Origin: an uncultured bacterium | Lineage (GTDB): Bacteria > Actinomycetota > Acidimicrobiia > Spongiisociales > UBA5794 | NCBI GenBank assembly: GCA_963801165.1 | Contig: CAWDDT010000006.1 | Span: 32,001-96,000 of the forward strand | Direction: 5' to 3' | DNA length: 64,000 nucleotides | Shown here: piece by piece, positions 1 to 64,000 of the stretch | Layout: each line of letters opens with the position of its first letter | Numbering within the stretch: the stretch's first letter is position 1 | The notes under the pieces: model-generated | Database searches by the model: none | What the model was told of the DNA's origin: nothing | What the model saw: the letters and a program-made list of their open reading frames with translations, nothing else | Translations under genes and position numbers: made by a program

Positions 1-117
1 ATACGGATGGCGGGGTATCCAAATGCTCGGGATCGGGTACCGAGTTGGTCGCCCCAACTCCAGCCAGCTTTGTACGGGATTGCATCGCGGCGGAGGGAAG
101 GTGATTGGAGGTATGCG

Positions 118-504
118 ATGAAGCGATTCGATGAGTTTCTCGACATGTGGCTCCGGGCGGAACGCAGCGGTGATGCCGAGACGACCGCGTGGCTGTTGAC
201 CGACGACTTTGTTGGTATCGGGCCGCTTGGCTTTCAGCTCCCCAAGACGGCGTGGGTTGGACGCTTTGCCGGCGGCCTGCACTACGACGGGCTGGACCTC
301 GATGAGGTGGCGACTCGGTTCCACGGAAACTGCTCGATCACGACTGCGCGCTGGAACGCCAAGGGCACGTCACAAGGGCGGCCGATTCCGGAAGCGGCGC
401 GGGTCACACTGGTCGGTGTCGACGTTGACGGGTGGAAGGTCGCCGCCGTTCATTTGAGCTTCATCGCCGGGACCCCGGGTGCTCCGGCGATGGGTCCATC
501 ATGA
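118..504 (+). CDS. NTF2-like/SnoaL-like (DUF4440) protein
   Basis: GGAGG at ~107 before ATG118; LLTDDFVGIGPLGF and WKVAAVHLS motifs typical of DUF4440. Confidence 0.75.
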   Translation: MKRFDEFLDMWLRAERSGDAETTAWLLTDDFVGIGPLGFQLPKTAWVGRFAGGLHYDGLDLDEVATRFHGNCSITTARWNAKGTSQGRPIPEAARVTLVGVDVDGWKVAAVHLSFIAGTPGAPAMGPS

Positions 505-1046
505 CCGGACGGGTTGGCGTGGAGACGCCGCCCCGCACGGACCGATCCGCCTGGCGTCTGCGCCGGAGGACACGGCTGTGGGTACTGACGACCCACATCG
601 TCCTGTCGGTCGGGTTGTTGGGTGATGCCGCCGGGTTCCTGGCGGTCGCCATCCGTCACGTGACGTCGAACGATTCGGCGTTCGTGGCTTCGACGCTCGA
701 CCTGTTGGGCATGTTCGCCCTCTATTTCGGTATCCCGCTGAGCTTCTTGGCGCTGCTGACCGGCTTGCTCCTCGGGTTGGGCACGAGATGGGGCGTTCTT
801 CGCTACCCGTGGGTCGTTACCAAGCTCATTCTGATCACGACGGTGATCCTGGTCGGGGCGATTGTGCTGCGGCCGCTGCTTTTCGGCAACGACGTCAACG
901 ACACGGCCCTCATAGTTGGTGCCGGCTACGACGTTGCCGCGTTGGCGACCGCCACGGGCCTGGCGGTGTTCAAGCCGGGGCGTCGGTTCGGGTCGGCGAC
1001 GACCGAACGTGAAGCGACGAGGCGAAGGGAGGGTGACGTTGATTAG
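501..1046 (+). CDS. DUF2269-like integral membrane protein
   Basis: ATGA overlap with upstream stop; HIVLSVG and LGTRWGVLRYPWVVTKL motifs; 4 hydrophobic segments. Confidence 0.7.
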   Translation: MTGRVGVETPPRTDRSAWRLRRRTRLWVLTTHIVLSVGLLGDAAGFLAVAIRHVTSNDSAFVASTLDLLGMFALYFGIPLSFLALLTGLLLGLGTRWGVLRYPWVVTKLILITTVILVGAIVLRPLLFGNDVNDTALIVGAGYDVAALATATGLAVFKPGRRFGSATTEREATRRREGDVD

Positions 1047-1350
1047 CCGAGACCGCTCCGCACGTCGGCCCGCGCAAGGTGACGTGGCGTTGCTTCAGAC
1101 GCCGTTGGCGCAGCAGCTTCGCACCAGCACGATTCCGGCGCGGCTGGCGTATATCACCAGGTCCGGCGAGCCCAGAATCGTGCCATCGTGGTTCCACTGG
1201 GACGGAGCCAGAGTCGTGACGGCGACGTGGATCGCCGGGCCTCACGTGCGGCACCCGGCCCGCCGGATCCAGGACCTCGCCGCCAACCCGACGGCGGCCG
1301 TCAAGATCGACACCGAAGCTCGGCCGCCGCAGTCGCTGCGAATGCGGGGC
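1033..1350 (+). pseudogene. 3'-truncated pyridoxamine 5'-phosphate oxidase-like (PPOX/F420-binding) gene
   Basis: IPARLAYITRSGEPRIVPSWFHWDG...ANPTAAVKIDT...LRMRG, then the frame runs into unrelated sequence overlapping the VOC gene; end approximate. Confidence 0.6.
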
Positions 1351-1381
1351 GGGCGACCAAGGGAACTGACCGGATACATGG

Positions 1382-1831
1382 ATGGAGGCGATGAGCATGG
1401 ATTTCAAGTTGGAACTCGTGATGCTGCCGGTTTCGGACGTCGATCGCGCCAAAGACTTCTACACGAACACGCTGGGGTTCAAGCTCGAAGTCGACGGTGG
1501 CGCCAACGAGGGTGCGCGGAACGTGCAGGTGACTCCACCGGGATCGGCGTGCTCGGTCGGCTTTGGGAGCAGCCTGAGCCTCGACAGCGGCCCACTGATC
1601 ACCGCACCTCCCGGATCGCAGCGAGGGCTGCATCTGGCGGTAGCGGACATCGTCGCTGCCCGGGACGAGCTGGTCGGGCGGGGCGTCGGGGTGGGTGAGA
1701 TCGTCCACATGGAAGACGGTCGCTGGCGGCCGGGAGTGGACCCGGGAAGGAGCAGCTACATGTCGTTCGCCGAGTTCACCGACCCGGACGGCAACCTATG
1801 GCTCTTGCAGGAGATCGGACATGACGCGTAG
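1382..1831 (+). CDS. VOC family (glyoxalase/bleomycin resistance) protein
   Basis: LPVSDVDRAKDFY, VQVTPPGSACS, FTDPDGNLWLLQE; start may be 1391 or 1397. Confidence 0.9.
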   Translation: MEAMSMDFKLELVMLPVSDVDRAKDFYTNTLGFKLEVDGGANEGARNVQVTPPGSACSVGFGSSLSLDSGPLITAPPGSQRGLHLAVADIVAARDELVGRGVGVGEIVHMEDGRWRPGVDPGRSSYMSFAEFTDPDGNLWLLQEIGHDA

Positions 1832-3314
1832 CAGGGGCGCCCAAATGACAGGGGCGCCGACCTCCCCGAGTAGCGACATCAGCGTCGTTTCGTGGCGCGC
1901 CTTCGACGCGACGCTCCGAGGCCGGGTCGTTCTATCGGATGACGCCGATTTCGACCAGGTGCGAAAGGGGCCGATCGCTAGGTTCGACAATGTCTTGCCG
2001 GCGGCAATCGTCCTGTGTCGGTCGGCGGAAGACGTGGCAGCTGCCGTCTCATTCGCCGGCCGCTCGGGGATCGCCCCCACGGTCCGTAGCGGTGGCCACT
2101 CCTTTGCGGGGTATTCCACCGGTTCAGGGATGGTCATCGACGTTAGCCCCATGCGGTCCATCTCCGTCGTCGGCGGGGTGGCCACCGTCGGCGCCGGTGC
2201 CCGGCTCGGCGAGGTCTACGACGCGATGGATCAACGTTCGCTTACGATTCCCGCCGGTTGTGGGCCCACCGTCGGGATCGCCGGTCTGACGCTCGGCGGG
2301 GGACTGGGGATTCTCGGTCGCAGCCACGGACTCACCGCAGACAGCCTGATCGGCGCCGAGGTGGTTATGGCCGACGCACGTATCGTCACCTGCGACTCCG
2401 ACCACGAGCCCGATCTGTTCTGGGCGCTGCGCGGCGCGGGCGCGTGTGGCTTTGGGGTGGTGACGTCCCTGGTGTTCCGCACCATGCCCGCGCCCCACGT
2501 GACCTGCTTCCATCTCACGTGGCCACCGAGTGAGCTGAGCAATGTTGTAGACGTCTGGCAGGGTTGGGCGCCAACAGCGCCCGACGCGCTGGCTGCCAGT
2601 CTCCTCGTCACCGCCGCCGGAGACGCGGCGCCAAGTGTCAACGTCTTTGGGGCGATGGTCGGCAACGAGTCGGCGACCGATCGGCTCCTCGCAGGCCTGG
2701 CGGACAGGATGGGTGGCGACCCGGAGACCTCGTTTCGCGAGGAGATGCCCTATCGCGATGCCAAGAGGTATCTGGCCGCGTTGGGGGAGCGATTTGACGA
2801 CGGATGGACGGGCGAGATGTCGGCACCGGGTCACAGCTATAGCAAGTCGGAGTACTTCCGGCGGCCCCTCGCCAGAGAGGCGATCGACGGGCTCATCGAG
2901 AGGCTGACCAGGGCGACGGCATCTGGTCAGGTGCGTCAACTCGACTTCACACCCTGGGGTGGCGCCTATAACCGTCTCCGATCGGATGCCACCGCCTTTC
3001 CGCATCGAGAAGAGCTCTTCTTGCTCAAACACGAGCTGATCGTCGACCCGACCCAACCCGATTCGACGACAGACGCCGGCGCCCACTGGCTCCAGAAATC
3101 CTGGGAGACGGTGCATCCGTGGGGATCCGGCGGCGTCTATCCGAACTTCCCCGACCCCGATCTGGTGGACGAGGGCCACACCTACTTCCAGGACAACTTC
3201 GAGCGGCTGGTCTCACTGAAGACCAAGTATGACCCTGCCAACGTCTTTCGATCAGCGCTGGCAACGACGACCTCCGCCGTCCAACACCGTCGCCGCGCCG
3301 ATCACGCCACATAG
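1821..3314 (+). CDS. FAD-binding oxidoreductase, berberine bridge enzyme-like
   Basis: RSGGHS covalent-FAD motif, GCGPTVG, LFWALRGAG, C-terminal YPNF...LKTKYDPANVF. Confidence 0.9.
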   Translation: MTRSRGAQMTGAPTSPSSDISVVSWRAFDATLRGRVVLSDDADFDQVRKGPIARFDNVLPAAIVLCRSAEDVAAAVSFAGRSGIAPTVRSGGHSFAGYSTGSGMVIDVSPMRSISVVGGVATVGAGARLGEVYDAMDQRSLTIPAGCGPTVGIAGLTLGGGLGILGRSHGLTADSLIGAEVVMADARIVTCDSDHEPDLFWALRGAGACGFGVVTSLVFRTMPAPHVTCFHLTWPPSELSNVVDVWQGWAPTAPDALAASLLVTAAGDAAPSVNVFGAMVGNESATDRLLAGLADRMGGDPETSFREEMPYRDAKRYLAALGERFDDGWTGEMSAPGHSYSKSEYFRRPLAREAIDGLIERLTRATASGQVRQLDFTPWGGAYNRLRSDATAFPHREELFLLKHELIVDPTQPDSTTDAGAHWLQKSWETVHPWGSGGVYPNFPDPDLVDEGHTYFQDNFERLVSLKTKYDPANVFRSALATTTSAVQHRRRADHAT

Positions 3315-3350
3315 CCCGGGCCTCGAGCCTGGAACCTAGGAGGTTTGGAG

Positions 3351-4235
3351 ATGAAGATATCGATCAGTGTCACCAACTACTCGTGGAACGGGGCCGGCGC
3401 GAGTCTCGTCTCGCAGCTCGACGCGATCGCAATCGCTGCCGACGTTGCGGGTGTCGACACCCTCTGGGTGGCCGATCATCTGGTCCAGGCCGACCCGGGC
3501 GCCAGCCTGGATGAGCCGATGCTCGAGGCATATACCACTCTGGGCTATCTCGCCGCCCGAACGTCGAGATTGAACCTGGGGACGATGGTCACGTGGGCGG
3601 GTATCCGCCCCGCCGCATTGCTGGTGAAGGCGGTCACGACCCTGGTCGTCTTGTCGAGGGGTCGTGGATGGCTGGGGCTGGGAGCGGGCTACCGGGATGA
3701 CGAGGCGAAGATGATGGGTCTGCCGTTTGGGTCCACCCGCGAGCGTTTCGAAGTCCTCGAAGACACCATCGAACTGGCCAAACAGATGTGGGCCGGCGAC
3801 GAGGCTGAGTTCGCGGGCCGGCAGGTCCACGTTGAGCGTCCCATCTCACATCCGGAACCGGTCAGCCCGCCCCGGATACTGATCGGAGGGATGGGGGAGA
3901 AGCGGACCCTGCCGCTCGTGGCCCGTCACGCCGACGCCTGCAACCTGTTCGACATCCCCGACGAAGGCAAGACCATCCGACACAAGATCGCCGTCCTCAA
4001 CGATGTCTGTCGTGAAATCGGCCGCAACCCTGCAGAGATCGAAGCCACCGTCAGTGCCCGCCTCGAACCCTCCGAGTCGGTCTCCAGCCTGGTCGACCGA
4101 TGCGTCGACTTTGCTGACTGGGGCATCGATCACGTCGTGCTCATCACCACCGGACCGTGGGACGCCGACCGGGTCGCCACAGTCGGTAACGCAATCCAGA
4201 CGATCACCGACCTGGGCTCTGGAGGACGCCGATGA
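3351..4235 (+). CDS. LLM-class (probably F420-dependent) oxidoreductase
   Basis: WVADHL, EAYTTLGYLAART, ILIGGMGEKRTLPLVARHADACN. Confidence 0.88.
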   Translation: MKISISVTNYSWNGAGASLVSQLDAIAIAADVAGVDTLWVADHLVQADPGASLDEPMLEAYTTLGYLAARTSRLNLGTMVTWAGIRPAALLVKAVTTLVVLSRGRGWLGLGAGYRDDEAKMMGLPFGSTRERFEVLEDTIELAKQMWAGDEAEFAGRQVHVERPISHPEPVSPPRILIGGMGEKRTLPLVARHADACNLFDIPDEGKTIRHKIAVLNDVCREIGRNPAEIEATVSARLEPSESVSSLVDRCVDFADWGIDHVVLITTGPWDADRVATVGNAIQTITDLGSGGRR

Positions 4236-4368
4236 TGCCAGGCGATTTACGCGACAACCGTGCCCGCGCCCCGACTGGCCGATCAGTGGCGATTCGTTGC
4301 CCCGACCGTCCGATAGCAGCCCGCCCATCCCCGAAAACCAGTCGGAAACCGACTAGGAGAAGCCGCCA

Positions 4369-4914
4369 ATGCGCAAGATCATCAGCTTCACCCACGCCAC
4401 CGCCGACGGCTACATCGATCGCCCCCATGAGTGGGAGCGCTCCAACGAGGAACTGCAGGACTACATACTGAAGATGCACCTCGACGCCGACGCCCTGCTG
4501 CTCGGCCGAATCACCCACGAAGGCATGGCACAAGCCTGGCCCAACAGACACGGTGACCCATTCTCCGACCACGTCAACTCGATGACCAAGTACGTCGTCG
4601 CGTCCCAGCCGGTCGACACCACGGCATGGGAACCGAGCGTGGTCATCGCCGGAGCCGACCTGCTCGACGAGGTCAGCCGCCTGAAGCAGGCCGATGGCGG
4701 TGACATCGTCATCTGGGGCACGGGACAGCTCACCGATGCCCTCGCCGAGGCTGGTCTGCTCGACGAGTATCGAATCTGCACCGCCCCGGTCATCAAAGGG
4801 GGAGGCGAGCCCCTGTTTCGCCCCGCCAGCGCCGGCGCTCTCGAGCTCCTGGACACCAAGGTCGTTGCCACCGGAGCCGTCGTTCACACCTACCACCCTA
4901 TCTCAGCCCAATGA
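4369..4914 (+). CDS. Dihydrofolate reductase family (RibD C-terminal-like) protein
   Basis: MRKII..TADGYI, LLLGRIT, GDIVIWGTGQL, LLDEYRI..PVIKGGG. Confidence 0.88.
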   Translation: MRKIISFTHATADGYIDRPHEWERSNEELQDYILKMHLDADALLLGRITHEGMAQAWPNRHGDPFSDHVNSMTKYVVASQPVDTTAWEPSVVIAGADLLDEVSRLKQADGGDIVIWGTGQLTDALAEAGLLDEYRICTAPVIKGGGEPLFRPASAGALELLDTKVVATGAVVHTYHPISAQ

Positions 4915-5076
4915 CCAGCGACTTCGAGCCGACGGCTCGGCAGCGACAACGAGGAGACACGCCATGAACACCTACCTACCGGCGAGACGGTGATCAAGGC
5001 GACCCGAAGGCCACGATCGTCACCCTCTCGATGTCCTGCTTGCAGCTAAGAACGTGACCGTCACTGGAGGAATGCG

Positions 5077-5679
5077 ATGAGTGAACTGATAGTCGACTTT
5101 ATTACCTCGCTCGACGGGTATGCATCGGCGGATGGCTGGCCGGGATGGTGGGGTGTCGCATCCCCCGAGTACCTCGGATGGCTCGGTGAGCAGCCCGAAG
5201 CCACGCTCTTGATGGGCGCCACCACTTACCGTCTCATGTCGGGCATGGCAGAAGGTCGGAACCCGGACGGCACCGACGGGTTTTCTGACGATGAGCAGGC
5301 GGCGATCGACGGGCTAACTCGAGCTTCGAAGGTCGTGTTCTCGTCCACTCTCGATGAGCCGTTGTCGTGGCCAAACAGCACGCTGGTACGGGGCGACGCA
5401 GTGGATGCCGTGCGGGCCATGAAAGAGGACGGCTCAGGTCTGTTGACCACGATCGGCAGTGTCAGCCTGTGCCGGTCACTCGTCACGGCCGGTCTCGTCG
5501 ACCGATTCCGGGTCGTGATATTCCCCGTCATCACCGGCGCCACCGGAGCGGAACGCATCTACGACGGCTACTCCGATATCGCGCTCGAGATGACGCAGAG
5601 CCGCACTTTCGAGGGTGGCCTCCAGATGGTCGAGTACCGACCCCGCGTTCTCGAGCACCCGCCGCTCTACGCCCCATGA
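5077..5679 (+). CDS. Dihydrofolate reductase family (RibD C-terminal-like) protein
   Basis: FITSLDGY, LMGATTY, KVVFSSTL, GLVDRFRVVIFPVITG; GGAGG SD. Confidence 0.88.
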   Translation: MSELIVDFITSLDGYASADGWPGWWGVASPEYLGWLGEQPEATLLMGATTYRLMSGMAEGRNPDGTDGFSDDEQAAIDGLTRASKVVFSSTLDEPLSWPNSTLVRGDAVDAVRAMKEDGSGLLTTIGSVSLCRSLVTAGLVDRFRVVIFPVITGATGAERIYDGYSDIALEMTQSRTFEGGLQMVEYRPRVLEHPPLYAP

Positions 5680-5772
5680 CCTGTGTTTCCCGGTGGATAA
5701 TGACGTCCGAACCAACGTTGCCTGAGCGCGATTGCCGTGGATCGTTCAGGCTGAGGTGAGAGGGATCCGGGT

Positions 5773-6579
5773 ATGACCAGGCCGTTCCGATTCGGGGTCG
5801 TTGCCCCGCTGGTAACCGACATGGCGTCGTGGCGGGACCGGCTACGCCGCGTCGCCGACTCCGGCTACGCGACGTTGCTGATGCCTGACGTGCCGCAATG
5901 GCAGCCGGCGCCCGGCCCCACGCTGGCATACGCAGCGGCGCTCGCCGATCTGAAGGTGGGTACCTGGGTTTATGCCTCCCCATTGCGGCCGGCGTGGAGC
6001 ACTGCGTGGGAAGCACATTCGCTGTCGGTACTCACCGACGGGCGTTTCGAGATGGGAATCGGTACCGGCCGGCCAGGAATCGAAGACGAACTCCGCGAAC
6101 TGGGCTTGCCCGTGGTCCCGCCCAGCGAGCGGCTGGCATCGGTGCGTGACACCGTGACGGCTCTGCGGGATCTGGATGGTCCCGACCTTCACACGCCGGT
6201 GGTGATGGCCGTGCGGGGACCGAAGGCCCGGGCGCTGGCGGCCGAACTCGCAGATACGGTCACGTTCGCACTGATGCCGGATGAATCCCGGGCCATGGTG
6301 GCGCGGCTGGCATCGGACTTCCGTGCCGTCGCGGACGTCGAACTAGCACTCCATGTGCCGGTCATAGGCGACGCCGTCGCGCCTTTCATGGCGCCCCCGG
6401 ACACGGATCCAGCGGCGCTTCGGGCCTGGGACTCGCTCGCAGTACTTCCCGATGACCCGGCCGCGGCCGCCGAGGAAATCCAACGGCGACGAGAGGAGAT
6501 CGGCTTTTCCTACTTCGTGTTCGGCGCCGACTTCGCCGACGCGTTCGCACCGGTCGTCGCTCGGCTGGCCGGTAACTAA
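5773..6579 (+). CDS. LLM-class flavin-dependent oxidoreductase
   Basis: RPFRFGV, GYATLLMPD, TDGRFEMGIGTG, C-terminal GFSYFV. Confidence 0.82.
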   Translation: MTRPFRFGVVAPLVTDMASWRDRLRRVADSGYATLLMPDVPQWQPAPGPTLAYAAALADLKVGTWVYASPLRPAWSTAWEAHSLSVLTDGRFEMGIGTGRPGIEDELRELGLPVVPPSERLASVRDTVTALRDLDGPDLHTPVVMAVRGPKARALAAELADTVTFALMPDESRAMVARLASDFRAVADVELALHVPVIGDAVAPFMAPPDTDPAALRAWDSLAVLPDDPAAAAEEIQRRREEIGFSYFVFGADFADAFAPVVARLAGN

Positions 6580-6596
6580 GCCGGGTGGAGGCGAAG

Positions 6597-7097
6597 ATGG
6601 ATCGCGGACCGAAGCCCCCGTCGGCAACAGCCGAGACGGACGCTACCCGCCCCACCGCTCGCCGTTCACGAAGCGCCCGCCGCGTTGGATATGCACTCAC
6701 CGCCGGTGTCAACCTCATCGCGTGGTGGATCACCCTCAACCTGCTCGATTGGGGATGGCCCTCATTCCTGACCGGCGCCTTCGAGGATCTGTCGGCGCTG
6801 ATCGGGTTCTCGCTTGCGGCCACCGCCGTGATGAACTTGACCTGGATGGCGCACGACCCGCCGCGGTTCAAACACACCGCCCAGATCGCGCTGAATGTCG
6901 TCAGCATGGCGGTGACCATCCGGACATGGCAGGTATTCCCATTCGATTTCTCGACATTCTCATACGACTGGACGGTGGTGGTGCGCCTCGCAATAGGGGC
7001 GAGCATGCTCGGGCTGATCGTGGCTTCGGTCAGCGAGTTGGTGAAGGTGGTGCCGTTGGCAGGAGATGACGAGCGGAAAGGGGACGGCGATGGCTAA
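6597..7097 (+). CDS. Hypothetical membrane protein
   Basis: GGAGG SD; 4 hydrophobic segments; WQVFPFDFS motif. Confidence 0.65.
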   Translation: MDRGPKPPSATAETDATRPTARRSRSARRVGYALTAGVNLIAWWITLNLLDWGWPSFLTGAFEDLSALIGFSLAATAVMNLTWMAHDPPRFKHTAQIALNVVSMAVTIRTWQVFPFDFSTFSYDWTVVVRLAIGASMLGLIVASVSELVKVVPLAGDDERKGDGDG

Positions 7098-7989
7098 AGA
7101 AAACGCGCAGTTCGAAGTAAGAGAGACCGACCTGAAGCTCGGCGACGGGCGCGTGTTGCATTTCTACGACGCGGGAGTGCTCTCCGATCGGGCGACTACG
7201 GTGTTCTGGCTCCACGGGACCCCCAACGTCGGCGCACCACCCGAACCGCTGTTTCCCGCTGCGGCTCGGCTCGGGCTGCGCTGGGTTTCCTATGACCGGC
7301 CCGGGTACGGCGGATCGACCCCGAATCCGGGTCGTGCGGTGGCTTCGGCAGCCCTGATGTCGCTGCGATTGCGGACGCGGCCGGCGTTGACGTCTTTGCT
7401 GTGATGGGTCACTCAGGCGGGGCCCCACACGCGTTGGCGTGTGGGGCGTTGCTCGGGGAGCGGGTGAACGGCGTCGCCGCCGGGTCGGGTCTGGCACCGC
7501 GCGCCGCATCGGGGCTCAACTGGTTTGCGGGGATGGCCGCACCCGGAACTGCAGAGCTGCGGGCGGCACAGGCCGGACGTGTGGCGTTGGAAGACTATAT
7601 CTCGGGTGCGGTCTTCGACCCGGAGGTCTTTACCCCGGCAGATCTGGCGATATTGCAGGGAGAGTGGGCGTGGCTGGGGATGGTGGCGCAGCGGGGAATG
7701 GAGTCCGGGCCCGCTGGGATGGTGGACGACGACCTAGGCTTACGTTTCCCCCTGGGGGTTCGATCCGGAAGATGTCACGGCGCCGACCTTGATCGTCCAC
7801 GGCGGGCGGGACCGCATCGTGCCCTGCTCGCACGGCGAATGGTTGTCCGATCACATACCGTGCGCCGAGCTCTGGCTGCGTCCAGGCGCAGGTCACGTCT
7901 CGGTGCTCGAGAGCGCAGAGGAGGCGCTCGCCTGGCTGCTCGAAAGGGATCGATCAGGTGGGGAGATGATGACTGATGTCAATATCTGA
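7090..7989 (+). pseudogene. Alpha/beta hydrolase split by two frameshifts
   Basis: HGTP..YDRPGYGGS (frame 1), GHSGG nucleophile (frame 2), VHGGRDRIVP..GAGH (frame 1 again); shifts near 7355 and 7738. Confidence 0.8.
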
Positions 7990-8773
7990 GGTTGGAGTGC
8001 TCCAGGGTCGTGTGGCGGTGGTCACGGGTGCCGGGTCGGGTATCGGCCGGGCAACGGCCATCGAGCTCGCGGACGCCGCAGCAGACGTCTTCGGCGCCGA
8101 CCTGAACGTCGCCGGTCTCGACAAGACCCGGAAGCTGATCGAGGGCGACTCAGGGTCGTTCGTCGGCGTGCAATGCGATGTCACAGCCGCCGGTGACCTC
8201 GACCGCCTATACGCGGCGGCCGCTTCGAGGTTCGGCGGCGTCGACATCGTCTGCAACATCGCCGGTGTAGGGGGAGGCGACGATTGGCTCACCGATTCCG
8301 ATGGCGAGTGGCGGCGGGTCATCGACATCGATTTGGTCGCCGTCATCGATGCCACCCGCGCCGCGTTGACGCATCTGCGTGACGGCGGGATCATCGTCAA
8401 CGTGGCGTCGTTGATCGGCCTGTACCCGATGGCCTCGGCAGCGATCTACGGAGCAGCCAAAGCCGGAGTCGTTCACTTCACGCGCTCACTAGCCGACATC
8501 GGCGCACAACGGAATTGTCATGCGGTCGCTATTTGTCCGGAACTCGTCGACACCCCGCTGGCCGAAACCGGGATGGGCGCCGACGCAATGAGCCGGCTGC
8601 GCCAAGAAGGGGCAGTCGTCACACCAGCCGACATCGGCGGCCTCATCCGGGACATCGTTGTCGACCCGATGTCATATGGCACCGTCGTCCAAATCACCCA
8701 GCAGGGCGGCGTCGAGACGATCGACCTCACCCCGACTACAGTCACAACCGAGACAAAAAGCAGCACGCAATGA
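7976..8773 (+). CDS. Short-chain dehydrogenase/reductase
   Basis: TGAGSGIG, CNIAG, YGAAK catalytic motif. Confidence 0.92.
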   Translation: MSISEVGVLQGRVAVVTGAGSGIGRATAIELADAAADVFGADLNVAGLDKTRKLIEGDSGSFVGVQCDVTAAGDLDRLYAAAASRFGGVDIVCNIAGVGGGDDWLTDSDGEWRRVIDIDLVAVIDATRAALTHLRDGGIIVNVASLIGLYPMASAAIYGAAKAGVVHFTRSLADIGAQRNCHAVAICPELVDTPLAETGMGADAMSRLRQEGAVVTPADIGGLIRDIVVDPMSYGTVVQITQQGGVETIDLTPTTVTTETKSSTQ

Positions 8774-8949
8774 GCAAACTGATCGGCGAGTTCATCGCAT
8801 CGGCTGCCAGAGACCCCGACGGGTTCGTCGCCAGCGGCATCGAAAAGGGTGCAGCCGGGGGCTTCTCGTCCCAGTCCGTCGCTCGCGGTTTGAACGAATT
8901 CCGCCCCGACGAGATGACGGGGCCGGCCCCCTCCGCCTGTACCGGGCGA

Positions 8950-9256
8950 CGGCTATCGGCCTCTGGGTGCTGGGAGAGCACGACCAGCGGATACCGGTCA
9001 GGCTCGAATGATGCGCCCCGAATCCGCCTCAATGACTCCACACGCCGCACATCCGATGCTGCCCGATCGCTGGTCACTCACGCCATGCCGAGTCCACCAT
9101 ACGCTCGAGCGACGAAGAACGTCAGGGAGGCGGCACCGAGTCGCTGTCCCAATTGTGACGATCGACCCAGGCGCCGTGAATCAGCACGAGCGGAGGACCG
9201 TTCCGTCCCGTCCGCTCCCACCAGAGGCCGACTCCGTTGATCACGGTCTTCGGCAT
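8950..9256 (-). pseudogene. Decayed alpha/beta hydrolase remnant
   Basis: GAGGAGG SD, then MPKTVINGVGLWWERTG..GPPLVLIHGAWVDRHNW followed by stop and frame breaks; left boundary approximate. Confidence 0.6.
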
Positions 9257-9679
9257 GTTGCCTCCTCGCTGCCGTGCGGGACGCATCCACGGTCCGAGAC
9301 TACCGAACGGCGCCGACCCGTGCTCCGTCGGCACCGCAAGCAAACCACGGGAACGTGACAACCAGCAATTGCGGTCATGGCCGGCAACAACCAGTGGTGA
9401 ACCGTGGATGCTCGGAGGGAACCGGTGATGGTCGGTGGCGTCGGTTGCGCGTTCACATCGCAGAGGTCGCGGACCGCAAGCGGTCCGTCCGTTCGATCCC
9501 GGTAGCGCCCACCAGGAAAGGCGGTAATGGTCTGGCTAATCCCCGACAGGACGGTCTGTCGTCCGAGGTCGGTTTGTGCAACCGATCATGGGCGAGTTCG
9601 TGCACTGGCTTTCGGCACTCGGGCATGCCCGGCGCTTTCGCCCGCTGTGCCAACACGCCGTACATAAAGCTGTAGTGTT

Positions 9680-10540
9680 TTGGGCGTGGTGTCAAGGTTC
9701 GTTTCAGTAGGTGACATCAAACTCTTCGTCGTGAGTGAGGGGTCTGGCGATCCTGTGATGTTGGTGCACGGAGGGCCCGGGATAGGTCACTACTACCTCA
9801 AGTCCATGATCGAGCATTTAGCGGACCGGTTTACCGTCTATTCCTATGACCAAAGGGCGAGCGGCAGATCGGAGGTTGGCGACGTCGGCAAGATAACTCT
9901 CGGAGACTCGGTCGCTGATCTGGACAACCTGAGGGAAGCCTTGGGACTCGAGCGTTTTGTGCTGCTCGGGCATTCATTCGGGTCGATCATCGCCCTTCTC
10001 TATGCGGCGAGATACCCCGAGCGGGTTGTATCTCTAGCCCTCATCAATCCGGCCCCGCCAGTTGACCCGGACGAACAGGCGCTGTTCTACTCGGACCTCA
10101 GGGGGCGATTCACCCCTGAACAAAGGGCCAGGGTTGAAGACTTCGAGAATCGGAAGCTCTACGAGAACGCGGATCCGGAAGAATTCCGCGAGTACTACGG
10201 CGCGTACTTCGGTCCCTGCTTCGATGACGCGGGGAACGCGAGAGGCTTCGACTTTGGCTTCACCAAGACCACGGCCCAAAACCTGTGGCTCTCGTTCACC
10301 AGGCTGTGGGCCGATGTGGAAGTTCAGAGGCCATTGGAGAGAGCAGAAGATATCGTTGCGCCGACGCTGGTGGTCCACTGTGAGAACGACCCCATCCCGG
10401 AATCGTTTCCCCGCAGGCTGTCGTCTCTGATCGGCGGCGCCGAGTATGTCGTTCTCAACGATGTCAACCATTTCGCATTCTTCGAGAATCCCGGGCCCTT
10501 CTATCGCGTTTTGGATCCGTTCTTGGACGCACACTCCTAA
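9680..10540 (+). CDS. Alpha/beta hydrolase, proline iminopeptidase-like
   Basis: HGGPG, YDQRASGRS, GHSFG nucleophile, C-terminal His (VNHFAFFE); start uncertain (TTG or GTG). Confidence 0.85.
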   Translation: MGVVSRFVSVGDIKLFVVSEGSGDPVMLVHGGPGIGHYYLKSMIEHLADRFTVYSYDQRASGRSEVGDVGKITLGDSVADLDNLREALGLERFVLLGHSFGSIIALLYAARYPERVVSLALINPAPPVDPDEQALFYSDLRGRFTPEQRARVEDFENRKLYENADPEEFREYYGAYFGPCFDDAGNARGFDFGFTKTTAQNLWLSFTRLWADVEVQRPLERAEDIVAPTLVVHCENDPIPESFPRRLSSLIGGAEYVVLNDVNHFAFFENPGPFYRVLDPFLDAHS

Positions 10541-10740
10541 CCGGCCGATGCGGATTGCCGTGGGTTGAGCGTTGAGTTCATCGGATCGTCAGCCGTTGGC
10601 TGGCTCTGTCGACGATCGCCGTCACTGGTGCACACCTCGTGATCGGGATTCCACCGTCTCGACAGGGAGGCGATGGGCTGCGAACCCCACGCAGGGGAGT
10701 GGCCGGCGATTCTGTCGTTGAGGACGACGGTGCTGTGGGT

Positions 10741-12093
10741 TCAAGCATCCGTGCCTGACTGTGTCCGTCTCAGCACCAGGGTGCCGATGGTGCCCGCGAT
10801 GAGCGATCCGGCGAAGATTCCCACCTTGGCGAGATCGCCCAGAGATGGATCGGTGAAGGCGAGGCCGGTAACGAACAGCGAGACGGTGAAACCGACCCCG
10901 GCGACCGCGGCAAGACCGACGATATGGCGCCAGGTTGTCCCCGGTGGTAGGCGGCCCAGGCCGAACCGCACTGTCGCCAGGGAAGCGGCGGAGATTCCCA
11001 CCACCTTGCCGAGCACCAGCCCTCCGCCTACGCCTAACGCCACCGGTGATGTGAGCGCCTCGGTCATGTCGACCCCGCGGAAGTCGACGCCGGCGTTGGC
11101 GAGGGCGAAGACCGGGATGATCACGAACGAACTCCATCCCACGAGGACGTGTTCCATGCGGCTGAGAGGCGACACCGACTCACCGGCGATCCTGGATATC
11201 AACAGCGTCAGGTGATCGATGTGCTCCTGCGGGTGCGGGATCTCTGCGTCGTCGGCGGGAAACCGTTCCATGATCGCTTGTGCCCGCTGCTCGAAGTCCT
11301 CTCTGTCGTAGTACGGCCGGGCGGGCGTGAGGAGGCCGAGCGCCACTCCGGCCAGGGTGGCGTGGACACCGGATTCGAGCGTCAGATACCAGATCACCAG
11401 GGCAAGCGGCACGTAGAACCAGAGTGCTCGCACCTGCACCTTGCTGGCCACCCACACCACGATAAGCCCGGCCACGGCCGCTGCCAGGTAGCCGGCCCTC
11501 AGGTCCGAGGTATAGAAGATGGCGATCACTGCAATGACGCCGATGTCGTCGACGACGGCGACCGCCAGCAGAAACAGCTTCGCACCCGGGGGGATGCGCG
11601 GCCCGACGAGCGCCACGATCCCGACGGCGAAGGCGATGTCTGTTGCCATCGGGATTCCCCAGCCCCCGGCGACTTCGGCGCCCTTGCCTGCCGTGACCAA
11701 CGCGTAGACGAGCGCAGGGAGGACCATCCCTCCCACGGCGGCCGTCACGGGAAGGATCGCCGCCTTGGGGTCCCGGAGATCACCCACAACCAGCTCGCGC
11801 TTTATCTCCAGACCGACCACGAAGAAGAAGACCGCCATCAGGCCGTCGTTGATCATGTGGAGGACGGACTCGTCGAGATGAAAGGAACCGAGTTCGACGA
11901 CCAGGTGGGTATCGAGAATCGCACGGTAAGTGTCCGAGCCTGCGCTGTTGGCCCAGAGCAGCGCAACGACGGCCGCGGCTAGCAGCACGATGCCAGAAGA
12001 AGCCTCGATCTGGCCGAACCGGAGGAGCGGCCTTATGAACGCCTTCGGTATGAACCTCTCCGACGTGGCCCAGGTTTGGTGAGTCGGTTTCAT
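10741..12093 (-). CDS. nhaA: Na+/H+ antiporter NhaA
   Basis: INDGLMAVFFFVVGLEIKRE, GWGIPMATDIAFA, VVDD, SGVHATLAG, GVGFTVSLF. Confidence 0.95.
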   Translation of the reverse strand: MKPTHQTWATSERFIPKAFIRPLLRFGQIEASSGIVLLAAAVVALLWANSAGSDTYRAILDTHLVVELGSFHLDESVLHMINDGLMAVFFFVVGLEIKRELVVGDLRDPKAAILPVTAAVGGMVLPALVYALVTAGKGAEVAGGWGIPMATDIAFAVGIVALVGPRIPPGAKLFLLAVAVVDDIGVIAVIAIFYTSDLRAGYLAAAVAGLIVVWVASKVQVRALWFYVPLALVIWYLTLESGVHATLAGVALGLLTPARPYYDREDFEQRAQAIMERFPADDAEIPHPQEHIDHLTLLISRIAGESVSPLSRMEHVLVGWSSFVIIPVFALANAGVDFRGVDMTEALTSPVALGVGGGLVLGKVVGISAASLATVRFGLGRLPPGTTWRHIVGLAAVAGVGFTVSLFVTGLAFTDPSLGDLAKVGIFAGSLIAGTIGTLVLRRTQSGTDA

Positions 12094-12301
12094 GTCAGCC
12101 ACCAGACTATCTCTCGACCCCGCCCGGTCGAGCCCCGATGACGGCAGACCACATCCGACCACATGAGGACCGGCAAATGACCGGGACACCGGTGACAAGC
12201 GGCGCTGAGAAGCCAGAACGCCGCGGATGATCGGTGGTAGATCTCGACGTCCTGTCGACGTCCGGCCATGACGTCCGCGGCTACATCACGACCCAAGATC
12301 T

Positions 12302-12997
12302 CTACAGGCCTCTACCAATGTCGGTCGACGGTTCACCGTCTACAGACACCTCGAGTCTCGACTCGCGGTCGATTCCGGTTGAACCTGAAGCCCACCGGCT
12401 TGGGTCCGCCGCACCCATGCGTATGGGGTAGCGCTCCTCACCCCAGTAGGCCTGAGGTTCACCCAGCACGGTGACCTCGAAGCCGAGGTGCTCGAACAGG
12501 TCGAGTATTTCACTGGTTGCGGTGCCCGCTGCCCAGCGAAAGCCAAGCTTGCGCATTAGCAGCCACGCAGTAGCGGAGAGTCCGCCGAGGACTCGATGCT
12601 CTCCGTCGCGATACGGTCGAGCGACGATGACGCGTCCGGCGCCTATCACCTCGCCGCGCGGTTCGACGACCAGCCCGTACGCCGCTTCGACCGGCAGCGG
12701 TCGGTCGTGCCGCGGGGGGATGAGCCTGAGGGTGCCGGCCAGGGTGTCACCGTCCCACGCTGCGATCTGTAGCGCCTGTTCGTCGTACTCGTCGCTCTCC
12801 GTGGGCTCGCGCAGGTCGTCGGGCGGAAGCCAGCCATGCTCGGTCACGATCTCGTGGCGGAGGCGGAAGACGGCATCGAGTTCAGCCGGCGTGGCGGCGA
12901 CAGAGAATTGGATCGGGTGAGCTCGGGCGATCAACCGCCGCGATAGTGCATCGGCCGAGTCCAGCCACCGCGGGTCCTCCGGTGCGGACCGCGTCAC
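12302..12997 (-). CDS. GNAT-fold N-acyltransferase (LuxI/FeeM/OlsB-like)
   Basis: GTG start overlaps upstream TGA; AVFRLRHEI..HGW...ESDEYD...AGTLRLIP...LPVE...GRVIV pattern of the acyl-ACP acyltransferase superfamily. Confidence 0.7.
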   Translation of the reverse strand: MTRSAPEDPRWLDSADALSRRLIARAHPIQFSVAATPAELDAVFRLRHEIVTEHGWLPPDDLREPTESDEYDEQALQIAAWDGDTLAGTLRLIPPRHDRPLPVEAAYGLVVEPRGEVIGAGRVIVARPYRDGEHRVLGGLSATAWLLMRKLGFRWAAGTATSEILDLFEHLGFEVTVLGEPQAYWGEERYPIRMGAADPSRWASGSTGIDRESRLEVSVDGEPSTDIGRGL

Positions 12998-13692
12998 TGC
13001 GCTGCAGCCCGCCGCCACAAGACCAGGCCGGTCCAGCCGTACCAGATGGGAGCCAATACGGTGGCCACGGCGACCACTCCGGTGAGGAAGGTAGGAGCCG
13101 CGGCACCCGAGCCGACAGCCGCCAGGACGCTCAGCAAGCCGATCGCCAAGCCTAGGTAGCACAGGACGGCGGGAAGCCGCCCGAGCCGCAGGGCGAGCAA
13201 ACTGACGAGGACGATGAAGGCACCGACTGCAAGGAATTGCCAATACCCCTGCAGGTCGAGACTGCTGCGCCAGGTCGCCAGGAGAGCGGCTTTCGTTGAC
13301 TCGTCACCAGCCACATACGCCGCCGCCAACTTCGGCAGGCGGCCCAGAGCGAAGAAGTAGCTCGCCGCAGTGACGGCATAGCCCACCGTGGCGATGGTCC
13401 CGATCCAACGCACGAGGCCCTCGTTCGCTTCTCTGACGAGCTGAGTCAGAGCGGGCACCAGTCCCAAGCCGAAGAGAGCGACGAGTGCGAGGAGAACGAA
13501 TTCGAGTTTCAACATGCCGGCGCCAGACGCGACGGACGGCAAGAGCTTGGCGCCTCCCACCGCGGCCCTCTGTGCGGATGGCATCGCCAGGTACGTAATC
13601 GCCGCAGCCAACGTGAGGCTTCCAGCCGCGACGCTGCACATAGCTCCGACCCGAAGCACGCTCGACTCACCGGCGGTTCGGTCATCTCCCAT
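12994..13692 (-). CDS. DUF4386-like membrane protein
   Basis: ~6 TM segments; GRLPAVLCYLGL motif; SD GGGAGAG and TACAAT upstream. Confidence 0.6.
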   Translation of the reverse strand: MGDDRTAGESSVLRVGAMCSVAAGSLTLAAAITYLAMPSAQRAAVGGAKLLPSVASGAGMLKLEFVLLALVALFGLGLVPALTQLVREANEGLVRWIGTIATVGYAVTAASYFFALGRLPKLAAAYVAGDESTKAALLATWRSSLDLQGYWQFLAVGAFIVLVSLLALRLGRLPAVLCYLGLAIGLLSVLAAVGSGAAAPTFLTGVVAVATVLAPIWYGWTGLVLWRRAAAQ

Positions 13693-14148
13693 GTCTATGC
13701 CTGCTCTCCCTTGACTCCCGAATTGTAGCGAGAGGGACTTTTGGTTGCTAGGGCGGCTCGAGGCGATCTCCGTGATCGCTTCGTAAGGCCTCCCGATCCA
13801 AACCGGGGCACGGGTGTTGGAGGTCTGTCAGTGTGTCATCACCGCTCAGACTCGAGTTGCTAGAGAAACGATCCAAAACTGGCGAAAGGCGATGGGCGTC
13901 GACACGCCGGTGAAATCGGGGGATGGCGCCCGGTTGGGACACAAGGGCGGACCTGTCGCCTCGCGGGTTTTATGCGAGCAGGCCGCGACCCCAGGAGGAC
14001 TAGAAACCTCCGGTGGTGACCGGGACCTACCGGTACTGAGATCCTGCCAAAGCGCCCACGACAGAAATCCCTTTGCGGGGTAGACGATTCACGGATTTGG
14101 CTCTCATCTAGGACCGCTCGCTCACTGACACCTACGCCCGGGCGGTAT

Positions 14149-15555
14149 TTAGCCCGACCACGCCGTGCACCGTGCGATGAGCGTGCCGTAATGGTGCTAG
14201 TTGGTCTCCCTGAGGGGCTGTACCTGCGCCCGCTCCTGGAACAGAACGATGATGTCCGATCCGCCGAAGGTGAAGTAGCCGAACACCTCTCCCTTCTGAC
14301 ACTCGTAGCCTCCCGGGCCGTACAGTGGTGAACCCGGCTCATCGTGCATGAGCTGGGCGGGGTGGGTCATGTTCACGCCCGAGACCTGGCACATGCCGAT
14401 CGGGACCACCGCCACGACGCCGATATCGCCGTAGGGCGAGCCGGCCATGTCGATCGTGATGACACCCCGGGCTTGCGTGAACTCGTAGCCCTCGCCGCCC
14501 TTGGCCGAGCCGGGCTCGGCCCCGTCGGGGGCGTTGAACTGGCCGGAAATACCGCCCTCGCCCCCAAGATCACGTTGAGAAACACTCTTGCGGCGACCGG
14601 GTAGCACTCCTTGACCGTCCCTGCCACCGGAGTGTGGAAACGATGATACGAGTATGGCGCCAGAAAGTAGTGGACGAAGTGGCCGTTGGCGAAAGCGTCG
14701 GCGTAGCCGCTTCCCTGGAGAAGATCGCGGACGTTGCCGATCCGGTGCGTGCCCTTGAGGGTGACCTCCTCGACATTGGAGTCTCCATCGATCGGGAAAT
14801 CTTGGTGGTAGCCGCAGTCGGCGGGAGACGTCACGTACGCGGTGTCGGTCGATTCCGCAATCGGGCGCAGGCCGGGATTTAACTCTCGTGCGAAGAACTG
14901 ATTGAACGTCAGCCAGCCGCTGGGGGCGTTCGGCCGCCACATGGGATCTGGCTGCGAGTCGTGGATCATTGCCTGCGAGTCGTGGATCATTGCCTGCGAG
15001 TCGTGGATCATTGCCTGCGAGTCGTGGATCATTGCCTGCGAGTCGTGGATCATATAGTCGTGCAACGAGTACCAAGGGTCGTCGGCGAATCCCTGAAGGA
15101 TCTCGTCGTTGAACGACTCGGGGGTGTCGAGATACTCTCCCCACGTTTGCGTATGCGACCAGCCACTCGCTGAACCAGGGGATGTTCTCAACCATCACGG
15201 AGTCGTTGTCGCCCACGGGCTGATCAACGAGCCAGTAGAAGTGGCAAAGCCGGTCGTACGCCTCCTGGTACTCGGACGTGCCCGGCCTCTTCCAGCCCTC
15301 GTGCCTGTTCTGTTGCGGTGTCCACCGATAGAACCAGCGGAGGTACTCGATGTACCCGTCGAAGTCCGTCGGCCACCCGAGTTTACCCTTCGGGGGCGTG
15401 ACCTTCAATGCCTGGTACAGGTCGGCATCGAGCCGCTCCATCCCTCGGCCGCCGCGCCGCGCGATATCGTTGGCCCGCTCGAGTGACGCCACCAGAAGTC
15501 GCTTGAAGTCACCATCGGATTTGTTAATCAGCTGTTGGATGAGGCTGTCAGCCAT
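14149..15555 (-). pseudogene. Phosphatidylserine decarboxylase-family proenzyme, disrupted
   Basis: AAGGAGG SD; TFNQFFARE, VTSPAD, YHRFHTPVAG, VPIGMCQVS, GYFTFGGSD motifs spread over two frames; frameshifts near 15145 and 14563; in-frame TAG at 14197 before HHYGTLIAR. Confidence 0.8.
14952..15053. repeat. 21-bp perfect tandem repeat (CTGCGAGTCGTGGATCATTGC, ~4.9 copies)
   Basis: Read directly from the sequence; encodes (MIHDSQA)n on the minus strand. Confidence 0.95.
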
Positions 15556-15960
15556 GGCGGGTTCCTCCTTGGAGGAGTAGTCGGTTCCCCGGTCACGAGG
15601 TCTTGATCGGCTGACGCCGGCCGACCGAGCGGTAGCGCCCATGCGGGAACTGGATCGGAAGCGTGGAATGTCGACAGCGGACGCCCCCTTCCAGAGCGCC
15701 CAGACGCGGCACGTCTCAACCGAGCGGACTCGCACGTCGGTCGGTTTGGCTGCCTGGGCGTGGACTCTCTGCAGGTCGTTTCGTCGTCCCTCACTGTCAC
15801 CAACGACCGCTCCTGGCCCGAACTCGAATTGATTCGGCGTCGAGACCGTCGCGACCCATCGTGGGTTGCCCGGGGTGAGATCTACGTCCATATTGCGGCT
15901 GAGCCGGCCCCGCGAGGTCACAACCATCTGCGTTTCGGTGGGGCGGTAGCATCAAGGCCC

Positions 15961-16647
15961 ATGGATGACACCATCCTCGCAATGGATGAGCTCGTCGCGC
16001 GGTGGGGTGACGCAGACCGGCGATCCATCTTTGTCCGCGCCTATCGGGAGATGACATCCAGCATGCTTGCCGCCATCGCAGCCGGAGAGTTCGAGGACGG
16101 CCATTGGGTGGAACGCTTGTTGGAGCGCTTCGCCGAATACTATTTCGAAGCTGTTGCACTCCATGCATCGGACCCCGACCGATGTCCCGCGGTCTGGCGC
16201 GTGGCTTTCGACGCCACCGCCGGGAGCGGACTCAGTTCCCTGCGGGCCTTGTTCCTCGGCATCAACGCCCACATCAACTACGACCTAGCGTTGTGCGTGG
16301 CAGATGTCATGGATGATTGGGCGAACCTGGACGACTGCACTCGAGAGTCGCGTCAGAACGACTACGAACGCGTCAACTCCGTGATAAAGCGAACGGTTGA
16401 CACCGTGCAAGACAAGGTCGTGGAACCGATCGCTCCCGGATGGGCGGTCGTTGATCTCCTCATGGGCCCGGTGGATGAGTGGTTGTTCTCAACGCTCATC
16501 GCCGACTGGCGCCACGATACATGGGACGATGCCTTGGCCCTCCTCGAGGCATCTCCCGACCTCGTCGGCCCCGTGCGAGTTCGGATCGAGGGCGAGGCCT
16601 TGGCCATGGCCGACAAGGTCGTACACCTCGGTCCGGATCGACTCTGA
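15961..16647 (+). CDS. DUF5995 family protein
   Basis: F..AY..MT, FEDGHWVERL..RFAEYY, LGINAHINYDL motif. Confidence 0.8.
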   Translation: MDDTILAMDELVARWGDADRRSIFVRAYREMTSSMLAAIAAGEFEDGHWVERLLERFAEYYFEAVALHASDPDRCPAVWRVAFDATAGSGLSSLRALFLGINAHINYDLALCVADVMDDWANLDDCTRESRQNDYERVNSVIKRTVDTVQDKVVEPIAPGWAVVDLLMGPVDEWLFSTLIADWRHDTWDDALALLEASPDLVGPVRVRIEGEALAMADKVVHLGPDRL

Positions 16648-16672
16648 GCACGTCGCCAAGGAAGTCGGAGGC

Positions 16673-17143
16673 TCAGCTCTCTGGGAAGATCACGCCGCGA
16701 TAGGAAACGTCGGCGTCGGTTGTCAGCCGAACGATCAGCGCGGCGGCATCGTCCTCGGTCAAACCGTGAGCCACCACGCTGAACCCGTCACCGGCTGACT
16801 TCTCCTTCACGAAGTGGTTGAAGCCATTGGCGGAAAGGACCGTCAGCGTCTCGTCGGCGGTTGCCTCATGGACTTGATGCTGGACCCGGACGAAAAACGT
16901 CCCGCTGTCCGTGTCGACCGCGGATCCGGAGGTTTCCGCTTCTATTGGAAAGGTAGTTCTGGTCGCAACATCGTTGCCGGACGAACCGCCGCACGCCGCA
17001 ACCAGCATGACAATAGCCAGGCATGCCGCAGGCAAGCGGATACGAAAGCGGGACCGGTAGAGGTTCTTGGATGAGTCCCGGATGGCTCCCGCCTCACATA
17101 TCACGTGTGGGACCGCTGGGTTCTTCTCGTATCGCCGACTCAT
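16673..17143 (-). CDS. Putative lipoprotein
   Basis: Lipobox LVAAC-GGS after a basic and hydrophobic stretch; ATG17143 lies 7 nt after a TACGTT -10 (leaderless candidate); true start could be later. Confidence 0.6.
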   Translation of the reverse strand: MSRRYEKNPAVPHVICEAGAIRDSSKNLYRSRFRIRLPAACLAIVMLVAACGGSSGNDVATRTTFPIEAETSGSAVDTDSGTFFVRVQHQVHEATADETLTVLSANGFNHFVKEKSAGDGFSVVAHGLTEDDAAALIVRLTTDADVSYRGVIFPES

Positions 17144-17150
17144 GGCACCT

Positions 17151-17182
17151 AACGTACGAAGGAGCGCTAAAGGATCACTTAA
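17151..17182 (-). promoter_or_regulatory. AfsR/SARP-type promoter: TTAAGTG-N4-TTTAGCG-N8-TACGTT
   Basis: Heptamer direct repeats at 11-bp period, 8 bp upstream of a -10 hexamer; adjacent to the AfsR-like gene. Confidence 0.65.
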
Positions 17183-17197
17183 GGGGAGTTCGCGCAG

Positions 17198-20047
17198 ATG
17201 AAGGGCGATTCGGAGGATCGGTTGACCGCAATCAGGATCATGGGCCCGATGAAGATCGAGGTCGACGCCGTCCAGATTCGGTTTCCTCCTGCGGCCCGGA
17301 GACTGTTGTCCATCTTGCTCGTGGATCCGGAAGCTGAGCTCTCCACCGACACGATCATCGATCGGATGTGGGGTGACGATGCCCCGGCGAGCGCCCGCAC
17401 CGCGCTTCATGTGCACATATCGAGTCTGCGCAAGCGTCTTCCCGGTGTCGTGGAGACCACCGGGGCGGGGTATCGGCTCGAAGAAGCACGGTTTCGCTCC
17501 GACCGTGCCCGCTTCGAGTCGTTCGCCCGGGACGCGCAAAGGGCCGGGCTCCGAGCTGAATGGGAGACGGTCAAAGACAAGGCGGGAGAGGCGCTGGAGC
17601 TCTGGCGTGGCGCGCCACTCACAGACGTGGCGGACGACGAGTTCGCGCTCGGCGAGATTGCCCGCCTCAACGAGATCCAGGTCGGGCTCTTAGAGTTGCA
17701 TATCGACGCCCTCCTTGAACTCGGTCGCAACGATGCGGCGGTCCCACGGTTGCGAAGGCTGATCGCCGACCATCCTCTCCACGAGAGGTTCCGCGAACAA
17801 CTGCTCCTGGCGCTGTACCGGAGCGGCAGGCAGAGCGAGGCGCTGCGGGAATACCAGGCACTACGGAAACAACTCGGCGAGGAGCTGGGGATCGAGCCGA
17901 ATGAAGCCATCAGGGATCTGGAAGAGCGGATCTTGATCCACGACCCGACCCTCGGTACGCAATCTTCGTTGGCGACGCCACACAACCTCCCGGAAACCAC
18001 CACCAGCTTCATCGGCCGACTCGAGGACGTGCGGGAGATCGTGCAGCGCTTTACCGAGACTCGTCTGATCACCGTGACCGGCGGACCGGGCTTCGGCAAG
18101 TCACGTCTCGCAGTGGAAGTGGGTCGCGCCCTTATGGAGAGCAGACCGGGCGGAATCTGGCTCGCCGAATTGGCAGGGGCCGACAGCTCGAGGTCACTAA
18201 CGGCGACGGTCGCCGCGGTCACCGGGGTTGGCGAGCAGATCGACACGCTCGAGCGTCTTGCGGATGCGGTTCGCTCCCGACCGATTCTCCTGATCCTCGA
18301 CAACTGTGAGCATCTGAAGGAACCGGTCCGCCGGCTGCTTGTGGCCTTATTGGCCAAGCCCGGAGCGTGTCGGGTGCTCGCCACCAGCAGAGTGCCCCTT
18401 TCCGTCCCTGGTGGGAGGATCCATCGGCTCGATCCGCTGGACACCGGGATAGATGAGTCCGTTGCCCTGCTGGTCGATCGCGTGCGCAGTGTGGATCGCT
18501 CTTTTGTTCCAGACCCGGACATCGCTGACGAGCTTGTCGCGTTGTCCCGGCGCCTAGGTGGTATCCCGCTCGGGATCGAGCTCGTGGCGAGGTGGATTCC
18601 CAGTCTGGGCGTGCGCGACACCGGTCGGCTGCTCGAACAGGTCCGCGGCGAGAATGCTCTCGAGACCGCCTTCGAGTGGAGCGCTCGGCTGATTCCACCG
18701 ACCGACTTCGAGCTCTTGTGCTCCGTCTCCGTGTTCGGCGCCCCATTCACTCTCGAGCGCGCTCAATCCGTTTGTGACGATCCCGACCTCCTTGCCACCG
18801 CCGGGTCGATATCGCGGCTCGTTGATGCGTCACTTCTGGCGGTCGAATGGTCCGGTGGGGGGACTCGGTACCGCATGCTGGAGCCGATTCGCCAACTCGC
18901 AGGTGTGCGCCTCGAACCCGGTCGGCGGGACTGGCTCGTCGCTCGTCATGCCGGTTCATACCTCGACTCGGCAGACTCGGTGACTGCGGCGTCGTCTCGA
19001 CCCGATCAATCTGCGGCGTTTGCCATGCTCGACGTCGAGATCCCCGACTACCGGGCGGCCCTTTCTCATCTTCGGTCGTCCGGTGATTGGGCCGGTCTCA
19101 CCAGGATTGCCGAGGCGCTGTCCCGCTACTGGTACTCGCGTTACCTGGGGTGGGAGGGTCGATCATGGTTGGACGAGGTACCGCTCGAGGAACTGGGCGA
19201 TACCGACAGGGGCCGGCTGCATCGCGTTTCCGGGTTCCTTGCGTGGGCCGTACACGATTACGAGACCGCGGATCGCCACTACATCGGGCTTTTGGACATC
19301 GGGCGCCGCACCAGCAACGACAAGACCATTGCCGATGCTCTTTACGGTCGCGGCCTCATCCACCAGAAGCGTCGATTTGAGAACGGTGCTGCAATGTTGG
19401 AGGAGGCGGCTTCGCTATACCGCGGAATGGACGACTGCCGACTCGAGTTGGGCCAATGTCTGCTGTTCCGGGGTCTCGATGAGGCATTGAACGGGGACGC
19501 GAGTCTGGGAGAGAGCCTGCTCGCGGAGGCGGTTGATCTGCTCGAGGACGCCGGGCATCTCCGCCAGGTTTCCAAGGCGGAGCGCTGGCGTGCTCATTCG
19601 GCCTGGCGACGCTCCGATCCGGAGACGGCACGCCATCATGCGGACCGTGCCGAGAGTCTGGCGCGGTCTGCAGGCGACCCAATCGCATTGGCCGGGGCCC
19701 TGGTCGAGCAGGCCAACATCGAGATCACCTGGGGCGACCCCGGCAGGGCAGCTCAGCATCTCAGCGAGGCGATGCACCCCATTCCCGCCGATGACGAGGT
19801 CGACACCGCCCAGGTGCTCATCTCCGTCGCCGGGTTGGCTCTTAGCGTCGGCAACGTCGCGCTGGCCGCATGCCTGGTGGCAACCATCGAGGACGTCTAT
19901 GAGCGATACGGGTGGCTCCCCCTTGATGCTTCCCCAACCGGCGGGGCACTAAAGGCACAGGTCGACGGGGTCTCCTCCACGACGGCAGATCCTGTCGCCG
20001 ACGCAGCACGTTTCCTCCATTCGGTGGCCGAATCATCGGGCTCCTGA
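17198..20047 (+). CDS. AfsR/SARP-family regulator (wHTH + BTAD + STAND NTPase + TPR)
   Basis: ALELWRGAPL, HPLHERFREQLLLALYRSGRQSEAL, HNLP..TSFIGR, Walker A GGPGFGKS, LILDNCEH, ATSR, GIPLGIEL. Confidence 0.93.
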   Translation: MKGDSEDRLTAIRIMGPMKIEVDAVQIRFPPAARRLLSILLVDPEAELSTDTIIDRMWGDDAPASARTALHVHISSLRKRLPGVVETTGAGYRLEEARFRSDRARFESFARDAQRAGLRAEWETVKDKAGEALELWRGAPLTDVADDEFALGEIARLNEIQVGLLELHIDALLELGRNDAAVPRLRRLIADHPLHERFREQLLLALYRSGRQSEALREYQALRKQLGEELGIEPNEAIRDLEERILIHDPTLGTQSSLATPHNLPETTTSFIGRLEDVREIVQRFTETRLITVTGGPGFGKSRLAVEVGRALMESRPGGIWLAELAGADSSRSLTATVAAVTGVGEQIDTLERLADAVRSRPILLILDNCEHLKEPVRRLLVALLAKPGACRVLATSRVPLSVPGGRIHRLDPLDTGIDESVALLVDRVRSVDRSFVPDPDIADELVALSRRLGGIPLGIELVARWIPSLGVRDTGRLLEQVRGENALETAFEWSARLIPPTDFELLCSVSVFGAPFTLERAQSVCDDPDLLATAGSISRLVDASLLAVEWSGGGTRYRMLEPIRQLAGVRLEPGRRDWLVARHAGSYLDSADSVTAASSRPDQSAAFAMLDVEIPDYRAALSHLRSSGDWAGLTRIAEALSRYWYSRYLGWEGRSWLDEVPLEELGDTDRGRLHRVSGFLAWAVHDYETADRHYIGLLDIGRRTSNDKTIADALYGRGLIHQKRRFENGAAMLEEAASLYRGMDDCRLELGQCLLFRGLDEALNGDASLGESLLAEAVDLLEDAGHLRQVSKAERWRAHSAWRRSDPETARHHADRAESLARSAGDPIALAGALVEQANIEITWGDPGRAAQHLSEAMHPIPADDEVDTAQVLISVAGLALSVGNVALAACLVATIEDVYERYGWLPLDASPTGGALKAQVDGVSSTTADPVADAARFLHSVAESSGS

Positions 20048-20078
20048 CTCAGTACCACCAGTGTTGCGCGAGGGCGTC

Positions 20079-20110
20079 TTTAGCGGTCGTTTAGTGCCGT
20101 CGCGTACCGT
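20079..20110 (+). promoter_or_regulatory. AfsR/SARP-type promoter: TTTAGCG-N4-TTTAGTG-N8-TACCGT
   Basis: Same geometry as the 17151-17182 site and as the Streptomyces afsS promoter. Confidence 0.7.
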
Positions 20111-20154
20111 CGGGCCAAAGCGGTTGGAATGGGGACGTAGTGGAGGGAATAGGA

Positions 20155-21042
20155 ATGGTTGTCTCGAGAAGGTCTTTAGGTCGGCTTGCTTGCTTGGCCG
20201 TATTGCTGGTCGTTCTGACGGCGTGTGGGGCGAACGATGTGGCGGAGCGTGTGGCAGAGGCAAGCAGCGGGGAAGATGTTGATGTCACCCTGGGCGACGA
20301 CGGATCATTCCGGGTGAGTACCGACGAGGGTGAGATGCAGCTCGGTGTGAACGAGCGCCCCGATTGGCTACCGAGCGACTTCTATCTCCCGCCCGACCTC
20401 GAGATCGTCGGTTCGAGCAGTAGCACCGAGACAGGAAGGAATGAACTCGGGGGCGCATCTCCGAGTCTCGACGCCGATCAGTTGATCGCCGACGTCCAGC
20501 AACACCTGCTCGACGCCGGCTATGAGTTGCTAAGCGAGGACGAGGTAAACAGGAGCGTGGTCTTTGCCAAGGGGGGCATTGGGCTGGTCAAGCTCGGCAC
20601 GACAGAGGGAATGATCGGATTCCCGGACGCCGGTGGTCTCTCCATCGTCATCGAACCAAATGCCGACCTCGACGAAGTCAGGCTCCAGTACGAGGCAGAG
20701 TCGGTCACCGAGGGGGAAGGGGTCGCCGTGGCGGACGGCGCGGAGTTCCGGACCACAGGCGAGTGCCGGATCCAGGGGCACAGCTTCTCCTTTACCGCCG
20801 GCGATGGGTCGATGGCGCTGCAAATCGACACGAGCACGACGCCGGTCTATGCAGCAGGTAACGTGGTCGACTTCTCAGTCGATCCGCCGGTCTTCTTCAT
20901 CATGGACACAACGCTACCGGGGGGCGAGGGTATCGAGTCGCAGACCGCCAAGTCCGGATTCTCCGCCACCGGCCCTATGAGGAACGGCATCGACACCGCT
21001 CAGGACCCGGTTCCGGGCTCGATCCAGGTGACCTGCGGGTAG
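20155..21042 (+). CDS. Putative lipoprotein of unknown function
   Basis: Signal peptide with lipobox VLTAC-G; acidic; C-terminal beta-rich domain ending VTCG. Confidence 0.75.
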   Translation: MVVSRRSLGRLACLAVLLVVLTACGANDVAERVAEASSGEDVDVTLGDDGSFRVSTDEGEMQLGVNERPDWLPSDFYLPPDLEIVGSSSSTETGRNELGGASPSLDADQLIADVQQHLLDAGYELLSEDEVNRSVVFAKGGIGLVKLGTTEGMIGFPDAGGLSIVIEPNADLDEVRLQYEAESVTEGEGVAVADGAEFRTTGECRIQGHSFSFTAGDGSMALQIDTSTTPVYAAGNVVDFSVDPPVFFIMDTTLPGGEGIESQTAKSGFSATGPMRNGIDTAQDPVPGSIQVTCG

Positions 21043-21066
21043 CGGGCCACTGAGGAGATCCTCGGG

Positions 21067-23556
21067 ATGCGAATCCGAACCCAGAAGACCCGGTGGGCGC
21101 ATATGGCTCTCCTCTGCGCACTTGCCGCACTGGCCTCTGCTTGCACGGGCCCGGCAAACGGCGAATCCGCAACGACCGCATCACCTGCACCGGCGCTGCC
21201 GGCCGCGGCTCTGATGGACCAGGTGTTCGGCGGAACCCAGGCCGTGCAGGACTTCGCCATCCACATCGACATGGCCAAGCAGACCGACGACGTGCCGGTG
21301 AGTTTCTATCACGAGGTCCTGGACAGGGCAGCCGTCGGCCAGGGCGATCCGGTCGATCTCGCCGGGGGCTTCACTTTCACTCCTACCACCTCCATCGAAG
21401 GGCAGGAAGTGGACGGCGACGGTGACGTCCTGCCCAGCCTCTCGGTGGACTTCGGGCTGCTGGGAGCGTCACCCGAGGTGCTTGCTGCCGCCAAGAACGA
21501 TCTGGTCGACGCGTTTCGAAACCGCGGCAACGACGAGGTCGCGGATCTCTTAGCTGAAGCGGAGCCGGCGGACGTTCAGATGCTCGTGGAGATCGTCACC
21601 GCGGACCTGGCAGAGCGACGCACCCATGTCGGCCCGGGCGACCGCTCCGCCGTCGACATCACCTTCACCTCGGTTTCGCCTGGTGACGGGATCACCTCGG
21701 TCTACCTGTTCGGCGAGACGCTGCCCGGTGATCCCACCGAGGAGTCCGGCCTCTCGGACACGGAGCTGTTCGTCTACCGATGGAACCACGGACTCATCTC
21801 GATTCTTGGCGGCGACGAGGGTCTCGACGTAGTCATGGATGAGACCGCGATCGCTGTCAAGGGCTCCACCATCCTCTCTCGGGAGACTAAGCGAGCCGTG
21901 CTGGCCGATGCCAGCCTGGAAGGCTTCCTTCGCGGAATCCGACTCGCGGAGGATTCGTTGTCATCCGGAAAAGTCTTCGTGAATGAGGATGGTTGGGCCG
22001 TGTGGGATGATGGTGCGAATCAGATGAGGGTCGGTACCCCCGCGGAACTCGTGCTCGAGGGTGCCGTGTTTGCAGCCGAGGTCTACTGCCAATGGGCTGC
22101 GGCGAAACTCAACGCCTGGAACAAGTGGCAGGGTACGCATCCCCAGGTCGAGTCGGATGCCAGCACTGCGCCTGCGGGAGATGACGAAGGCGACACGCTC
22201 GGAGAGACCACGACCACGGTGCGGCCGCCGGGCCCGGTTTCTTGTCACCCTCCCTCGCAGACAAAGTTCGAGCCGCCGTTTCTTGGTGCCCCTGCTCCCG
22301 CGGCCGTGTACGGAGACGTGCACGTCCTGACGTTCGACGGCGCGACGTACGCAAACCAGGCCGCGGGGGAGTTCGCACTATTCGACAATGGTGGCGCTAC
22401 CGTTCAGGTGCGTACCGAGCCGTACGAGGATTCCGACGTGGTATCGGTCGCCACGGCGGTAGCGGCACAGATGGATGGGCACGCGGTGTCAGTCCATGCA
22501 AGTGGGGAAACGTACGTCGACGACGAGCGCACCGAGCTCACGCGGGGAGTGCCGTTCTCCGTCGGGAGCGGCGCCGTGCTCCGGTCCCAGACAGGGTGGG
22601 TGCTCGCGTGGCCCAACGGGACCGCGGTCACGGTCAATGCCTACGACGGACATCTCTCGGTATTCGTTGCCCAGCCGGCAGGTCCATCAACCGGGATGCT
22701 CGGCGATGGCGACGGCGATCCCGACAATGACCTCGTCGCCAGGTCTGGAGCGATGCTCGATCCGAACGCGACGAGCTTCGAGACGTTCTATCCCGAATAC
22801 ATCGATACGTGGCGGATCACCGATGACGAGTCGCTCTTCCATTACGGACCGGGCCAAAGCACGAACACGTTCGCTATCGATGGGTTCCCTGCCGAGGAGT
22901 CTTCGGTCGAGGCACTGCCCCATCAGACCCGGGACGAGGCTGAGGCGGCGTGTCGGGACCTCGCCATCAGCAGAGAGGATCTGCTGCTCGACTGCATCCT
23001 GGATGTAGGTCTCACCGGTGACAGGAGCTTCGCCTATCCCGTGTTTGAAGTTGAGGCCTCGGCGCCGGAGCGCGACGTGGACCCAACCGACGGTGGTTCC
23101 AGCTCCGCTGAGGCGGGCCCGGACACATTGACCGTGGGTGACCTCACGTTCGCATTTGGTCCTAACCCGCCCATCCAGGACCCGAGTGGGTTTCAGCCGC
23201 AGTGGACGTGCTCAACAGCCGGTGGAGCCTTCTACGCCACCAGCAGATTCGTCGAATCCCCAGGACGGGAGATCAAGGTCACGATCGAATACCGTGATGC
23301 TGAGGCCAGTGGAACCGGTGAGCAGCGGTTTGCGATGGTGGTCGAGCTGAACGCTGAGCCGTACGCCTGGATGGTGACCTTCGTCGAACCGGCTCCGGGA
23401 TCCATCGATGAGCTCTCCGTGGACGGTTCGACGCTGACCGCCAGTGGTACGGCCTACCTCAACGATCCGATCGACCCGAACCTGTCTCCGTTCGCCCTGC
23501 TGCCGGAGCGAAGCACCTTCCAGCCATTCCGGCTCAGCGCCACGTGCGATGAGTGA
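21067..23556 (+). CDS. Large lipoprotein with von Willebrand factor type D (VWD) domain
   Basis: Lipobox LASAC; YGDVHVLTFDG..Y..QAAGEF, VQVRT, GMLGDGDGDPDNDL, WRI..ESLF, AC...DCILDV..TGD. Confidence 0.78.
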   Translation: MRIRTQKTRWAHMALLCALAALASACTGPANGESATTASPAPALPAAALMDQVFGGTQAVQDFAIHIDMAKQTDDVPVSFYHEVLDRAAVGQGDPVDLAGGFTFTPTTSIEGQEVDGDGDVLPSLSVDFGLLGASPEVLAAAKNDLVDAFRNRGNDEVADLLAEAEPADVQMLVEIVTADLAERRTHVGPGDRSAVDITFTSVSPGDGITSVYLFGETLPGDPTEESGLSDTELFVYRWNHGLISILGGDEGLDVVMDETAIAVKGSTILSRETKRAVLADASLEGFLRGIRLAEDSLSSGKVFVNEDGWAVWDDGANQMRVGTPAELVLEGAVFAAEVYCQWAAAKLNAWNKWQGTHPQVESDASTAPAGDDEGDTLGETTTTVRPPGPVSCHPPSQTKFEPPFLGAPAPAAVYGDVHVLTFDGATYANQAAGEFALFDNGGATVQVRTEPYEDSDVVSVATAVAAQMDGHAVSVHASGETYVDDERTELTRGVPFSVGSGAVLRSQTGWVLAWPNGTAVTVNAYDGHLSVFVAQPAGPSTGMLGDGDGDPDNDLVARSGAMLDPNATSFETFYPEYIDTWRITDDESLFHYGPGQSTNTFAIDGFPAEESSVEALPHQTRDEAEAACRDLAISREDLLLDCILDVGLTGDRSFAYPVFEVEASAPERDVDPTDGGSSSAEAGPDTLTVGDLTFAFGPNPPIQDPSGFQPQWTCSTAGGAFYATSRFVESPGREIKVTIEYRDAEASGTGEQRFAMVVELNAEPYAWMVTFVEPAPGSIDELSVDGSTLTASGTAYLNDPIDPNLSPFALLPERSTFQPFRLSATCDE

Positions 23557-23568
23557 CCAGATCCCGGT

Positions 23569-23900
23569 TCACGGGAGCGAGATTTCGTCGTAGGGATCCC
23601 ATTGCGTCAGTTGGTAGATGAATTGGTCGTCATGCCGGTGCTCCTGATGCCCAGCTGGGGTTCGGGAGCGCGGTCGGCGATGCGCGCAGCGTATTCGGTT
23701 TTCAGTTTGATCGATCAGTTCGGGCATGGCCGACTCGAGTGCCTCGCTGTATGCCGGGGCGATGTCCTTGGCGAGGTCCCGCCCCTTGCGGGTTTCCGGC
23801 GGGCCGAATCTGTAATGGAGGATGGTTCCGGAGGTGTCCCGGTCGAACTTGATCGTGTGGAGGAAACGTACCGGACCGACTGACGTATCGGCGATCGTGC
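23569..23900 (-). pseudogene. Fragment paralogous to the C-terminus of the DUF2652/SRPBCC gene at 35439
   Basis: TDCTIADTSVGPVRFLHTIKFD..SGTILHYRFGPPE aligns by eye with TDRTIIETPHGPLRLLHTIEFE..SGTLIHYRFAPPE. Confidence 0.7.
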
Positions 23901-24011
23901 AGTCCGTGGCGTTTGGATGCTTCTCCGTCTCGAGCTCCATCCGTTCTCAGGGTCGGACAGTCACCCAGGCGCTCGCCAGGACCGGCTATCGCCAGTTGGT
24001 ACTCTCCGACT

Positions 24012-25631
24012 ATGGCCGAGTCCGCAGACGCGTTGATAGAGGAAGGGCGGATCGCCGCGGAGGACCACGCGTGGCAGCGGGTCTTCGACGCGTATACCGC
24101 CGCCGGCGGTGCCGGTGTACTCAACGAAGGCGATCTGGAGTCCTATTGGACGGCGGCCTATCTCATCGGCGACGTCGCCGCCGCAGTCGATGCTCTCTCC
24201 CGCCGCTACCAGTCCGCCCTCGGGGCCGGCGAGCAGAGTGCCGCGGCCATCGTCGGCGGGTGGGCGGTGTTCATGCTCATCATGCATGGGGCAGTTGCCC
24301 AGGCCGGAGGCTGGCTTTCGAGGCTGGGACCCATTGTCGCCGACCTGCCAGAGGCCGATGTGGCCCGCGGGTACATGCGCTGTCTCGAGGCATTCCGCAG
24401 CACCGCGATGGAACGCGACTACGCGGCGGGCCACGAGGCGGCGAGCGAGGTGATCGCCGCGGCCCGCCATCACGGGGATCACGACCTTCTCGCTCTCGGG
24501 CTCAACATCGACGCCCGGGCTCTGGTGCGAGCCGGCCACATCGACGAGGGAATGCGCCGTTTTGATGAGGCCATGGTGGAGTTGGTCTCCGGTGCCCTGT
24601 CGCCGATTGTTACCGGCACCGTCTACTGCTCGATGATCGAAGCGTGCGAGGAGATCGCCGAGATTCAGCGCGCCAGGGAGTGGACCGAGACGCTCACCAC
24701 GTGGTGTGAGAGACAGCACGGGATGGTGACGTTCAACGGACAGTGCCTCACCCATCGCGCCACCATCTTGCGCCAGCAGGGGCGGTGGGACGAGGCGGCG
24801 ATTGAGGCAGAGCAGGCTCGGGAGAAGTTCGTAGGGGCAGCCGACCAGCCGGCGACGGGCCGCGCCTGGTACGAGCGCGCCGAGATCCACCGGCTGCGCG
24901 GCGAGTGGCCTGAGGCCGAAGCTGCGTATCGGGAGGCCGCGCAATGGGGCCACGACCCCCAGCCGGGCCTCGCCTTGCTCAGGATCGCCGGGGGAGACGT
25001 CCCCACAGCTGCGGCCGCGATGCGGCGACGTCTTGCCGAGGCGCCGGATCTCGTCGACCGTGTCCGTCTCCTCCCGGCCCATGTCGACGTCATGCTCGCC
25101 GCCGGGGCACCGTCCGAGGCGGCCGCCGCCGCGGCGGAGCTGTCGCGGCTCGCATCCACCTACGGCACCGTCGCCCTACAGGCTCGTGCCGATTTTGCCT
25201 CGGCTGTGGTCCGCCTTGCCGGCGACGACCCGGAGCCTGCCCTTGTCGAGCTACGCCAGGCCGCGGCGGCGTGGAGGTCGCTGCAATCGCCATACGAGGA
25301 GGCACGCACCCGGATGCGGATCGCAGAGGCGTGTCGCTCCCTCGGAGATGAGGAGGCCGCGGTTCTCGAAGAGACGACTGCCGTCGACACCTTCGCCCGC
25401 CTGGGTGCGGCAAAGCCTGCTGTGGAGCCGGAAGTGTCGCATCCGCTGTCGCCTCGCGAGTTGGAGGTGCTCGCCCTCGTGGCTACGGGGATGACGAACC
25501 AGCAGATCGCCGATGAGCTGTTTCTCGCCGTCAAGACGATCGAGCGCCACGTGGGCAACATCCTCATGAAACTGGACGTGCCTTCCCGTACGGGCGCCAC
25601 CGCCTACGCCTACGAGCACCACCTTGTCTGA
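24012..25631 (+). CDS. LuxR-family transcriptional regulator (TPR-like N-terminus)
   Basis: VYCSMIEAC, C-terminal LSPRELEVLALVATGMTNQQIADELFLAVKTIERHVGNI HTH. Confidence 0.92.
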   Translation: MAESADALIEEGRIAAEDHAWQRVFDAYTAAGGAGVLNEGDLESYWTAAYLIGDVAAAVDALSRRYQSALGAGEQSAAAIVGGWAVFMLIMHGAVAQAGGWLSRLGPIVADLPEADVARGYMRCLEAFRSTAMERDYAAGHEAASEVIAAARHHGDHDLLALGLNIDARALVRAGHIDEGMRRFDEAMVELVSGALSPIVTGTVYCSMIEACEEIAEIQRAREWTETLTTWCERQHGMVTFNGQCLTHRATILRQQGRWDEAAIEAEQAREKFVGAADQPATGRAWYERAEIHRLRGEWPEAEAAYREAAQWGHDPQPGLALLRIAGGDVPTAAAAMRRRLAEAPDLVDRVRLLPAHVDVMLAAGAPSEAAAAAAELSRLASTYGTVALQARADFASAVVRLAGDDPEPALVELRQAAAAWRSLQSPYEEARTRMRIAEACRSLGDEEAAVLEETTAVDTFARLGAAKPAVEPEVSHPLSPRELEVLALVATGMTNQQIADELFLAVKTIERHVGNILMKLDVPSRTGATAYAYEHHLV

Positions 25632-25655
25632 CCGATGAGGGGAAACCCTCATCGG
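25632..25655. promoter_or_regulatory. Perfect 10-bp inverted repeat CCGATGAGGG-GAAA-CCCTCATCGG (operator or RNA hairpin)
   Basis: Read directly; lies immediately after the LuxR stop and ~90 bp upstream of the monooxygenase; no U-tract. Confidence 0.55.
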
Positions 25656-25744
25656 CGATTGCGACAGAACGCGGGACCTCCCCGAAGTCGCAGCAGAGTC
25701 CTCGTCGTACGTTGACGCTGAGCAGTCCAAATGAGGAGGATCTG

Positions 25745-26857
25745 ATGATCGAGCCAGAGCGGATCAACACCGTCGTTATCGGAGGGGGACAGAGCGGATT
25801 GTCAGTCGGGTATCACCTCGCCCGGCGTCGGATCCCGTTCGTCATCCTGGACGCAAAGGAGCGAATCGGAGATGCCTGGCGCAACCGTTGGGACTCGCTG
25901 CGTCTCTTCACCCCCGCCCACGAGGACGGGCTGGACGGCATGGAGTTTCCGGCGCCGGGGGAGTACGCCCCGACGAAAGACGAGATGGCCGACTATCTAG
26001 AGAGTTATGCCGAGCACTTCGAGCTGCCGGTGCGCCTCCGTACGCGAGTCGATCGGCTCTCCGCCAACGGTGACACCTATATGGTGGCGAGCGGCGCTCA
26101 CGTGATCGAGGCCGCCAACGTCGTGGTGGCGATGTCGGGTTGGCAGCGTGGGCGGGTGCTGGACCTCGCGGCCGATCTCGATCCGAACATCTACCAGATC
26201 CGATCGGAGGAGTACCGGCGCCCATCGCAGCTGCCGGTCGGCGACGTGCTCGTGGTGGGGGCCGCGAACTCGGGGGCGGAAGTTGCCCTCGACCTGGCCG
26301 CGGACCGCCATGTGTGGTTGGCCGGCCGCCACCCAGGGCATATTCCGTTCGACATCGACGGCTGGTTCGGGCGCAAGATCGGGGTTCGGCTTGTCGGCTT
26401 CTTGTTCCACCGGGTCTTCACCAAGGCCAATCCGCTCGGGCGCAAGTTCATCGCCAAGGTATACGGCAAGGGCATGCCGCTGGTGCGCACCAAGCCGAAG
26501 GATCTCGTTGCAGCCGGTGTCGAGATGGTCGGCCGCATCGATGAGGTGCGGGACGGGATGCCAGTAGCTACCGACGGCGAGGTTATCTCCCCGGATGTGA
26601 TCGTATGGGCGTGCGGCTACGAGCCGGGGTTCGACTGGATCGACATCGGCGTGCTCGACGACGGCGGTTACCCACGTCACCGCTCGGGCATCGTCGACGA
26701 GCAGCCGGGGCTCTACTTCGTCGGACTACCGTTCCTGTACTCTGTCTCCTCGCACACTGTCGATGGGGTCGGGCGAGATGCCGACAGGGTCGCAGATGAC
26801 ATCGCCGCCCGAAACGACGCCCGCCAACTGGTGAGCGGTGTGGCTAGCCGCTCGTAG
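25745..26857 (+). CDS. Flavin-containing monooxygenase-like oxidoreductase
   Basis: GGGQSG, WRNRWDSLRLFTP, VVGAANSG, PGLYFVG; GAGGAGG SD. Confidence 0.9.
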   Translation: MIEPERINTVVIGGGQSGLSVGYHLARRRIPFVILDAKERIGDAWRNRWDSLRLFTPAHEDGLDGMEFPAPGEYAPTKDEMADYLESYAEHFELPVRLRTRVDRLSANGDTYMVASGAHVIEAANVVVAMSGWQRGRVLDLAADLDPNIYQIRSEEYRRPSQLPVGDVLVVGAANSGAEVALDLAADRHVWLAGRHPGHIPFDIDGWFGRKIGVRLVGFLFHRVFTKANPLGRKFIAKVYGKGMPLVRTKPKDLVAAGVEMVGRIDEVRDGMPVATDGEVISPDVIVWACGYEPGFDWIDIGVLDDGGYPRHRSGIVDEQPGLYFVGLPFLYSVSSHTVDGVGRDADRVADDIAARNDARQLVSGVASRS

Positions 26858-27301
26858 CTGTCTCGACGGCGGCATCGGACGGCTGCCGCGACACATGGTG
26901 ATGCTTGGTACAACGCCACTTCATGTCCGGCAGCGCAGCGAGGGACTCCGCGGGTCAATGTCCATAGGTCTCTGGGATCTAGCGGCACCACGGACGACAC
27001 TGTGAAGGGCGGCACAATCTCGAAGACGACCGCGGACCCGTCCGCATCCTCGGTCCCGACAGCCACAGACCGCACAACCACAGACGGGTTGCTCTGGGAG
27101 GCACAGGCGTGGGTTCGGGCGTCGAAGAACCTGCCGTCGGAATGTCCGGCTGCGGCGTCTTGCCCGGTCACGATCGAATCGCATATCATTGACCATCCGG
27201 GCGGGACCCGCCGGGTGCCCCAGGGCGCCGATTGTGGCCAATGTCGCTGGCCTTCGCCGAATTTGCGCCGCTGGGGGTTTTTGAGCGGAAGGCGGCCAGT
27301 G

Positions 27302-27532
27302 ATGAGTTCAGTATCAGGTTTCTATTCGAAAATCCGAGGACGGCTGACTGATAGGAGGTCACGTCGAAACCGGGAGGATCTGATCACTCGGATCGGTGAG
27401 CTGACCTACGTGCAGCGCAGCGATCCCTCCACCGGCTACGACGCGGAGATCGAGGGGCTTGTTGAAGAGGTTCGGCACCTGGAGCGCGTGCAAGAACTCC
27501 GCCACCGCAAAGAGATTGCCGAGGGTGATTAG
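27302..27532 (+). CDS. Small hypothetical protein (coiled-coil-like)
   Basis: 76 aa, amphipathic-helical composition (RIGELTY...EIEGLVEEV); no family recognised. Confidence 0.45.
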   Translation: MSSVSGFYSKIRGRLTDRRSRRNREDLITRIGELTYVQRSDPSTGYDAEIEGLVEEVRHLERVQELRHRKEIAEGD

Positions 27533-28004
27533 CACTAGTAGTCGATTTCATCGAAATCGATGGAAGCGGTTGGGGGCCGGCTAGGGGAAGCTGGGCATCC
27601 ACGCGCTCGTGCCTCGATGGTGACATCTCGCCGATGATCTCATTGCTCGGGCCATTCTCGAGCACGAACACATAGTCAGCCTCGGGGTCATGCCAGCCCG
27701 ACGACTACACACCCACATCAACGACCACCGTCAACGTTGAAAAGGCGATGGTTGTGCTGCCAGTGTTGTGAGCGGCCGCTATCACCACGGCAACGGCATG
27801 CTGAATGGCCGATGACAAGGCCCCCAAAAACAGTCCGGTTCCGACGAACTCGGGCTCGGCTATGACTGTTGGCGTGGGCTCTGTCGTGGGGATTCGCTGA
27901 GTGGAGCGACGGGACGGCTTTTCCGTCCAGATCGGCGTCTTCGACGGCCACGTTCGTATCCTCTCGTGATGCGCGTTCGCCGCGGCGCGACCGCGGCGAA
28001 CTCC

Positions 28005-28145
28005 TCAGGAGTCAGTTTCGGGAGGAGGCATTTCTTCTTGCGGTGGTGTTTCGCGGTTGCCACGCCGAGATATCCGCGCAACGAACGCGGCGATTGCGGT
28101 CCCGACTGCTGCCAGACCCAGCCACTTCTTCTTAGAATCGCCCAT
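28005..28145 (-). CDS. 46-aa single-TM small protein
   Basis: AAGGAGGAG SD; MGDSKKKW-hydrophobic segment-RRG-acidic/Pro tail. Confidence 0.6.
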   Translation of the reverse strand: MGDSKKKWLGLAAVGTAIAAFVARISRRGNRETPPQEEMPPPETDS

Positions 28146-28179
28146 GCTCTCCTCCTTGACTATTGACCTGCTTATCATG

Positions 28180-28197
28180 TTACTTGACATCTAACTA
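28180..28197. promoter_or_regulatory. Candidate MarR (UrtR-type) operator overlapping TTGACA
   Basis: TTACTTGACATCTAACTA, an imperfect 18-bp palindrome in an AT-rich divergent spacer; resembles PecS/TamR-type sites as I recall them. Confidence 0.4.
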
Positions 28198-28237
28198 TAC
28201 TTCAGACTTGATTCCCTACACCCGAACGGAGCTAGAC

Positions 28238-28834
28238 GTGACCGATCGTGTCGACAGCATCATCGAGGAGTGGCAGCAGCGACGACCGGACCTCGACACC
28301 TCCGCTCTCGCGGTCGTCTCTCGTGTGCTCCGAGCGTCCCATCATCTCCAGGCGACGCTGGACGACATCGCAGCTGCCTACGGCCTGAGTCATCAGGGCG
28401 ATCTCGACGTTCTCACCGAGATCTATCGGGCGAACCCGGAGCACGGGCTCACGCCGAGCAGGCTCGCGGACGCTCTGCTATTGACAGCCGGAGGCATGAC
28501 GGTTCGCCTTCATCGCCTCCAGGACGCCGGACTGGTCAGCCGTACCCCCAACCCGCACGACGGCCGGGGCGTTCTTGTCCGCCTAACGCCGAAAGGGATC
28601 GACCTGGCCGAGCACGCACTCTTGACACATCTCGACGCCCAGGCCAACAGCATCCGAAGCCTATCGGCGGTCGATCGCGGCGAACTTGCCAGCCTTCTCC
28701 GAACCCTGCTCGAGGGTCTCGGCGACGTACCCGCATTCCGGCCACCAATATCGGTCGAGAGAAACCACGTAGGACCATCTCGCGCCAGGATCGGTGATCG
28801 GTCGAAGGATCGAAGTCACCAACACCGCGCGTGA
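28238..28834 (+). CDS. MarR-family regulator (UrtR/TamR/PecS-like)
   Basis: DRVDSIIEEW..RPDLD N-terminal helix, DVL, LTPSRLA, GGMT.RL.RL..AGLVSR..DGR. Confidence 0.88.
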   Translation: MTDRVDSIIEEWQQRRPDLDTSALAVVSRVLRASHHLQATLDDIAAAYGLSHQGDLDVLTEIYRANPEHGLTPSRLADALLLTAGGMTVRLHRLQDAGLVSRTPNPHDGRGVLVRLTPKGIDLAEHALLTHLDAQANSIRSLSAVDRGELASLLRTLLEGLGDVPAFRPPISVERNHVGPSRARIGDRSKDRSHQHRA

Positions 28835-28983
28835 ATCCGTCGCCGCGTCGTTGTATGCCGTCGCCGCTGGAATCGAAGGTGGCCGCTTCGTTGGGGCGGA
28901 CGGGCACATGCCCGACGACCTGACGCCGAACCTCGTTGCCCCGGACGGACCACATGGCCAGGGCGCCGGCAATGCCGCATCAC

Positions 28984-29601
28984 TCACTCGGGCTCGAGCA
29001 AAGCACCGGTCAGTGCCACAACGAGCCATTGACGGTAGCGTTCTGGAGACCAGACGCCCTCGCTGACGAGCTTCTGGTAGACGCGCGGGTGGGCGAGGGA
29101 CCAGATGGCCGCAGCGGCCTCCTCCTCGCCGAGTCGGCAACGCCGCGGGCTCTTCTCGACCATGAGCCGGGCCGGCATCCGGTAGTTGGCCATGCGTCTG
29201 TCTTCACGTTCCCGTTCGAAGGCGGCGACTTCAGAGTCGACCGCGGCAGCCTCCCGGATCATGCGAAACACGGGTCCCGATCGGGCGTGCACCTCCACGA
29301 ACCAGTCGGCCAGGACATCGATGATGTCCGTAGCGTCCGCGAGTTGCTCGGTTCTTCTGCTCATGAACTCCGGCACCGGTCGTGGAGCCTCGGAGCCTGA
29401 GACGGTTTCATCGAGCACGAGATTGAGGACTGCGGCCTTTGATCCCACGACGTTGTAGATGGTCTGAATCGCAACGCCGGCTTCGGCGGCGAGGTCGGCG
29501 ATGGTCGTGGCTCGATATCCGCGCTGAAGGAAGAGCGCGGTTGCTGCTTCTGCGATCCGGCGTGCGGTCGCTCGTTGCATTTGGTCTTGACGGATGGTCA
29601 T
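28984..29601 (-). CDS. TetR/AcrR-family regulator
   Basis: AATALFLQRGYRATTIADLAAEAGVAIQTIYNVVGSK HTH. Confidence 0.92.
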   Translation of the reverse strand: MTIRQDQMQRATARRIAEAATALFLQRGYRATTIADLAAEAGVAIQTIYNVVGSKAAVLNLVLDETVSGSEAPRPVPEFMSRRTEQLADATDIIDVLADWFVEVHARSGPVFRMIREAAAVDSEVAAFEREREDRRMANYRMPARLMVEKSPRRCRLGEEEAAAAIWSLAHPRVYQKLVSEGVWSPERYRQWLVVALTGALLEPE

Positions 29602-29622
29602 TTGGAATGCCATACTAAACAA

Positions 29623-30129
29623 ATGGAATCATATTCTAATCATGAATCGCTCGGGTCGCCTATCCACCGTCGGCTCGGCGAGGGCGAGGCCGTCTGGGCG
29701 ATGGGTTCACTCTTCGAGATCAAGCTCGACACGGCAGAGACCGCTGGGGGTTTCGAGCTCGCCGAGATCCATCAGCCGCCCGGGGTTGCCACCCCTTTGC
29801 ATAGCCACCGGCGGGAGGCCGAGGTGTTCTACGTGATAGACGGGAGACTCGACTATGAGGCAGGTGGCGAGATTTATCAGCTGGAGGCGGGCTCGACCAT
29901 GTACCTGCCGATGGGGGTACCTCACCGCTTCCGGATCAGGGGCACCACACCGGCGACGATTCTTGCAATGGTCAGTCCGGGAGGCCTATTCGACCTATAC
30001 CGCCAGGTGGGAGTTCCCGCCGGTGATCGATCTATCCCCGAGTACCCGGATCCCGCTGAGCTTGGCCGGTGGGGCAATGTAGCGCCCCGGTTTGGGCTGG
30101 AGGTGCTTGGTCCACCACTTCCCGAGTGA
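29623..30129 (+). CDS. Cupin domain protein (quercetin dioxygenase-like)
   Basis: PLHSHRREAEVFYVIDG, LPMGVPHRF, C-terminal FGLEVLGPPL. Confidence 0.85.
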   Translation: MESYSNHESLGSPIHRRLGEGEAVWAMGSLFEIKLDTAETAGGFELAEIHQPPGVATPLHSHRREAEVFYVIDGRLDYEAGGEIYQLEAGSTMYLPMGVPHRFRIRGTTPATILAMVSPGGLFDLYRQVGVPAGDRSIPEYPDPAELGRWGNVAPRFGLEVLGPPLPE

Positions 30130-30151
30130 CCCGTCGTGGAGAAATCACGTC

Positions 30152-30208
30152 AGGCTTGACCATAGGCTTGACGGCAGGCTTGACGGCAGGCTTGACCGTA
30201 GGCTTGTC
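30152..30208. repeat. Five copies of AGGCTTGAC at 12-bp period
   Basis: Starts at 30152, 30164, 30176, 30188 and 30200 (last copy AGGCTTGTC); variable 3-nt spacers. Confidence 0.9.
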
Positions 30209-30342
30209 AGTTCAACGGACGGCCCTGTAACCATAGGAGATCGAACGATGTCCGCCTTCACCAGAACCAATCAGCAGCTGGTGAGCCCGGCCTAGACGGC
30301 GTTCGAGAAGATGTGGCCGAGCAGGCTGGAATGCTGCGTTGG

Positions 30343-30486
30343 TCAGCGTCCGAAGGCGCGGTCCACCGAGTGGTTCGCCGCGCTCTCGGCAGCGGACCGC
30401 TTTGCCTTCTTGTCGAGGCGTTTCTCCTTGAGGCCTTTGGCGGCCACCTTCTTGGTATTTCGGCTGCCCTTGTCCTTGGTACCCAT
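30343..30486 (-). CDS. 47-aa Lys-rich microprotein (paralog of 48398-48520)
   Basis: GGGAGG SD; MGTKDKGSRNTKKVAAKGLKEKRLDKKAKRSAAESAANHSVDRAFGR; not in the ORF track. Confidence 0.75.
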   Translation of the reverse strand: MGTKDKGSRNTKKVAAKGLKEKRLDKKAKRSAAESAANHSVDRAFGR

Positions 30487-30835
30487 TAGTGCCTCCCGGC
30501 CGGCGACCGAAAGCGGTCACCATATGCCATTGTCCCACACCCGGCGGTCCAGAGCACGCGACATCGGATCGATTAGAGCGTAGAGATAAGAGCCGTGTCC
30601 GGGTGCGCCTATCAATGCGGCGCACAGCATAAGCAGTCCCCGTCGCCCGTCGCCACCGATTCCCGTCTTGCAGGTGGGGATCAACGTCCGCTCTCTTCAT
30701 GCCATCCGCTGCAAGCACCAACCGAGTCTGGAGCTGCTGGCTCTCAGCTTCAGCCGACCACGTCCCGGAGAAGCGAATCCCAATGCTCTTTTGCCCGTCT
30801 AGTCCATGGACCAAGCGTCGACGCTTCGCCGCACC

Positions 30836-31210
30836 CTATGGCTCGGGGTCCGTTTGGACCGCGGTTTTCTGTTTGAGTAGCGCCGAGATTCTCTGGCGGG
30901 TGACGCTGAAGAGCGCTGCGATGGTCTCGATGGTGAGTCCTTCGGCTCGCAAGGCGAGGGCTTCGGCGGCTCGGAACTCGGCGCCGGCGGTTTCCAGAGT
31001 GGCCATGTTGGTTGATATCAATTCGACCATGCGGGGGGTGTCCTCGGCCTCGATCAACTCGACGAGGCTTTCTCCTGCTTGAAGTCGCCGACGGAGATGG
31101 TGAGCACGTCGCTGGAGCTGGCGGTTGCGCTCGACGTTGTCCGCAACGGCGGCTTCGATGTCGGTGAGGGCATCGAGGAGTCGCCCGATCGGTGCATCGT
31201 GTGTGGCCAT
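30836..31210 (-). CDS. Small protein with C-terminal HTH
   Basis: LRAEGLTIETIAALFSVTRQRISALL HTH after a helical N-terminus. Confidence 0.7.
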   Translation of the reverse strand: MATHDAPIGRLLDALTDIEAAVADNVERNRQLQRRAHHLRRRLQAGESLVELIEAEDTPRMVELISTNMATLETAGAEFRAAEALALRAEGLTIETIAALFSVTRQRISALLKQKTAVQTDPEP

Positions 31211-31313
31211 TGGCGCGAGTAAAGCAGGCGCAATCCCCCATGTCAACGGCTATAGCCGAAATAGCTATTGCGACGAGACGACCGGGTCCGTATGCTTGCG
31301 TCTGTAACCGAAG

Positions 31314-31589
31314 GTGCAGCTGAACATCGGAGTTGATGTGGCAATTGGAGTTTTCGGGTTCCTGGTCCTGCTGGCGGTGCTGGCCGGCATCGCTCTACCG
31401 ATCGTGGCGCTGGTCGATCTCGTTAGGCGCCCTGCCGCTACGTGGGCGTTGGCGGGTCACAATCAGCTCGTCTGGGCATTGATCATCGTGTTTGTAGGCT
31501 TCGTCGGACCGATCCTGTATCTGCTGATTGCGCGCCCCGCCCTCGATGTCGCGGAAGCGCGGCGCGAAGCGACGGCGGGCCCCGCATAA
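31314..31589 (+). CDS. PLDc N-terminal domain small membrane protein
   Basis: ALVDLVRRP...WALIIVFVGFVGPILYLL. Confidence 0.75.
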   Translation: MQLNIGVDVAIGVFGFLVLLAVLAGIALPIVALVDLVRRPAATWALAGHNQLVWALIIVFVGFVGPILYLLIARPALDVAEARREATAGPA

Positions 31590-31759
31590 TACGAACAAGA
31601 AGGTGCGCGACGAGAGCGAATCTTCTTGGAGGTGATCCTGTCGTCGAAGGCACCGAGGCCATCCACACCACACAACGGTGGCGTCGATAGAATCGGTTCG
31701 AATCGGTTTGAGGCGGGTTCCTTCCGGCGCCGACGCCGGCTGGCAGATCGGGAGACTCC

Positions 31760-33901
31760 ATGGTCGGGTTGGCGTCGCTGGCGGCGCCGCACGGGGCCGT
31801 TCTCGAGGTATTGATCTCGTTTACCGCGCTCTTGGTGAGTGCCAGGCTTCTCGGTGCGGTCGCTTTGAAATTGGGCCAGAGCTCTGTCGTCGGCGAGCTA
31901 CTCGCTGGCGTTGTGTTGGGGCCGTCGCTTGTCGGTCGGCTCTGGCCGCCGGTGACCGCCTGGTTTGCTCCGCGCACCGAGATCGGGGGGGCGCTGCTGG
32001 GGTTGGTTGGCCTTCTGGGTGCCATCTTCCTGTTGATGCTGACCGGTCTCGAGACGGATGTCGACCTCATTCGGAGGAATGCGCGTGTGGCGGCAGGCGT
32101 GGCCTTGGGGGGCCTCGTCTTGCCGTTTGGGCTCGGCTACCTGGTCGCGTATGCCGTTCCCGAGCGTCTCGTAGCGAACCCGGGAAGACCGGTCGTTTTT
32201 GCGCTCTTCTTCGCCACCGGGCTTGCCGTGTCGGCGATACCCGTCATCGCCAAGATCCTGTTGGATCTCGGGTTGATTCGGCGCAACTTCGGCCAGACAG
32301 TGCTGGCCGCCGGGATGATCGACGACACAGCGGCATGGATACTCCTTTCGGTGGTGCTCGCACTTGCGACTGAAGACTCCACATCACCATGGACCATGGC
32401 GCTGGCAGTTGCCCGAATTCTCTTGTTCATCAGCCTCACATTGTCGGTGGGTCGCTGGCTGGTCGACCGTGCCCTCGAACTCATCCAGGATCGGGGGTCT
32501 ACGCCGGACGGTGTTCTAACCCTCGCGGTAGCGGTTGCTTTAGGTTTTGGGGCGGTCGCCATGGCGTTCGGTATTGAAGCGGTCATGGGCGCATTTCTCG
32601 CCGGCGTTGTCCTTGGTCTGAACCCGCGCCTCCCGGTCGAGGTCGTGGGGCGTTTACACACGATGGCTTTGGCTGTTTTCGCACCGGTCTTCTTTGCGAT
32701 AGCCGGCCTCCAGGTCGACGTGTCGGTCCTGAGCGATGGAGCTACTCTCCGCATCGCGCTACTGACCATTGTCGTTGCTATCGTCGGCAAGTGTCTCGGG
32801 GCGGCGGCGGTTGCCCGGTGGATGGGCGTCGATGCATGGACTTCGCTCGCATATGGCGCAGCACTGAACGCTCGGGGTGCGATCGGGATCATCGTTGCGT
32901 CGATAGGGCTAGATCTGGGCATTCTGTCGAAAGAGATCTATGCGATCATCGTGCTGACCTCCGTGGTGACGTCGATGCTTGCTCCACCGCTCGTGCGCAG
33001 CTTTCTCCGACGGGTGGCAGTCGACAGCGAAGAGGACAAGCGTCTGACGCGGGAGGCTGCAGGGCCGATCCTAGGTCGAACCCCGCGCCGGATCCTTGTC
33101 CCAATACGGGCTCGGCCGGAGGTGGCTCCTGTCCACGAGGTGGCTTCTGAAGTGGTGCGGTCGATCAACCCGTCGGCTCAGGTGACACTTCTCACTGTCG
33201 TCGCCGATACAGAGTCGAGACCACTGGCCGCCGAGCTACTGGAAACGCTAGTTCCTCGCTTTCGTCCTGCATCGCCGCAATGCGTTGTGGATGTCGGCGA
33301 TGATCCGACAGCGGCGATCCTCCGCTTTGCCCAGACCGGGTTCGACCTGGTCGTTGTCGGTGCGCCCGAGACTGAGAGTGGCGAGGGGCTCTTCGACCCG
33401 GTTGTCGATACGGTGACGCGCCTTGCCCCCTGTCCTGTGCTCATCGTGGCCGGGCATGGGCTCGGGTTCGTTTCGTGGCCGCCGCGTCGGATCATGGTGC
33501 CGGTCGCTGGCACCGACACTTCGCTCGGGGCGGCCCGTCTCGCTTTGACGCTTGCCGAGGGCGCAGAGGTGAGTGCTGTGCACGTAGTTCCGCGATCGCG
33601 GTACGCCACGAGCGGTGCGCCTGGGCGGCTCCTGGAGAGGCGCGTGTCACTTGGGCGTGAGGTCGTCGCTGAGATCGAACAGCTCGGCAAGTCCTACGCC
33701 GCCACTGTGTCCGGCCATGTCCTGACGAGCAGCGGCGACTTTGTCGAGGACATTCTCGACGCGATCGCACGTCAAGATATCGATCTACTCGTCATGGGCA
33801 GCAGCCTGCGCCCCGGATCCGCCCGGCTTCACCTCGGACCAAGAGTGGAGGAGATCCTGCAACTCGCTCCATGCCCCGTGCTGCTCGTCAACGCCACGTG
33901 A
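31760..33901 (+). CDS. CPA2 cation:proton antiporter with two C-terminal USP domains
   Basis: VVGELLAGVVLGPS, TGLETD, AGMIDD, NARG; RRILVP/RRIMVP, DLVVVG/DLLVMG and APCPVL USP motifs. Confidence 0.9.
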   Translation: MVGLASLAAPHGAVLEVLISFTALLVSARLLGAVALKLGQSSVVGELLAGVVLGPSLVGRLWPPVTAWFAPRTEIGGALLGLVGLLGAIFLLMLTGLETDVDLIRRNARVAAGVALGGLVLPFGLGYLVAYAVPERLVANPGRPVVFALFFATGLAVSAIPVIAKILLDLGLIRRNFGQTVLAAGMIDDTAAWILLSVVLALATEDSTSPWTMALAVARILLFISLTLSVGRWLVDRALELIQDRGSTPDGVLTLAVAVALGFGAVAMAFGIEAVMGAFLAGVVLGLNPRLPVEVVGRLHTMALAVFAPVFFAIAGLQVDVSVLSDGATLRIALLTIVVAIVGKCLGAAAVARWMGVDAWTSLAYGAALNARGAIGIIVASIGLDLGILSKEIYAIIVLTSVVTSMLAPPLVRSFLRRVAVDSEEDKRLTREAAGPILGRTPRRILVPIRARPEVAPVHEVASEVVRSINPSAQVTLLTVVADTESRPLAAELLETLVPRFRPASPQCVVDVGDDPTAAILRFAQTGFDLVVVGAPETESGEGLFDPVVDTVTRLAPCPVLIVAGHGLGFVSWPPRRIMVPVAGTDTSLGAARLALTLAEGAEVSAVHVVPRSRYATSGAPGRLLERRVSLGREVVAEIEQLGKSYAATVSGHVLTSSGDFVEDILDAIARQDIDLLVMGSSLRPGSARLHLGPRVEEILQLAPCPVLLVNAT

Positions 33902-34082
33902 GCGCGTACTTCCACACCCACCACTATCCCGCCGACCGGGTTTGTGTGGATCGAGGACCTTACGTTGACGGACAACGTGGCCGACATCCCGGCCCCGAAT
34001 ATTCCACCCACCGGGGGTCGACGAATCGCCCGCACCGCGACCGCAAAAGACGCCTGGAGAATCGGCTCAACTCCGGGAAGAT

Positions 34083-35315
34083 GTGACCGATCAGCTCGCG
34101 ATGGAACGCACCATTTCGCAGCGAGTTCGAACGCTCAGTTCACCGCTGGCTGTCCTTATCGCGGTCATCCTGTTCACTCTTGTCATCGGTCTCGACCTGG
34201 TTACTGGTCCCGAGTTGTCGTTTTCGTTCTTCTACCTACTGCCTGTTGTCTTCGTCTCACTGAGGTGGGGCACTCCTCAGGGGCAGGCTGCCGCGCTGGG
34301 AGCCGCCTCTGCCTGGTTCCTGATCGAGGTGTCGTCGGGCGGTCAACAGAACCACGCGCTCATACCTCTATGGAACGCCGCGGTGCGTTTCGGCTTCTTC
34401 AGCCTTGTCTCCTGGCTGCTCGACAGCCTCCACCTGGCGCTGGAGCGAGAGACCGCGCTAGCCCGGACAGACCCGCTCACCGGGCTCCCAAACCGGCGAG
34501 CGTTCAGTGAGCTCGCAGACCGTGAGCTGGCTCGCTCCGCACGGCTCGACGAGACTCTCGCCCTCGTGGTGATCGACCTCGACGACTTCAAACTCGTTAA
34601 CGACCGCCACGGACACGAGGGGGGAGACGAGGTGCTCTGCCGCTTCGCCGCCACCGCACGGCGGGCCCTCCGATCTGTCGATGTCATAGCTCGTACGGGC
34701 GGAGACGAGTTCGCGGTGCTCCTCCCCGATGTGGATGCTGCGACGACGGTCGGGGTACTGCAGCGTCTGCGAGGGGCACTCGGTTCTGAGGACGCGGGTG
34801 GTATCAGGTGCTCGATGGGTGTGGCGTGCCTAACTGGCGGCACCCTATCTGACGCTTTGCGGTCGGCGGACAAGGCCCTGTACGGGGCGAAGACAGCCGG
34901 AAAGGGATCCATTCTGCTCGTTGATCTTGTGTCGGAATCGCCACAGGACCCGCGATCGGTCGCTGCGGGATCCGCGGTCCCCGATGCGCTCGGCCAGCCG
35001 GACTGCACGTGGTCACCCGGCGGCTCCCGCGACCCGAGCGGTTCGATCTTCACCGCAGCGGGGTTTCTGGCGAGCTCAAGTGGGCCTGTAGCGGTGTGTG
35101 CCGGCAGCCCACCGAGTGGTAGAGAAGACGGTGGCACGGTGCGGACTCTGGAGGGTGTACCGCCGGACTCGGCGACCAGCTCTGGCGAGCCTGGGACCTG
35201 GGACCCATATCCGCAAGTGCTGATCAGGAGGAACGGAGACATGGTGGTCTACGACCAGGGGTCCAAGCCGGATCCGCAGCCGCGGCGAGGCGTCGTGGCT
35301 CATCTCGCGTCGTAG
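34083..35315 (+). CDS. Membrane-bound diguanylate cyclase (GGDEF)
   Basis: TDPLTGLPNRR, DLDDFKLVND.HGH..GD, RTGGDEF, ADKALY.AK; low-complexity C-terminal extension. Confidence 0.88.
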   Translation: MTDQLAMERTISQRVRTLSSPLAVLIAVILFTLVIGLDLVTGPELSFSFFYLLPVVFVSLRWGTPQGQAAALGAASAWFLIEVSSGGQQNHALIPLWNAAVRFGFFSLVSWLLDSLHLALERETALARTDPLTGLPNRRAFSELADRELARSARLDETLALVVIDLDDFKLVNDRHGHEGGDEVLCRFAATARRALRSVDVIARTGGDEFAVLLPDVDAATTVGVLQRLRGALGSEDAGGIRCSMGVACLTGGTLSDALRSADKALYGAKTAGKGSILLVDLVSESPQDPRSVAAGSAVPDALGQPDCTWSPGGSRDPSGSIFTAAGFLASSSGPVAVCAGSPPSGREDGGTVRTLEGVPPDSATSSGEPGTWDPYPQVLIRRNGDMVVYDQGSKPDPQPRRGVVAHLAS

Positions 35316-35438
35316 GTGGGTTGGGATCTGATCCGAGCGGCAACGTCAATTGTGATTGCAGTTGATGTCAAAGACCGGTCACCGGGACGCAGTACAGCCG
35401 TATAGTCCGTCGTGTCGCCACCTCGTCGAGAATTGAGC

Positions 35439-36578
35439 ATGTTCCCAACGGCGCAGCAAACCTGCTTCTTGATCGCGGACATCTCGGGCTACACCGGATA
35501 CCTAGCCGGCGTGGAACTCGATCATGCCCAGGACATCCTCGCGGACCTGATTGGTGCGGTGGTTTCCGCCCTGGGGCCTAACTTCGCCCTTGCCAAGCTC
35601 GAAGGCGACGCCGCCTTCACGTACTTGCCGGCGGATACGATCGACGGGTCGATGCTGCTCGACACTATCGAGCGCTGTTACTTCGGGTTTCGCCGTCGCC
35701 GGCGCGACGTGCGACAGGCGACGTTGTGTACTTGCGCGGCCTGCAGCCGCATCCCCGACCTCGATTTGAAGTTCGTCGTGCATCACGGCAGCGCAATCGT
35801 TCAGGAGGTTGCGGGGAGCCGCGAGCTCCTCGGGTCGGATGTGATCGTCGTCCACCGGATGCTCAAGAACGATGTGGCAGCCGACCTGGACATGGCCGCG
35901 TACGCACTGATCAGCCAGCAATGCATCGAAGTCGCCGGCCTCGATCCGGCGGCGCTGGCCATGCGACGCCACACCCAGATGTACGACGGAGTCGGCGAGG
36001 TGTCGGCATGGGCCCACGATCTGCACCGTCGCTGGGAAGAAGAGGAGGCTCGGGGGCGCGTCATCGTGACTCCCGACGAGTCGATCCTCACCGTGTCGAT
36101 ACCGACCCGTGTCCCGCCGCAGCTCGCATGGGAGTTCCTGACCAAACCCGGCCAGCGTATGTCGTGGCAACCGTGGGTGACGGCGGTGGAGACCAAGGGC
36201 GCCACCGGTGGGCGGCGCGGGATCGGGTCCGCCAACCACTGCATGCACGGGGCGGACTCGGTGATCGAGGAGATCCTCGACTGGCGCCCGTATGACTATG
36301 TGACCGACCGCACAATCATCGAGACGCCACATGGCCCGCTCCGGCTCCTCCACACGATCGAGTTCGAACCGACCGCGAGCGGAACGCTGATCCACTATCG
36401 GTTCGCTCCACCAGAGGCAGATGCGGAGCGGGAGCTCGCCGAGAAGGTGGGCAGTGAGTACGGCGCCGCCCTCCGCTCTTGTATCCCAGCACTCGTCGCA
36501 CAACTCGACGACGAGCTTGCGTCCCGTATCGCGGGCGGTGAGCCGGACCCCGACGCGGGCCGTGACGATGCCTGCTGA
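35439..36578 (+). CDS. DUF2652 (nucleotide cyclase-like) + SRPBCC domain protein
   Basis: IADISGYT, KLEGDA, CTCAAC, LKFVVHHG, VHRMLKN; C-terminal HCMHG..EEILDWRP. Confidence 0.82.
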   Translation: MFPTAQQTCFLIADISGYTGYLAGVELDHAQDILADLIGAVVSALGPNFALAKLEGDAAFTYLPADTIDGSMLLDTIERCYFGFRRRRRDVRQATLCTCAACSRIPDLDLKFVVHHGSAIVQEVAGSRELLGSDVIVVHRMLKNDVAADLDMAAYALISQQCIEVAGLDPAALAMRRHTQMYDGVGEVSAWAHDLHRRWEEEEARGRVIVTPDESILTVSIPTRVPPQLAWEFLTKPGQRMSWQPWVTAVETKGATGGRRGIGSANHCMHGADSVIEEILDWRPYDYVTDRTIIETPHGPLRLLHTIEFEPTASGTLIHYRFAPPEADAERELAEKVGSEYGAALRSCIPALVAQLDDELASRIAGGEPDPDAGRDDAC

Positions 36579-36664
36579 TCCGATGCCGTCCGCGACTGCG
36601 TGCACTGGAGCTCTTCAGCATCTTCCTAGCTAGGAGTGTGCTGAGTACACACCTCGATAGGGCT

Positions 36665-36775
36665 ACCGCCACGACGCCGATATCGCCCTTGGGCGGACCC
36701 GGCTGTGTCGATTGTGATGACGCCCCGAGCTTGCGTGAACTGGTAGCCCCCGCCGCCGACAGCCGAGCCGGGCTA
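36665..36775 (-). pseudogene. ~110-bp diverged fragment of a PSD-family gene
   Basis: Aligns by eye with 14407-14514 (GGGYQFTQARGVITIDT..GDIGVVAV). Confidence 0.75.
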
Positions 36776-36883
36776 GACAGAATCGGTGGTTCGCGAGACT
36801 TCGAGAAGCGGCAACTTTCGGGACCAGCCTCTATATCCGCGGGCTAGGCTCAGATCACCAAACCTTTCCAACTGGGGTGTTTC

Positions 36884-37693
36884 ATGTCCATACAGGACGA
36901 TCGGGTCACCGCCTTCCACGGCCTCCATGCCGCAGGGTGCTTCGTCATGCCAAACCCGTGGGACATAGGAAGCGCGGTGGTCCTCGAACGGCTCGGCTTC
37001 AAGGCGCTGGCGACGACGAGTGCCGGCCACGCATGGACGGTGGGCCGCGCCGACAACCAACTGTTGCTCGAGCAGACGCTTGAGCATCTTCGTGAGGTCG
37101 TTGGTGCCGTGGACGTACCGGTGAATGCGGATTTCGAGGGCGGTTTTGCGGACGATCCCGAGTCCGTGGCCAGGAACGTGAAGCTCGCCGCGGCGACGGG
37201 GATTGCCGGTATCTCGATTGAGGATTCCACCGGTCGCGAGGCCGAGCCCCTGTACGACTTCGACCTCGCCGTCGAGCGAGTTCGAGCCGCGCGCCTGGCC
37301 ATCGACGAAAGCGGAACGGGTATCGTGCTCACCGGTCGATCCGAGGGGTTCGTATGCGGGCGCCCCGACATCGATGAGACGATCCGCAGGCTGCGAGCCT
37401 ATGCGGAAGCCGGAGCCGACTGCCTCTACGCTCCGCGGATCGACAGTGTCGAGCACGTCTCTGCGGTCGTCGCCGCGGCGGCGCCGAAGCCGGTGAACCT
37501 CCTGATCAACGCCCCCTTCATGACGGTCGCAGAGGCAGCGTCTCTGGGAGTACGTCGAATCAGTGTCGGGGGCACGCTGGCCCGTGCCGCGTGGGCCGGA
37601 TTCCTCGACGCGGCGAGGGAGATCTCGAGCGAAGGGACCTTCTCCCGGTTCGTAGGTTTGCCGAACGTCGATGCGCTGTTCGCCGGGCAATAG
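36884..37693 (+). CDS. Isocitrate lyase/PEP mutase family protein
   Basis: MPNPWD, ALATTSAG, PVNADFEGG, SIEDSTG, AYAEAGADCLYAP, GVRRISVG. Confidence 0.92.
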   Translation: MSIQDDRVTAFHGLHAAGCFVMPNPWDIGSAVVLERLGFKALATTSAGHAWTVGRADNQLLLEQTLEHLREVVGAVDVPVNADFEGGFADDPESVARNVKLAAATGIAGISIEDSTGREAEPLYDFDLAVERVRAARLAIDESGTGIVLTGRSEGFVCGRPDIDETIRRLRAYAEAGADCLYAPRIDSVEHVSAVVAAAAPKPVNLLINAPFMTVAEAASLGVRRISVGGTLARAAWAGFLDAAREISSEGTFSRFVGLPNVDALFAGQ

Positions 37694-37719
37694 CTGCGGA
37701 GCGCGGCGTCCCGGCACCG

Positions 37720-38373
37720 TCTCGCTGCTTTCGCCCCTGCTCCGGTGGCTAGAACAATGTGTCGACCGCAACGATGGTGATGCCTGTTGCCACAACCACT
37801 GGAGCGGGATGAGCGTTGCACCACGCAGGCGGCCCGCCGACCGGCGTATCGCCCACACGAGGAGTATGGCCGAGGCGACGAGATATGCGACGGCAACCGC
37901 ATAGCCAGGGGCCCTCTGCGCATAGCGGGGCAGTTCGGCGAACGCGATGCGGAATAGGAGCAGGGCAGTGAACCCGACGGAGAACACTGCAACCACGGTG
38001 GTCTCGTCACGAAACAATCGACCGCCGTGACCGCCTGAAACGGCGTCGTGGTAAGTGCGTGCGTCGGCGACGGCGACCGGCCAGCGGCGAAACCCCAGGT
38101 CAACGAGCCTCCCATGATGCCCGCCGCCAAGAGGGAAGAGAGCCCGACCGCTATGGCCGTGATCGGCGGCTCGGTCTGGGGAAGGTAGGTGTCCATGAGT
38201 GAGAAGAACTGCGTCTCGTAGTCAGACTCGCACTGAGCGCGCCGAGAAGCAGTACGGTCAGCACCATCGCCGTCCCCACACAGGAACTGGCCGCCAACGC
38301 GTCGTCCAGCCGCGGGTTGATCCCCTGAGGTCGACGAGTCATCGGAGGCACTCGGACATCTCACGCAATCCAA
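37720..38373 (-). pseudogene. Probable frameshifted membrane-protein gene
   Basis: Hydrophobic TM-like segments distributed over three frames; boundaries approximate. Confidence 0.35.
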
Positions 38374-38625
38374 ACCACATCGACTATGGGTTTAGGAGCG
38401 CACCGGCGGGGAGGATCGGTGGCGCCGGGATCCGCGCGCCGGTCGCGAGTTTCGCCTTGCGAAAGTGGGTAGGAGTCGTCCGAAAGTAGCACCTCGTGAT
38501 CGAACTTCTGGCTAGGTGAAGATGGGCACTTCCGCCGATGGCAACCACGAGCAGGTCGGGGACGATGCGAAGGTGGGCTGAAAGCGACACAAAGATGCCG
38601 GTCTTCGGTCTCGAGAGGTAGCAGG

Positions 38626-39423
38626 ATGACAGCGAGAGCAGTTGACAAGGATGCGTCGGCGCAGAAAGGACGGACTCAGGACAAGTCCCGTCTTGCGGTG
38701 GTGCGGCGGACCGGTGACTACCGGCGAAGCGCCATTTGGGTGGGCATCCTGTACATCATCGCGACAGTTGCTCCCGTTGTCTCTTTTGGTGCCTGGGGGA
38801 CGCTCACGGGCGGGCGCGGGATTCTCACCAACGCCGCCGGCCACGAGAGCCAGGTCATCACCTTCGTGTTGCTCAATTTGGCGATGGCCATCGCGGTTGC
38901 CGGTGTTGCGTTCATGATGTACCCGGTGCTGAGACGCATCACCGAGACGACGGTCGAGGAGGGTCTTGCCCATTGGTATGTCGGTACCAGGGTCACCGAG
39001 GGTGCGCTGTCCATCGTGGCATTGATTGCTGTTCTGGCCTTCCTCCCGCTGAGCCGGGATTTCATCACCGCGGGCACTCCGGCCGCGTCGTACTTCCAGA
39101 CCGGCGGGGCGGCGCTGCAATCGACGGTGGATCTGGCGTTTGCACTCGCAGGGACCGTAGTCGCCGTCGGTGCCGCGATGCTGTACTACCTGCTCTACCA
39201 ATCGAAACTCGTTCCTCGCTGGCTGTCCGGATGGGGCCTGGTGGCGGCACCGCTCTTCGTCGTGGCAAGTCTCTCTCTGCTCTGGACCGGGGATCCGAAC
39301 TCGACATTGTCCACGGTGTTTTACGCGCCGATGGGTGTACAGGAGATGGTGCTGGCCGTGTTGCTCATCGCACGAGGCTTCGACCCCACCCCCCTTGAGG
39401 CCCATGTGACCGAGCAGAGGTAG
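38626..39423 (+). CDS. DUF4386 family membrane protein
   Basis: GILYIIATVA, MYPVLR, LYQSKLVPRWLSGWG, QEMVLAVLLIARGF. Confidence 0.85.
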   Translation: MTARAVDKDASAQKGRTQDKSRLAVVRRTGDYRRSAIWVGILYIIATVAPVVSFGAWGTLTGGRGILTNAAGHESQVITFVLLNLAMAIAVAGVAFMMYPVLRRITETTVEEGLAHWYVGTRVTEGALSIVALIAVLAFLPLSRDFITAGTPAASYFQTGGAALQSTVDLAFALAGTVVAVGAAMLYYLLYQSKLVPRWLSGWGLVAAPLFVVASLSLLWTGDPNSTLSTVFYAPMGVQEMVLAVLLIARGFDPTPLEAHVTEQR

Positions 39424-39668
39424 CAGGGCAGTGGGCTTGGCACCAGGCGGTGGTGATCCGCCGGGCCGGCGGCAGGTACCACCCGGACATCGGTGTCCAC
39501 CGCTCCCTCGTTCAACCTTTTCGCGCTCGATACCACGCTGGGTCTGGCACCAGGTGCGAGTAAAAGCGATGTCCTCGACGCCGTCGCAAGTCACGTCCTG
39601 GCCGAGGCGACGCTGACGGGACGCTACGGCCGCTGACCGTCGCTCTCACATCGGAACCGGTGGCCCCG

Positions 39669-41678
39669 TCACGTCGTGAGGTCGTATATGGTTACGCCGT
39701 CGATCTGGATTCCTTGGAACGTCGCTGCGACCCAGTTGGAGATGTCGGTCGTGTCGGTGCTGCCTCCGTTGGGGGTACCAAAGCCACCGCCGGAGATGAA
39801 CCAGTGGATCTGGCCGTTGGAGACCATCTGCTGGAAATCGGCGAGGGTTGGGAACGGGTCGCTGCCGTTGAAGCCACCCAGCGCAAGCACCGGTCGCTCG
39901 GTGGCGAGTTGGTAGCCGGAGGCGTTGTTGGCCCCCACTGCCGCCGCCACCCAGGTGTAGTCGTCGGCGTTTTGGAGCAGCAGCTCGGTCAGCGCTTCGG
40001 ACGGCTCCGACCCGTTCAGCAAGCCACCGGGGCCGCCTGCTCGTTGCCCGCCGGGCCTGGCGAATGTTCCCCCGGGGGCTCCCGGGGTGCGGGCACCGTT
40101 TCCGCGTTGTGCGGGCGGTGTCTGTCGGCCGATGGTGTTGAACCCGCCGGGAGCGAATCCGCCGGGTCCGCCGGGGCGCCCGCCGACGCTTGCATTGTCG
40201 ACATCGGGCCCGGCAGTGACGATCGAGCCCGAATGTGGGGTCGCCGCCGTCTGTAGCGACCAGGCGGCAGGGCCGATGAACAGCACCATCGCACCCGCGA
40301 GGGCGGCTGCCAACGCCACCGGGGCGGAACGGTGCCAGACGGCAATTAGCGCGGCTGCCGCGATGGCGGCCAGTAGGAGAAGGGCGGGACGCAGCCAGGT
40401 GTTCCAGGTGCTGGCCCTGCCCAGCAATTCGACGGACCACAGTGCGGAACCGAGCACCACCATGGCCGCCGTGATCCGGGCTGCCCGGCTTGACCGGTGC
40501 TGCCACAGCAGGTGGCCACCGATCCCGACAAGAGCGGCAATCGCGGGCGCCAGTGCCACCGTGTAGTACTCGTGGAAGATGCCGGCCATGAAGCTGAACG
40601 TGAGCGCCGTCACCACCAGCCATCCGCCCCACACCAGCAGACCGGCGCGTTGCCCATCGGTGCGGGGCGCCTTTCGGGTGAGCCACAAGCCACCGACGAT
40701 CGCAATGAGGGCCGCCGGGATCAGCCATGCGATCTGACCGCCGATGACCCCGTCGAGCATTCTTGTGATCCCCGTTTGGCCCCACATGCCGGGGCGCGCA
40801 GCACCGCCCCCGCCGCCGGTCACCGATCCCACCTCATTTCCCGTGATCCTGCCCAGACCGTTGTATCCGAAGGTCAGCTCGAGGATCGAATTGGTCTGCG
40901 ACCCACCGATCCAGGGCCGTGAGCTTGCCGGCCACAACTCGACCAACGCCACCCACCAGCCTGCGGAGGCAACAATCGCGGCTCCTGCGATGATCAGATC
41001 GACCAGGCGTCTTCGGAACGTCCCTTTGGCTGCGACGAGCCAGGCGAGCGCTAGCGGCGGGACCAGCACCATCACCTGCAGCTGTTTCGTGAGGAATCCC
41101 AGCCCAATCAGCACGCCGGTGGCGATCACCCAGCGGCGGCGACGGTCTTCGATACCGCGCAGAGTCGTGATGGCGGCCAACGTCATGAGCAGTGTGAGCA
41201 GAGCATCCGGGTTGTTGAACCGGAACATGAGGACTGCCGCCGGGGTGAGCGCCATCACGATCGACGCCAGCAGCGCCGCCCCGGCAGAGAACCAGCGACG
41301 TAGGCCGTACCAGACTGCGGCGACGGTCCCGACGCCCATCAGAGCCTGAGGCACCAGTATCGACCAGGAGTGGAGACCAAAGATCTTCACGGACAGCGCC
41401 ATCACCCACAGCGCCGCGGGCGGCTTGTCGACGGTGATGGCGTTGGCGGCGTCGAACGAGCCGAAGAGAAATGCCTTCCAACTCACCGATCCGGCCTGTA
41501 CCGCTGCCGAGTAGAAGCTGTTGGCCCACCCCGAGGCGCCAAGTCCCCACAGGTATAGAACGGCGGTGGCGAGCAGGACTGCGATCAGGGTCGGGCGCTC
41601 CCATCCCGCCCTCCTGCCGCTATCGGTCTCGATCATGGTCGTGGTCTCTGGGGGCCTTGTGTCTATGAGCGTTGTCAT
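39669..41678 (-). CDS. GT-C (ArnT/PMT-like, GT39/83) glycosyltransferase
   Basis: GWANSFYSAAV, TVDKPP, FRFNNPD, GFLTK, GYNGLGR, GGFNGSDP. Confidence 0.92.
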   Translation of the reverse strand: MTTLIDTRPPETTTMIETDSGRRAGWERPTLIAVLLATAVLYLWGLGASGWANSFYSAAVQAGSVSWKAFLFGSFDAANAITVDKPPAALWVMALSVKIFGLHSWSILVPQALMGVGTVAAVWYGLRRWFSAGAALLASIVMALTPAAVLMFRFNNPDALLTLLMTLAAITTLRGIEDRRRRWVIATGVLIGLGFLTKQLQVMVLVPPLALAWLVAAKGTFRRRLVDLIIAGAAIVASAGWWVALVELWPASSRPWIGGSQTNSILELTFGYNGLGRITGNEVGSVTGGGGGAARPGMWGQTGITRMLDGVIGGQIAWLIPAALIAIVGGLWLTRKAPRTDGQRAGLLVWGGWLVVTALTFSFMAGIFHEYYTVALAPAIAALVGIGGHLLWQHRSSRAARITAAMVVLGSALWSVELLGRASTWNTWLRPALLLLAAIAAAALIAVWHRSAPVALAAALAGAMVLFIGPAAWSLQTAATPHSGSIVTAGPDVDNASVGGRPGGPGGFAPGGFNTIGRQTPPAQRGNGARTPGAPGGTFARPGGQRAGGPGGLLNGSEPSEALTELLLQNADDYTWVAAAVGANNASGYQLATERPVLALGGFNGSDPFPTLADFQQMVSNGQIHWFISGGGFGTPNGGSTDTTDISNWVAATFQGIQIDGVTIYDLTT

Positions 41679-42961
41679 CGGCTTTCTCCGGGACTATCGA
41701 CGAGGCTGAGCGCCGACGCGTTGTTGGGTGAGGTGCGGTGGGTGGCAAACACCCACACCCGCAGTCCGAGGAAGCGGACAACGGTGGCGGCAGCGTTGGC
41801 GGTGATTAGCACGGCCAGCTGGGCGAACCGGGTGGCGTTTGGGGCGAGATGGTTCAGGACCGCCAGCGAGCCCGAGGTGATCGCCAATGCCGCCGCGAAC
41901 ACAACCAGGCCCTCGGCGAGGTGCGTCCACAATCGATGGCGGCCGCTGATCCCAAAGGTGAATCGGCGGTTGGCGGCCGTGTTGAACACCGCCGTCGCCG
42001 CCAGGGCGACCGAGTTCGACCACTGTGGGGTCAGCCGGGTTCGTAGGGTCAGGAAGAGCAGCACATATGAGATGGTGCTGACCACGCCAACGCCGGCGAA
42101 CCGGCCCACCTGGCCTAGAAAGGAAGCCGGCGCAGCGGTAGCGGCACGGACCGTGAGGTTGACGCGGATCTCGTCCAGCGGGATGTCGCCCCGCGCCAGG
42201 CTACCTGCCAGCCGGGCGAGGCCCGCAAGGTCGGCCCTGGCGGTGGTGACGATATCGACCTTCGAGTCGGGGTCGTCGACCCAATCGACCGGCACTTCGT
42301 ATACGCGCAGGCCTGCGCGTTCGGCGAGCAGCAAAAGCTCGGTGTCGAAGAACCATCCGGTGTCGCGCACGTAAGGCAGCAGCTCGTGAGCCACGTCTGC
42401 CCTGATGGCCTTGAACCCGCATTGGGCGTCGCTGAACCGAGCGGCCATCAGTCCCTTGAGCAGGAGGTTGTAGCCTCGGGAGATCACCTCGCGTTTGGGT
42501 CCTCGCACTACGTGCGACCTGCGGTTGAGCCGGGTACCGATTGCAATGTGGGAATGTCCGCTGATCAGCGGGGCGATCAGCGGGAGCAAGGCATCGAGGT
42601 CGGTAGACAGGTCGACGTCCATGTAGGCGAGTACCTGCGCATCGGAGGCGGCCCAGACTGTCGCCAGTGCTCTGCCCCGACCCTTCTGTTCGATCCTGAC
42701 TGATACCACGTTGTCGAAGCGAGCTGCGAGGCTCGCGGCGATCATCGCCGTTGCGTCGGTGCTGGCATTGTCGGCGATCGTGATGCGACACGGGTACGGG
42801 AAGTGGTATTCGAGGTGGTCGTGAAGCCGCTCGATCGACGAGGCAAGATCGGCTTGTTCGTTGTAGACCGGGACGACGATGTCGACGATCGGTGTGGAGA
42901 GAGCGAAATCCGATCCGATACGAGGTGCGGAGACGTTGTGTTGCATGTCCCCATGGTTCAT
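41675..42961 (-). CDS. Bifunctional GT2 (polyprenol-phosphate sugar synthase) / GtrA flippase
   Basis: VVPVYNE, IADNASTD, YMDVDLST, DAQCGFKA, WFFDTE; C-terminal 4-TM GtrA domain (NTAANRRFTF). Confidence 0.92.
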   Translation of the reverse strand: MNHGDMQHNVSAPRIGSDFALSTPIVDIVVPVYNEQADLASSIERLHDHLEYHFPYPCRITIADNASTDATAMIAASLAARFDNVVSVRIEQKGRGRALATVWAASDAQVLAYMDVDLSTDLDALLPLIAPLISGHSHIAIGTRLNRRSHVVRGPKREVISRGYNLLLKGLMAARFSDAQCGFKAIRADVAHELLPYVRDTGWFFDTELLLLAERAGLRVYEVPVDWVDDPDSKVDIVTTARADLAGLARLAGSLARGDIPLDEIRVNLTVRAATAAPASFLGQVGRFAGVGVVSTISYVLLFLTLRTRLTPQWSNSVALAATAVFNTAANRRFTFGISGRHRLWTHLAEGLVVFAAALAITSGSLAVLNHLAPNATRFAQLAVLITANAAATVVRFLGLRVWVFATHRTSPNNASALSLVDSPGESR

Positions 42962-42979
42962 CGGGAAACTTCAGCGAGG

Positions 42980-43007
42980 CTGTGCAGTCCCTGGGAATTC
43001 GCTGAGA
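42980..43007 (-). promoter_or_regulatory. OmpR-family (MprA-box-like) direct repeats TCTCAG-N5-TCCCAG-N5-GCACAG
   Basis: Three hexamers at 11-bp period just upstream of the GT2/GtrA start. Confidence 0.55.
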
Positions 43008-43508
43008 GCACGCCCGTCGGGTGGCCTCATGCTCGAGCGTCTCGTGCCGGGGCACGAGCATCAGCAATGCGCCGCAAGACTCCCGAAGTTGCCGCTCGTC
43101 TTGTCGTCGCTACGTCTCGGATGGTGCCGGCCACTCGTTCGAGAGCAGCCGCGATCGGGACGGTGGCCGGCCTAGGGGATATGGGTGTGTGTGTCTCACA
43201 GTCGTGGGCTGCGGGCAAGCAGGTTGGCATGTACCCGACGAACGGACGGCGGAAACGATCAGTCATGCCGCTCTTCAGCACGGCCGAGTCTCGCTCGGCG
43301 AACAGCCAGTGCCGCGAGAAAACACGTCCTTGACGACGCTACGTGTGCGTTGGCGGCCTTTGGGGTGTACCATGAAACCGCGACCACCAGTCGCCCCTCA
43401 CTTCTCGTTGAAGCATCCTCTGGTCCAACACCGGGCCGGCCCTCGTTGATGAGTGACTGTCGCCAGGCTTGCCCCCATCGAGGCGGGCCCTCATCGAAGG
43501 AGGACGCT

Positions 43509-44696
43509 GTGAAGACAGCAGCCGCCAGTGTGTCGATCGGGTTCGTCAGCACCTACCCGCCAACCGTCTGTGGCCTTGCCACCTATACGGAGTCGTTGCT
43601 CGGGGCCATCGCGGGTAATCGGGGAACCCATATAGGGCTAGGCGTGGTGGACGTCGGCGATGACAATCGACATGTCGACCGGCGCCGGGTAGTCCATCGC
43701 CATGTTGCCGGCGATTCCGGCTCGCTCGAGCGAGCCGCCCGAGTGCTGAACACTTTCGACACCGTGTCGATCCAACACGAGTATGGGATCTTCGCCGGAC
43801 CGGACGGCGAGGAGGTGCTCGACTTGATGGCGGCGATCTCCGTGCCCACGGCGGTCACCCTCCACACAGTCCTTGCCGATCCAACCCGGCACCAACGAGC
43901 GATCACCGACCAGCTCGCTGACGAAGCCGAGCTGCTGGTGGTAATGAGCGAGACGGGGTCGACCAGGCTGACGACCAGCTACGGGATCGATCCGGATCGG
44001 ATCGAGGTGCTCCCTCATGGCGCAAACACTCTGTTCGCGGGACCGTCGCTGGCTGCTGGCGGCAGACCGCTGGTCCTCACGTGGGGTCTGATCGGCCCCG
44101 GGAAGGGTCTGGAATCAGCGATCGAGGCTTTCGCCGAGCTCCGCGAGCTCCGACCTGCCCCGCGGTACCTGATCGCAGGAGCCACGCACCCTCACGTCAG
44201 AGAGAGCGCCGGTGAGGCCTACCGCCAGAGTCTCATCGAACTGACAGCGGCGCTCGGCCTGAACGACATCGTCGAATTCGACGACCGATACCTGGACAGG
44301 GTCACCCTGGCACGTCTCGTCCGCAGCGCCGACGTGGTGTTGTTGCCGTACTCATCGACCGAGCAGGTCACATCCGGCGTTCTCGCCGAGGCGATAGCCG
44401 CGGGAAAGCCTGTGATCGCAACCCGATTCCCGCACGCGGTCGAGCTGCTGACGGGCCGCGCCGGCATGACGACACCGCATGGTGACACCATTGCGATGGC
44501 CAAGGCGGTTCGGTTTGTGCTGACAGACCACGAAGCCAGATCGAGGATGGGACGGGAGGCTCGGCGACTGGCCGACGGGTGGTTCTGGCCGACAATCGGT
44601 CGGAAGTTCACCGATCTGATGACGGGCATGGTCGAGATGAGAGCCAGCGTCGATGACAGGGGAGAGATGAAGGAGGTCTGCCGTGCCGCCGGATGA
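43509..44696 (+). CDS. GT4 family glycosyltransferase
   Basis: AAGGAGG + GTG; STYPPTVCGLATY, QHEYGIF, TWGLIGPGKG, GATHP, QVTSGVL. Confidence 0.9.
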   Translation: MKTAAASVSIGFVSTYPPTVCGLATYTESLLGAIAGNRGTHIGLGVVDVGDDNRHVDRRRVVHRHVAGDSGSLERAARVLNTFDTVSIQHEYGIFAGPDGEEVLDLMAAISVPTAVTLHTVLADPTRHQRAITDQLADEAELLVVMSETGSTRLTTSYGIDPDRIEVLPHGANTLFAGPSLAAGGRPLVLTWGLIGPGKGLESAIEAFAELRELRPAPRYLIAGATHPHVRESAGEAYRQSLIELTAALGLNDIVEFDDRYLDRVTLARLVRSADVVLLPYSSTEQVTSGVLAEAIAAGKPVIATRFPHAVELLTGRAGMTTPHGDTIAMAKAVRFVLTDHEARSRMGREARRLADGWFWPTIGRKFTDLMTGMVEMRASVDDRGEMKEVCRAAG

Positions 44697-45765
44697 TAGG
44701 GCTGAGGCGTCGGGCCATCCATCGTCGCCCCGGCGCGCCGGCTTGCCGGTACCGCGCTTCGATCACCTGCGTGCCCTCACTGACCACGCCGGGCTGTGGG
44801 AACATGCGAAGCTCCTGGTACCTCGTATCGATCACGGCTTCTGCACCGAGGACAGCGCACGCGCCCTCGTCGTTGTCTCGCGGCAAGCGGCCCTGACCGG
44901 TGCCCTGGAGGATCTCGCCGCCACCTATTTGAGGTTCGTCCTCGAGTCACGCACGAAGGCCGGGGCGTTCCGGAACCGCCGGGCCGCCGATGGCTCGTGG
45001 CAAGAAGACGGCGGTAGCGACGACAGCCAGGGCCGGGCCTGGTGGGGGCTCGGTAGCGCGGCCCGGTTGGCACCAACCGAATCGATGCGGCGTGCCGCCA
45101 TGGACGCTTTCGCAACCTGCGGATTGTTCGAGTCGCCGCATCTGCGCGCCAATGCCTATACCGCGCTCGGTGTGGTCGAGGTGCTGGTTGCCAACCCCGC
45201 TCACACCGGTGCCCGCGACCTCCTCGAAGAAACGGCCGGTGTCATCGCCGATGCCGCACGGAGCGCCATCCCATGGCCTGAGGATCGGCTCACCTATGAC
45301 AACGCTCGTCTCCCCGATGCGCTACTGGCCGCAGGGACGATTCTCGGTCGGCGGCGCCTCATCGCAGACGGCCTGCGGCTGCTGGAGTGGCTCGTCAACG
45401 TCGAGACGATCGGAGACCACTTCAGCTTTGCGCCTACATCCGGCTGGTCCATCGGTGAGCCGCGACCGGGATTCGACCAGCAGCCCGTCGACGCATGGGC
45501 GATGGCCGATGCCTGCCATCGGGCCTGGGTGGTCACTGGAGATTCGGTCTGGCGTGTCCGTGCACTCCGTGCCGCCCGGTGGCTGGTTGGTGGTAACGAC
45601 ATCGGGATCTCGCTGTACGACCCGGAGAGCGGAGCAACCTACGACGGCCTGCACAGCGACTCGGTCAACGAGAACCGGGGAGCGGAGTCCACGCTCGCCG
45701 GAATCGGAACGCTCCAGGTCGCGGCCTCATGCGAGGCAAGCCCCCGTCGCTTGGCGTTTCCATGA
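44683..45765 (+). CDS. Six-hairpin-like protein (elsewhere fused to GT4)
   Basis: GLWEHA, GFCTEDSARAL, SDDSQGRA, LTYDNARLP, FDQQP, DGL..VNENRGAESTL. Confidence 0.8.
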   Translation: MPPDDRAEASGHPSSPRRAGLPVPRFDHLRALTDHAGLWEHAKLLVPRIDHGFCTEDSARALVVVSRQAALTGALEDLAATYLRFVLESRTKAGAFRNRRAADGSWQEDGGSDDSQGRAWWGLGSAARLAPTESMRRAAMDAFATCGLFESPHLRANAYTALGVVEVLVANPAHTGARDLLEETAGVIADAARSAIPWPEDRLTYDNARLPDALLAAGTILGRRRLIADGLRLLEWLVNVETIGDHFSFAPTSGWSIGEPRPGFDQQPVDAWAMADACHRAWVVTGDSVWRVRALRAARWLVGGNDIGISLYDPESGATYDGLHSDSVNENRGAESTLAGIGTLQVAASCEASPRRLAFP

Positions 45766-47231
45766 TTACGCAGATCAAAGTGACTCGATCGGATGTCCGA
45801 CTTGTCCCGGACCTCCGCCGCATAATCGTCAAGCCGTACCTGCTCGAGGCCGGTGAGCAGGGCACGCGTAGCCGCACAGACGAGTTGCTCGAACGGATCC
45901 TGGCGCTATCCCCCCAGGAGGTTGCGCATGTCCTGGAGGAGGTCAGGGCCGGCTTCCTTGGTCGACACAGCGACCTCGACGACATCTTGCAGAGAGGCTT
46001 CTACGAGGTGGTGGACCTCGTGCCCGACCCATCTGGACTGTCCGAGGACATGCGGCGGGTCATCGGCGCCTTCTTCGTACACGAGTTCTCGCTCGAAGGC
46101 GCCGCGCTCACCAACCCGTCGATCGTTGCCGCTCCCGATCAATCCGGCACACCTTCCGGCTCGTTGCGCGTGATCGTGAGTTTGCGCGCTGTGGGTGAGG
46201 GTCACATCTCCTCGATCGAGTTCCGCTCAGGGCTGGTAGGGCGGCGAGGCCACATCGAGCTGGATCCCCCCGGTTCCCCCATTACCGGTATCCGCCGACC
46301 GCCAATGCTCGACAAGGCCCTGTTTGCGACCAAGCTCGATGAGATCGGCGCCGAGACGGAGCTCGCGGAAGAGGCATTGGGCCCGCTGCCCGCTCGATTC
46401 ACGATGGTCGAGCTCGAAGCTGCGCTGACCGAGCTGGACCGGCGAAGTGGGTCTTCGAGTGCGATCCAGCACGTGATACAGGCGATGCGTTGGTTGGCTT
46501 CATCGAACTACGAGCTGACCTTTGCGGAGGGCTCGGATCTTTCTCAGCGGGTGCTGTTCCCGAGCGGACTATCTGAAAGCCACGGCATGGAGGACGCCCG
46601 CCTCGTGCGGTTCACTGAAACAGACGGATCGGTCGTGTACTACGCCACGTACACGGCCTTCGATGGTTTCAGCATCCTCCCTCAGCTCGTGGAGACCACC
46701 GACTTTCGCTCGTTCCGGATAGCCACTCTCAACGGTCGGGCCGCAAGAAACAAGGGGATTGCTATCTTCCCGCGTCGGGTCGGCGGTCGCTACGCAGCTC
46801 TTGCTCGCTCCGACGGTGAGAGCAACTACCTCATGTTCTCCGATCATGTCCGCTTCTGGCACGAGGCAGAACGAATCCAGATCCCGACGAGTCCATGGGA
46901 GCTCCGCCAGATCGGCAACGCTGGTTCTCCGATCGAGACCGAAGCTGGGTGGCTGGTCGTGACCCACGCGGTCGGCCCGATGCGTCGCTACGTCCTCGGC
47001 GCGATTCTGCTCGACCTCGACGATCCTCGTGACGTCATCGGTCATCTCGAGGAGCCTCTTCTCACTCCCGAAGAGTCCGAGCGCGATGGGTACGTGCCAA
47101 ACGTCGTTTATTCGTGCGGATCACTGGTCCATGACGGCCAACTCGTGATTGCATACGGCGCGTCCGACACCGCGACAGGATTCGCATCGGTGCCGCTCGA
47201 TGACCTCCTCGGCGAGCTGTTGAAGCACTGA
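45762..47231 (+). CDS. GH130-family glycosidase/phosphorylase (long form)
   Basis: ALTNPSIV, GEGHISSI, GMEDAR, YATYTAFDG, NKG.AIFP, RDGYVPNVVYSCG. Confidence 0.9.
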   Translation: MITQIKVTRSDVRLVPDLRRIIVKPYLLEAGEQGTRSRTDELLERILALSPQEVAHVLEEVRAGFLGRHSDLDDILQRGFYEVVDLVPDPSGLSEDMRRVIGAFFVHEFSLEGAALTNPSIVAAPDQSGTPSGSLRVIVSLRAVGEGHISSIEFRSGLVGRRGHIELDPPGSPITGIRRPPMLDKALFATKLDEIGAETELAEEALGPLPARFTMVELEAALTELDRRSGSSSAIQHVIQAMRWLASSNYELTFAEGSDLSQRVLFPSGLSESHGMEDARLVRFTETDGSVVYYATYTAFDGFSILPQLVETTDFRSFRIATLNGRAARNKGIAIFPRRVGGRYAALARSDGESNYLMFSDHVRFWHEAERIQIPTSPWELRQIGNAGSPIETEAGWLVVTHAVGPMRRYVLGAILLDLDDPRDVIGHLEEPLLTPEESERDGYVPNVVYSCGSLVHDGQLVIAYGASDTATGFASVPLDDLLGELLKH

Positions 47232-47245
47232 TCCTCCGAGCGGTT

Positions 47246-48283
47246 TCATCGACCGAGGAGACGGTGATAGAGCGACACATAGTCGTCGACCATCCTGGCT
47301 ACATCGAAACGTCCCTCAATCGAGCGACGCACGCCCTCGCGGCTGAGATGCCGAGCCTCCCCGATCGCATCGACGGTCGCTCCTCTGGTGGAGACGAGGA
47401 ACCCGTTGACTCCGGGTTGGATTATCTCCGGCATCGACCCTCGCCGGTGAGCGATTACCGGCGTGCCACATGCCATTGCTTCGACGACGCTGAACCCGAA
47501 GGGCTCATCGAAGTCGATCAAATGAAGCAGCGCCGCTGCAGTGCCCAGGACTGCCTGGCGTTGCTCCGGCCCAACCGACCCCAGGTAGATGACGCGGTCG
47601 CCATCGATATGGGGCCGGACGAAGGTTTCGAAGTACTCCTGGTCCTGAATGATGCCCGCGATGACAAGGGGGCGTCCCGCCGCGGCAGCAACCTCGATGG
47701 CGGCAGCCGTTCCCTTGTCGGGATGGATCCGACCGAAGAAGACGAGGGCGTCCCCGCCCGGGCCTACGTCAAATGAGTCGATGTCGATTCCGTGGTGGAT
47801 CGTCGCGGCATACTCCAGAGCCGGGTGCCGATCGGCGTCGCTGATTGCCACGTAGTTGACACGATCGGAGTAGGCGAGGTACGCGGGCAGGGTGGCGTCT
47901 GAGGCAAACCCGTGGATCGTAGTCACGACGGGTGTGTTGACCAGCCTGGTGAAGGCGAGGGGAAGGAAGTCGAAGCTGTTGTGGATCAGATCGAACTCGT
48001 CTGCCCGCTCGAACAAGCCGGCAATGTGAAGCGCCTCCCATGTCTTGGCGTCGAGGGACGGATCTTCCGCGTACCCGGTGGGAGCCACGCCCACAAGTTT
48101 CGCTGCAGTCACCGAATCGGCGGTAGCGAAGAGCGTCGTGTCGACGCCCCGAGCCACGAGGCCTTCGGTCAGCAGTGAGGCGAACTGCTCCCACGGGCCG
48201 TAGTGGCGCGGCGGAACCCTCCATGCAATGGGAGCGAGAACTGCCACGCGTAGCGGCGCGGCCGTACGGTGGGCGGAGAGCAC
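47246..48283 (-). CDS. GT4 family glycosyltransferase
   Basis: VPPRHYGPWE, FGRIHPDKG, EPFGFSVVEAMACGTPV. Confidence 0.92.
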   Translation of the reverse strand: MLSAHRTAAPLRVAVLAPIAWRVPPRHYGPWEQFASLLTEGLVARGVDTTLFATADSVTAAKLVGVAPTGYAEDPSLDAKTWEALHIAGLFERADEFDLIHNSFDFLPLAFTRLVNTPVVTTIHGFASDATLPAYLAYSDRVNYVAISDADRHPALEYAATIHHGIDIDSFDVGPGGDALVFFGRIHPDKGTAAAIEVAAAAGRPLVIAGIIQDQEYFETFVRPHIDGDRVIYLGSVGPEQRQAVLGTAAALLHLIDFDEPFGFSVVEAMACGTPVIAHRRGSMPEIIQPGVNGFLVSTRGATVDAIGEARHLSREGVRRSIEGRFDVARMVDDYVSLYHRLLGR

Positions 48284-48397
48284 GGTATTACCTCGATCTC
48301 ATCGGAGGGCCGGTGAGATGAACAATTGGTCCGGGCATCGACCCTGCAGCTGCGGCATTCGGTCGTTCATGGAGAGCCCAGGGTTGTCGGCGTCGGC

Positions 48398-48520
48398 TCA
48401 ATCGATCTTGGACGACTTGGCGGCGGCGTCCCGCTTGCCCTTCTTGGCGAGGCGCTTTTCCTTCAGGTTCTTGGTGGCGAGCTTCTTGGTGTCTTTACTG
48501 CCTTTGTCCTTGGTTCCCAT
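48398..48520 (-). CDS. 40-aa Lys-rich microprotein (paralog of 30343-30486)
   Basis: GGAGG SD; MGTKDKGSKDTKKLATKNLKEKRLAKKGKRDAAAKSSKID. Confidence 0.75.
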   Translation of the reverse strand: MGTKDKGSKDTKKLATKNLKEKRLAKKGKRDAAAKSSKID

Positions 48521-48639
48521 GAGTGCCTCCAGGCCGGCCGCCGGAGCGGCGGCCGATCCCATCGTGGCAGGCTCAAATCCGACGACGAGATCGTCGAGCA
48601 AACGAGGTGAGCCTGCCGTGTCGTTGGGCGAGAAATCAA

Positions 48640-48897
48640 TCAGCCGTCGGTGTCTGGGATGCCGAGCTCGAGGAAGATGCGCTGGCGTTCCCTCTTGTAC
48701 GCCAACTCCGGGACCCTGCCCGCAGCGTGCCCCTCGCTGAGAACACGAAACTCGTCCATGAGCCGAGCCTCAACGGCGTTGTCGATCACCTCGGTTTCGG
48801 AAGCGATGGTCTCTCGTCGCAACCGTTTTGCCTCCTGGCGCTGTACGCGCCGGCGCTCTCGTTCCCGTTTACCCATCCCCTCACGCCCGCGCGACAT
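48640..48897 (-). CDS. 85-aa hypothetical protein with Arg/Glu-rich N-terminal helix
   Basis: MSRGREGMGKRERERRRVQRQEAKRLRRE; C-terminus weakly SHOCT-like; directly downstream of an RRM gene. Confidence 0.6.
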   Translation of the reverse strand: MSRGREGMGKRERERRRVQRQEAKRLRRETIASETEVIDNAVEARLMDEFRVLSEGHAAGRVPELAYKRERQRIFLELGIPDTDG

Positions 48898-48958
48898 CAG
48901 CAGCACCAATCGGCAGTGGGTCGCATCGACCGGCGCGCGGTCCGCTTGGCGAGCATCA

Positions 48959-49213
48959 TCATCGACGAGGGGCGCGGGGCTTGGCCTCATTGACCGTGAT
49001 CTGCCGTCCGTTCCACTCGCGGCCATTCAACTTCTCGATGGCCTGCGCAGCCAGAGCGCTATCGGCGAGCTCAACAAAGCCGAACCCCCGGGATCTGCCC
49101 GTGTCGCGGTCGGTGATGACGGATGCCGAATCGACGGTGCCGAAATCCGCAAAAAGGCCACGGAGGTCGCCCTCGGCAGTGTCAAAGGGAAGATTCCCTA
49201 CATAGAGTTTCAT
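48959..49213 (-). CDS. RRM (RNP-1) RNA-binding protein
   Basis: LYVGNL (RNP-2), DRDTGRSRGFGFVE (RNP-1), VNEAKPR; AGGAGAGG SD. Confidence 0.95.
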   Translation of the reverse strand: MKLYVGNLPFDTAEGDLRGLFADFGTVDSASVITDRDTGRSRGFGFVELADSALAAQAIEKLNGREWNGRQITVNEAKPRAPRR

Positions 49214-49265
49214 GGTTGATACCTCTCCTGGTGTGGGAAACGCGTTCGATCCCCGGTATAGATGA

Positions 49266-49348
49266 CTCGGATACCGACTCTGCCGCAGTCCAGTCCGAAG
49301 AAGGAGAGAAGTGAGCCGCCGCCGAAGCAGCTTCGCCCACCATACCAG
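49266..49348 (-). promoter_or_regulatory. Promoter + conserved structured 5' leader of RRM gene 1
   Basis: Extended -10 TGGTATGGT, two hairpins and a CACTTCTCTCCT tract; clearly homologous to 52825-52907. Confidence 0.7.
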
Positions 49349-49494
49349 CAGCTGTGCCGGAACATGGCGAGCTCTCCACTGCAACGGCCGGAGTTCTGCT
49401 CCTGGTTTGCGCCATTTCGCCGTCGGGAAGTTGGGTCGCTCAGTGTCGAACCGCGCTCGGGGTGACGAAGTTGACGGGGCAGGACGGGAAGTTG

Positions 49495-50592
49495 TCAGAC
49501 GCCGATCGGTTCGAGGCCGAGCCATCCGGCTAGGTCGGCGATCTCCGCCTGCACCGCCGCTGTGATCGCCTTGGTGAAGCGCACGTCCTGGTGAACGGCG
49601 TACACCTCGAGCGTCCCGCTCTTGCGGTCCGCCCTGGCATCCAGCTTTCCGATCAGCCGATCGCCGTGGAGGATCGGCAGGGCGTAGTAGCCCCAGCGAC
49701 GATCTTGCTTCGGCTTGTACATTTCGAGCACGTACTCGTAGTCGAACAACTCCTGAACGCGGGCCCTGTCGTGTACGAGCCGGTCGAACGGCGACAGCAA
49801 GGCGGTTCGCCCTTCGAATGGTTCGTTTCTCGTCCGCCCCAGCGTCTCGGGATCGACCCGCCATTCGCCCTTCGCGTTTTCGACCACAGCAGGTTCACCA
49901 ACTTCACCGACGTCCCACGGCTCGACAGGCACTTGCGTCGTCCGGCTGCGGGCGATACCGAGCGCCCGCAGCCGACGCTCGTTGCGCATGCGGCGAGCAT
50001 CCGGCTCGGGGACAGGCGACACGTCGGATGGATAGACTCGCTCGGCGAGATCCCATATCCGTTGGCGACTTTGCCGACCCGTGATGGCAACCTCGCCGCG
50101 CATCATCAGGAACTCCAACATTTGAGTTACGTTGCGGTCGTTCGTCCATCCGCTAGACCCCCACTGCTCTTGCGAAGTGTCGGGGATGTCGCGCGACATG
50201 AGGGGTCCCGAGCTCTCGAGCCGTTCCAGGATGTCGCGCCGGAATCGGTCGTTGGCCTCGAGCCACCGGCGTGCCCTCTCCGTGGTGGGCCATGTCGCCA
50301 TGGCGGTTAGGTAGAGCCCGAGGTCACTCATGGGCCGCACGAGAGCGTTGAATTCGAAGAGGGTTCGGTCGCGTTCGAGCGCCGCCCGCAGGCCGTCGGG
50401 GTCGTACGACTGTCCCAGCCTGCTCCACGCTACGAGGTCGGCGTTGGGTGCGATCGCCGCTGTCGGGTCGATTTGGAGGAGGGTGAGGTGCTCGACCACC
50501 TCGACGAGGGCGTACGGTCGCCGAGCATCGAGGAGCTGGGCGCGGACCGCGAGTCTCCTGGCTTCCTGTCGGGTGAGTTCGTGAGGAGTCAT
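49495..50592 (-). CDS. YcaQ/AlkZ-like winged-helix DNA glycosylase family protein
   Basis: LLQIDP, LLSPFDRLVHDR.R..LFDYEY.LEMYKP..RRWGYYALPILHGD. Confidence 0.9.
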   Translation of the reverse strand: MTPHELTRQEARRLAVRAQLLDARRPYALVEVVEHLTLLQIDPTAAIAPNADLVAWSRLGQSYDPDGLRAALERDRTLFEFNALVRPMSDLGLYLTAMATWPTTERARRWLEANDRFRRDILERLESSGPLMSRDIPDTSQEQWGSSGWTNDRNVTQMLEFLMMRGEVAITGRQSRQRIWDLAERVYPSDVSPVPEPDARRMRNERRLRALGIARSRTTQVPVEPWDVGEVGEPAVVENAKGEWRVDPETLGRTRNEPFEGRTALLSPFDRLVHDRARVQELFDYEYVLEMYKPKQDRRWGYYALPILHGDRLIGKLDARADRKSGTLEVYAVHQDVRFTKAITAAVQAEIADLAGWLGLEPIGV

Positions 50593-50787
50593 CGGCCGGG
50601 AGCCTAATGGCATGGTCGCGCCGAGCCGGTGGGTTCGACCTTAGATCGTCGTCGGCCCGGGCCTGCGCGATGACGTCGGCAGCGGCGGCACGACTTGCGG
50701 GACGGAGCAAGCCGTGTGTCCCTCAAATAGCGACTTCGACGGCGGTTCGTACTCGCCGCGGTGACGAGGACGGCACTGTGATGGCCG

Positions 50788-51642
50788 TCAGGCTGTCGGC
50801 ATGCCTTTGATCTCGGGGAGGATTCGTTCGGCCACGATCTCGGCGACCCTTACCGGTGCATCGCACGGTGGTATGTAGACGATGTTCTCAGTAAAGCCGG
50901 CGTTCATGTACCCGTGAAGCAGGTCGACCATGGCAGAGGGTTCCATATCGTTGAAGCGCGGCTGGACGGAGCGCTTGATCTCCGTTGGGTCGCGGCCGAT
51001 CGCGGCACAGTGTTGATCGAGGATTGCGGCCTTTCGGGAGACATCCTCAACCGAGCCGACAATATTCCACACATCGGCATGCTCGGCGACGACGCGTAGC
51101 GTGAGCTTCTCACCTCCGCCGCCGATCCAGATGGGTGGGTGCGGCTTCTGGAGCGGCTTTGGATTCGAAACCGCGTCGGTGAGCTTGTAGTACCGACCCT
51201 CGTAGGACGCCTGTTCCTCAGTCCACAGCTTCCGGCACACCGTCAGGGCCTCGCCGAGCCTGCGGACGCGCTCGCCCGCCGAGTAGAACGGTATGCCGAG
51301 CATCCTGTGTTCGATCTCCGCACCACCCGCCCCGAGCCCGAACTCGAGCCGCCCTCCCGAGAGGTGATCGATCGTAGTGGCAATCTTGGCGAGTAGCGCG
51401 GGGTGGCGGTAGCCGTTACCGGCAACCATCAGCCCGATACGCACGCGTGTCGTCGCCTCTGCCATCGCCGCCAGGAGGCTCATGCCCTCGAACATGTCTC
51501 CGGTGACGTCGGCGAAGATCGGGTTGAGGTGGTCAAAGCCCCAGAGATGATCGAAGCCGGCTTCGTCCGCAATGCGCCAAACGGCATGCAGATCGGCTAT
51601 CGAACAGTTCTGCGGCGAGAGCTTGAGACCGAGCGTGACCAC
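50788..51642 (-). CDS. LLM-class F420-dependent oxidoreductase
   Basis: WGFDH, YRHPALLAK.ATTIDHLSGGRLEFGLGAG, PKPLQKPHPPIWIGGGGEK. Confidence 0.92.
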   Translation of the reverse strand: MVTLGLKLSPQNCSIADLHAVWRIADEAGFDHLWGFDHLNPIFADVTGDMFEGMSLLAAMAEATTRVRIGLMVAGNGYRHPALLAKIATTIDHLSGGRLEFGLGAGGAEIEHRMLGIPFYSAGERVRRLGEALTVCRKLWTEEQASYEGRYYKLTDAVSNPKPLQKPHPPIWIGGGGEKLTLRVVAEHADVWNIVGSVEDVSRKAAILDQHCAAIGRDPTEIKRSVQPRFNDMEPSAMVDLLHGYMNAGFTENIVYIPPCDAPVRVAEIVAERILPEIKGMPTA

Positions 51643-51776
51643 CCGACGAGGCTACCAGCGCCGGCCAGACAGTGGTGGTCGCACGATGCGCTCACGGTCT
51701 GAGACGTGGTGGGTGGTGGTCGACACCGGGTGTAGGGTCTGTGCCGTCGGAGCCATCGAGCAGGCGGGCGGGGACG

Positions 51777-52412
51777 GTGATCGTGGGCGATCGTTCAGGG
51801 TCTGATCTGAGAGTGCTCCATGTGCTGCGATGCATCGGTGTGGCCGGAGCGGAGAGGTTGGCAACGGCAGCGGGGCTCGACCTGAGCGACACCGACAGGA
51901 TGCTGAGGGAGCTCTCGGACCGGGGTCTCGTCGAATCCGATCCCGGGCCTTTTGGTGGTTGGAGCCTCACCGACAACGGCCGCACGGTCGAGCAGGAGAT
52001 GCTCGATGGAGAGCTAGAGCGTGCCCGGGCGCGAGATGATGTGCTTGCGTGCTACGAGTCGTTCATGGGTCTGAATCCGAGACTGCTCGAGATCTGCAGT
52101 GCATGGCAGATGTGGCGGGTCGGTGACACTTATATCCCCAACGATCATGGCGACCCGGACTACGACTGTCGGGTGCTTTCCCGGCTCGTTACGGTCGATG
52201 GGGGAGCGCAGCGGATCTGCGCCGACCTGGCCCGACGCTTGGCGCGCTTCGGTGTCTACGGGGACCGTCTTGCGTTTGCCCTCGAGCGGGTGAAGGGCGG
52301 CGATCACAACTACGTCGCAGACAACATGGATTCATATCACACGACCTGGTTTCAGCTCCACGAAGACCTGCTCACGACACTCGGAATCCCGCGTGACGGC
52401 CGGCCGGCCTGA
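51777..52412 (+). CDS. Winged-helix protein, Rv1126c-like
   Basis: N-terminal wHTH (GWSLTDNGR); ICSAWQ and DSYHTTWFQLHEDLL motifs. Confidence 0.7.
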   Translation: MIVGDRSGSDLRVLHVLRCIGVAGAERLATAAGLDLSDTDRMLRELSDRGLVESDPGPFGGWSLTDNGRTVEQEMLDGELERARARDDVLACYESFMGLNPRLLEICSAWQMWRVGDTYIPNDHGDPDYDCRVLSRLVTVDGGAQRICADLARRLARFGVYGDRLAFALERVKGGDHNYVADNMDSYHTTWFQLHEDLLTTLGIPRDGRPA

Positions 52413-52521
52413 GGGGTGCAGGAACTGGGTGTGGTCGACCCGACCTCGGGTCAGGCGCGGCCCGGTTCGGCTGACTAGTCGCAGCTGCCGGGCGAGATCG
52501 GCCGCCCAATGAGCGGAAGTG

Positions 52522-52773
52522 CTACCGCCGTGGCGCGCGTGGCCTGGCTTCGTTGACCGAGAGCCGCCGGCCATCCACCTCATGACCGTTGAGCTCCTCG
52601 ATGGCTCGTGCGGCCTTCGTCGAGTCGGTGATCTCGACGAACCCGAAGCCACGGGATCTGCCGGTCTCACGATCGGATATGACCGATGCCGACTCGAGGT
52701 CGTAGCCGGAGAAGAGGTCGCGAAGATCGCTCTCTCGAAAGCTGAAAGGGAGATTGCCCACGTAGATGTTCAT
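52522..52773 (-). CDS. RRM (RNP-1) RNA-binding protein
   Basis: IYVGNL, DRETGRSRGFGFVE, VNEARPR. Confidence 0.95.
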   Translation of the reverse strand: MNIYVGNLPFSFRESDLRDLFSGYDLESASVISDRETGRSRGFGFVEITDSTKAARAIEELNGHEVDGRRLSVNEARPRAPRR

Positions 52774-52824
52774 AGTTGTCCTTGTTCTGGCGGAGACGCC
52801 TTCGCGTGAACGGTTGAATTGGTG

Positions 52825-52907
52825 CTCGGATCCGACTCCGCCTCAGTCCAGACCGAGGGTAGGAGAGAAGTGCGTCGCCGCCCTAGCAGCGGAAGGGACC
52901 ATACCAG
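52825..52907 (-). promoter_or_regulatory. Promoter + conserved structured 5' leader of RRM gene 2
   Basis: Homologous to 49266-49348 with the same spacing and hairpins. Confidence 0.7.
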
Positions 52908-52973
52908 GACGGGAAGGGTTTGTCCGCCGACATGACCGTCTTGGCCGTCCCCGGGGCGATTTCGCCGACGAGA

Positions 52974-53552
52974 TCACCCGGGAGCTCGCTCGTTGCGCTG
53001 GGCCGCGGCAGCGATCTTGTCGATGCGAGCGGCCCTTGTCTCCGGGCGCCTGGCCAGAGCCACCCACGCCAGCATCTGCTTTCGCGCCGAGGGGGGGAAC
53101 GCCGCGAAGTTCTCGGCGGACGGCGCGCGGAGCGCAAACGCGGCGTCGAGGTCGTCGGGCACCTCGAGCCGCTCGGCCGAATCGAGGATCTCCCAGTATC
53201 CGTTCTCCTTTGCTGCCTCGACTGCGGCGATGCCCGCGGGCATCATCCGACCTTGGGCCGTAAGCCGGGCAACGCGAGCCTTGTTCGTCGCTGCCCACGG
53301 GCTGCGCGCTTTGCGGGGAGCGAAGTAGAGCTTGCCGCGGTCCTCGTCGAATCTGCCCGCGGTGCTGTCAACCCATCCGAAACAGGTTGCCTCTTCTATG
53401 GCCTCCTCATAGGAGAGGCCGGGATGACCGGCACCGGCTCGCCACGTGACGAGCCAGCAGCCTGTGGCGTCGGCGTGGTGGTTGTCCAGCCATGCTCGCC
53501 ACGTAGCACGATCGTCGGCGTGAACGTAGGGGGCATCGTCAAGTGCGGACAT
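52974..53552 (-). CDS. YdeI/OmpD-associated family protein
   Basis: WRAWL..HH, EEATCFGWVDS, FAPRK.RSPW..NK.R, ARRPETRAARI. Confidence 0.92.
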   Translation of the reverse strand: MSALDDAPYVHADDRATWRAWLDNHHADATGCWLVTWRAGAGHPGLSYEEAIEEATCFGWVDSTAGRFDEDRGKLYFAPRKARSPWAATNKARVARLTAQGRMMPAGIAAVEAAKENGYWEILDSAERLEVPDDLDAAFALRAPSAENFAAFPPSARKQMLAWVALARRPETRAARIDKIAAAAQRNERAPG

Positions 53553-53559
53553 GTTCCGA

Positions 53560-55221
53560 TTATCGCGGCGGATGCGATGGGTTGTCAGCGCGTGGCCCAT
53601 CCGCGCGAGGGAGTGTGAGGCTGAACACGCTCCATCCATCGCGACGCTCGTAGCGGAGCTCTCCGTCCATCAGCTGTGCCAGCTTCCTCGCTACGGTGAG
53701 ACCAAGCCCGATCGAGGCTGGATTCCCTGTCGCGGCTTCGGATCTCTGGTAGGCGTCGAAGATGCGTGATTCGTCGCCGCTGGGAACACCGTCGCCGTTG
53801 TCCCGAACCTCGATGCAAACATAATCGTCGACGTAGCCGTAGAACAGTTCTATTCGTCCGCCCCCGTGCCGGCGGGCATTCACGACGAGATTTCGCAGGA
53901 TCTGCCGCGACCGGGAGTCGTCACACCAGGCTAGGACCGGCTCGTCTGGTGCGGCGACCTCGATGGCGAGATCCGAAGCCAGCGGCTGTAGCACTGAGGT
54001 GACCTGGGTGCCGATATCGACGGTCGTGCCCACGACGACGAGGTTGTCGAGGTCGGCACGGGCAGCAACCAATAGATCCTCGACGATGGCGACCACCTCG
54101 CCGGCCTGTTGCGCGAGCAGGGTGTGCAACTCGGCGATCTCATTTGCGCTCAGGTCGGCACTGTTGCCGCGCAGCTCTTCGCTGAGCCCGTAAACGACGC
54201 TGAGCGGGGTCCGCAGCTCGTGCGACACCGAAGCAACGAACTCGTCCTTCGAGCGGATCTGTTCTTCGAGTTGGCGGCGGTACCGGGCCGCGGCGGTGAC
54301 ATCGATGGCAACCCCCACCGTGCCGCGCCGGACGCCGAAGCCGTCGATTTGCGGCCGGTGGCGCACCGCAAAAGACACATCACCGAGCGTTATCTCGTGG
54401 ACGCTGTCCGTCGGGGACGACAGGGCCGCTCTGACCATGTCGAGCACCTCGGGGCTGCCGGCATAGACATCGGCAACGTTGAGCCCGACCACCTGTCCGG
54501 GTTCGAGGCCGAGGAGACGCAGGCCGGGGCCCTCGGACAGCGTGAATACGCCGTCATTATCGATCGCATAGAGCACGATCGGCGTGCTGTCGACAACGGT
54601 GTGGAGGCGCGATTCCTTCTCCCTCAGGTCGGCGTTCAGCCTCTCCCGCTCGTGTACCGCTGTCGCTGCCGTTGTCGTCATCAGGAAAGTCGCTCCCAGA
54701 TACACAACCACGGCGATGGCGACGACCACCTCTTGCCGACTCTGGCTCAGGGCGGCGCCGGTGACCGGGAGATCGAATGAGAGGACAGCAAGGCTCCACA
54801 GAGCCGCGTAGCCCACAACGGAAATCGACCAGCGTCGAGATAGGGCGAACACAGCCGAGACGAGGTCGTAGAACAGCGGTGCAACAATGATCACATGGGG
54901 CAGGTTGGTGAGCAAGACGGCTGCGCCCGTGACGGTGACATCGAGGAGCAGGGCTCCCAGCACCTGGTGTCCAGCACCCGGACGGAGACGGCGCAAGCCG
55001 TCGAGAAGGGCTAGGAACGCGGCGCCGGCAACGACCCACCCCCCCGGCCAGGTCCACAACGCGCCGAGAAACACCCCGCACACAACCAGCGCGGCGGCGG
55101 CCACCATCCGGGACCGCAGGTATCCGGTAGCCATGTCGAACTGGCCGAGGCTCTCCGATCCGAGAGCAGTCGGTACCGGGTGCGATGGCGCGTATGCGGA
55201 TGTATGAGTACGCTCGGTCAT
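53560..55221 (-). CDS. Membrane PAS-domain sensor histidine kinase
   Basis: TM region, PAS (LYAIDNDGVFTLSEG), SHELRTPL, QILRNLVVNA, VRDNGDG, GLGL. Confidence 0.92.
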   Translation of the reverse strand: MTERTHTSAYAPSHPVPTALGSESLGQFDMATGYLRSRMVAAAALVVCGVFLGALWTWPGGWVVAGAAFLALLDGLRRLRPGAGHQVLGALLLDVTVTGAAVLLTNLPHVIIVAPLFYDLVSAVFALSRRWSISVVGYAALWSLAVLSFDLPVTGAALSQSRQEVVVAIAVVVYLGATFLMTTTAATAVHERERLNADLREKESRLHTVVDSTPIVLYAIDNDGVFTLSEGPGLRLLGLEPGQVVGLNVADVYAGSPEVLDMVRAALSSPTDSVHEITLGDVSFAVRHRPQIDGFGVRRGTVGVAIDVTAAARYRRQLEEQIRSKDEFVASVSHELRTPLSVVYGLSEELRGNSADLSANEIAELHTLLAQQAGEVVAIVEDLLVAARADLDNLVVVGTTVDIGTQVTSVLQPLASDLAIEVAAPDEPVLAWCDDSRSRQILRNLVVNARRHGGGRIELFYGYVDDYVCIEVRDNGDGVPSGDESRIFDAYQRSEAATGNPASIGLGLTVARKLAQLMDGELRYERRDGWSVFSLTLPRADGPRADNPSHPPR

Positions 55222-55409
55222 CGTCAGCTATCTATCGTGGTTCCGTTTCGTACCTATCGGCGCCTTCGGCTCGTTCCTGAGCCGACACTGATTGGTTCCG
55301 GTTCCATCCTCGGAAGACGCAAACAGATGATCGCTCAACCGGGGCGCAATCGATAGGGTCCTCGAGACAAACGCGGGTCTGGCTCGAGTACGAGGTGGTG
55401 GCGCAGAAG

Positions 55410-56624
55410 ATGACAGGCAACACCGAGAGCATGCTTGCCCGATTCCGGCGTCGTTTCTGGCTCCCGCCGCGTGCCCACGGAGAAGTGATCCTCGATCGAA
55501 GCGTCAGCTTCCTGGAACTGTTCTACGACCTCGTCTATGTCGTCGTGATCTCCAGGGCGGCACACACCCTGGCCGGCAGCGTCAGTTGGCGGGCCGTGGG
55601 TGAGTTCGCAGCCATCTTCGGGCTGATATGGCTCGCGTGGTTGAACGGAACCTTGTATTACGAGCTCCACGGCCGCGAAGACGGCCGGACGCGGCTATAC
55701 GTCTTCGTGCAGATGCTGCTGCTGGCCGTGCTGGCCGTGTTCACCGGTGATGCGGCCAGCGGCGGCGGGGCGCCATTTGCGGTTGCCTATGCGGGTTATC
55801 TGGCCGTGCTCAGCTGGCTTTGGTACACCGTGCGGCGGCGCGACTCGGACGAGTACATGGCCATCACGGGCCGCTACCTCATCGGGATGGTGGCTTCAAT
55901 CGCAGTAGTCGCCGCCAGTGCGCTGCTCCCCGCATCAACGCGAACCCTTGTGTGGGGGGCGCTTGTCGTTGGCTGGGTGGTCCTGTCCACTCTGATCGCC
56001 CGGTCGAACAAGCTCGTCTTCGGCGTATCCGTCACCGACTCGATGGTGGAGCGATTCGGGCTCTTTGTCATCATCGTCCTCGGCGAGATGGTGGTTGGTG
56101 TCGTCGACGGCCTTTCCGCAGGCGGGCGCTCGGTTCGTCCCCTGGCGACCGGGATGTTGGGTCTGATCGTCGGGTTTGCGTATTGGTGGACGTATTTCGA
56201 CTACGTAGGTTCCCGTCTCCCGTTCGACACGCCCCGAATCCGGATGCGGTGGATGGTTGCGCATCTGCCGGTGTCGATGTCGATAGCAGCGGCAGGCGCG
56301 GCCATGGTGAGTCTTGTCCGGCATTCGGCCGACGCGGCGACGCCGGTGGCGACTTCCTGGCTGCTCACCGGTGCGGTGACAGCCGGTCTCCTCTCGCTGG
56401 TACTGGTCATGAGCACACTGCGCGACGCCGAGATCGAGCCCACCCTGTACCGTCCGGTTTCGCGGGCACTTGTGGGTGCAGCCGCTATTTCACTCGGCTG
56501 GGGGTGGCTGCAACCGGCGCCGTGGCTGCTGGCACTGTTACTGGTGGTGACGCTCGGCGTGGTGTGGTTGTTCGCCGTGGACCGGTGGCTTCGTCTCGAT
56601 GAAGGTAAACAGACGCCCGGATGA
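55410..56624 (+). CDS. Low temperature requirement protein A (LtrA) family membrane protein
   Basis: FLELFYDLVYV, ERFGLFVIIVLGE, WWTYFD, HLP. Confidence 0.9.
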   Translation: MTGNTESMLARFRRRFWLPPRAHGEVILDRSVSFLELFYDLVYVVVISRAAHTLAGSVSWRAVGEFAAIFGLIWLAWLNGTLYYELHGREDGRTRLYVFVQMLLLAVLAVFTGDAASGGGAPFAVAYAGYLAVLSWLWYTVRRRDSDEYMAITGRYLIGMVASIAVVAASALLPASTRTLVWGALVVGWVVLSTLIARSNKLVFGVSVTDSMVERFGLFVIIVLGEMVVGVVDGLSAGGRSVRPLATGMLGLIVGFAYWWTYFDYVGSRLPFDTPRIRMRWMVAHLPVSMSIAAAGAAMVSLVRHSADAATPVATSWLLTGAVTAGLLSLVLVMSTLRDAEIEPTLYRPVSRALVGAAAISLGWGWLQPAPWLLALLLVVTLGVVWLFAVDRWLRLDEGKQTPG

Positions 56625-56631
56625 GCCACAG

Positions 56632-58110
56632 TCAGTCGATTTCGAGCGATGAGTACTCGACGGCGCGGCTCTCCAGTATCTCGCGATTGCGACGTCGCCC
56701 GGGAAGGAAGAGCGCCAGCACGGTGGCGACGATGGCGCCGGCGAAGGCAACGTGGAACACCAGGTTGTAGGCGTTCTGGAGTTGCTCGGGATCGGTCGTT
56801 GGTGAACCCGTGATCGATCCGACGCGGGAGATGACGAGGCTGGACAGCACGGCCACGCCGATGGCGCCTGCGATCTGGCGGTTGAGTGAGCGGACCGCCG
56901 AGGCGCGGGCCACCCAGCGGTTGGGGAGCGAGTTCATAGCCGCGACCGTGTTCGGTATCAGCGCCAGACCGGTGCCGGCGCCCTGGATCAGCAAGTAGGT
57001 GAGGATTCGGCGCGAGGAGGTATCGGGGGTGAGTGATCCGAGCAGCCAGACAGCGGTTGCGATCATCGCCAGGCCGACGGTTACCGGGATGCGGGCTCCA
57101 AGGCGGTCCGCGATCCTTCCCCCGAAGGGCATGGTGAGTGCCGTTCCTGCCGCCGCGGGTGCGAGGAGCAGGCCTGCCTCGAATGCGGTCATCCGGTGAA
57201 CGGTCTGCAGCTCGATGGGGATGAAGACAAGACGGGCGAACTGGGCGACGGTGATCAGCCACACGATCGCGATCGTTACTGCGAAGGTTGGCACGGCGAA
57301 CATCCTCATCTCGAGCAGCGGGCTGCTCGATGTGATCTCCGACCGCACAAACAGCGCCAGCAGCAATGTGCCGACGACCAAAGGAATGAGGAATCTCGCC
57401 GATCCCCAACCGTTGTCAGGTTCCCAGTCGAAAGCGAGCAGGAACGCGACCAGCCCGGTCGCTGCCAGCAGCCAGGCTTGCCATGCCAGCCGGCGCCGCT
57501 CGCGGAAGCCGACGTCGCGCAACAGGCGGATCGCCAGCGTCACGCCAATCACGCCGATCGGCACGTTCACGGCGAACACCCATCGCCACGAGACGCTGCT
57601 GGCTATCCAACCGCCGGCGACCGGCCCCACCGCCGGGGCGGCCATGGCGGCAATACCCCAAATGCCGAGCGCGGTGCCGCGCCTGTGCGGTGGGAACAGT
57701 TCGTAAAGCATGGCAAGGCCGACCGGCATCATCGCACCGCCGCCGATCCCTTGCAGTATCCGGAATCCGATGAGTGTCGCGAGGTTGGGGGAGAGGGATG
57801 CCAGGAGCGATCCGATGCCGAAGAGAAACAGGCTCCACGTGTAGGTGGCTTTCTTGCCGAAACGGTCGCTGATCCAACCGGTGGCGAGCTGCGCAACGCC
57901 GACTGCGAGCAGATACGCGGTGACGACCCACTCGATGCCGTGAGCATTGCCTAGCTCCTCGCCAATCGACGGCAGGGCAACGTTCACGATGGTGGTATCG
58001 AGGATCACCATGAACGTGCCGGTGAGAACGACGGACATCGCTATCCACGGGTAGCGGCGCTGCGCCCGGGTCGCCTCGTCGGGTGGCGGCTTGGCTTGTG
58101 TCTGGGACAT
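56632..58110 (-). CDS. DHA2-family (EmrB/QacA) MFS efflux transporter
   Basis: LDTTIVNVALP, WVVTAYLL, FRILQGIGGG, WRWVFAVNVPIG. Confidence 0.93.
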   Translation of the reverse strand: MSQTQAKPPPDEATRAQRRYPWIAMSVVLTGTFMVILDTTIVNVALPSIGEELGNAHGIEWVVTAYLLAVGVAQLATGWISDRFGKKATYTWSLFLFGIGSLLASLSPNLATLIGFRILQGIGGGAMMPVGLAMLYELFPPHRRGTALGIWGIAAMAAPAVGPVAGGWIASSVSWRWVFAVNVPIGVIGVTLAIRLLRDVGFRERRRLAWQAWLLAATGLVAFLLAFDWEPDNGWGSARFLIPLVVGTLLLALFVRSEITSSSPLLEMRMFAVPTFAVTIAIVWLITVAQFARLVFIPIELQTVHRMTAFEAGLLLAPAAAGTALTMPFGGRIADRLGARIPVTVGLAMIATAVWLLGSLTPDTSSRRILTYLLIQGAGTGLALIPNTVAAMNSLPNRWVARASAVRSLNRQIAGAIGVAVLSSLVISRVGSITGSPTTDPEQLQNAYNLVFHVAFAGAIVATVLALFLPGRRRNREILESRAVEYSSLEID

Positions 58111-58208
58111 GCGGTTTGGCTCCGGTGCAGGGCAGGCGGAACATCCTACCGACCGGGCTCTCGTTGGCCCTACGAACAGCGCCCTACCGGGCGACGTAAG
58201 ATCGAGTC

Positions 58209-58562
58209 GTGAACATCGAGTACCCGGGATTTGGTCGGATCCTTGTCGACGGAGTCCAATACGAGCATGACATCGTGCTCGAGGACGGCGCCGTCCGGCC
58301 GCGGTCCAAGAAGCCCTCCCGCCACTTGAAAGAGGGTTACGGGCACACGCCGTTGACCGAGGCCGAATCGATACCGTGGACCCGGCCCCGGCTGATCATC
58401 GGGTCGGGCTATTCGGGGATGCTCCCCATCATGTCGGGGGTCTACGCCGAGGCAGAAGCAAACGGGGTCGAGTTGGATGTCATGCCGACCGCTGAGGCGT
58501 GTGCGCTGCTGCGCACCACGGAAGGCGCTGTGGCGAACGCGATACTGCACGTTACCTGCTGA
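58209..58562 (+). CDS. Mth938-like domain protein
   Basis: FGRILVDG..YEHD, GHTP, LIIGSG, PTAEAC, C-terminal HVTC. Confidence 0.85.
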   Translation: MNIEYPGFGRILVDGVQYEHDIVLEDGAVRPRSKKPSRHLKEGYGHTPLTEAESIPWTRPRLIIGSGYSGMLPIMSGVYAEAEANGVELDVMPTAEACALLRTTEGAVANAILHVTC

Positions 58563-58583
58563 CGATACCTGCCGGCGATCCGC

Positions 58584-59234
58584 CTACAGGCGCCCGGTCT
58601 CGTAGGCCCACATGGCCAGCTCCACCCGGTTCCGGGCCTCGAGCTTCGTCATCAGGCTGGATAGATGCGTCTTGACCGTGCTGAGGCTGATGTGAAGCTC
58701 CTCGGCGATCTCGGTGTTGGTGTGGCCCTTAGCAACGGTCAGCAACACCTCCTCTTCGCGCTCGGTGAGCGGCCATGCGGGCTGGATCGGCCGCGCCATA
58801 TCGGCCGTGTTTGCGAATGTGGCCAGAAGACGAGCGGTCACGCTCGGGGAAATGAGAGCATCTCCGTCGGCAGCGGCGCGGATGGCCTGGACCAGCAGCT
58901 CAGGTCCGGCGTCCTTGAGTAGGAAGCCGCGGGCGCCGGCTTTTAGCGCGCCATGGACGTACTCGTCGAGATCGAAGGTAGTGATGATGACAATCGCCAT
59001 TGGCTCGGCGACATCGGGGCCCGCGAGCACCCTGGTGGCTTCGATGCCGTTCATCTCGGGCATCCGGATGTCGAACAGACAGACGTCAGGTCGTAGACGG
59101 CGCGCCATTGCCACCGCTTCGACGCCATCGCGCGCCTGGCCGACCATTTCGATGCCCGGCTGGGCATCGAGGATCATGCTGAGCCCGGTGCGCACGAGCT
59201 CCTGATCGTCGGCGACCAGAACCCGGATCGTCAC
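58584..59234 (-). CDS. NarL-family response regulator
   Basis: VADDQELVR, DIRMP, TTFDLDEY, GFLLKD, LuxR HTH. Confidence 0.95.
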   Translation of the reverse strand: MTIRVLVADDQELVRTGLSMILDAQPGIEMVGQARDGVEAVAMARRLRPDVCLFDIRMPEMNGIEATRVLAGPDVAEPMAIVIITTFDLDEYVHGALKAGARGFLLKDAGPELLVQAIRAAADGDALISPSVTARLLATFANTADMARPIQPAWPLTEREEEVLLTVAKGHTNTEIAEELHISLSTVKTHLSSLMTKLEARNRVELAMWAYETGRL

Positions 59235-60373
59235 GGTGTACCTCCCCGGCGGGGAACCACGGCTTCCACGAACCAGCCTTGCTCAGGGTGAGGGCCTGCC
59301 GAGAACGAGCCGCCCAGTAGCTTGACCCGCTCGGCCATACCGGCGAGCCCGAACCCGGCATTGGCGCCCGGCGGCGCAGGAGAGACGCCGTCATCACGCA
59401 CCGAGAGCCGCACCGAGTCCTCGTCGCCGATGACGCGCACAAGGACACTTGTCGCTGCCTGAGCGTGCCGGCGGGCGTTTGTCACGGATTCCTGCGCCAG
59501 CCGGTAGACCGCGGTGTCCACCGGTGCCGGCAGGCCGGTGAGGTTGCCGATCAGTTCCACCTCCACGATGGGGTTCGCCGTCTTGTCGGTCAGGCGCTTG
59601 ATGTCGGCTACTCCAGGCTGCGGCGCCAGGTCGACGGGCTCACCACGGCGCAGCACCCCGACCATAGAGCGCATTTCGGCGAGGGTGCGGGACGCCTCCC
59701 TTTCGATCACGTCCAGCGCTCGGAGCGCTGCGTCAGGATCGCCGGCGGCGACGGTCGTTCCGGCCTGCGCCTGGATCGCGATGGCCGAAACGTGGTGGGC
59801 GACCGTGTCGTGAAGCTCACGAGCTAGCTGTTCTCGCTCCTGGAGCCGAGCCTGTTCGACCGCGCGGTCCAGTGATGTCCTCCGGTATCGAACGGATGCG
59901 CCGACCGCGCCCAGGAACAGCAGAAAGATGCTGCCCCCGATGGCGTCGCTCAGCAAGACGCTGTCGTCCACAATGGCAATCCAGGGGGTTATCACCATGA
60001 CGGACAGACCAATGATGGCATCCCGCCCCGAGCCCCAGCGCAACAGGCTGTAAGGAAGCACCACAATGAACGCCGCGCTGTAGATGCCGTCGCTGACCGC
60101 TCCGGCGAGCGTGGTGCCCAAAGTCAGCGCAATCCCGACGCCGAACACTGTCGCGGTGACCGCAAGCGGGCGGGTGCGGCGGAACGGCAGGACGAGAGCC
60201 GCCATCGCGACGTAGAGCAATTGGGCTTCCTTCCACGGCAGGGTGCGCAACGCCGACTCGGCGATGGCGGCGATGACGACCGCGGCGGTGAACCACCAGT
60301 CCCATTTCCCCGGTGGCGGCGGGTTGGGCACTGCTGGCTCGGTCCACGCAGATCGGAAGGCTCGTCGCATCAC
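59231..60373 (-). CDS. HisKA_3 sensor histidine kinase
   Basis: LARELHDTVAHH, YRLAQESVTNARRHA, VRDDG, GFGLAGMAER. Confidence 0.93.
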   Translation of the reverse strand: MMRRAFRSAWTEPAVPNPPPPGKWDWWFTAAVVIAAIAESALRTLPWKEAQLLYVAMAALVLPFRRTRPLAVTATVFGVGIALTLGTTLAGAVSDGIYSAAFIVVLPYSLLRWGSGRDAIIGLSVMVITPWIAIVDDSVLLSDAIGGSIFLLFLGAVGASVRYRRTSLDRAVEQARLQEREQLARELHDTVAHHVSAIAIQAQAGTTVAAGDPDAALRALDVIEREASRTLAEMRSMVGVLRRGEPVDLAPQPGVADIKRLTDKTANPIVEVELIGNLTGLPAPVDTAVYRLAQESVTNARRHAQAATSVLVRVIGDEDSVRLSVRDDGVSPAPPGANAGFGLAGMAERVKLLGGSFSAGPHPEQGWFVEAVVPRRGGTP

Positions 60374-60525
60374 TTCGCAGCGTAGAGGAAAGGGCCATCA
60401 CGACGGATCAGCCGGAAGTACGACTTCGGGCTCGGCCGTGCGGCCGGATGGATAGTGGCCGTACTCCCGATGGCGAGGCGGGTCTCTTTCGAGACGATGC
60501 CGGCGACTTCTGAGAAGGAGAGGAA

Positions 60526-62763
60526 ATGTCAAACGCGCTATACCGACTGGGCCGGTTTGCTGCCGGGCACCCCTGGCGAGTCATCGCCACATGGCTCATC
60601 ATCTCGGTCCTGGTCATCGGAACGTCCGCCACCCTCGGTGAGACCCTCAAGGAGTCGACGGCCGTACCCGGCCTCGATTCACAGCAAGCGACCGACCTGC
60701 TCACCGCGGCGCACTCGGATTCTGCCGGCCTATCTGCCGAGGTCGTCGTCACTCCCCGCAATGGGGCGACGTTCTTCGATTCTGCGGCGGCTCGAGCCGA
60801 CCTCGCCACGGTGGGAGAGATGGTGAACGACCTGCCAAACGTGCTCTATGCATCCGATCCCGCCGGGACGCTCGCGGAGGGGGCGGAGGCGGCAATCACA
60901 AGCGGGTCCGTTTCCGCAGACGGGCGGATCGCCCTCATCCGCGTTCGATACCCGGTCGCCGAGCAACTCAGCGCAGTCGATCTGGACAACTTCAAGAACA
61001 TGGCCGCCGCCGCTGCCGCCACGACCTCCCTGACGGTCGAGATCAGGGGTGACCTGTTCTTCTCGTTCGAATCCGGCGAGACCAATGCCGGTGAGATGAT
61101 TGGCCTGGTCGTGGCCGCAGTCATACTGCTGATCGCGTTCGGCTCCCTGCTCGCGATGGGTCTCCCGATCGGCATTGCCCTTTTCGGCATCGGGATCGGG
61201 GTAGCTGCGATGCCGCTGATCACGTATCTGATCGAGATCCCCAGCTTTGCTCCGGAGATGGCGAGCATGATCGGGCTCGGTGTCGGCATCGACTACGCCT
61301 TGTTCCTCGTTACCCGGCACCGCGAACACCTGGCTCTTGGTATGACCGTCGTCGATGCCGCGGGGAGGGCTACCGCCACCGCCGGCCAGGCCATCGTGTT
61401 CGCCGGTGGCACAGTGGTCATCGCCATTCTCGGCATGGGTGTCGCCGGTCTCCCGTTCATGACGGCAGGTGGGGTGGCGTCTGCGTTCATCGTGATGGTG
61501 ATGGTCTTCGCCTCCATCACGTTGCTCCCGGCCTTCCTCGGTCTCGCCGGATACCGCATGAAGCGGCTCAGCCTGCACCGGAGGCGCGCAACCCACCGGC
61601 GGGGTAAGGCGCCCATCTGGATGCGGTGGGGCCGGCACGTCTCCGGCCACGCCAAGACCTACGCCGTCGGGTCTGCGGTGCTGTTGTTGGCGCTGACGAC
61701 ACCGGTGCTCGCGCTGCGGCTCGGCTTTCCCGACGACGGCACGTTGCCCCAAACCCGGACCGAGCGCAGGGCCTACGATCTAGTCGCCGAGGGCTTCGGA
61801 CGCGGCGCCAACGGTCCGCTGCTCATCGCAGTCGACATCTCCGGGGATGCCACCGTCGTCGATCCGCTCAAAGTGGCGGTGGCGGCCGACGCCGGGATTG
61901 CAGCGGTGGCGCCGCCGGAAGTGAACACCGCCGCGGGAGTAGCCACGTTGGTCGCGTTCCCCACGACGGCGCCCCAGGACGATGCGACGGTCGACACGAT
62001 TAGGAGGCTTCGCAACGACGTGTTCCCACCCATCCTCGGGAACAGTCCGGCCGAGGCTCACGTCGGCGGGCTGACCGCGAGCTTCGCCGACATGGGTGAG
62101 AAGGTGACCGGGCGGCTCCCGTACTTCATCGGTACTGTGATCCTGCTGTCCTTCCTTCTACTGACGATGCTTTTCCGGTCGGTGCTGGTTCCGCTCAAAG
62201 CGGCACTGCTCAACCTCCTCAGCATCGGCGCTGCATATGGAGTGCTGGTGATGGTGTTCCAGTGGGGGTGGGGAGCGAGTCTGATCGGTCTCGAGTCGAC
62301 GGTCCCGATCGTGTCGTTCATACCGATGTTCATGTTCGCTGTGCTATTTGGCCTGTCGATGGACTACGAGGTGTTCCTGCTGTCCCGGATTCGCGAGGAG
62401 TACCTGCTCAGCAGGGACAATCAGGACGCCGTCATAAACGGCATCGCCGGTACAGCCAGGGTGATCACCTCCGCTGCCTTGATCATGATCTCGGTGTTCC
62501 TCGGCTTCGTGCTGGGTACCGACCCGAGCATCAAGATGGTGGGTCTGGGCCTGGCAACCGCAATCCTGGTGGATGCCACCGTCGTCCGGATGGTCCTCGT
62601 CCCAGCAACGATGAAGCTGCTCGGCGACGCCAACTGGTGGATCCCACGGTGGCTCGATCGAGTCCTGCCAACGATTCACATAGAGGGCGAGGCCGGGCTG
62701 CCTGAGCCTGAGTTTGTGATCGGCAGCCCGGTCGGCTCACCGGAACTGGCTCAGGTGAGCTGA
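60526..62763 (+). CDS. MMPL-family (RND) transporter
   Basis: AAGGAGAGG SD; GVGIDYALF, FGLSMDYEVFL, TARVITSAA, LLGDANWW. Confidence 0.93.
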   Translation: MSNALYRLGRFAAGHPWRVIATWLIISVLVIGTSATLGETLKESTAVPGLDSQQATDLLTAAHSDSAGLSAEVVVTPRNGATFFDSAAARADLATVGEMVNDLPNVLYASDPAGTLAEGAEAAITSGSVSADGRIALIRVRYPVAEQLSAVDLDNFKNMAAAAAATTSLTVEIRGDLFFSFESGETNAGEMIGLVVAAVILLIAFGSLLAMGLPIGIALFGIGIGVAAMPLITYLIEIPSFAPEMASMIGLGVGIDYALFLVTRHREHLALGMTVVDAAGRATATAGQAIVFAGGTVVIAILGMGVAGLPFMTAGGVASAFIVMVMVFASITLLPAFLGLAGYRMKRLSLHRRRATHRRGKAPIWMRWGRHVSGHAKTYAVGSAVLLLALTTPVLALRLGFPDDGTLPQTRTERRAYDLVAEGFGRGANGPLLIAVDISGDATVVDPLKVAVAADAGIAAVAPPEVNTAAGVATLVAFPTTAPQDDATVDTIRRLRNDVFPPILGNSPAEAHVGGLTASFADMGEKVTGRLPYFIGTVILLSFLLLTMLFRSVLVPLKAALLNLLSIGAAYGVLVMVFQWGWGASLIGLESTVPIVSFIPMFMFAVLFGLSMDYEVFLLSRIREEYLLSRDNQDAVINGIAGTARVITSAALIMISVFLGFVLGTDPSIKMVGLGLATAILVDATVVRMVLVPATMKLLGDANWWIPRWLDRVLPTIHIEGEAGLPEPEFVIGSPVGSPELAQVS

Positions 62764-62843
62764 CCGGGCGAACCCGAGCTACACCTCGGGGAGCGTCTCA
62801 CCCTGTGCGGCGGTGAGACCGCAGATCGCGTCCGGGCCTTGGC

Positions 62844-62909
62844 CTACGGGTGCCAAGCCCCGCCGACGATGCCCGACGATCGGGCGACGTACCAGGCGAG
62901 TTCCTTCAT
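62844..62909 (-). pseudogene. 5' stub of a ferric-reductase-like membrane gene
   Basis: ATGA overlap with the apbE stop; MKELAWYVARSSGIV, then stop after 21 codons. Confidence 0.55.
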
Positions 62910-63850
62910 GGTGAGATTCCTTCTCTGAACAACTGGTGTGGGATGAAATCTGTGAATCTGCTGAGCCCCGGAGTACAAAGGACGGCCCCGTCCCGGGTCA
63001 CTGCCATTGCCTCCAGGCCGGTTCCGGAGACGAGCTCGAGCCAGCCATCGGAGCCGGCGAGGAGACACGCCTTGGCGATGACCTCGGCTCGCCAGGCGCT
63101 GGCTCCCACGACTGACACCAGGGTGAGGTCCGTCTCCGCAGGATTTCCCGTAGCGGGGTCTATCAGGTGATGGCGAACCTCGCTGCCGCTCGTCCACCGG
63201 CGCAACAGACTTGTCGAGGTGGCGACGGCTCCCGTAGCGAGTCCGAGCGTCGTCAGCGGGTCGGTTGTTTCAGGGTGGTCGATTGCGATCGTCCACCCCT
63301 CCTCCTGTGGGGCGAGACCTTCGACATGGATGTCACCTCCGAGATTGATGCAAACACCGGCGGCCCCGGCAGCGCTTAGCTCCGCTGCCACCGTGTCTGC
63401 GGCGAGGCCCTTGCCGATGCCTCCCGGGTCGAACCCCGTTCCCGGTGCGAGCAGGACCGTTGGCCCGATCACGTTGATCGAACCAGGGAACAGGTCGCTG
63501 ATCCCGCGAGGATCGCCCGGGAGCTGGTCGAACGGTCTGTCGTATCCGGCTCTGATGACGTCGCCCAACACGGTGGCGTCGAATCGGCCACCGGTGATGT
63601 GGTTCGCCTCTAGAGCCCTGGCAACAAGTAGCCGGGTGTCATCGGACACCAACACCGGGATTCCTTGTGAACGGTTGAGTATCGAGATCTCGCTAGTCGG
63701 GACGAACCGGCTCCATCTCCGCTCCAGCTCATCGATCCGGGAGCGGGCGACGCCGACCGCATCGGAGTGGCCCCCGACCACGATGATGTGGCACTCCGAG
63801 CCCATTGCCCGAAAGCGCAGTTCTGCGGAGGTGGCGTGATCAGCTGCCAT
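62906..63850 (-). CDS. apbE: FAD:protein FMN transferase ApbE
   Basis: FRAMGS, WSRF..SEIS.LN, TGGRFD.TV, DPGGIGKG, NLGGD, VATS, HHLIDP.TG. Confidence 0.93.
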   Translation of the reverse strand: MAADHATSAELRFRAMGSECHIIVVGGHSDAVGVARSRIDELERRWSRFVPTSEISILNRSQGIPVLVSDDTRLLVARALEANHITGGRFDATVLGDVIRAGYDRPFDQLPGDPRGISDLFPGSINVIGPTVLLAPGTGFDPGGIGKGLAADTVAAELSAAGAAGVCINLGGDIHVEGLAPQEEGWTIAIDHPETTDPLTTLGLATGAVATSTSLLRRWTSGSEVRHHLIDPATGNPAETDLTLVSVVGASAWRAEVIAKACLLAGSDGWLELVSGTGLEAMAVTRDGAVLCTPGLSRFTDFIPHQLFREGISP

Positions 63851-64000
63851 GGCTCGAGGTGAGGGACGGGCGTGACGACGAGGAGCCCGAGGGCACGGCT
63901 GATGACGACTGGCTGATCCGGGCTTCGGTTGTGGTTGTAGTTGTGGTCGCCGGCGAGCCGTCTGCCGCAGCGGCAACGGTCGATGAGTCGGCGGATGTCG
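63840..64000 (-). CDS. Partial CDS: Ser/Thr-rich tail ending TSSHGS (candidate ApbE substrate)
   Basis: Frame open from the window edge: TSADSST..ATTTTTTT..SRPSLTSSHGS*; overlaps the apbE start. Confidence 0.55.
   Translation of the reverse strand, partial: TSADSSTVAAAADGSPATTTTTTTEARISQSSSAVPSGSSSSRPSLTSSHGS

What the first reader, a model, noticed from the sequence alone, without database searches (positions are those of the whole stretch)
30343..48565. Two paralogous Lys-rich microproteins with conserved promoter-hairpin-SD architecture
Seen: 30343-30486 (MGTKDKGSRNTKKVAAKGLKEKRLDKKAKR...) and 48398-48520 (MGTKDKGSKDTKKLATKNLKEKRLAKKGKR...) lie 18 kb apart and include synonymous differences (GGT/GGA, AAG/AAA). 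Each is preceded by TGn + -10 (GACAAT / CACGAT), an 8-bp hairpin whose sequence differs but whose pairing is kept (GGTGACCG/CGGTCGCC vs GGCCGCCG/CGGCGGCC), and then GGCC(G/T)GGAGGCACT-N-ATG. One copy is below the ORF-track cutoff. Inference: a real, probably unannotated family of basic nucleic-acid- or ribosome-binding microproteins made from 5'-stabilised mRNAs.
Basis: partly seen in the sequence, partly recalled or inferred. Interest (0 to 1): 0.7.

Follow-up and report, generated by a model that had tools for sequence, protein, structure and literature searches.

The report
Conserved basic microprotein genes with leader hairpin
Two tiny, strongly positively charged protein genes in this Acidimicrobiia genome belong to a real but unnamed family of about a thousand relatives, each gene carrying its own conserved promoter, RNA hairpin and ribosome-binding site, and their function is still unknown.

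Summary
Both ORFs lie on the minus strand: A at 30343-30486 (47 aa) and B at 48398-48520 (40 aa). They share 25 of 33 aligned residues and are the only two copies in this genome.

The ORFs code for protein. Across 93 distinct homologues pN/pS is 0.29 in this frame, against 1.9 and 0.94 in the shifted frames. Relatives occur mostly in Acidimicrobiia MAGs and in some other Actinomycetota. All carry the label "hypothetical", and none matches Pfam, NCBIfam, PDB, PHROGs, PADLOC or Rfam.

The cis architecture is conserved beyond the two copies:
- a -35-less extended -10 (TGnGACAATG);
- a GC hairpin starting about 7 nt after it, with compensatory changes in all 8 pairs (79-82% of cells paired, 31-38% in slid controls);
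- a perfect GGAGG 5 nt before the ATG in 67 of 92 leaders.

Gene neighbours vary, so each gene is an autonomous unit. The 59-aa forms found by gene callers translate the hairpin and Shine-Dalgarno site and are not supported.

My best reading is a highly expressed, net +10, single-helix protein that binds nucleic acid, probably RNA or the ribosome. The mRNA would be protected by a 5'-terminal stem-loop. Nucleic-acid binding, the transcription start and stabilisation are inferred, not shown. I rate this a new family of a known general kind, of moderate interest.

The parts
30343..30486 (-). Microprotein gene copy A, 47 aa (long-tail subfamily, C-terminal ...NHSVDRAFGR), stop included
   Evidence: 100% self-match and one of only 2 copies in the genome; purifying selection in this frame; the exact sequence is present in public protein collections
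30492..30496 (-). Shine-Dalgarno GGAGG of copy A, 5 nt before the ATG
   Evidence: GGAGG present in 78 of 92 family leaders, with 5-nt spacing in 67; complementary to the CCUCC of this genome's 16S 3' end
30502..30521 (-). Leader hairpin of copy A: 8-bp stem (one G.U pair), CUUU loop
   Evidence: the stem forms in both the MFE and the centroid structure; covariation across 92 leaders
30529..30537 (-). Extended -10 promoter element of copy A (TG-G-GACAAT); transcription start predicted near 30523 +/- 2
   Evidence: T 89/92, G 87/92, A 83/92, T 86/92, following G 84/92; no -35 conservation; the start site is inferred, not mapped
48398..48520 (-). Microprotein gene copy B, 40 aa (short-tail subfamily), stop included
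   Evidence: groups with L014 of another family of the same order (support 93/82) in the tree
48526..48530 (-). Shine-Dalgarno GGAGG of copy B, 5 nt before the ATG
48535..48555 (-). Leader hairpin of copy B: 8-9 bp all-GC stem, 3-nt loop
   Evidence: leader MFE -27.2 kcal/mol, z -2.09; the most stable hairpin directly upstream of any of the 1725 GGAGG-start sites in the genome
48561..48569 (-). Extended -10 promoter element of copy B (TG-C-CACGAT); transcription start predicted near 48554-48557
   Evidence: a near-identical variant, TG-C-CAGGAT, occurs in L014; the start site is inferred

Best explanation
Each locus is an autonomous, probably monocistronic microgene. A -35-less extended -10 promoter of the housekeeping sigma type (TGnGACAATG) would start transcription about 6-7 nt downstream, at the foot of a GC-rich 7-9 bp hairpin. 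The mRNA would then begin with a 5'-terminal stem-loop. An unpaired GGCC-n-GGAGG Shine-Dalgarno follows, and then the ATG five bases later.

The stem-loop most likely shields the 5' end from the 5'-end-dependent RNases that this genome encodes (RNase E/G and RNase J). Together with the perfect SD, it would give high, stable expression.

The product is a 31-48 aa protein with net charge about +10, free of Cys and Trp. It has a Gly-rich flexible N-terminus (MGTKDKGG) and one long basic helix with an invariant L-K-x-K-R-L-x-K core. It most likely acts by binding a polyanion, with RNA or the ribosome favoured over DNA, as an accessory and not a core factor.

Shown: coding status, family, conserved cis elements, hairpin covariation, autonomy from neighbours. 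Inferred: transcription start, stabilisation, expression level, helix, binding target.
For: Coding: pN/pS is 0.288 over all pairs of 93 distinct CDSs (codons 2-30), against 1.91 and 0.94 in the two shifted frames. Third-position diversity is 0.40, against 0.17 and 0.225 at positions 1 and 2.

Family size:
- 40 proteins at E<=0.01.
- 31 representatives of 50%-identity clusters at E<=1e-3.
- 958 proteins at E<=1e-3 with a profile of distant members.
- 103 genome loci.

Promoter: the near-invariant TG, A-11, T-7 and following G fit the functional Corynebacterium extended -10 consensus TGnTATAATnG (PMC3917453, passages read). There is no -35 signal. The distance from the -10 to the ATG is 39-42 nt in 65 of the 83 leaders with a recognisable -10.

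Hairpin:
- In the MAFFT alignment 79.1% of cells are paired, against 31-37% in slid controls. All 8 pairs show double changes. The covariation score is 0.351 against a shuffled 0.220, reached by 0 of 500 shuffles.
- In the model-fitted alignment the figures are 82.2% paired and a score of 0.358.
- The sense strand folds better than the antisense strand in 55 leaders, worse in 35 and equally in 2. G.U pairs number 91 in sense MFE structures against 56 in antisense.
- The SD stays unpaired in folds of both leaders.

SD strength: GGAGG is present in 78 of 92 leaders. A crude upper bound for the genome is 545 of 4616 long ORFs.

RNases: RNase E/G and RNase J families are both present in the genome. 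5'-terminal stem-loops as stabilisers are established for ompA, papA and aprE (titles seen in the reference list of PMC3997798).

Autonomy: the commonest downstream Pfam family is seen in 14 of 86 neighbours and the commonest upstream family in 5 of 88.

Protein: net +10, pI 10.35-10.82. AlphaFold2 predicts a helix at residues 11-44 with mean pLDDT 68.6.
Against: - There are no expression, transcription-start, half-life or binding data of any kind.
- RNAalifold on the full 92-row MAFFT alignment returned no consensus structure.
- Single-sequence z-scores are weak: only 28 of 92 fall below -2, and leader A has z -0.67.
- In aligned columns sense-strand wobble pairs (G.U) do not clearly outnumber antisense-type A/C cells: 60 against 60 in MAFFT columns and 56 against 52 in model columns. 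Only after dropping the loop-closing pair is it 53 against 32. RNA-level, sense-strand function is therefore favoured but not proven.
- Hairpins upstream of an SD are not rare in this 64% GC genome: 146 of 1725 sites.
- Distribution is patchy: 56 of 301 sampled genomes of the class and 13 of 24 scored genomes of the same family, G000 left out. This argues against a core ribosomal role.
- The genes are not in ribosomal-protein operons.
- Distant members in another family of the phylum keep the protein but not the hairpin module.
- The structure model has only moderate confidence.
Confidence: 0.55

Rival explanations
1. The hairpin is mainly a translational or stability operator bound by the microprotein itself. 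This would be negative feedback of the ribosomal-protein-leader type, and not a passive 5' stabiliser.
For: A basic RNA-binding product next to a conserved structured leader, 4-5 nt upstream of the SD, is the classical layout of ribosomal-protein autoregulation. The hairpin co-occurs tightly with the gene (92 of 100 loci). The short GGCC segment between the stem and the SD is conserved in sequence.
Against: Stem bases covary freely, and loops differ in sequence and length (CUUU, CUC, AGCU, UUUC and others). There is therefore no conserved recognition surface apart from the GC clamp. Members of another family in the phylum keep the protein without the hairpin. No binding data exist.
Confidence: 0.2
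2. The protein is a nucleoid-associated, histone-H1-like DNA binder or a general polyanion-protecting protein (stress or dormancy). It would not be an RNA or ribosome partner.
For: Lys/Ala-rich basic composition with K+R at 37% (median) and net +11 (median). Patchy, accessory distribution, with 2-4 copies in some genomes. No linkage to translation genes apart from EF-P in 3 of 86 downstream neighbours.
Against: There is no repeat structure of the AKKA/PKKA type. The invariant LKxKRLxK core suggests a specific contact and not bulk charge. Nothing in the data separates DNA from RNA as the target.
Confidence: 0.2
3. The real product is the longer, roughly 59-aa protein that many gene callers report. 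It would start at an ATG or GTG at the hairpin foot, possibly as a leaderless mRNA. Alternatively that upstream start defines a regulatory uORF.
For: Many database entries are 55-62 aa with an MAAxxxxGREAL extension. An ATG or GTG lies 2-9 nt after the -10 in 39 of 92 leaders, close to where transcription is predicted to start.
Against: Only 21 of those 39 are in frame; 10 and 8 fall in the other two frames. The other 53 of 92 leaders have no such codon. In copy A an in-frame TGA blocks the extension. The 'extension' is exactly the hairpin 3' arm plus the SD, and it varies by compensatory base changes, not by conservative amino-acid changes. A perfect SD at optimal spacing precedes the internal ATG.
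Confidence: 0.05
4. The ORF is a Lys-codon-rich leader peptide that controls the downstream glycosyltransferase gene (copy B) by attenuation.
For: 13 Lys codons in 40. The GT4 gene follows on the same strand 114 nt downstream, and no terminator was found between them. GT4 follows the microgene in 18 of 93 loci.
Against: The amino-acid sequence itself is under purifying selection. Most loci have other neighbours, and copy A faces a convergent cupin gene. No alternative terminator or antiterminator structure was seen.
Confidence: 0.03

Closest known systems
5'-terminal mRNA stabiliser stem-loops (E. coli ompA and papA leaders; B. subtilis aprE leader)
   Same: A stable hairpin predicted within 0-2 nt of the 5' end is followed by a strong ribosome-binding site, in an organism that has RNase E/G and RNase J. 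The aprE case combines a 5' stem-loop with ribosome binding (title seen in the reference list of PMC3997798).
   Different: The transcription start and the half-life effect are not measured here. This hairpin is conserved as a family-specific module over about 90 loci, with covariation.
Lineage-specific small basic ribosomal or ribosome-associated proteins (bS21, actinobacterial bS22 and bL37, Thermus bTHX, E. coli Sra); names recalled, no sequences used
   Same: Size of 30-50 aa, very high K/R content, no Cys, predicted simple helix, lineage-restricted. bS21 (PF01165) was not found in this genome.
   Different: No sequence similarity to any PDB chain, ribosome structures included, nor to Pfam or NCBIfam models. 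The genes are not in ribosomal-protein operons. They are present in only a fraction of related genomes.
Ribosomal-protein leader autoregulation
   Same: A structured leader lies directly upstream of the SD of a gene for a basic protein that may bind RNA.
   Different: The loop and stem carry no conserved sequence, there is no detectable mimicry of an rRNA site, and binding is untested.
Extended -10 (TGn) promoters of Actinomycetota, which largely lack a recognisable -35 (Corynebacterium functional consensus TGnTATAATnG, PMC3917453)
   Same: TG at -15/-14, A-11, A-9, A-8, T-7 and a G just downstream are near-invariant. No -35 is conserved.
   Different: Position -12 is G or C instead of T in nearly all members. 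The sigma factor is unknown.

Membership tests
Any named protein family (Pfam, NCBIfam, PHROGs, PADLOC) | Significant match to a curated profile | tested here: not met
   0 families for both proteins at E<=10 (Pfam, NCBIfam) and at E<=1 (PHROGs, PADLOC). ESM Atlas returned only unnamed clusters and no usable named hit.
Known small ribosomal proteins (bS21, bS22, bL37, bTHX, Sra) | Sequence similarity to a chain of a solved ribosome | tested here: not met
   A profile of 41 family members searched against 177,635 distinct PDB sequences gave one hit at E 0.9 (an ankyrin repeat protein) and nothing else at E<=10.
Known small ribosomal proteins (bS21, bS22, bL37, bTHX, Sra) | Near-universal presence in the clade and/or location among translation genes | tested here: not met
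   Present in 56 of 301 sampled genomes of the class, or 55 of 237 high-quality ones. Neighbours are diverse, with EF-P in only 3 of 86.
Known small ribosomal proteins (bS21, bS22, bL37, bTHX, Sra) | Physical association with ribosomes | not testable with these tools
   Needs sucrose-gradient co-sedimentation or cryo-EM.
5'-terminal stabiliser stem-loop | Conserved stem-loop maintained by compensatory changes | tested here: met
   All 8 of 8 pairs show double changes. 79-82% of cells are paired against 31-38% when partners are slid. The covariation score is reached by 0 of 500 shuffles. Caveat: RNAalifold gave no consensus on the raw alignment.
5'-terminal stabiliser stem-loop | Stem begins within a few nt of the transcript's 5' end | tested here: inconclusive
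   The stem starts 7 nt after the last base of the -10 hexamer in copy A and 6 nt in copy B. The spacing from the -10 to the ATG is tightly constrained. The start site is predicted only, and no RNA runs were listed.
5'-terminal stabiliser stem-loop | Lengthens mRNA half-life; host has 5'-end-dependent RNases | tested here: inconclusive
   RNase E/G (E 8.9e-105) and RNase J C-terminal domain (E 1.2e-18) are present in the genome. Half-life is not testable with these tools.
Rfam cis-regulatory RNA families | Match to a covariance model | tested here: not met
   0 matches at gathering score on the whole window and 0 at E<=1 on 30300-30650.
Attenuator leader peptides | Fixed downstream regulated operon; peptide sequence itself unconstrained | tested here: not met
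   Downstream genes vary, with the top family in 14 of 86. The peptide has pN/pS 0.29.
Type I toxins / membrane-active peptides | Hydrophobic transmembrane or amphipathic segment | tested here: not met
   The sequences show no hydrophobic stretch. K+R is 37% (median) and the helix is charged throughout.
Extended -10 housekeeping-type promoter | TG at -15/-14 with A-11 and T-7 at a fixed distance from the gene | tested here: met
   T 89/92, G 87/92, A 83/92 and T 86/92 in alignment A3. Promoter activity itself is not testable here.

The most novel reading that the evidence does not exclude
The family is an unrecognised lineage-specific ribosome-bound protein of Acidimicrobiia and some other Actinomycetota. 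These lineages lack bS21, and the protein would be a functional analogue of bS21, bTHX or Sra, sitting on rRNA near the mRNA channel or platform. Its own 5' hairpin-SD leader would double as the feedback operator that sets its level.
Probability: 0.15. Interest if true: 0.7.

Novelty: new variant of a known kind. Interest (0 to 1): 0.45.

Why it matters
Small proteins are routinely missed or mis-started by gene callers. This is a clean case with about a thousand members, no family model and a wrong 59-aa start in many records. It also carries a conserved promoter, leader and SD module. That module could serve as a ready-made strong expression cassette for high-GC Actinomycetota. It could also serve as a test bed for 5'-end-dependent mRNA decay in a class with almost no genetics. 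If the protein proves to be ribosome-associated, it would add a lineage-specific component to the translation apparatus of a widespread soil and sediment group.

Tried and rejected
Expression: the look-up of sequencing runs on window:27000-35000 with kind rna listed no RNA holder.

Supplements of papers were not requested.

Fusions: the search for longer forms gave 26 proteins of 87-152 aa. All but one had no Pfam domain; the exception carries PF01817 on a 503-nt contig. I read these as upstream over-extensions, not informative fusions.

Mobile-element origin: no relative was found in viral contigs, where 40 pattern hits gave none confirmed. None was found in 50,697 phage records or 72,556 plasmid records.

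Generic repeat: the pattern TGN[GC]A[CG]AATG occurs 57 times in the genome, against about 71 expected from base composition. Only copy A combines it with the hairpin, the SD and a microORF.

Terminators: none was found on the minus strand after either gene. Folds of the 3' flanks were not better than shuffles.

Conserved partner gene: none was found in Acidimicrobiia loci. None was found in 36 loci of other Actinomycetota, where the largest shared cluster covered 4 of 36.

Structure comparison: fold search was not run, because a single helix at pLDDT 68.6 would give meaningless matches. Complex prediction was not used, because no protein partner is claimed.

Literature:
- A peptide-string search found 0 papers.
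- A keyword search for lysine-rich ribosome-associated small proteins in Actinobacteria listed 15 of 19 papers. Judging by titles and abstract starts only, none concerns this family.
- On this basis I found no description of the family in print. Subscription journals and supplements were not searchable.

Tree: the backbone is poorly resolved, because there are 47 columns for 87 rows. Only the placement of A in the long-tail clade and the B+L014 pair (93/82) are used.

Unpublished genomes:
- The tallies (53 of 401; f53 18 of 26) include matches in G407, G369, G436, G534, G486 and G325.
- The tally (44 of 61) includes G730, G712 and G706.
- Their loci (L118, L120, L123) were left out of the sequence-level work.

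Full report
WHAT IS THERE. Copy A is 30343-30486 (47 aa) and copy B is 48398-48520 (40 aa). They align without gaps over the first 33 residues with 25 identities (E 1e-14). The differences include synonymous ones. For codons 2-30, pS is 0.54 and pN is 0.126. A six-frame search of the whole assembly (4.55 Mb, 13 contigs, 98% complete) finds only these two copies. The window is contig C6:32001-96000 of that assembly.

IT IS A PROTEIN-CODING FAMILY.
- The word-indexed search returned 40 relatives. All are unnamed or labelled 'hypothetical protein', and one comes from an Acidimicrobiia MAG.
- The exhaustive HMMER search of 1.84 billion cluster representatives found 31 at E<=1e-3.
- A profile of distant members found 958 proteins at E<=1e-3 among 4452 candidates, again all 'hypothetical' or 'uncharacterized' and with no precomputed Pfam domain.
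- A scan of one genome per species confirmed 103 loci. Of these the best 80 were kept, and most of their record titles name Acidimicrobiia or Actinomycetota MAGs.
- The family consensus is MGTKDKGGRSxKKAAAKGLKEKRLDKKAKRAAHxSxxNQSVDRxF, with K4, L19, K20, K22, R23, L24 and K26 invariant in 41 sequences.
- Over 93 distinct coding sequences pN/pS is 0.288 in the proposed frame, against 1.91 and 0.94 in the two shifted frames. Diversity is highest at third positions: 0.40, against 0.17 and 0.225.

IT HAS NO NAME.
- Pfam and NCBIfam gave nothing at E<=10. PHROGs and PADLOC gave nothing at E<=1.
- A family profile searched against all PDB chains gave only an ankyrin hit at E 0.9. I therefore see no sequence relation to any solved ribosomal protein.
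- The ESM Atlas gave only unnamed clusters at 0.88-0.89, and no usable named hit.
- Two literature searches found nothing on the family.
- The exact 47-aa copy A is present in public protein collections. The 40-aa copy B is not.

THE CIS MODULE IS CONSERVED. I extracted the region upstream of the ATG from 98 loci where my pattern found the ORF, which gave 92 distinct leaders. The same layout recurs in them.

1. A block TG-n-[G/C]-A-[C/G]-A-A-T-G. In the 92 rows, T is kept in 89, G in 87, A-11 in 83, T-7 in 86 and the following G in 84. Nothing is conserved where a -35 would lie. The block fits the functional extended -10 of Corynebacterium housekeeping promoters, TGnTATAATnG, a group in which the -35 is often unrecognisable (PMC3917453, passages read).

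2. A GC-rich stem beginning about 7 nt after the hexamer.

3. GGCC-n-GGAGG.

4. The ATG. GGAGG is present in 78 of 92 leaders, and 67 of them have exactly 5 nt between it and the start codon.

The distance from the end of the -10 to the ATG is 39-42 nt in 65 of the 83 leaders with a recognisable -10. A covariance model of the whole module matched 92 of 100 loci at E<=0.01. That model was built from many of the same sequences.

THE HAIRPIN.
- I wrote an 8-pair helix from copy A onto the MAFFT alignment. 79.1% of cells form standard pairs, against 30.8-37.3% when partners are slid by 1-3 columns.
- All 8 pairs have compensatory double changes (91 cells, against 43.8 in shuffles). The covariation score is 0.351 against 0.220, reached by 0 of 500 shuffles.
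- The model-fitted alignment gives 82.2% paired and a score of 0.358. That alignment leans toward the structure.
- Against this, RNAalifold on the raw 92-row alignment predicted no consensus.
- Single-sequence stability against mononucleotide shuffles is unimpressive in this GC-rich context: z below -2 in 28 of 92.
- Strand test. The sense strand folds better in 55 leaders, worse in 35 and equally in 2. G.U pairs number 91 in sense MFE structures against 56 in antisense. Column counts of G.U against A/C cells are 60:60 and 56:52, and 53:32 without the loop-closing pair. An RNA structure on the mRNA strand is therefore favoured, but only moderately.
- Both window leaders fold into the 5' hairpin with the SD left single-stranded.
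- Among 1725 GGAGG-N4-7-start sites in the genome, 146 have a strong hairpin just upstream. Copy B ranks first and copy A twelfth. No other Lys-rich microORF shares the layout.

WHAT THE HAIRPIN PROBABLY DOES. With transcription starting the usual 6-7 nt after the -10, the stem would sit 0-2 nt from the 5' end. 5'-terminal stem-loops stabilise mRNAs in E. coli (ompA, papA) and B. subtilis (aprE, together with ribosome binding). I saw those paper titles in the reference list of PMC3997798, and the rest is established knowledge. The genome encodes both an RNase E/G and an RNase J, the enzymes such structures obstruct. The loops differ in sequence and length and the stems covary freely. This fits a generic structural role better than a sequence-specific operator, though autoregulation is not excluded.

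THE 59-AA FORMS ARE OVER-EXTENSIONS. Many database entries start 12 codons upstream (MAAxxxxGREAL-M...). Those 12 codons are the hairpin 3' arm plus the SD. An ATG or GTG occurs 2-9 nt after the -10 in only 39 of 92 leaders. Its frame relative to the main ATG is 0, 1 and 2 in 21, 10 and 8 cases respectively. Copy A has an in-frame TGA in that stretch.

AUTONOMY AND HISTORY.
- Copy B sits between an RRM-domain gene and a GT4 glycosyltransferase, which is followed by a convergent GH130 gene.
- The GT4 and GH130 arrangement recurs in 18 and 14 of 93 loci respectively.
- Overall, downstream neighbours are diverse: Glycos_transf_1 in 14 of 86, PFK in 5 and EF-P in 3. Upstream neighbours are diverse too: ABC_tran in 5 of 88 and RRM in 2.
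- Copy A lies between an HTH protein and a convergent cupin gene. None of the neighbour clusters shared between loci includes a real neighbour of copy A.
- In the tree, A falls in the 47-aa 'long-tail' clade with relatives of the same family. B pairs with L014, from another family of the same order (93/82), among 'short-tail' forms. L014 also carries a near-identical -10 variant, TGCCAGGAT against copy B's TGCCACGAT. With pS 0.54, the two copies are old paralogues or separate acquisitions and not a recent duplication.
- No relatives were found in phage, viral or plasmid collections.

RANGE.
- 21 of 41 closest genomes carry it.
- 56 of 301 sampled genomes of the class carry it, and 6 of those 56 have two copies.
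- 53 of 401 sampled genomes of the phylum carry it. The hits concentrate in two other families: f53 with 18 of 26 and f66 with 16 of 22. A wider sample of f66 gave 44 of 61. These tallies include a few unpublished genomes, named under Tried and rejected.
- In f66 the protein is kept (MASKDKGG.K..KK......LKEKR.AKKAKK), but the leaders differ and no common hairpin module is evident.
- A few contigs are labelled Gemmatimonadota, Armatimonadetes, Acidobacteriota or Proteobacteria. Their sequences nest inside the clades formed by the Acidimicrobiia and other Actinomycetota members, so they are probably mis-binned.

THE PROTEIN. Both copies have net charge +10, with pI 10.82 and 10.35. The family median is net +11 with 37% K+R. 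No member has Cys or Trp. AlphaFold2 with 22 sequences predicts one helix at residues 11-44 at moderate confidence (pLDDT 68.6). I infer a polyanion binder. The strong promoter, leader and SD point to abundance. Patchy presence and multiple copies point to an accessory role. bS21 was not found in this genome, but I recall that it is generally missing in Actinomycetota, so this says little. I cannot separate an RNA or ribosome target from a DNA target with the tools at hand.

VERDICT. This is a real, conserved, unnamed microprotein family with a family-specific extended -10, 5' hairpin and SD expression module. Its interpretation is supported for 'real family' and 'conserved structured leader', and untested for 'nucleic-acid or ribosome binding' and 'stabilised mRNA'. 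I rate it a new family of a known general kind, with interest 0.45.

Noticed in passing
window 30151-30206: A 12-bp tandem repeat (consensus CAGGCTTGACCG, 4.7 copies, 86% matches) lies in the intergenic gap between the convergent cupin gene (29575-30129, +) and microgene A.
   Followed up: partly
window 45729-48283: A GT4 glycosyltransferase (47246-48283, -) and a convergent GH130-family gene (45729-47231, +) form a pair that is syntenic downstream of the microgene in 18 and 14 of 93 related loci respectively. This may be a pathway for a mannoside or a compatible solute.
   Followed up: partly
window 48602-49213: An 84-aa RRM-domain RNA-binding protein gene (48959-49213, -) lies upstream of copy B. 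A gap of about 390 nt separates them and holds only a 128-aa ORF with no Pfam match (48640-49026). An RRM gene is upstream in only 2 of 88 loci.
   Followed up: partly
loci L003-L013, L022-L053 and database proteins P0002-P0034: Gene callers often start family members about 12 codons too early (MAAxxxxGREAL...). They are translating the leader hairpin and the Shine-Dalgarno site.
   Followed up: yes
L029, L035, L064, L092, L096 (record titles): Family members sit on contigs binned as Gemmatimonadota, Armatimonadetes, Acidobacteriota, Kiloniellales and Gammaproteobacteria. They nest within the clades formed by the Acidimicrobiia and other Actinomycetota members, so bin contamination is likely.
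   Followed up: no
G000 contig C6, reverse-strand offsets 213440-214586 (outside the window): Four near-identical copies of a unit beginning TGCCACAATGGCGATGAGGGC... are spaced about 370-400 nt apart. They were seen while scanning for the -10 motif and may be tandem paralogous small genes.
   Followed up: no
window 31760-33901: A Na+/H+ exchanger fused to tandem universal-stress-protein domains (713 aa) lies near copy A.
   Followed up: no
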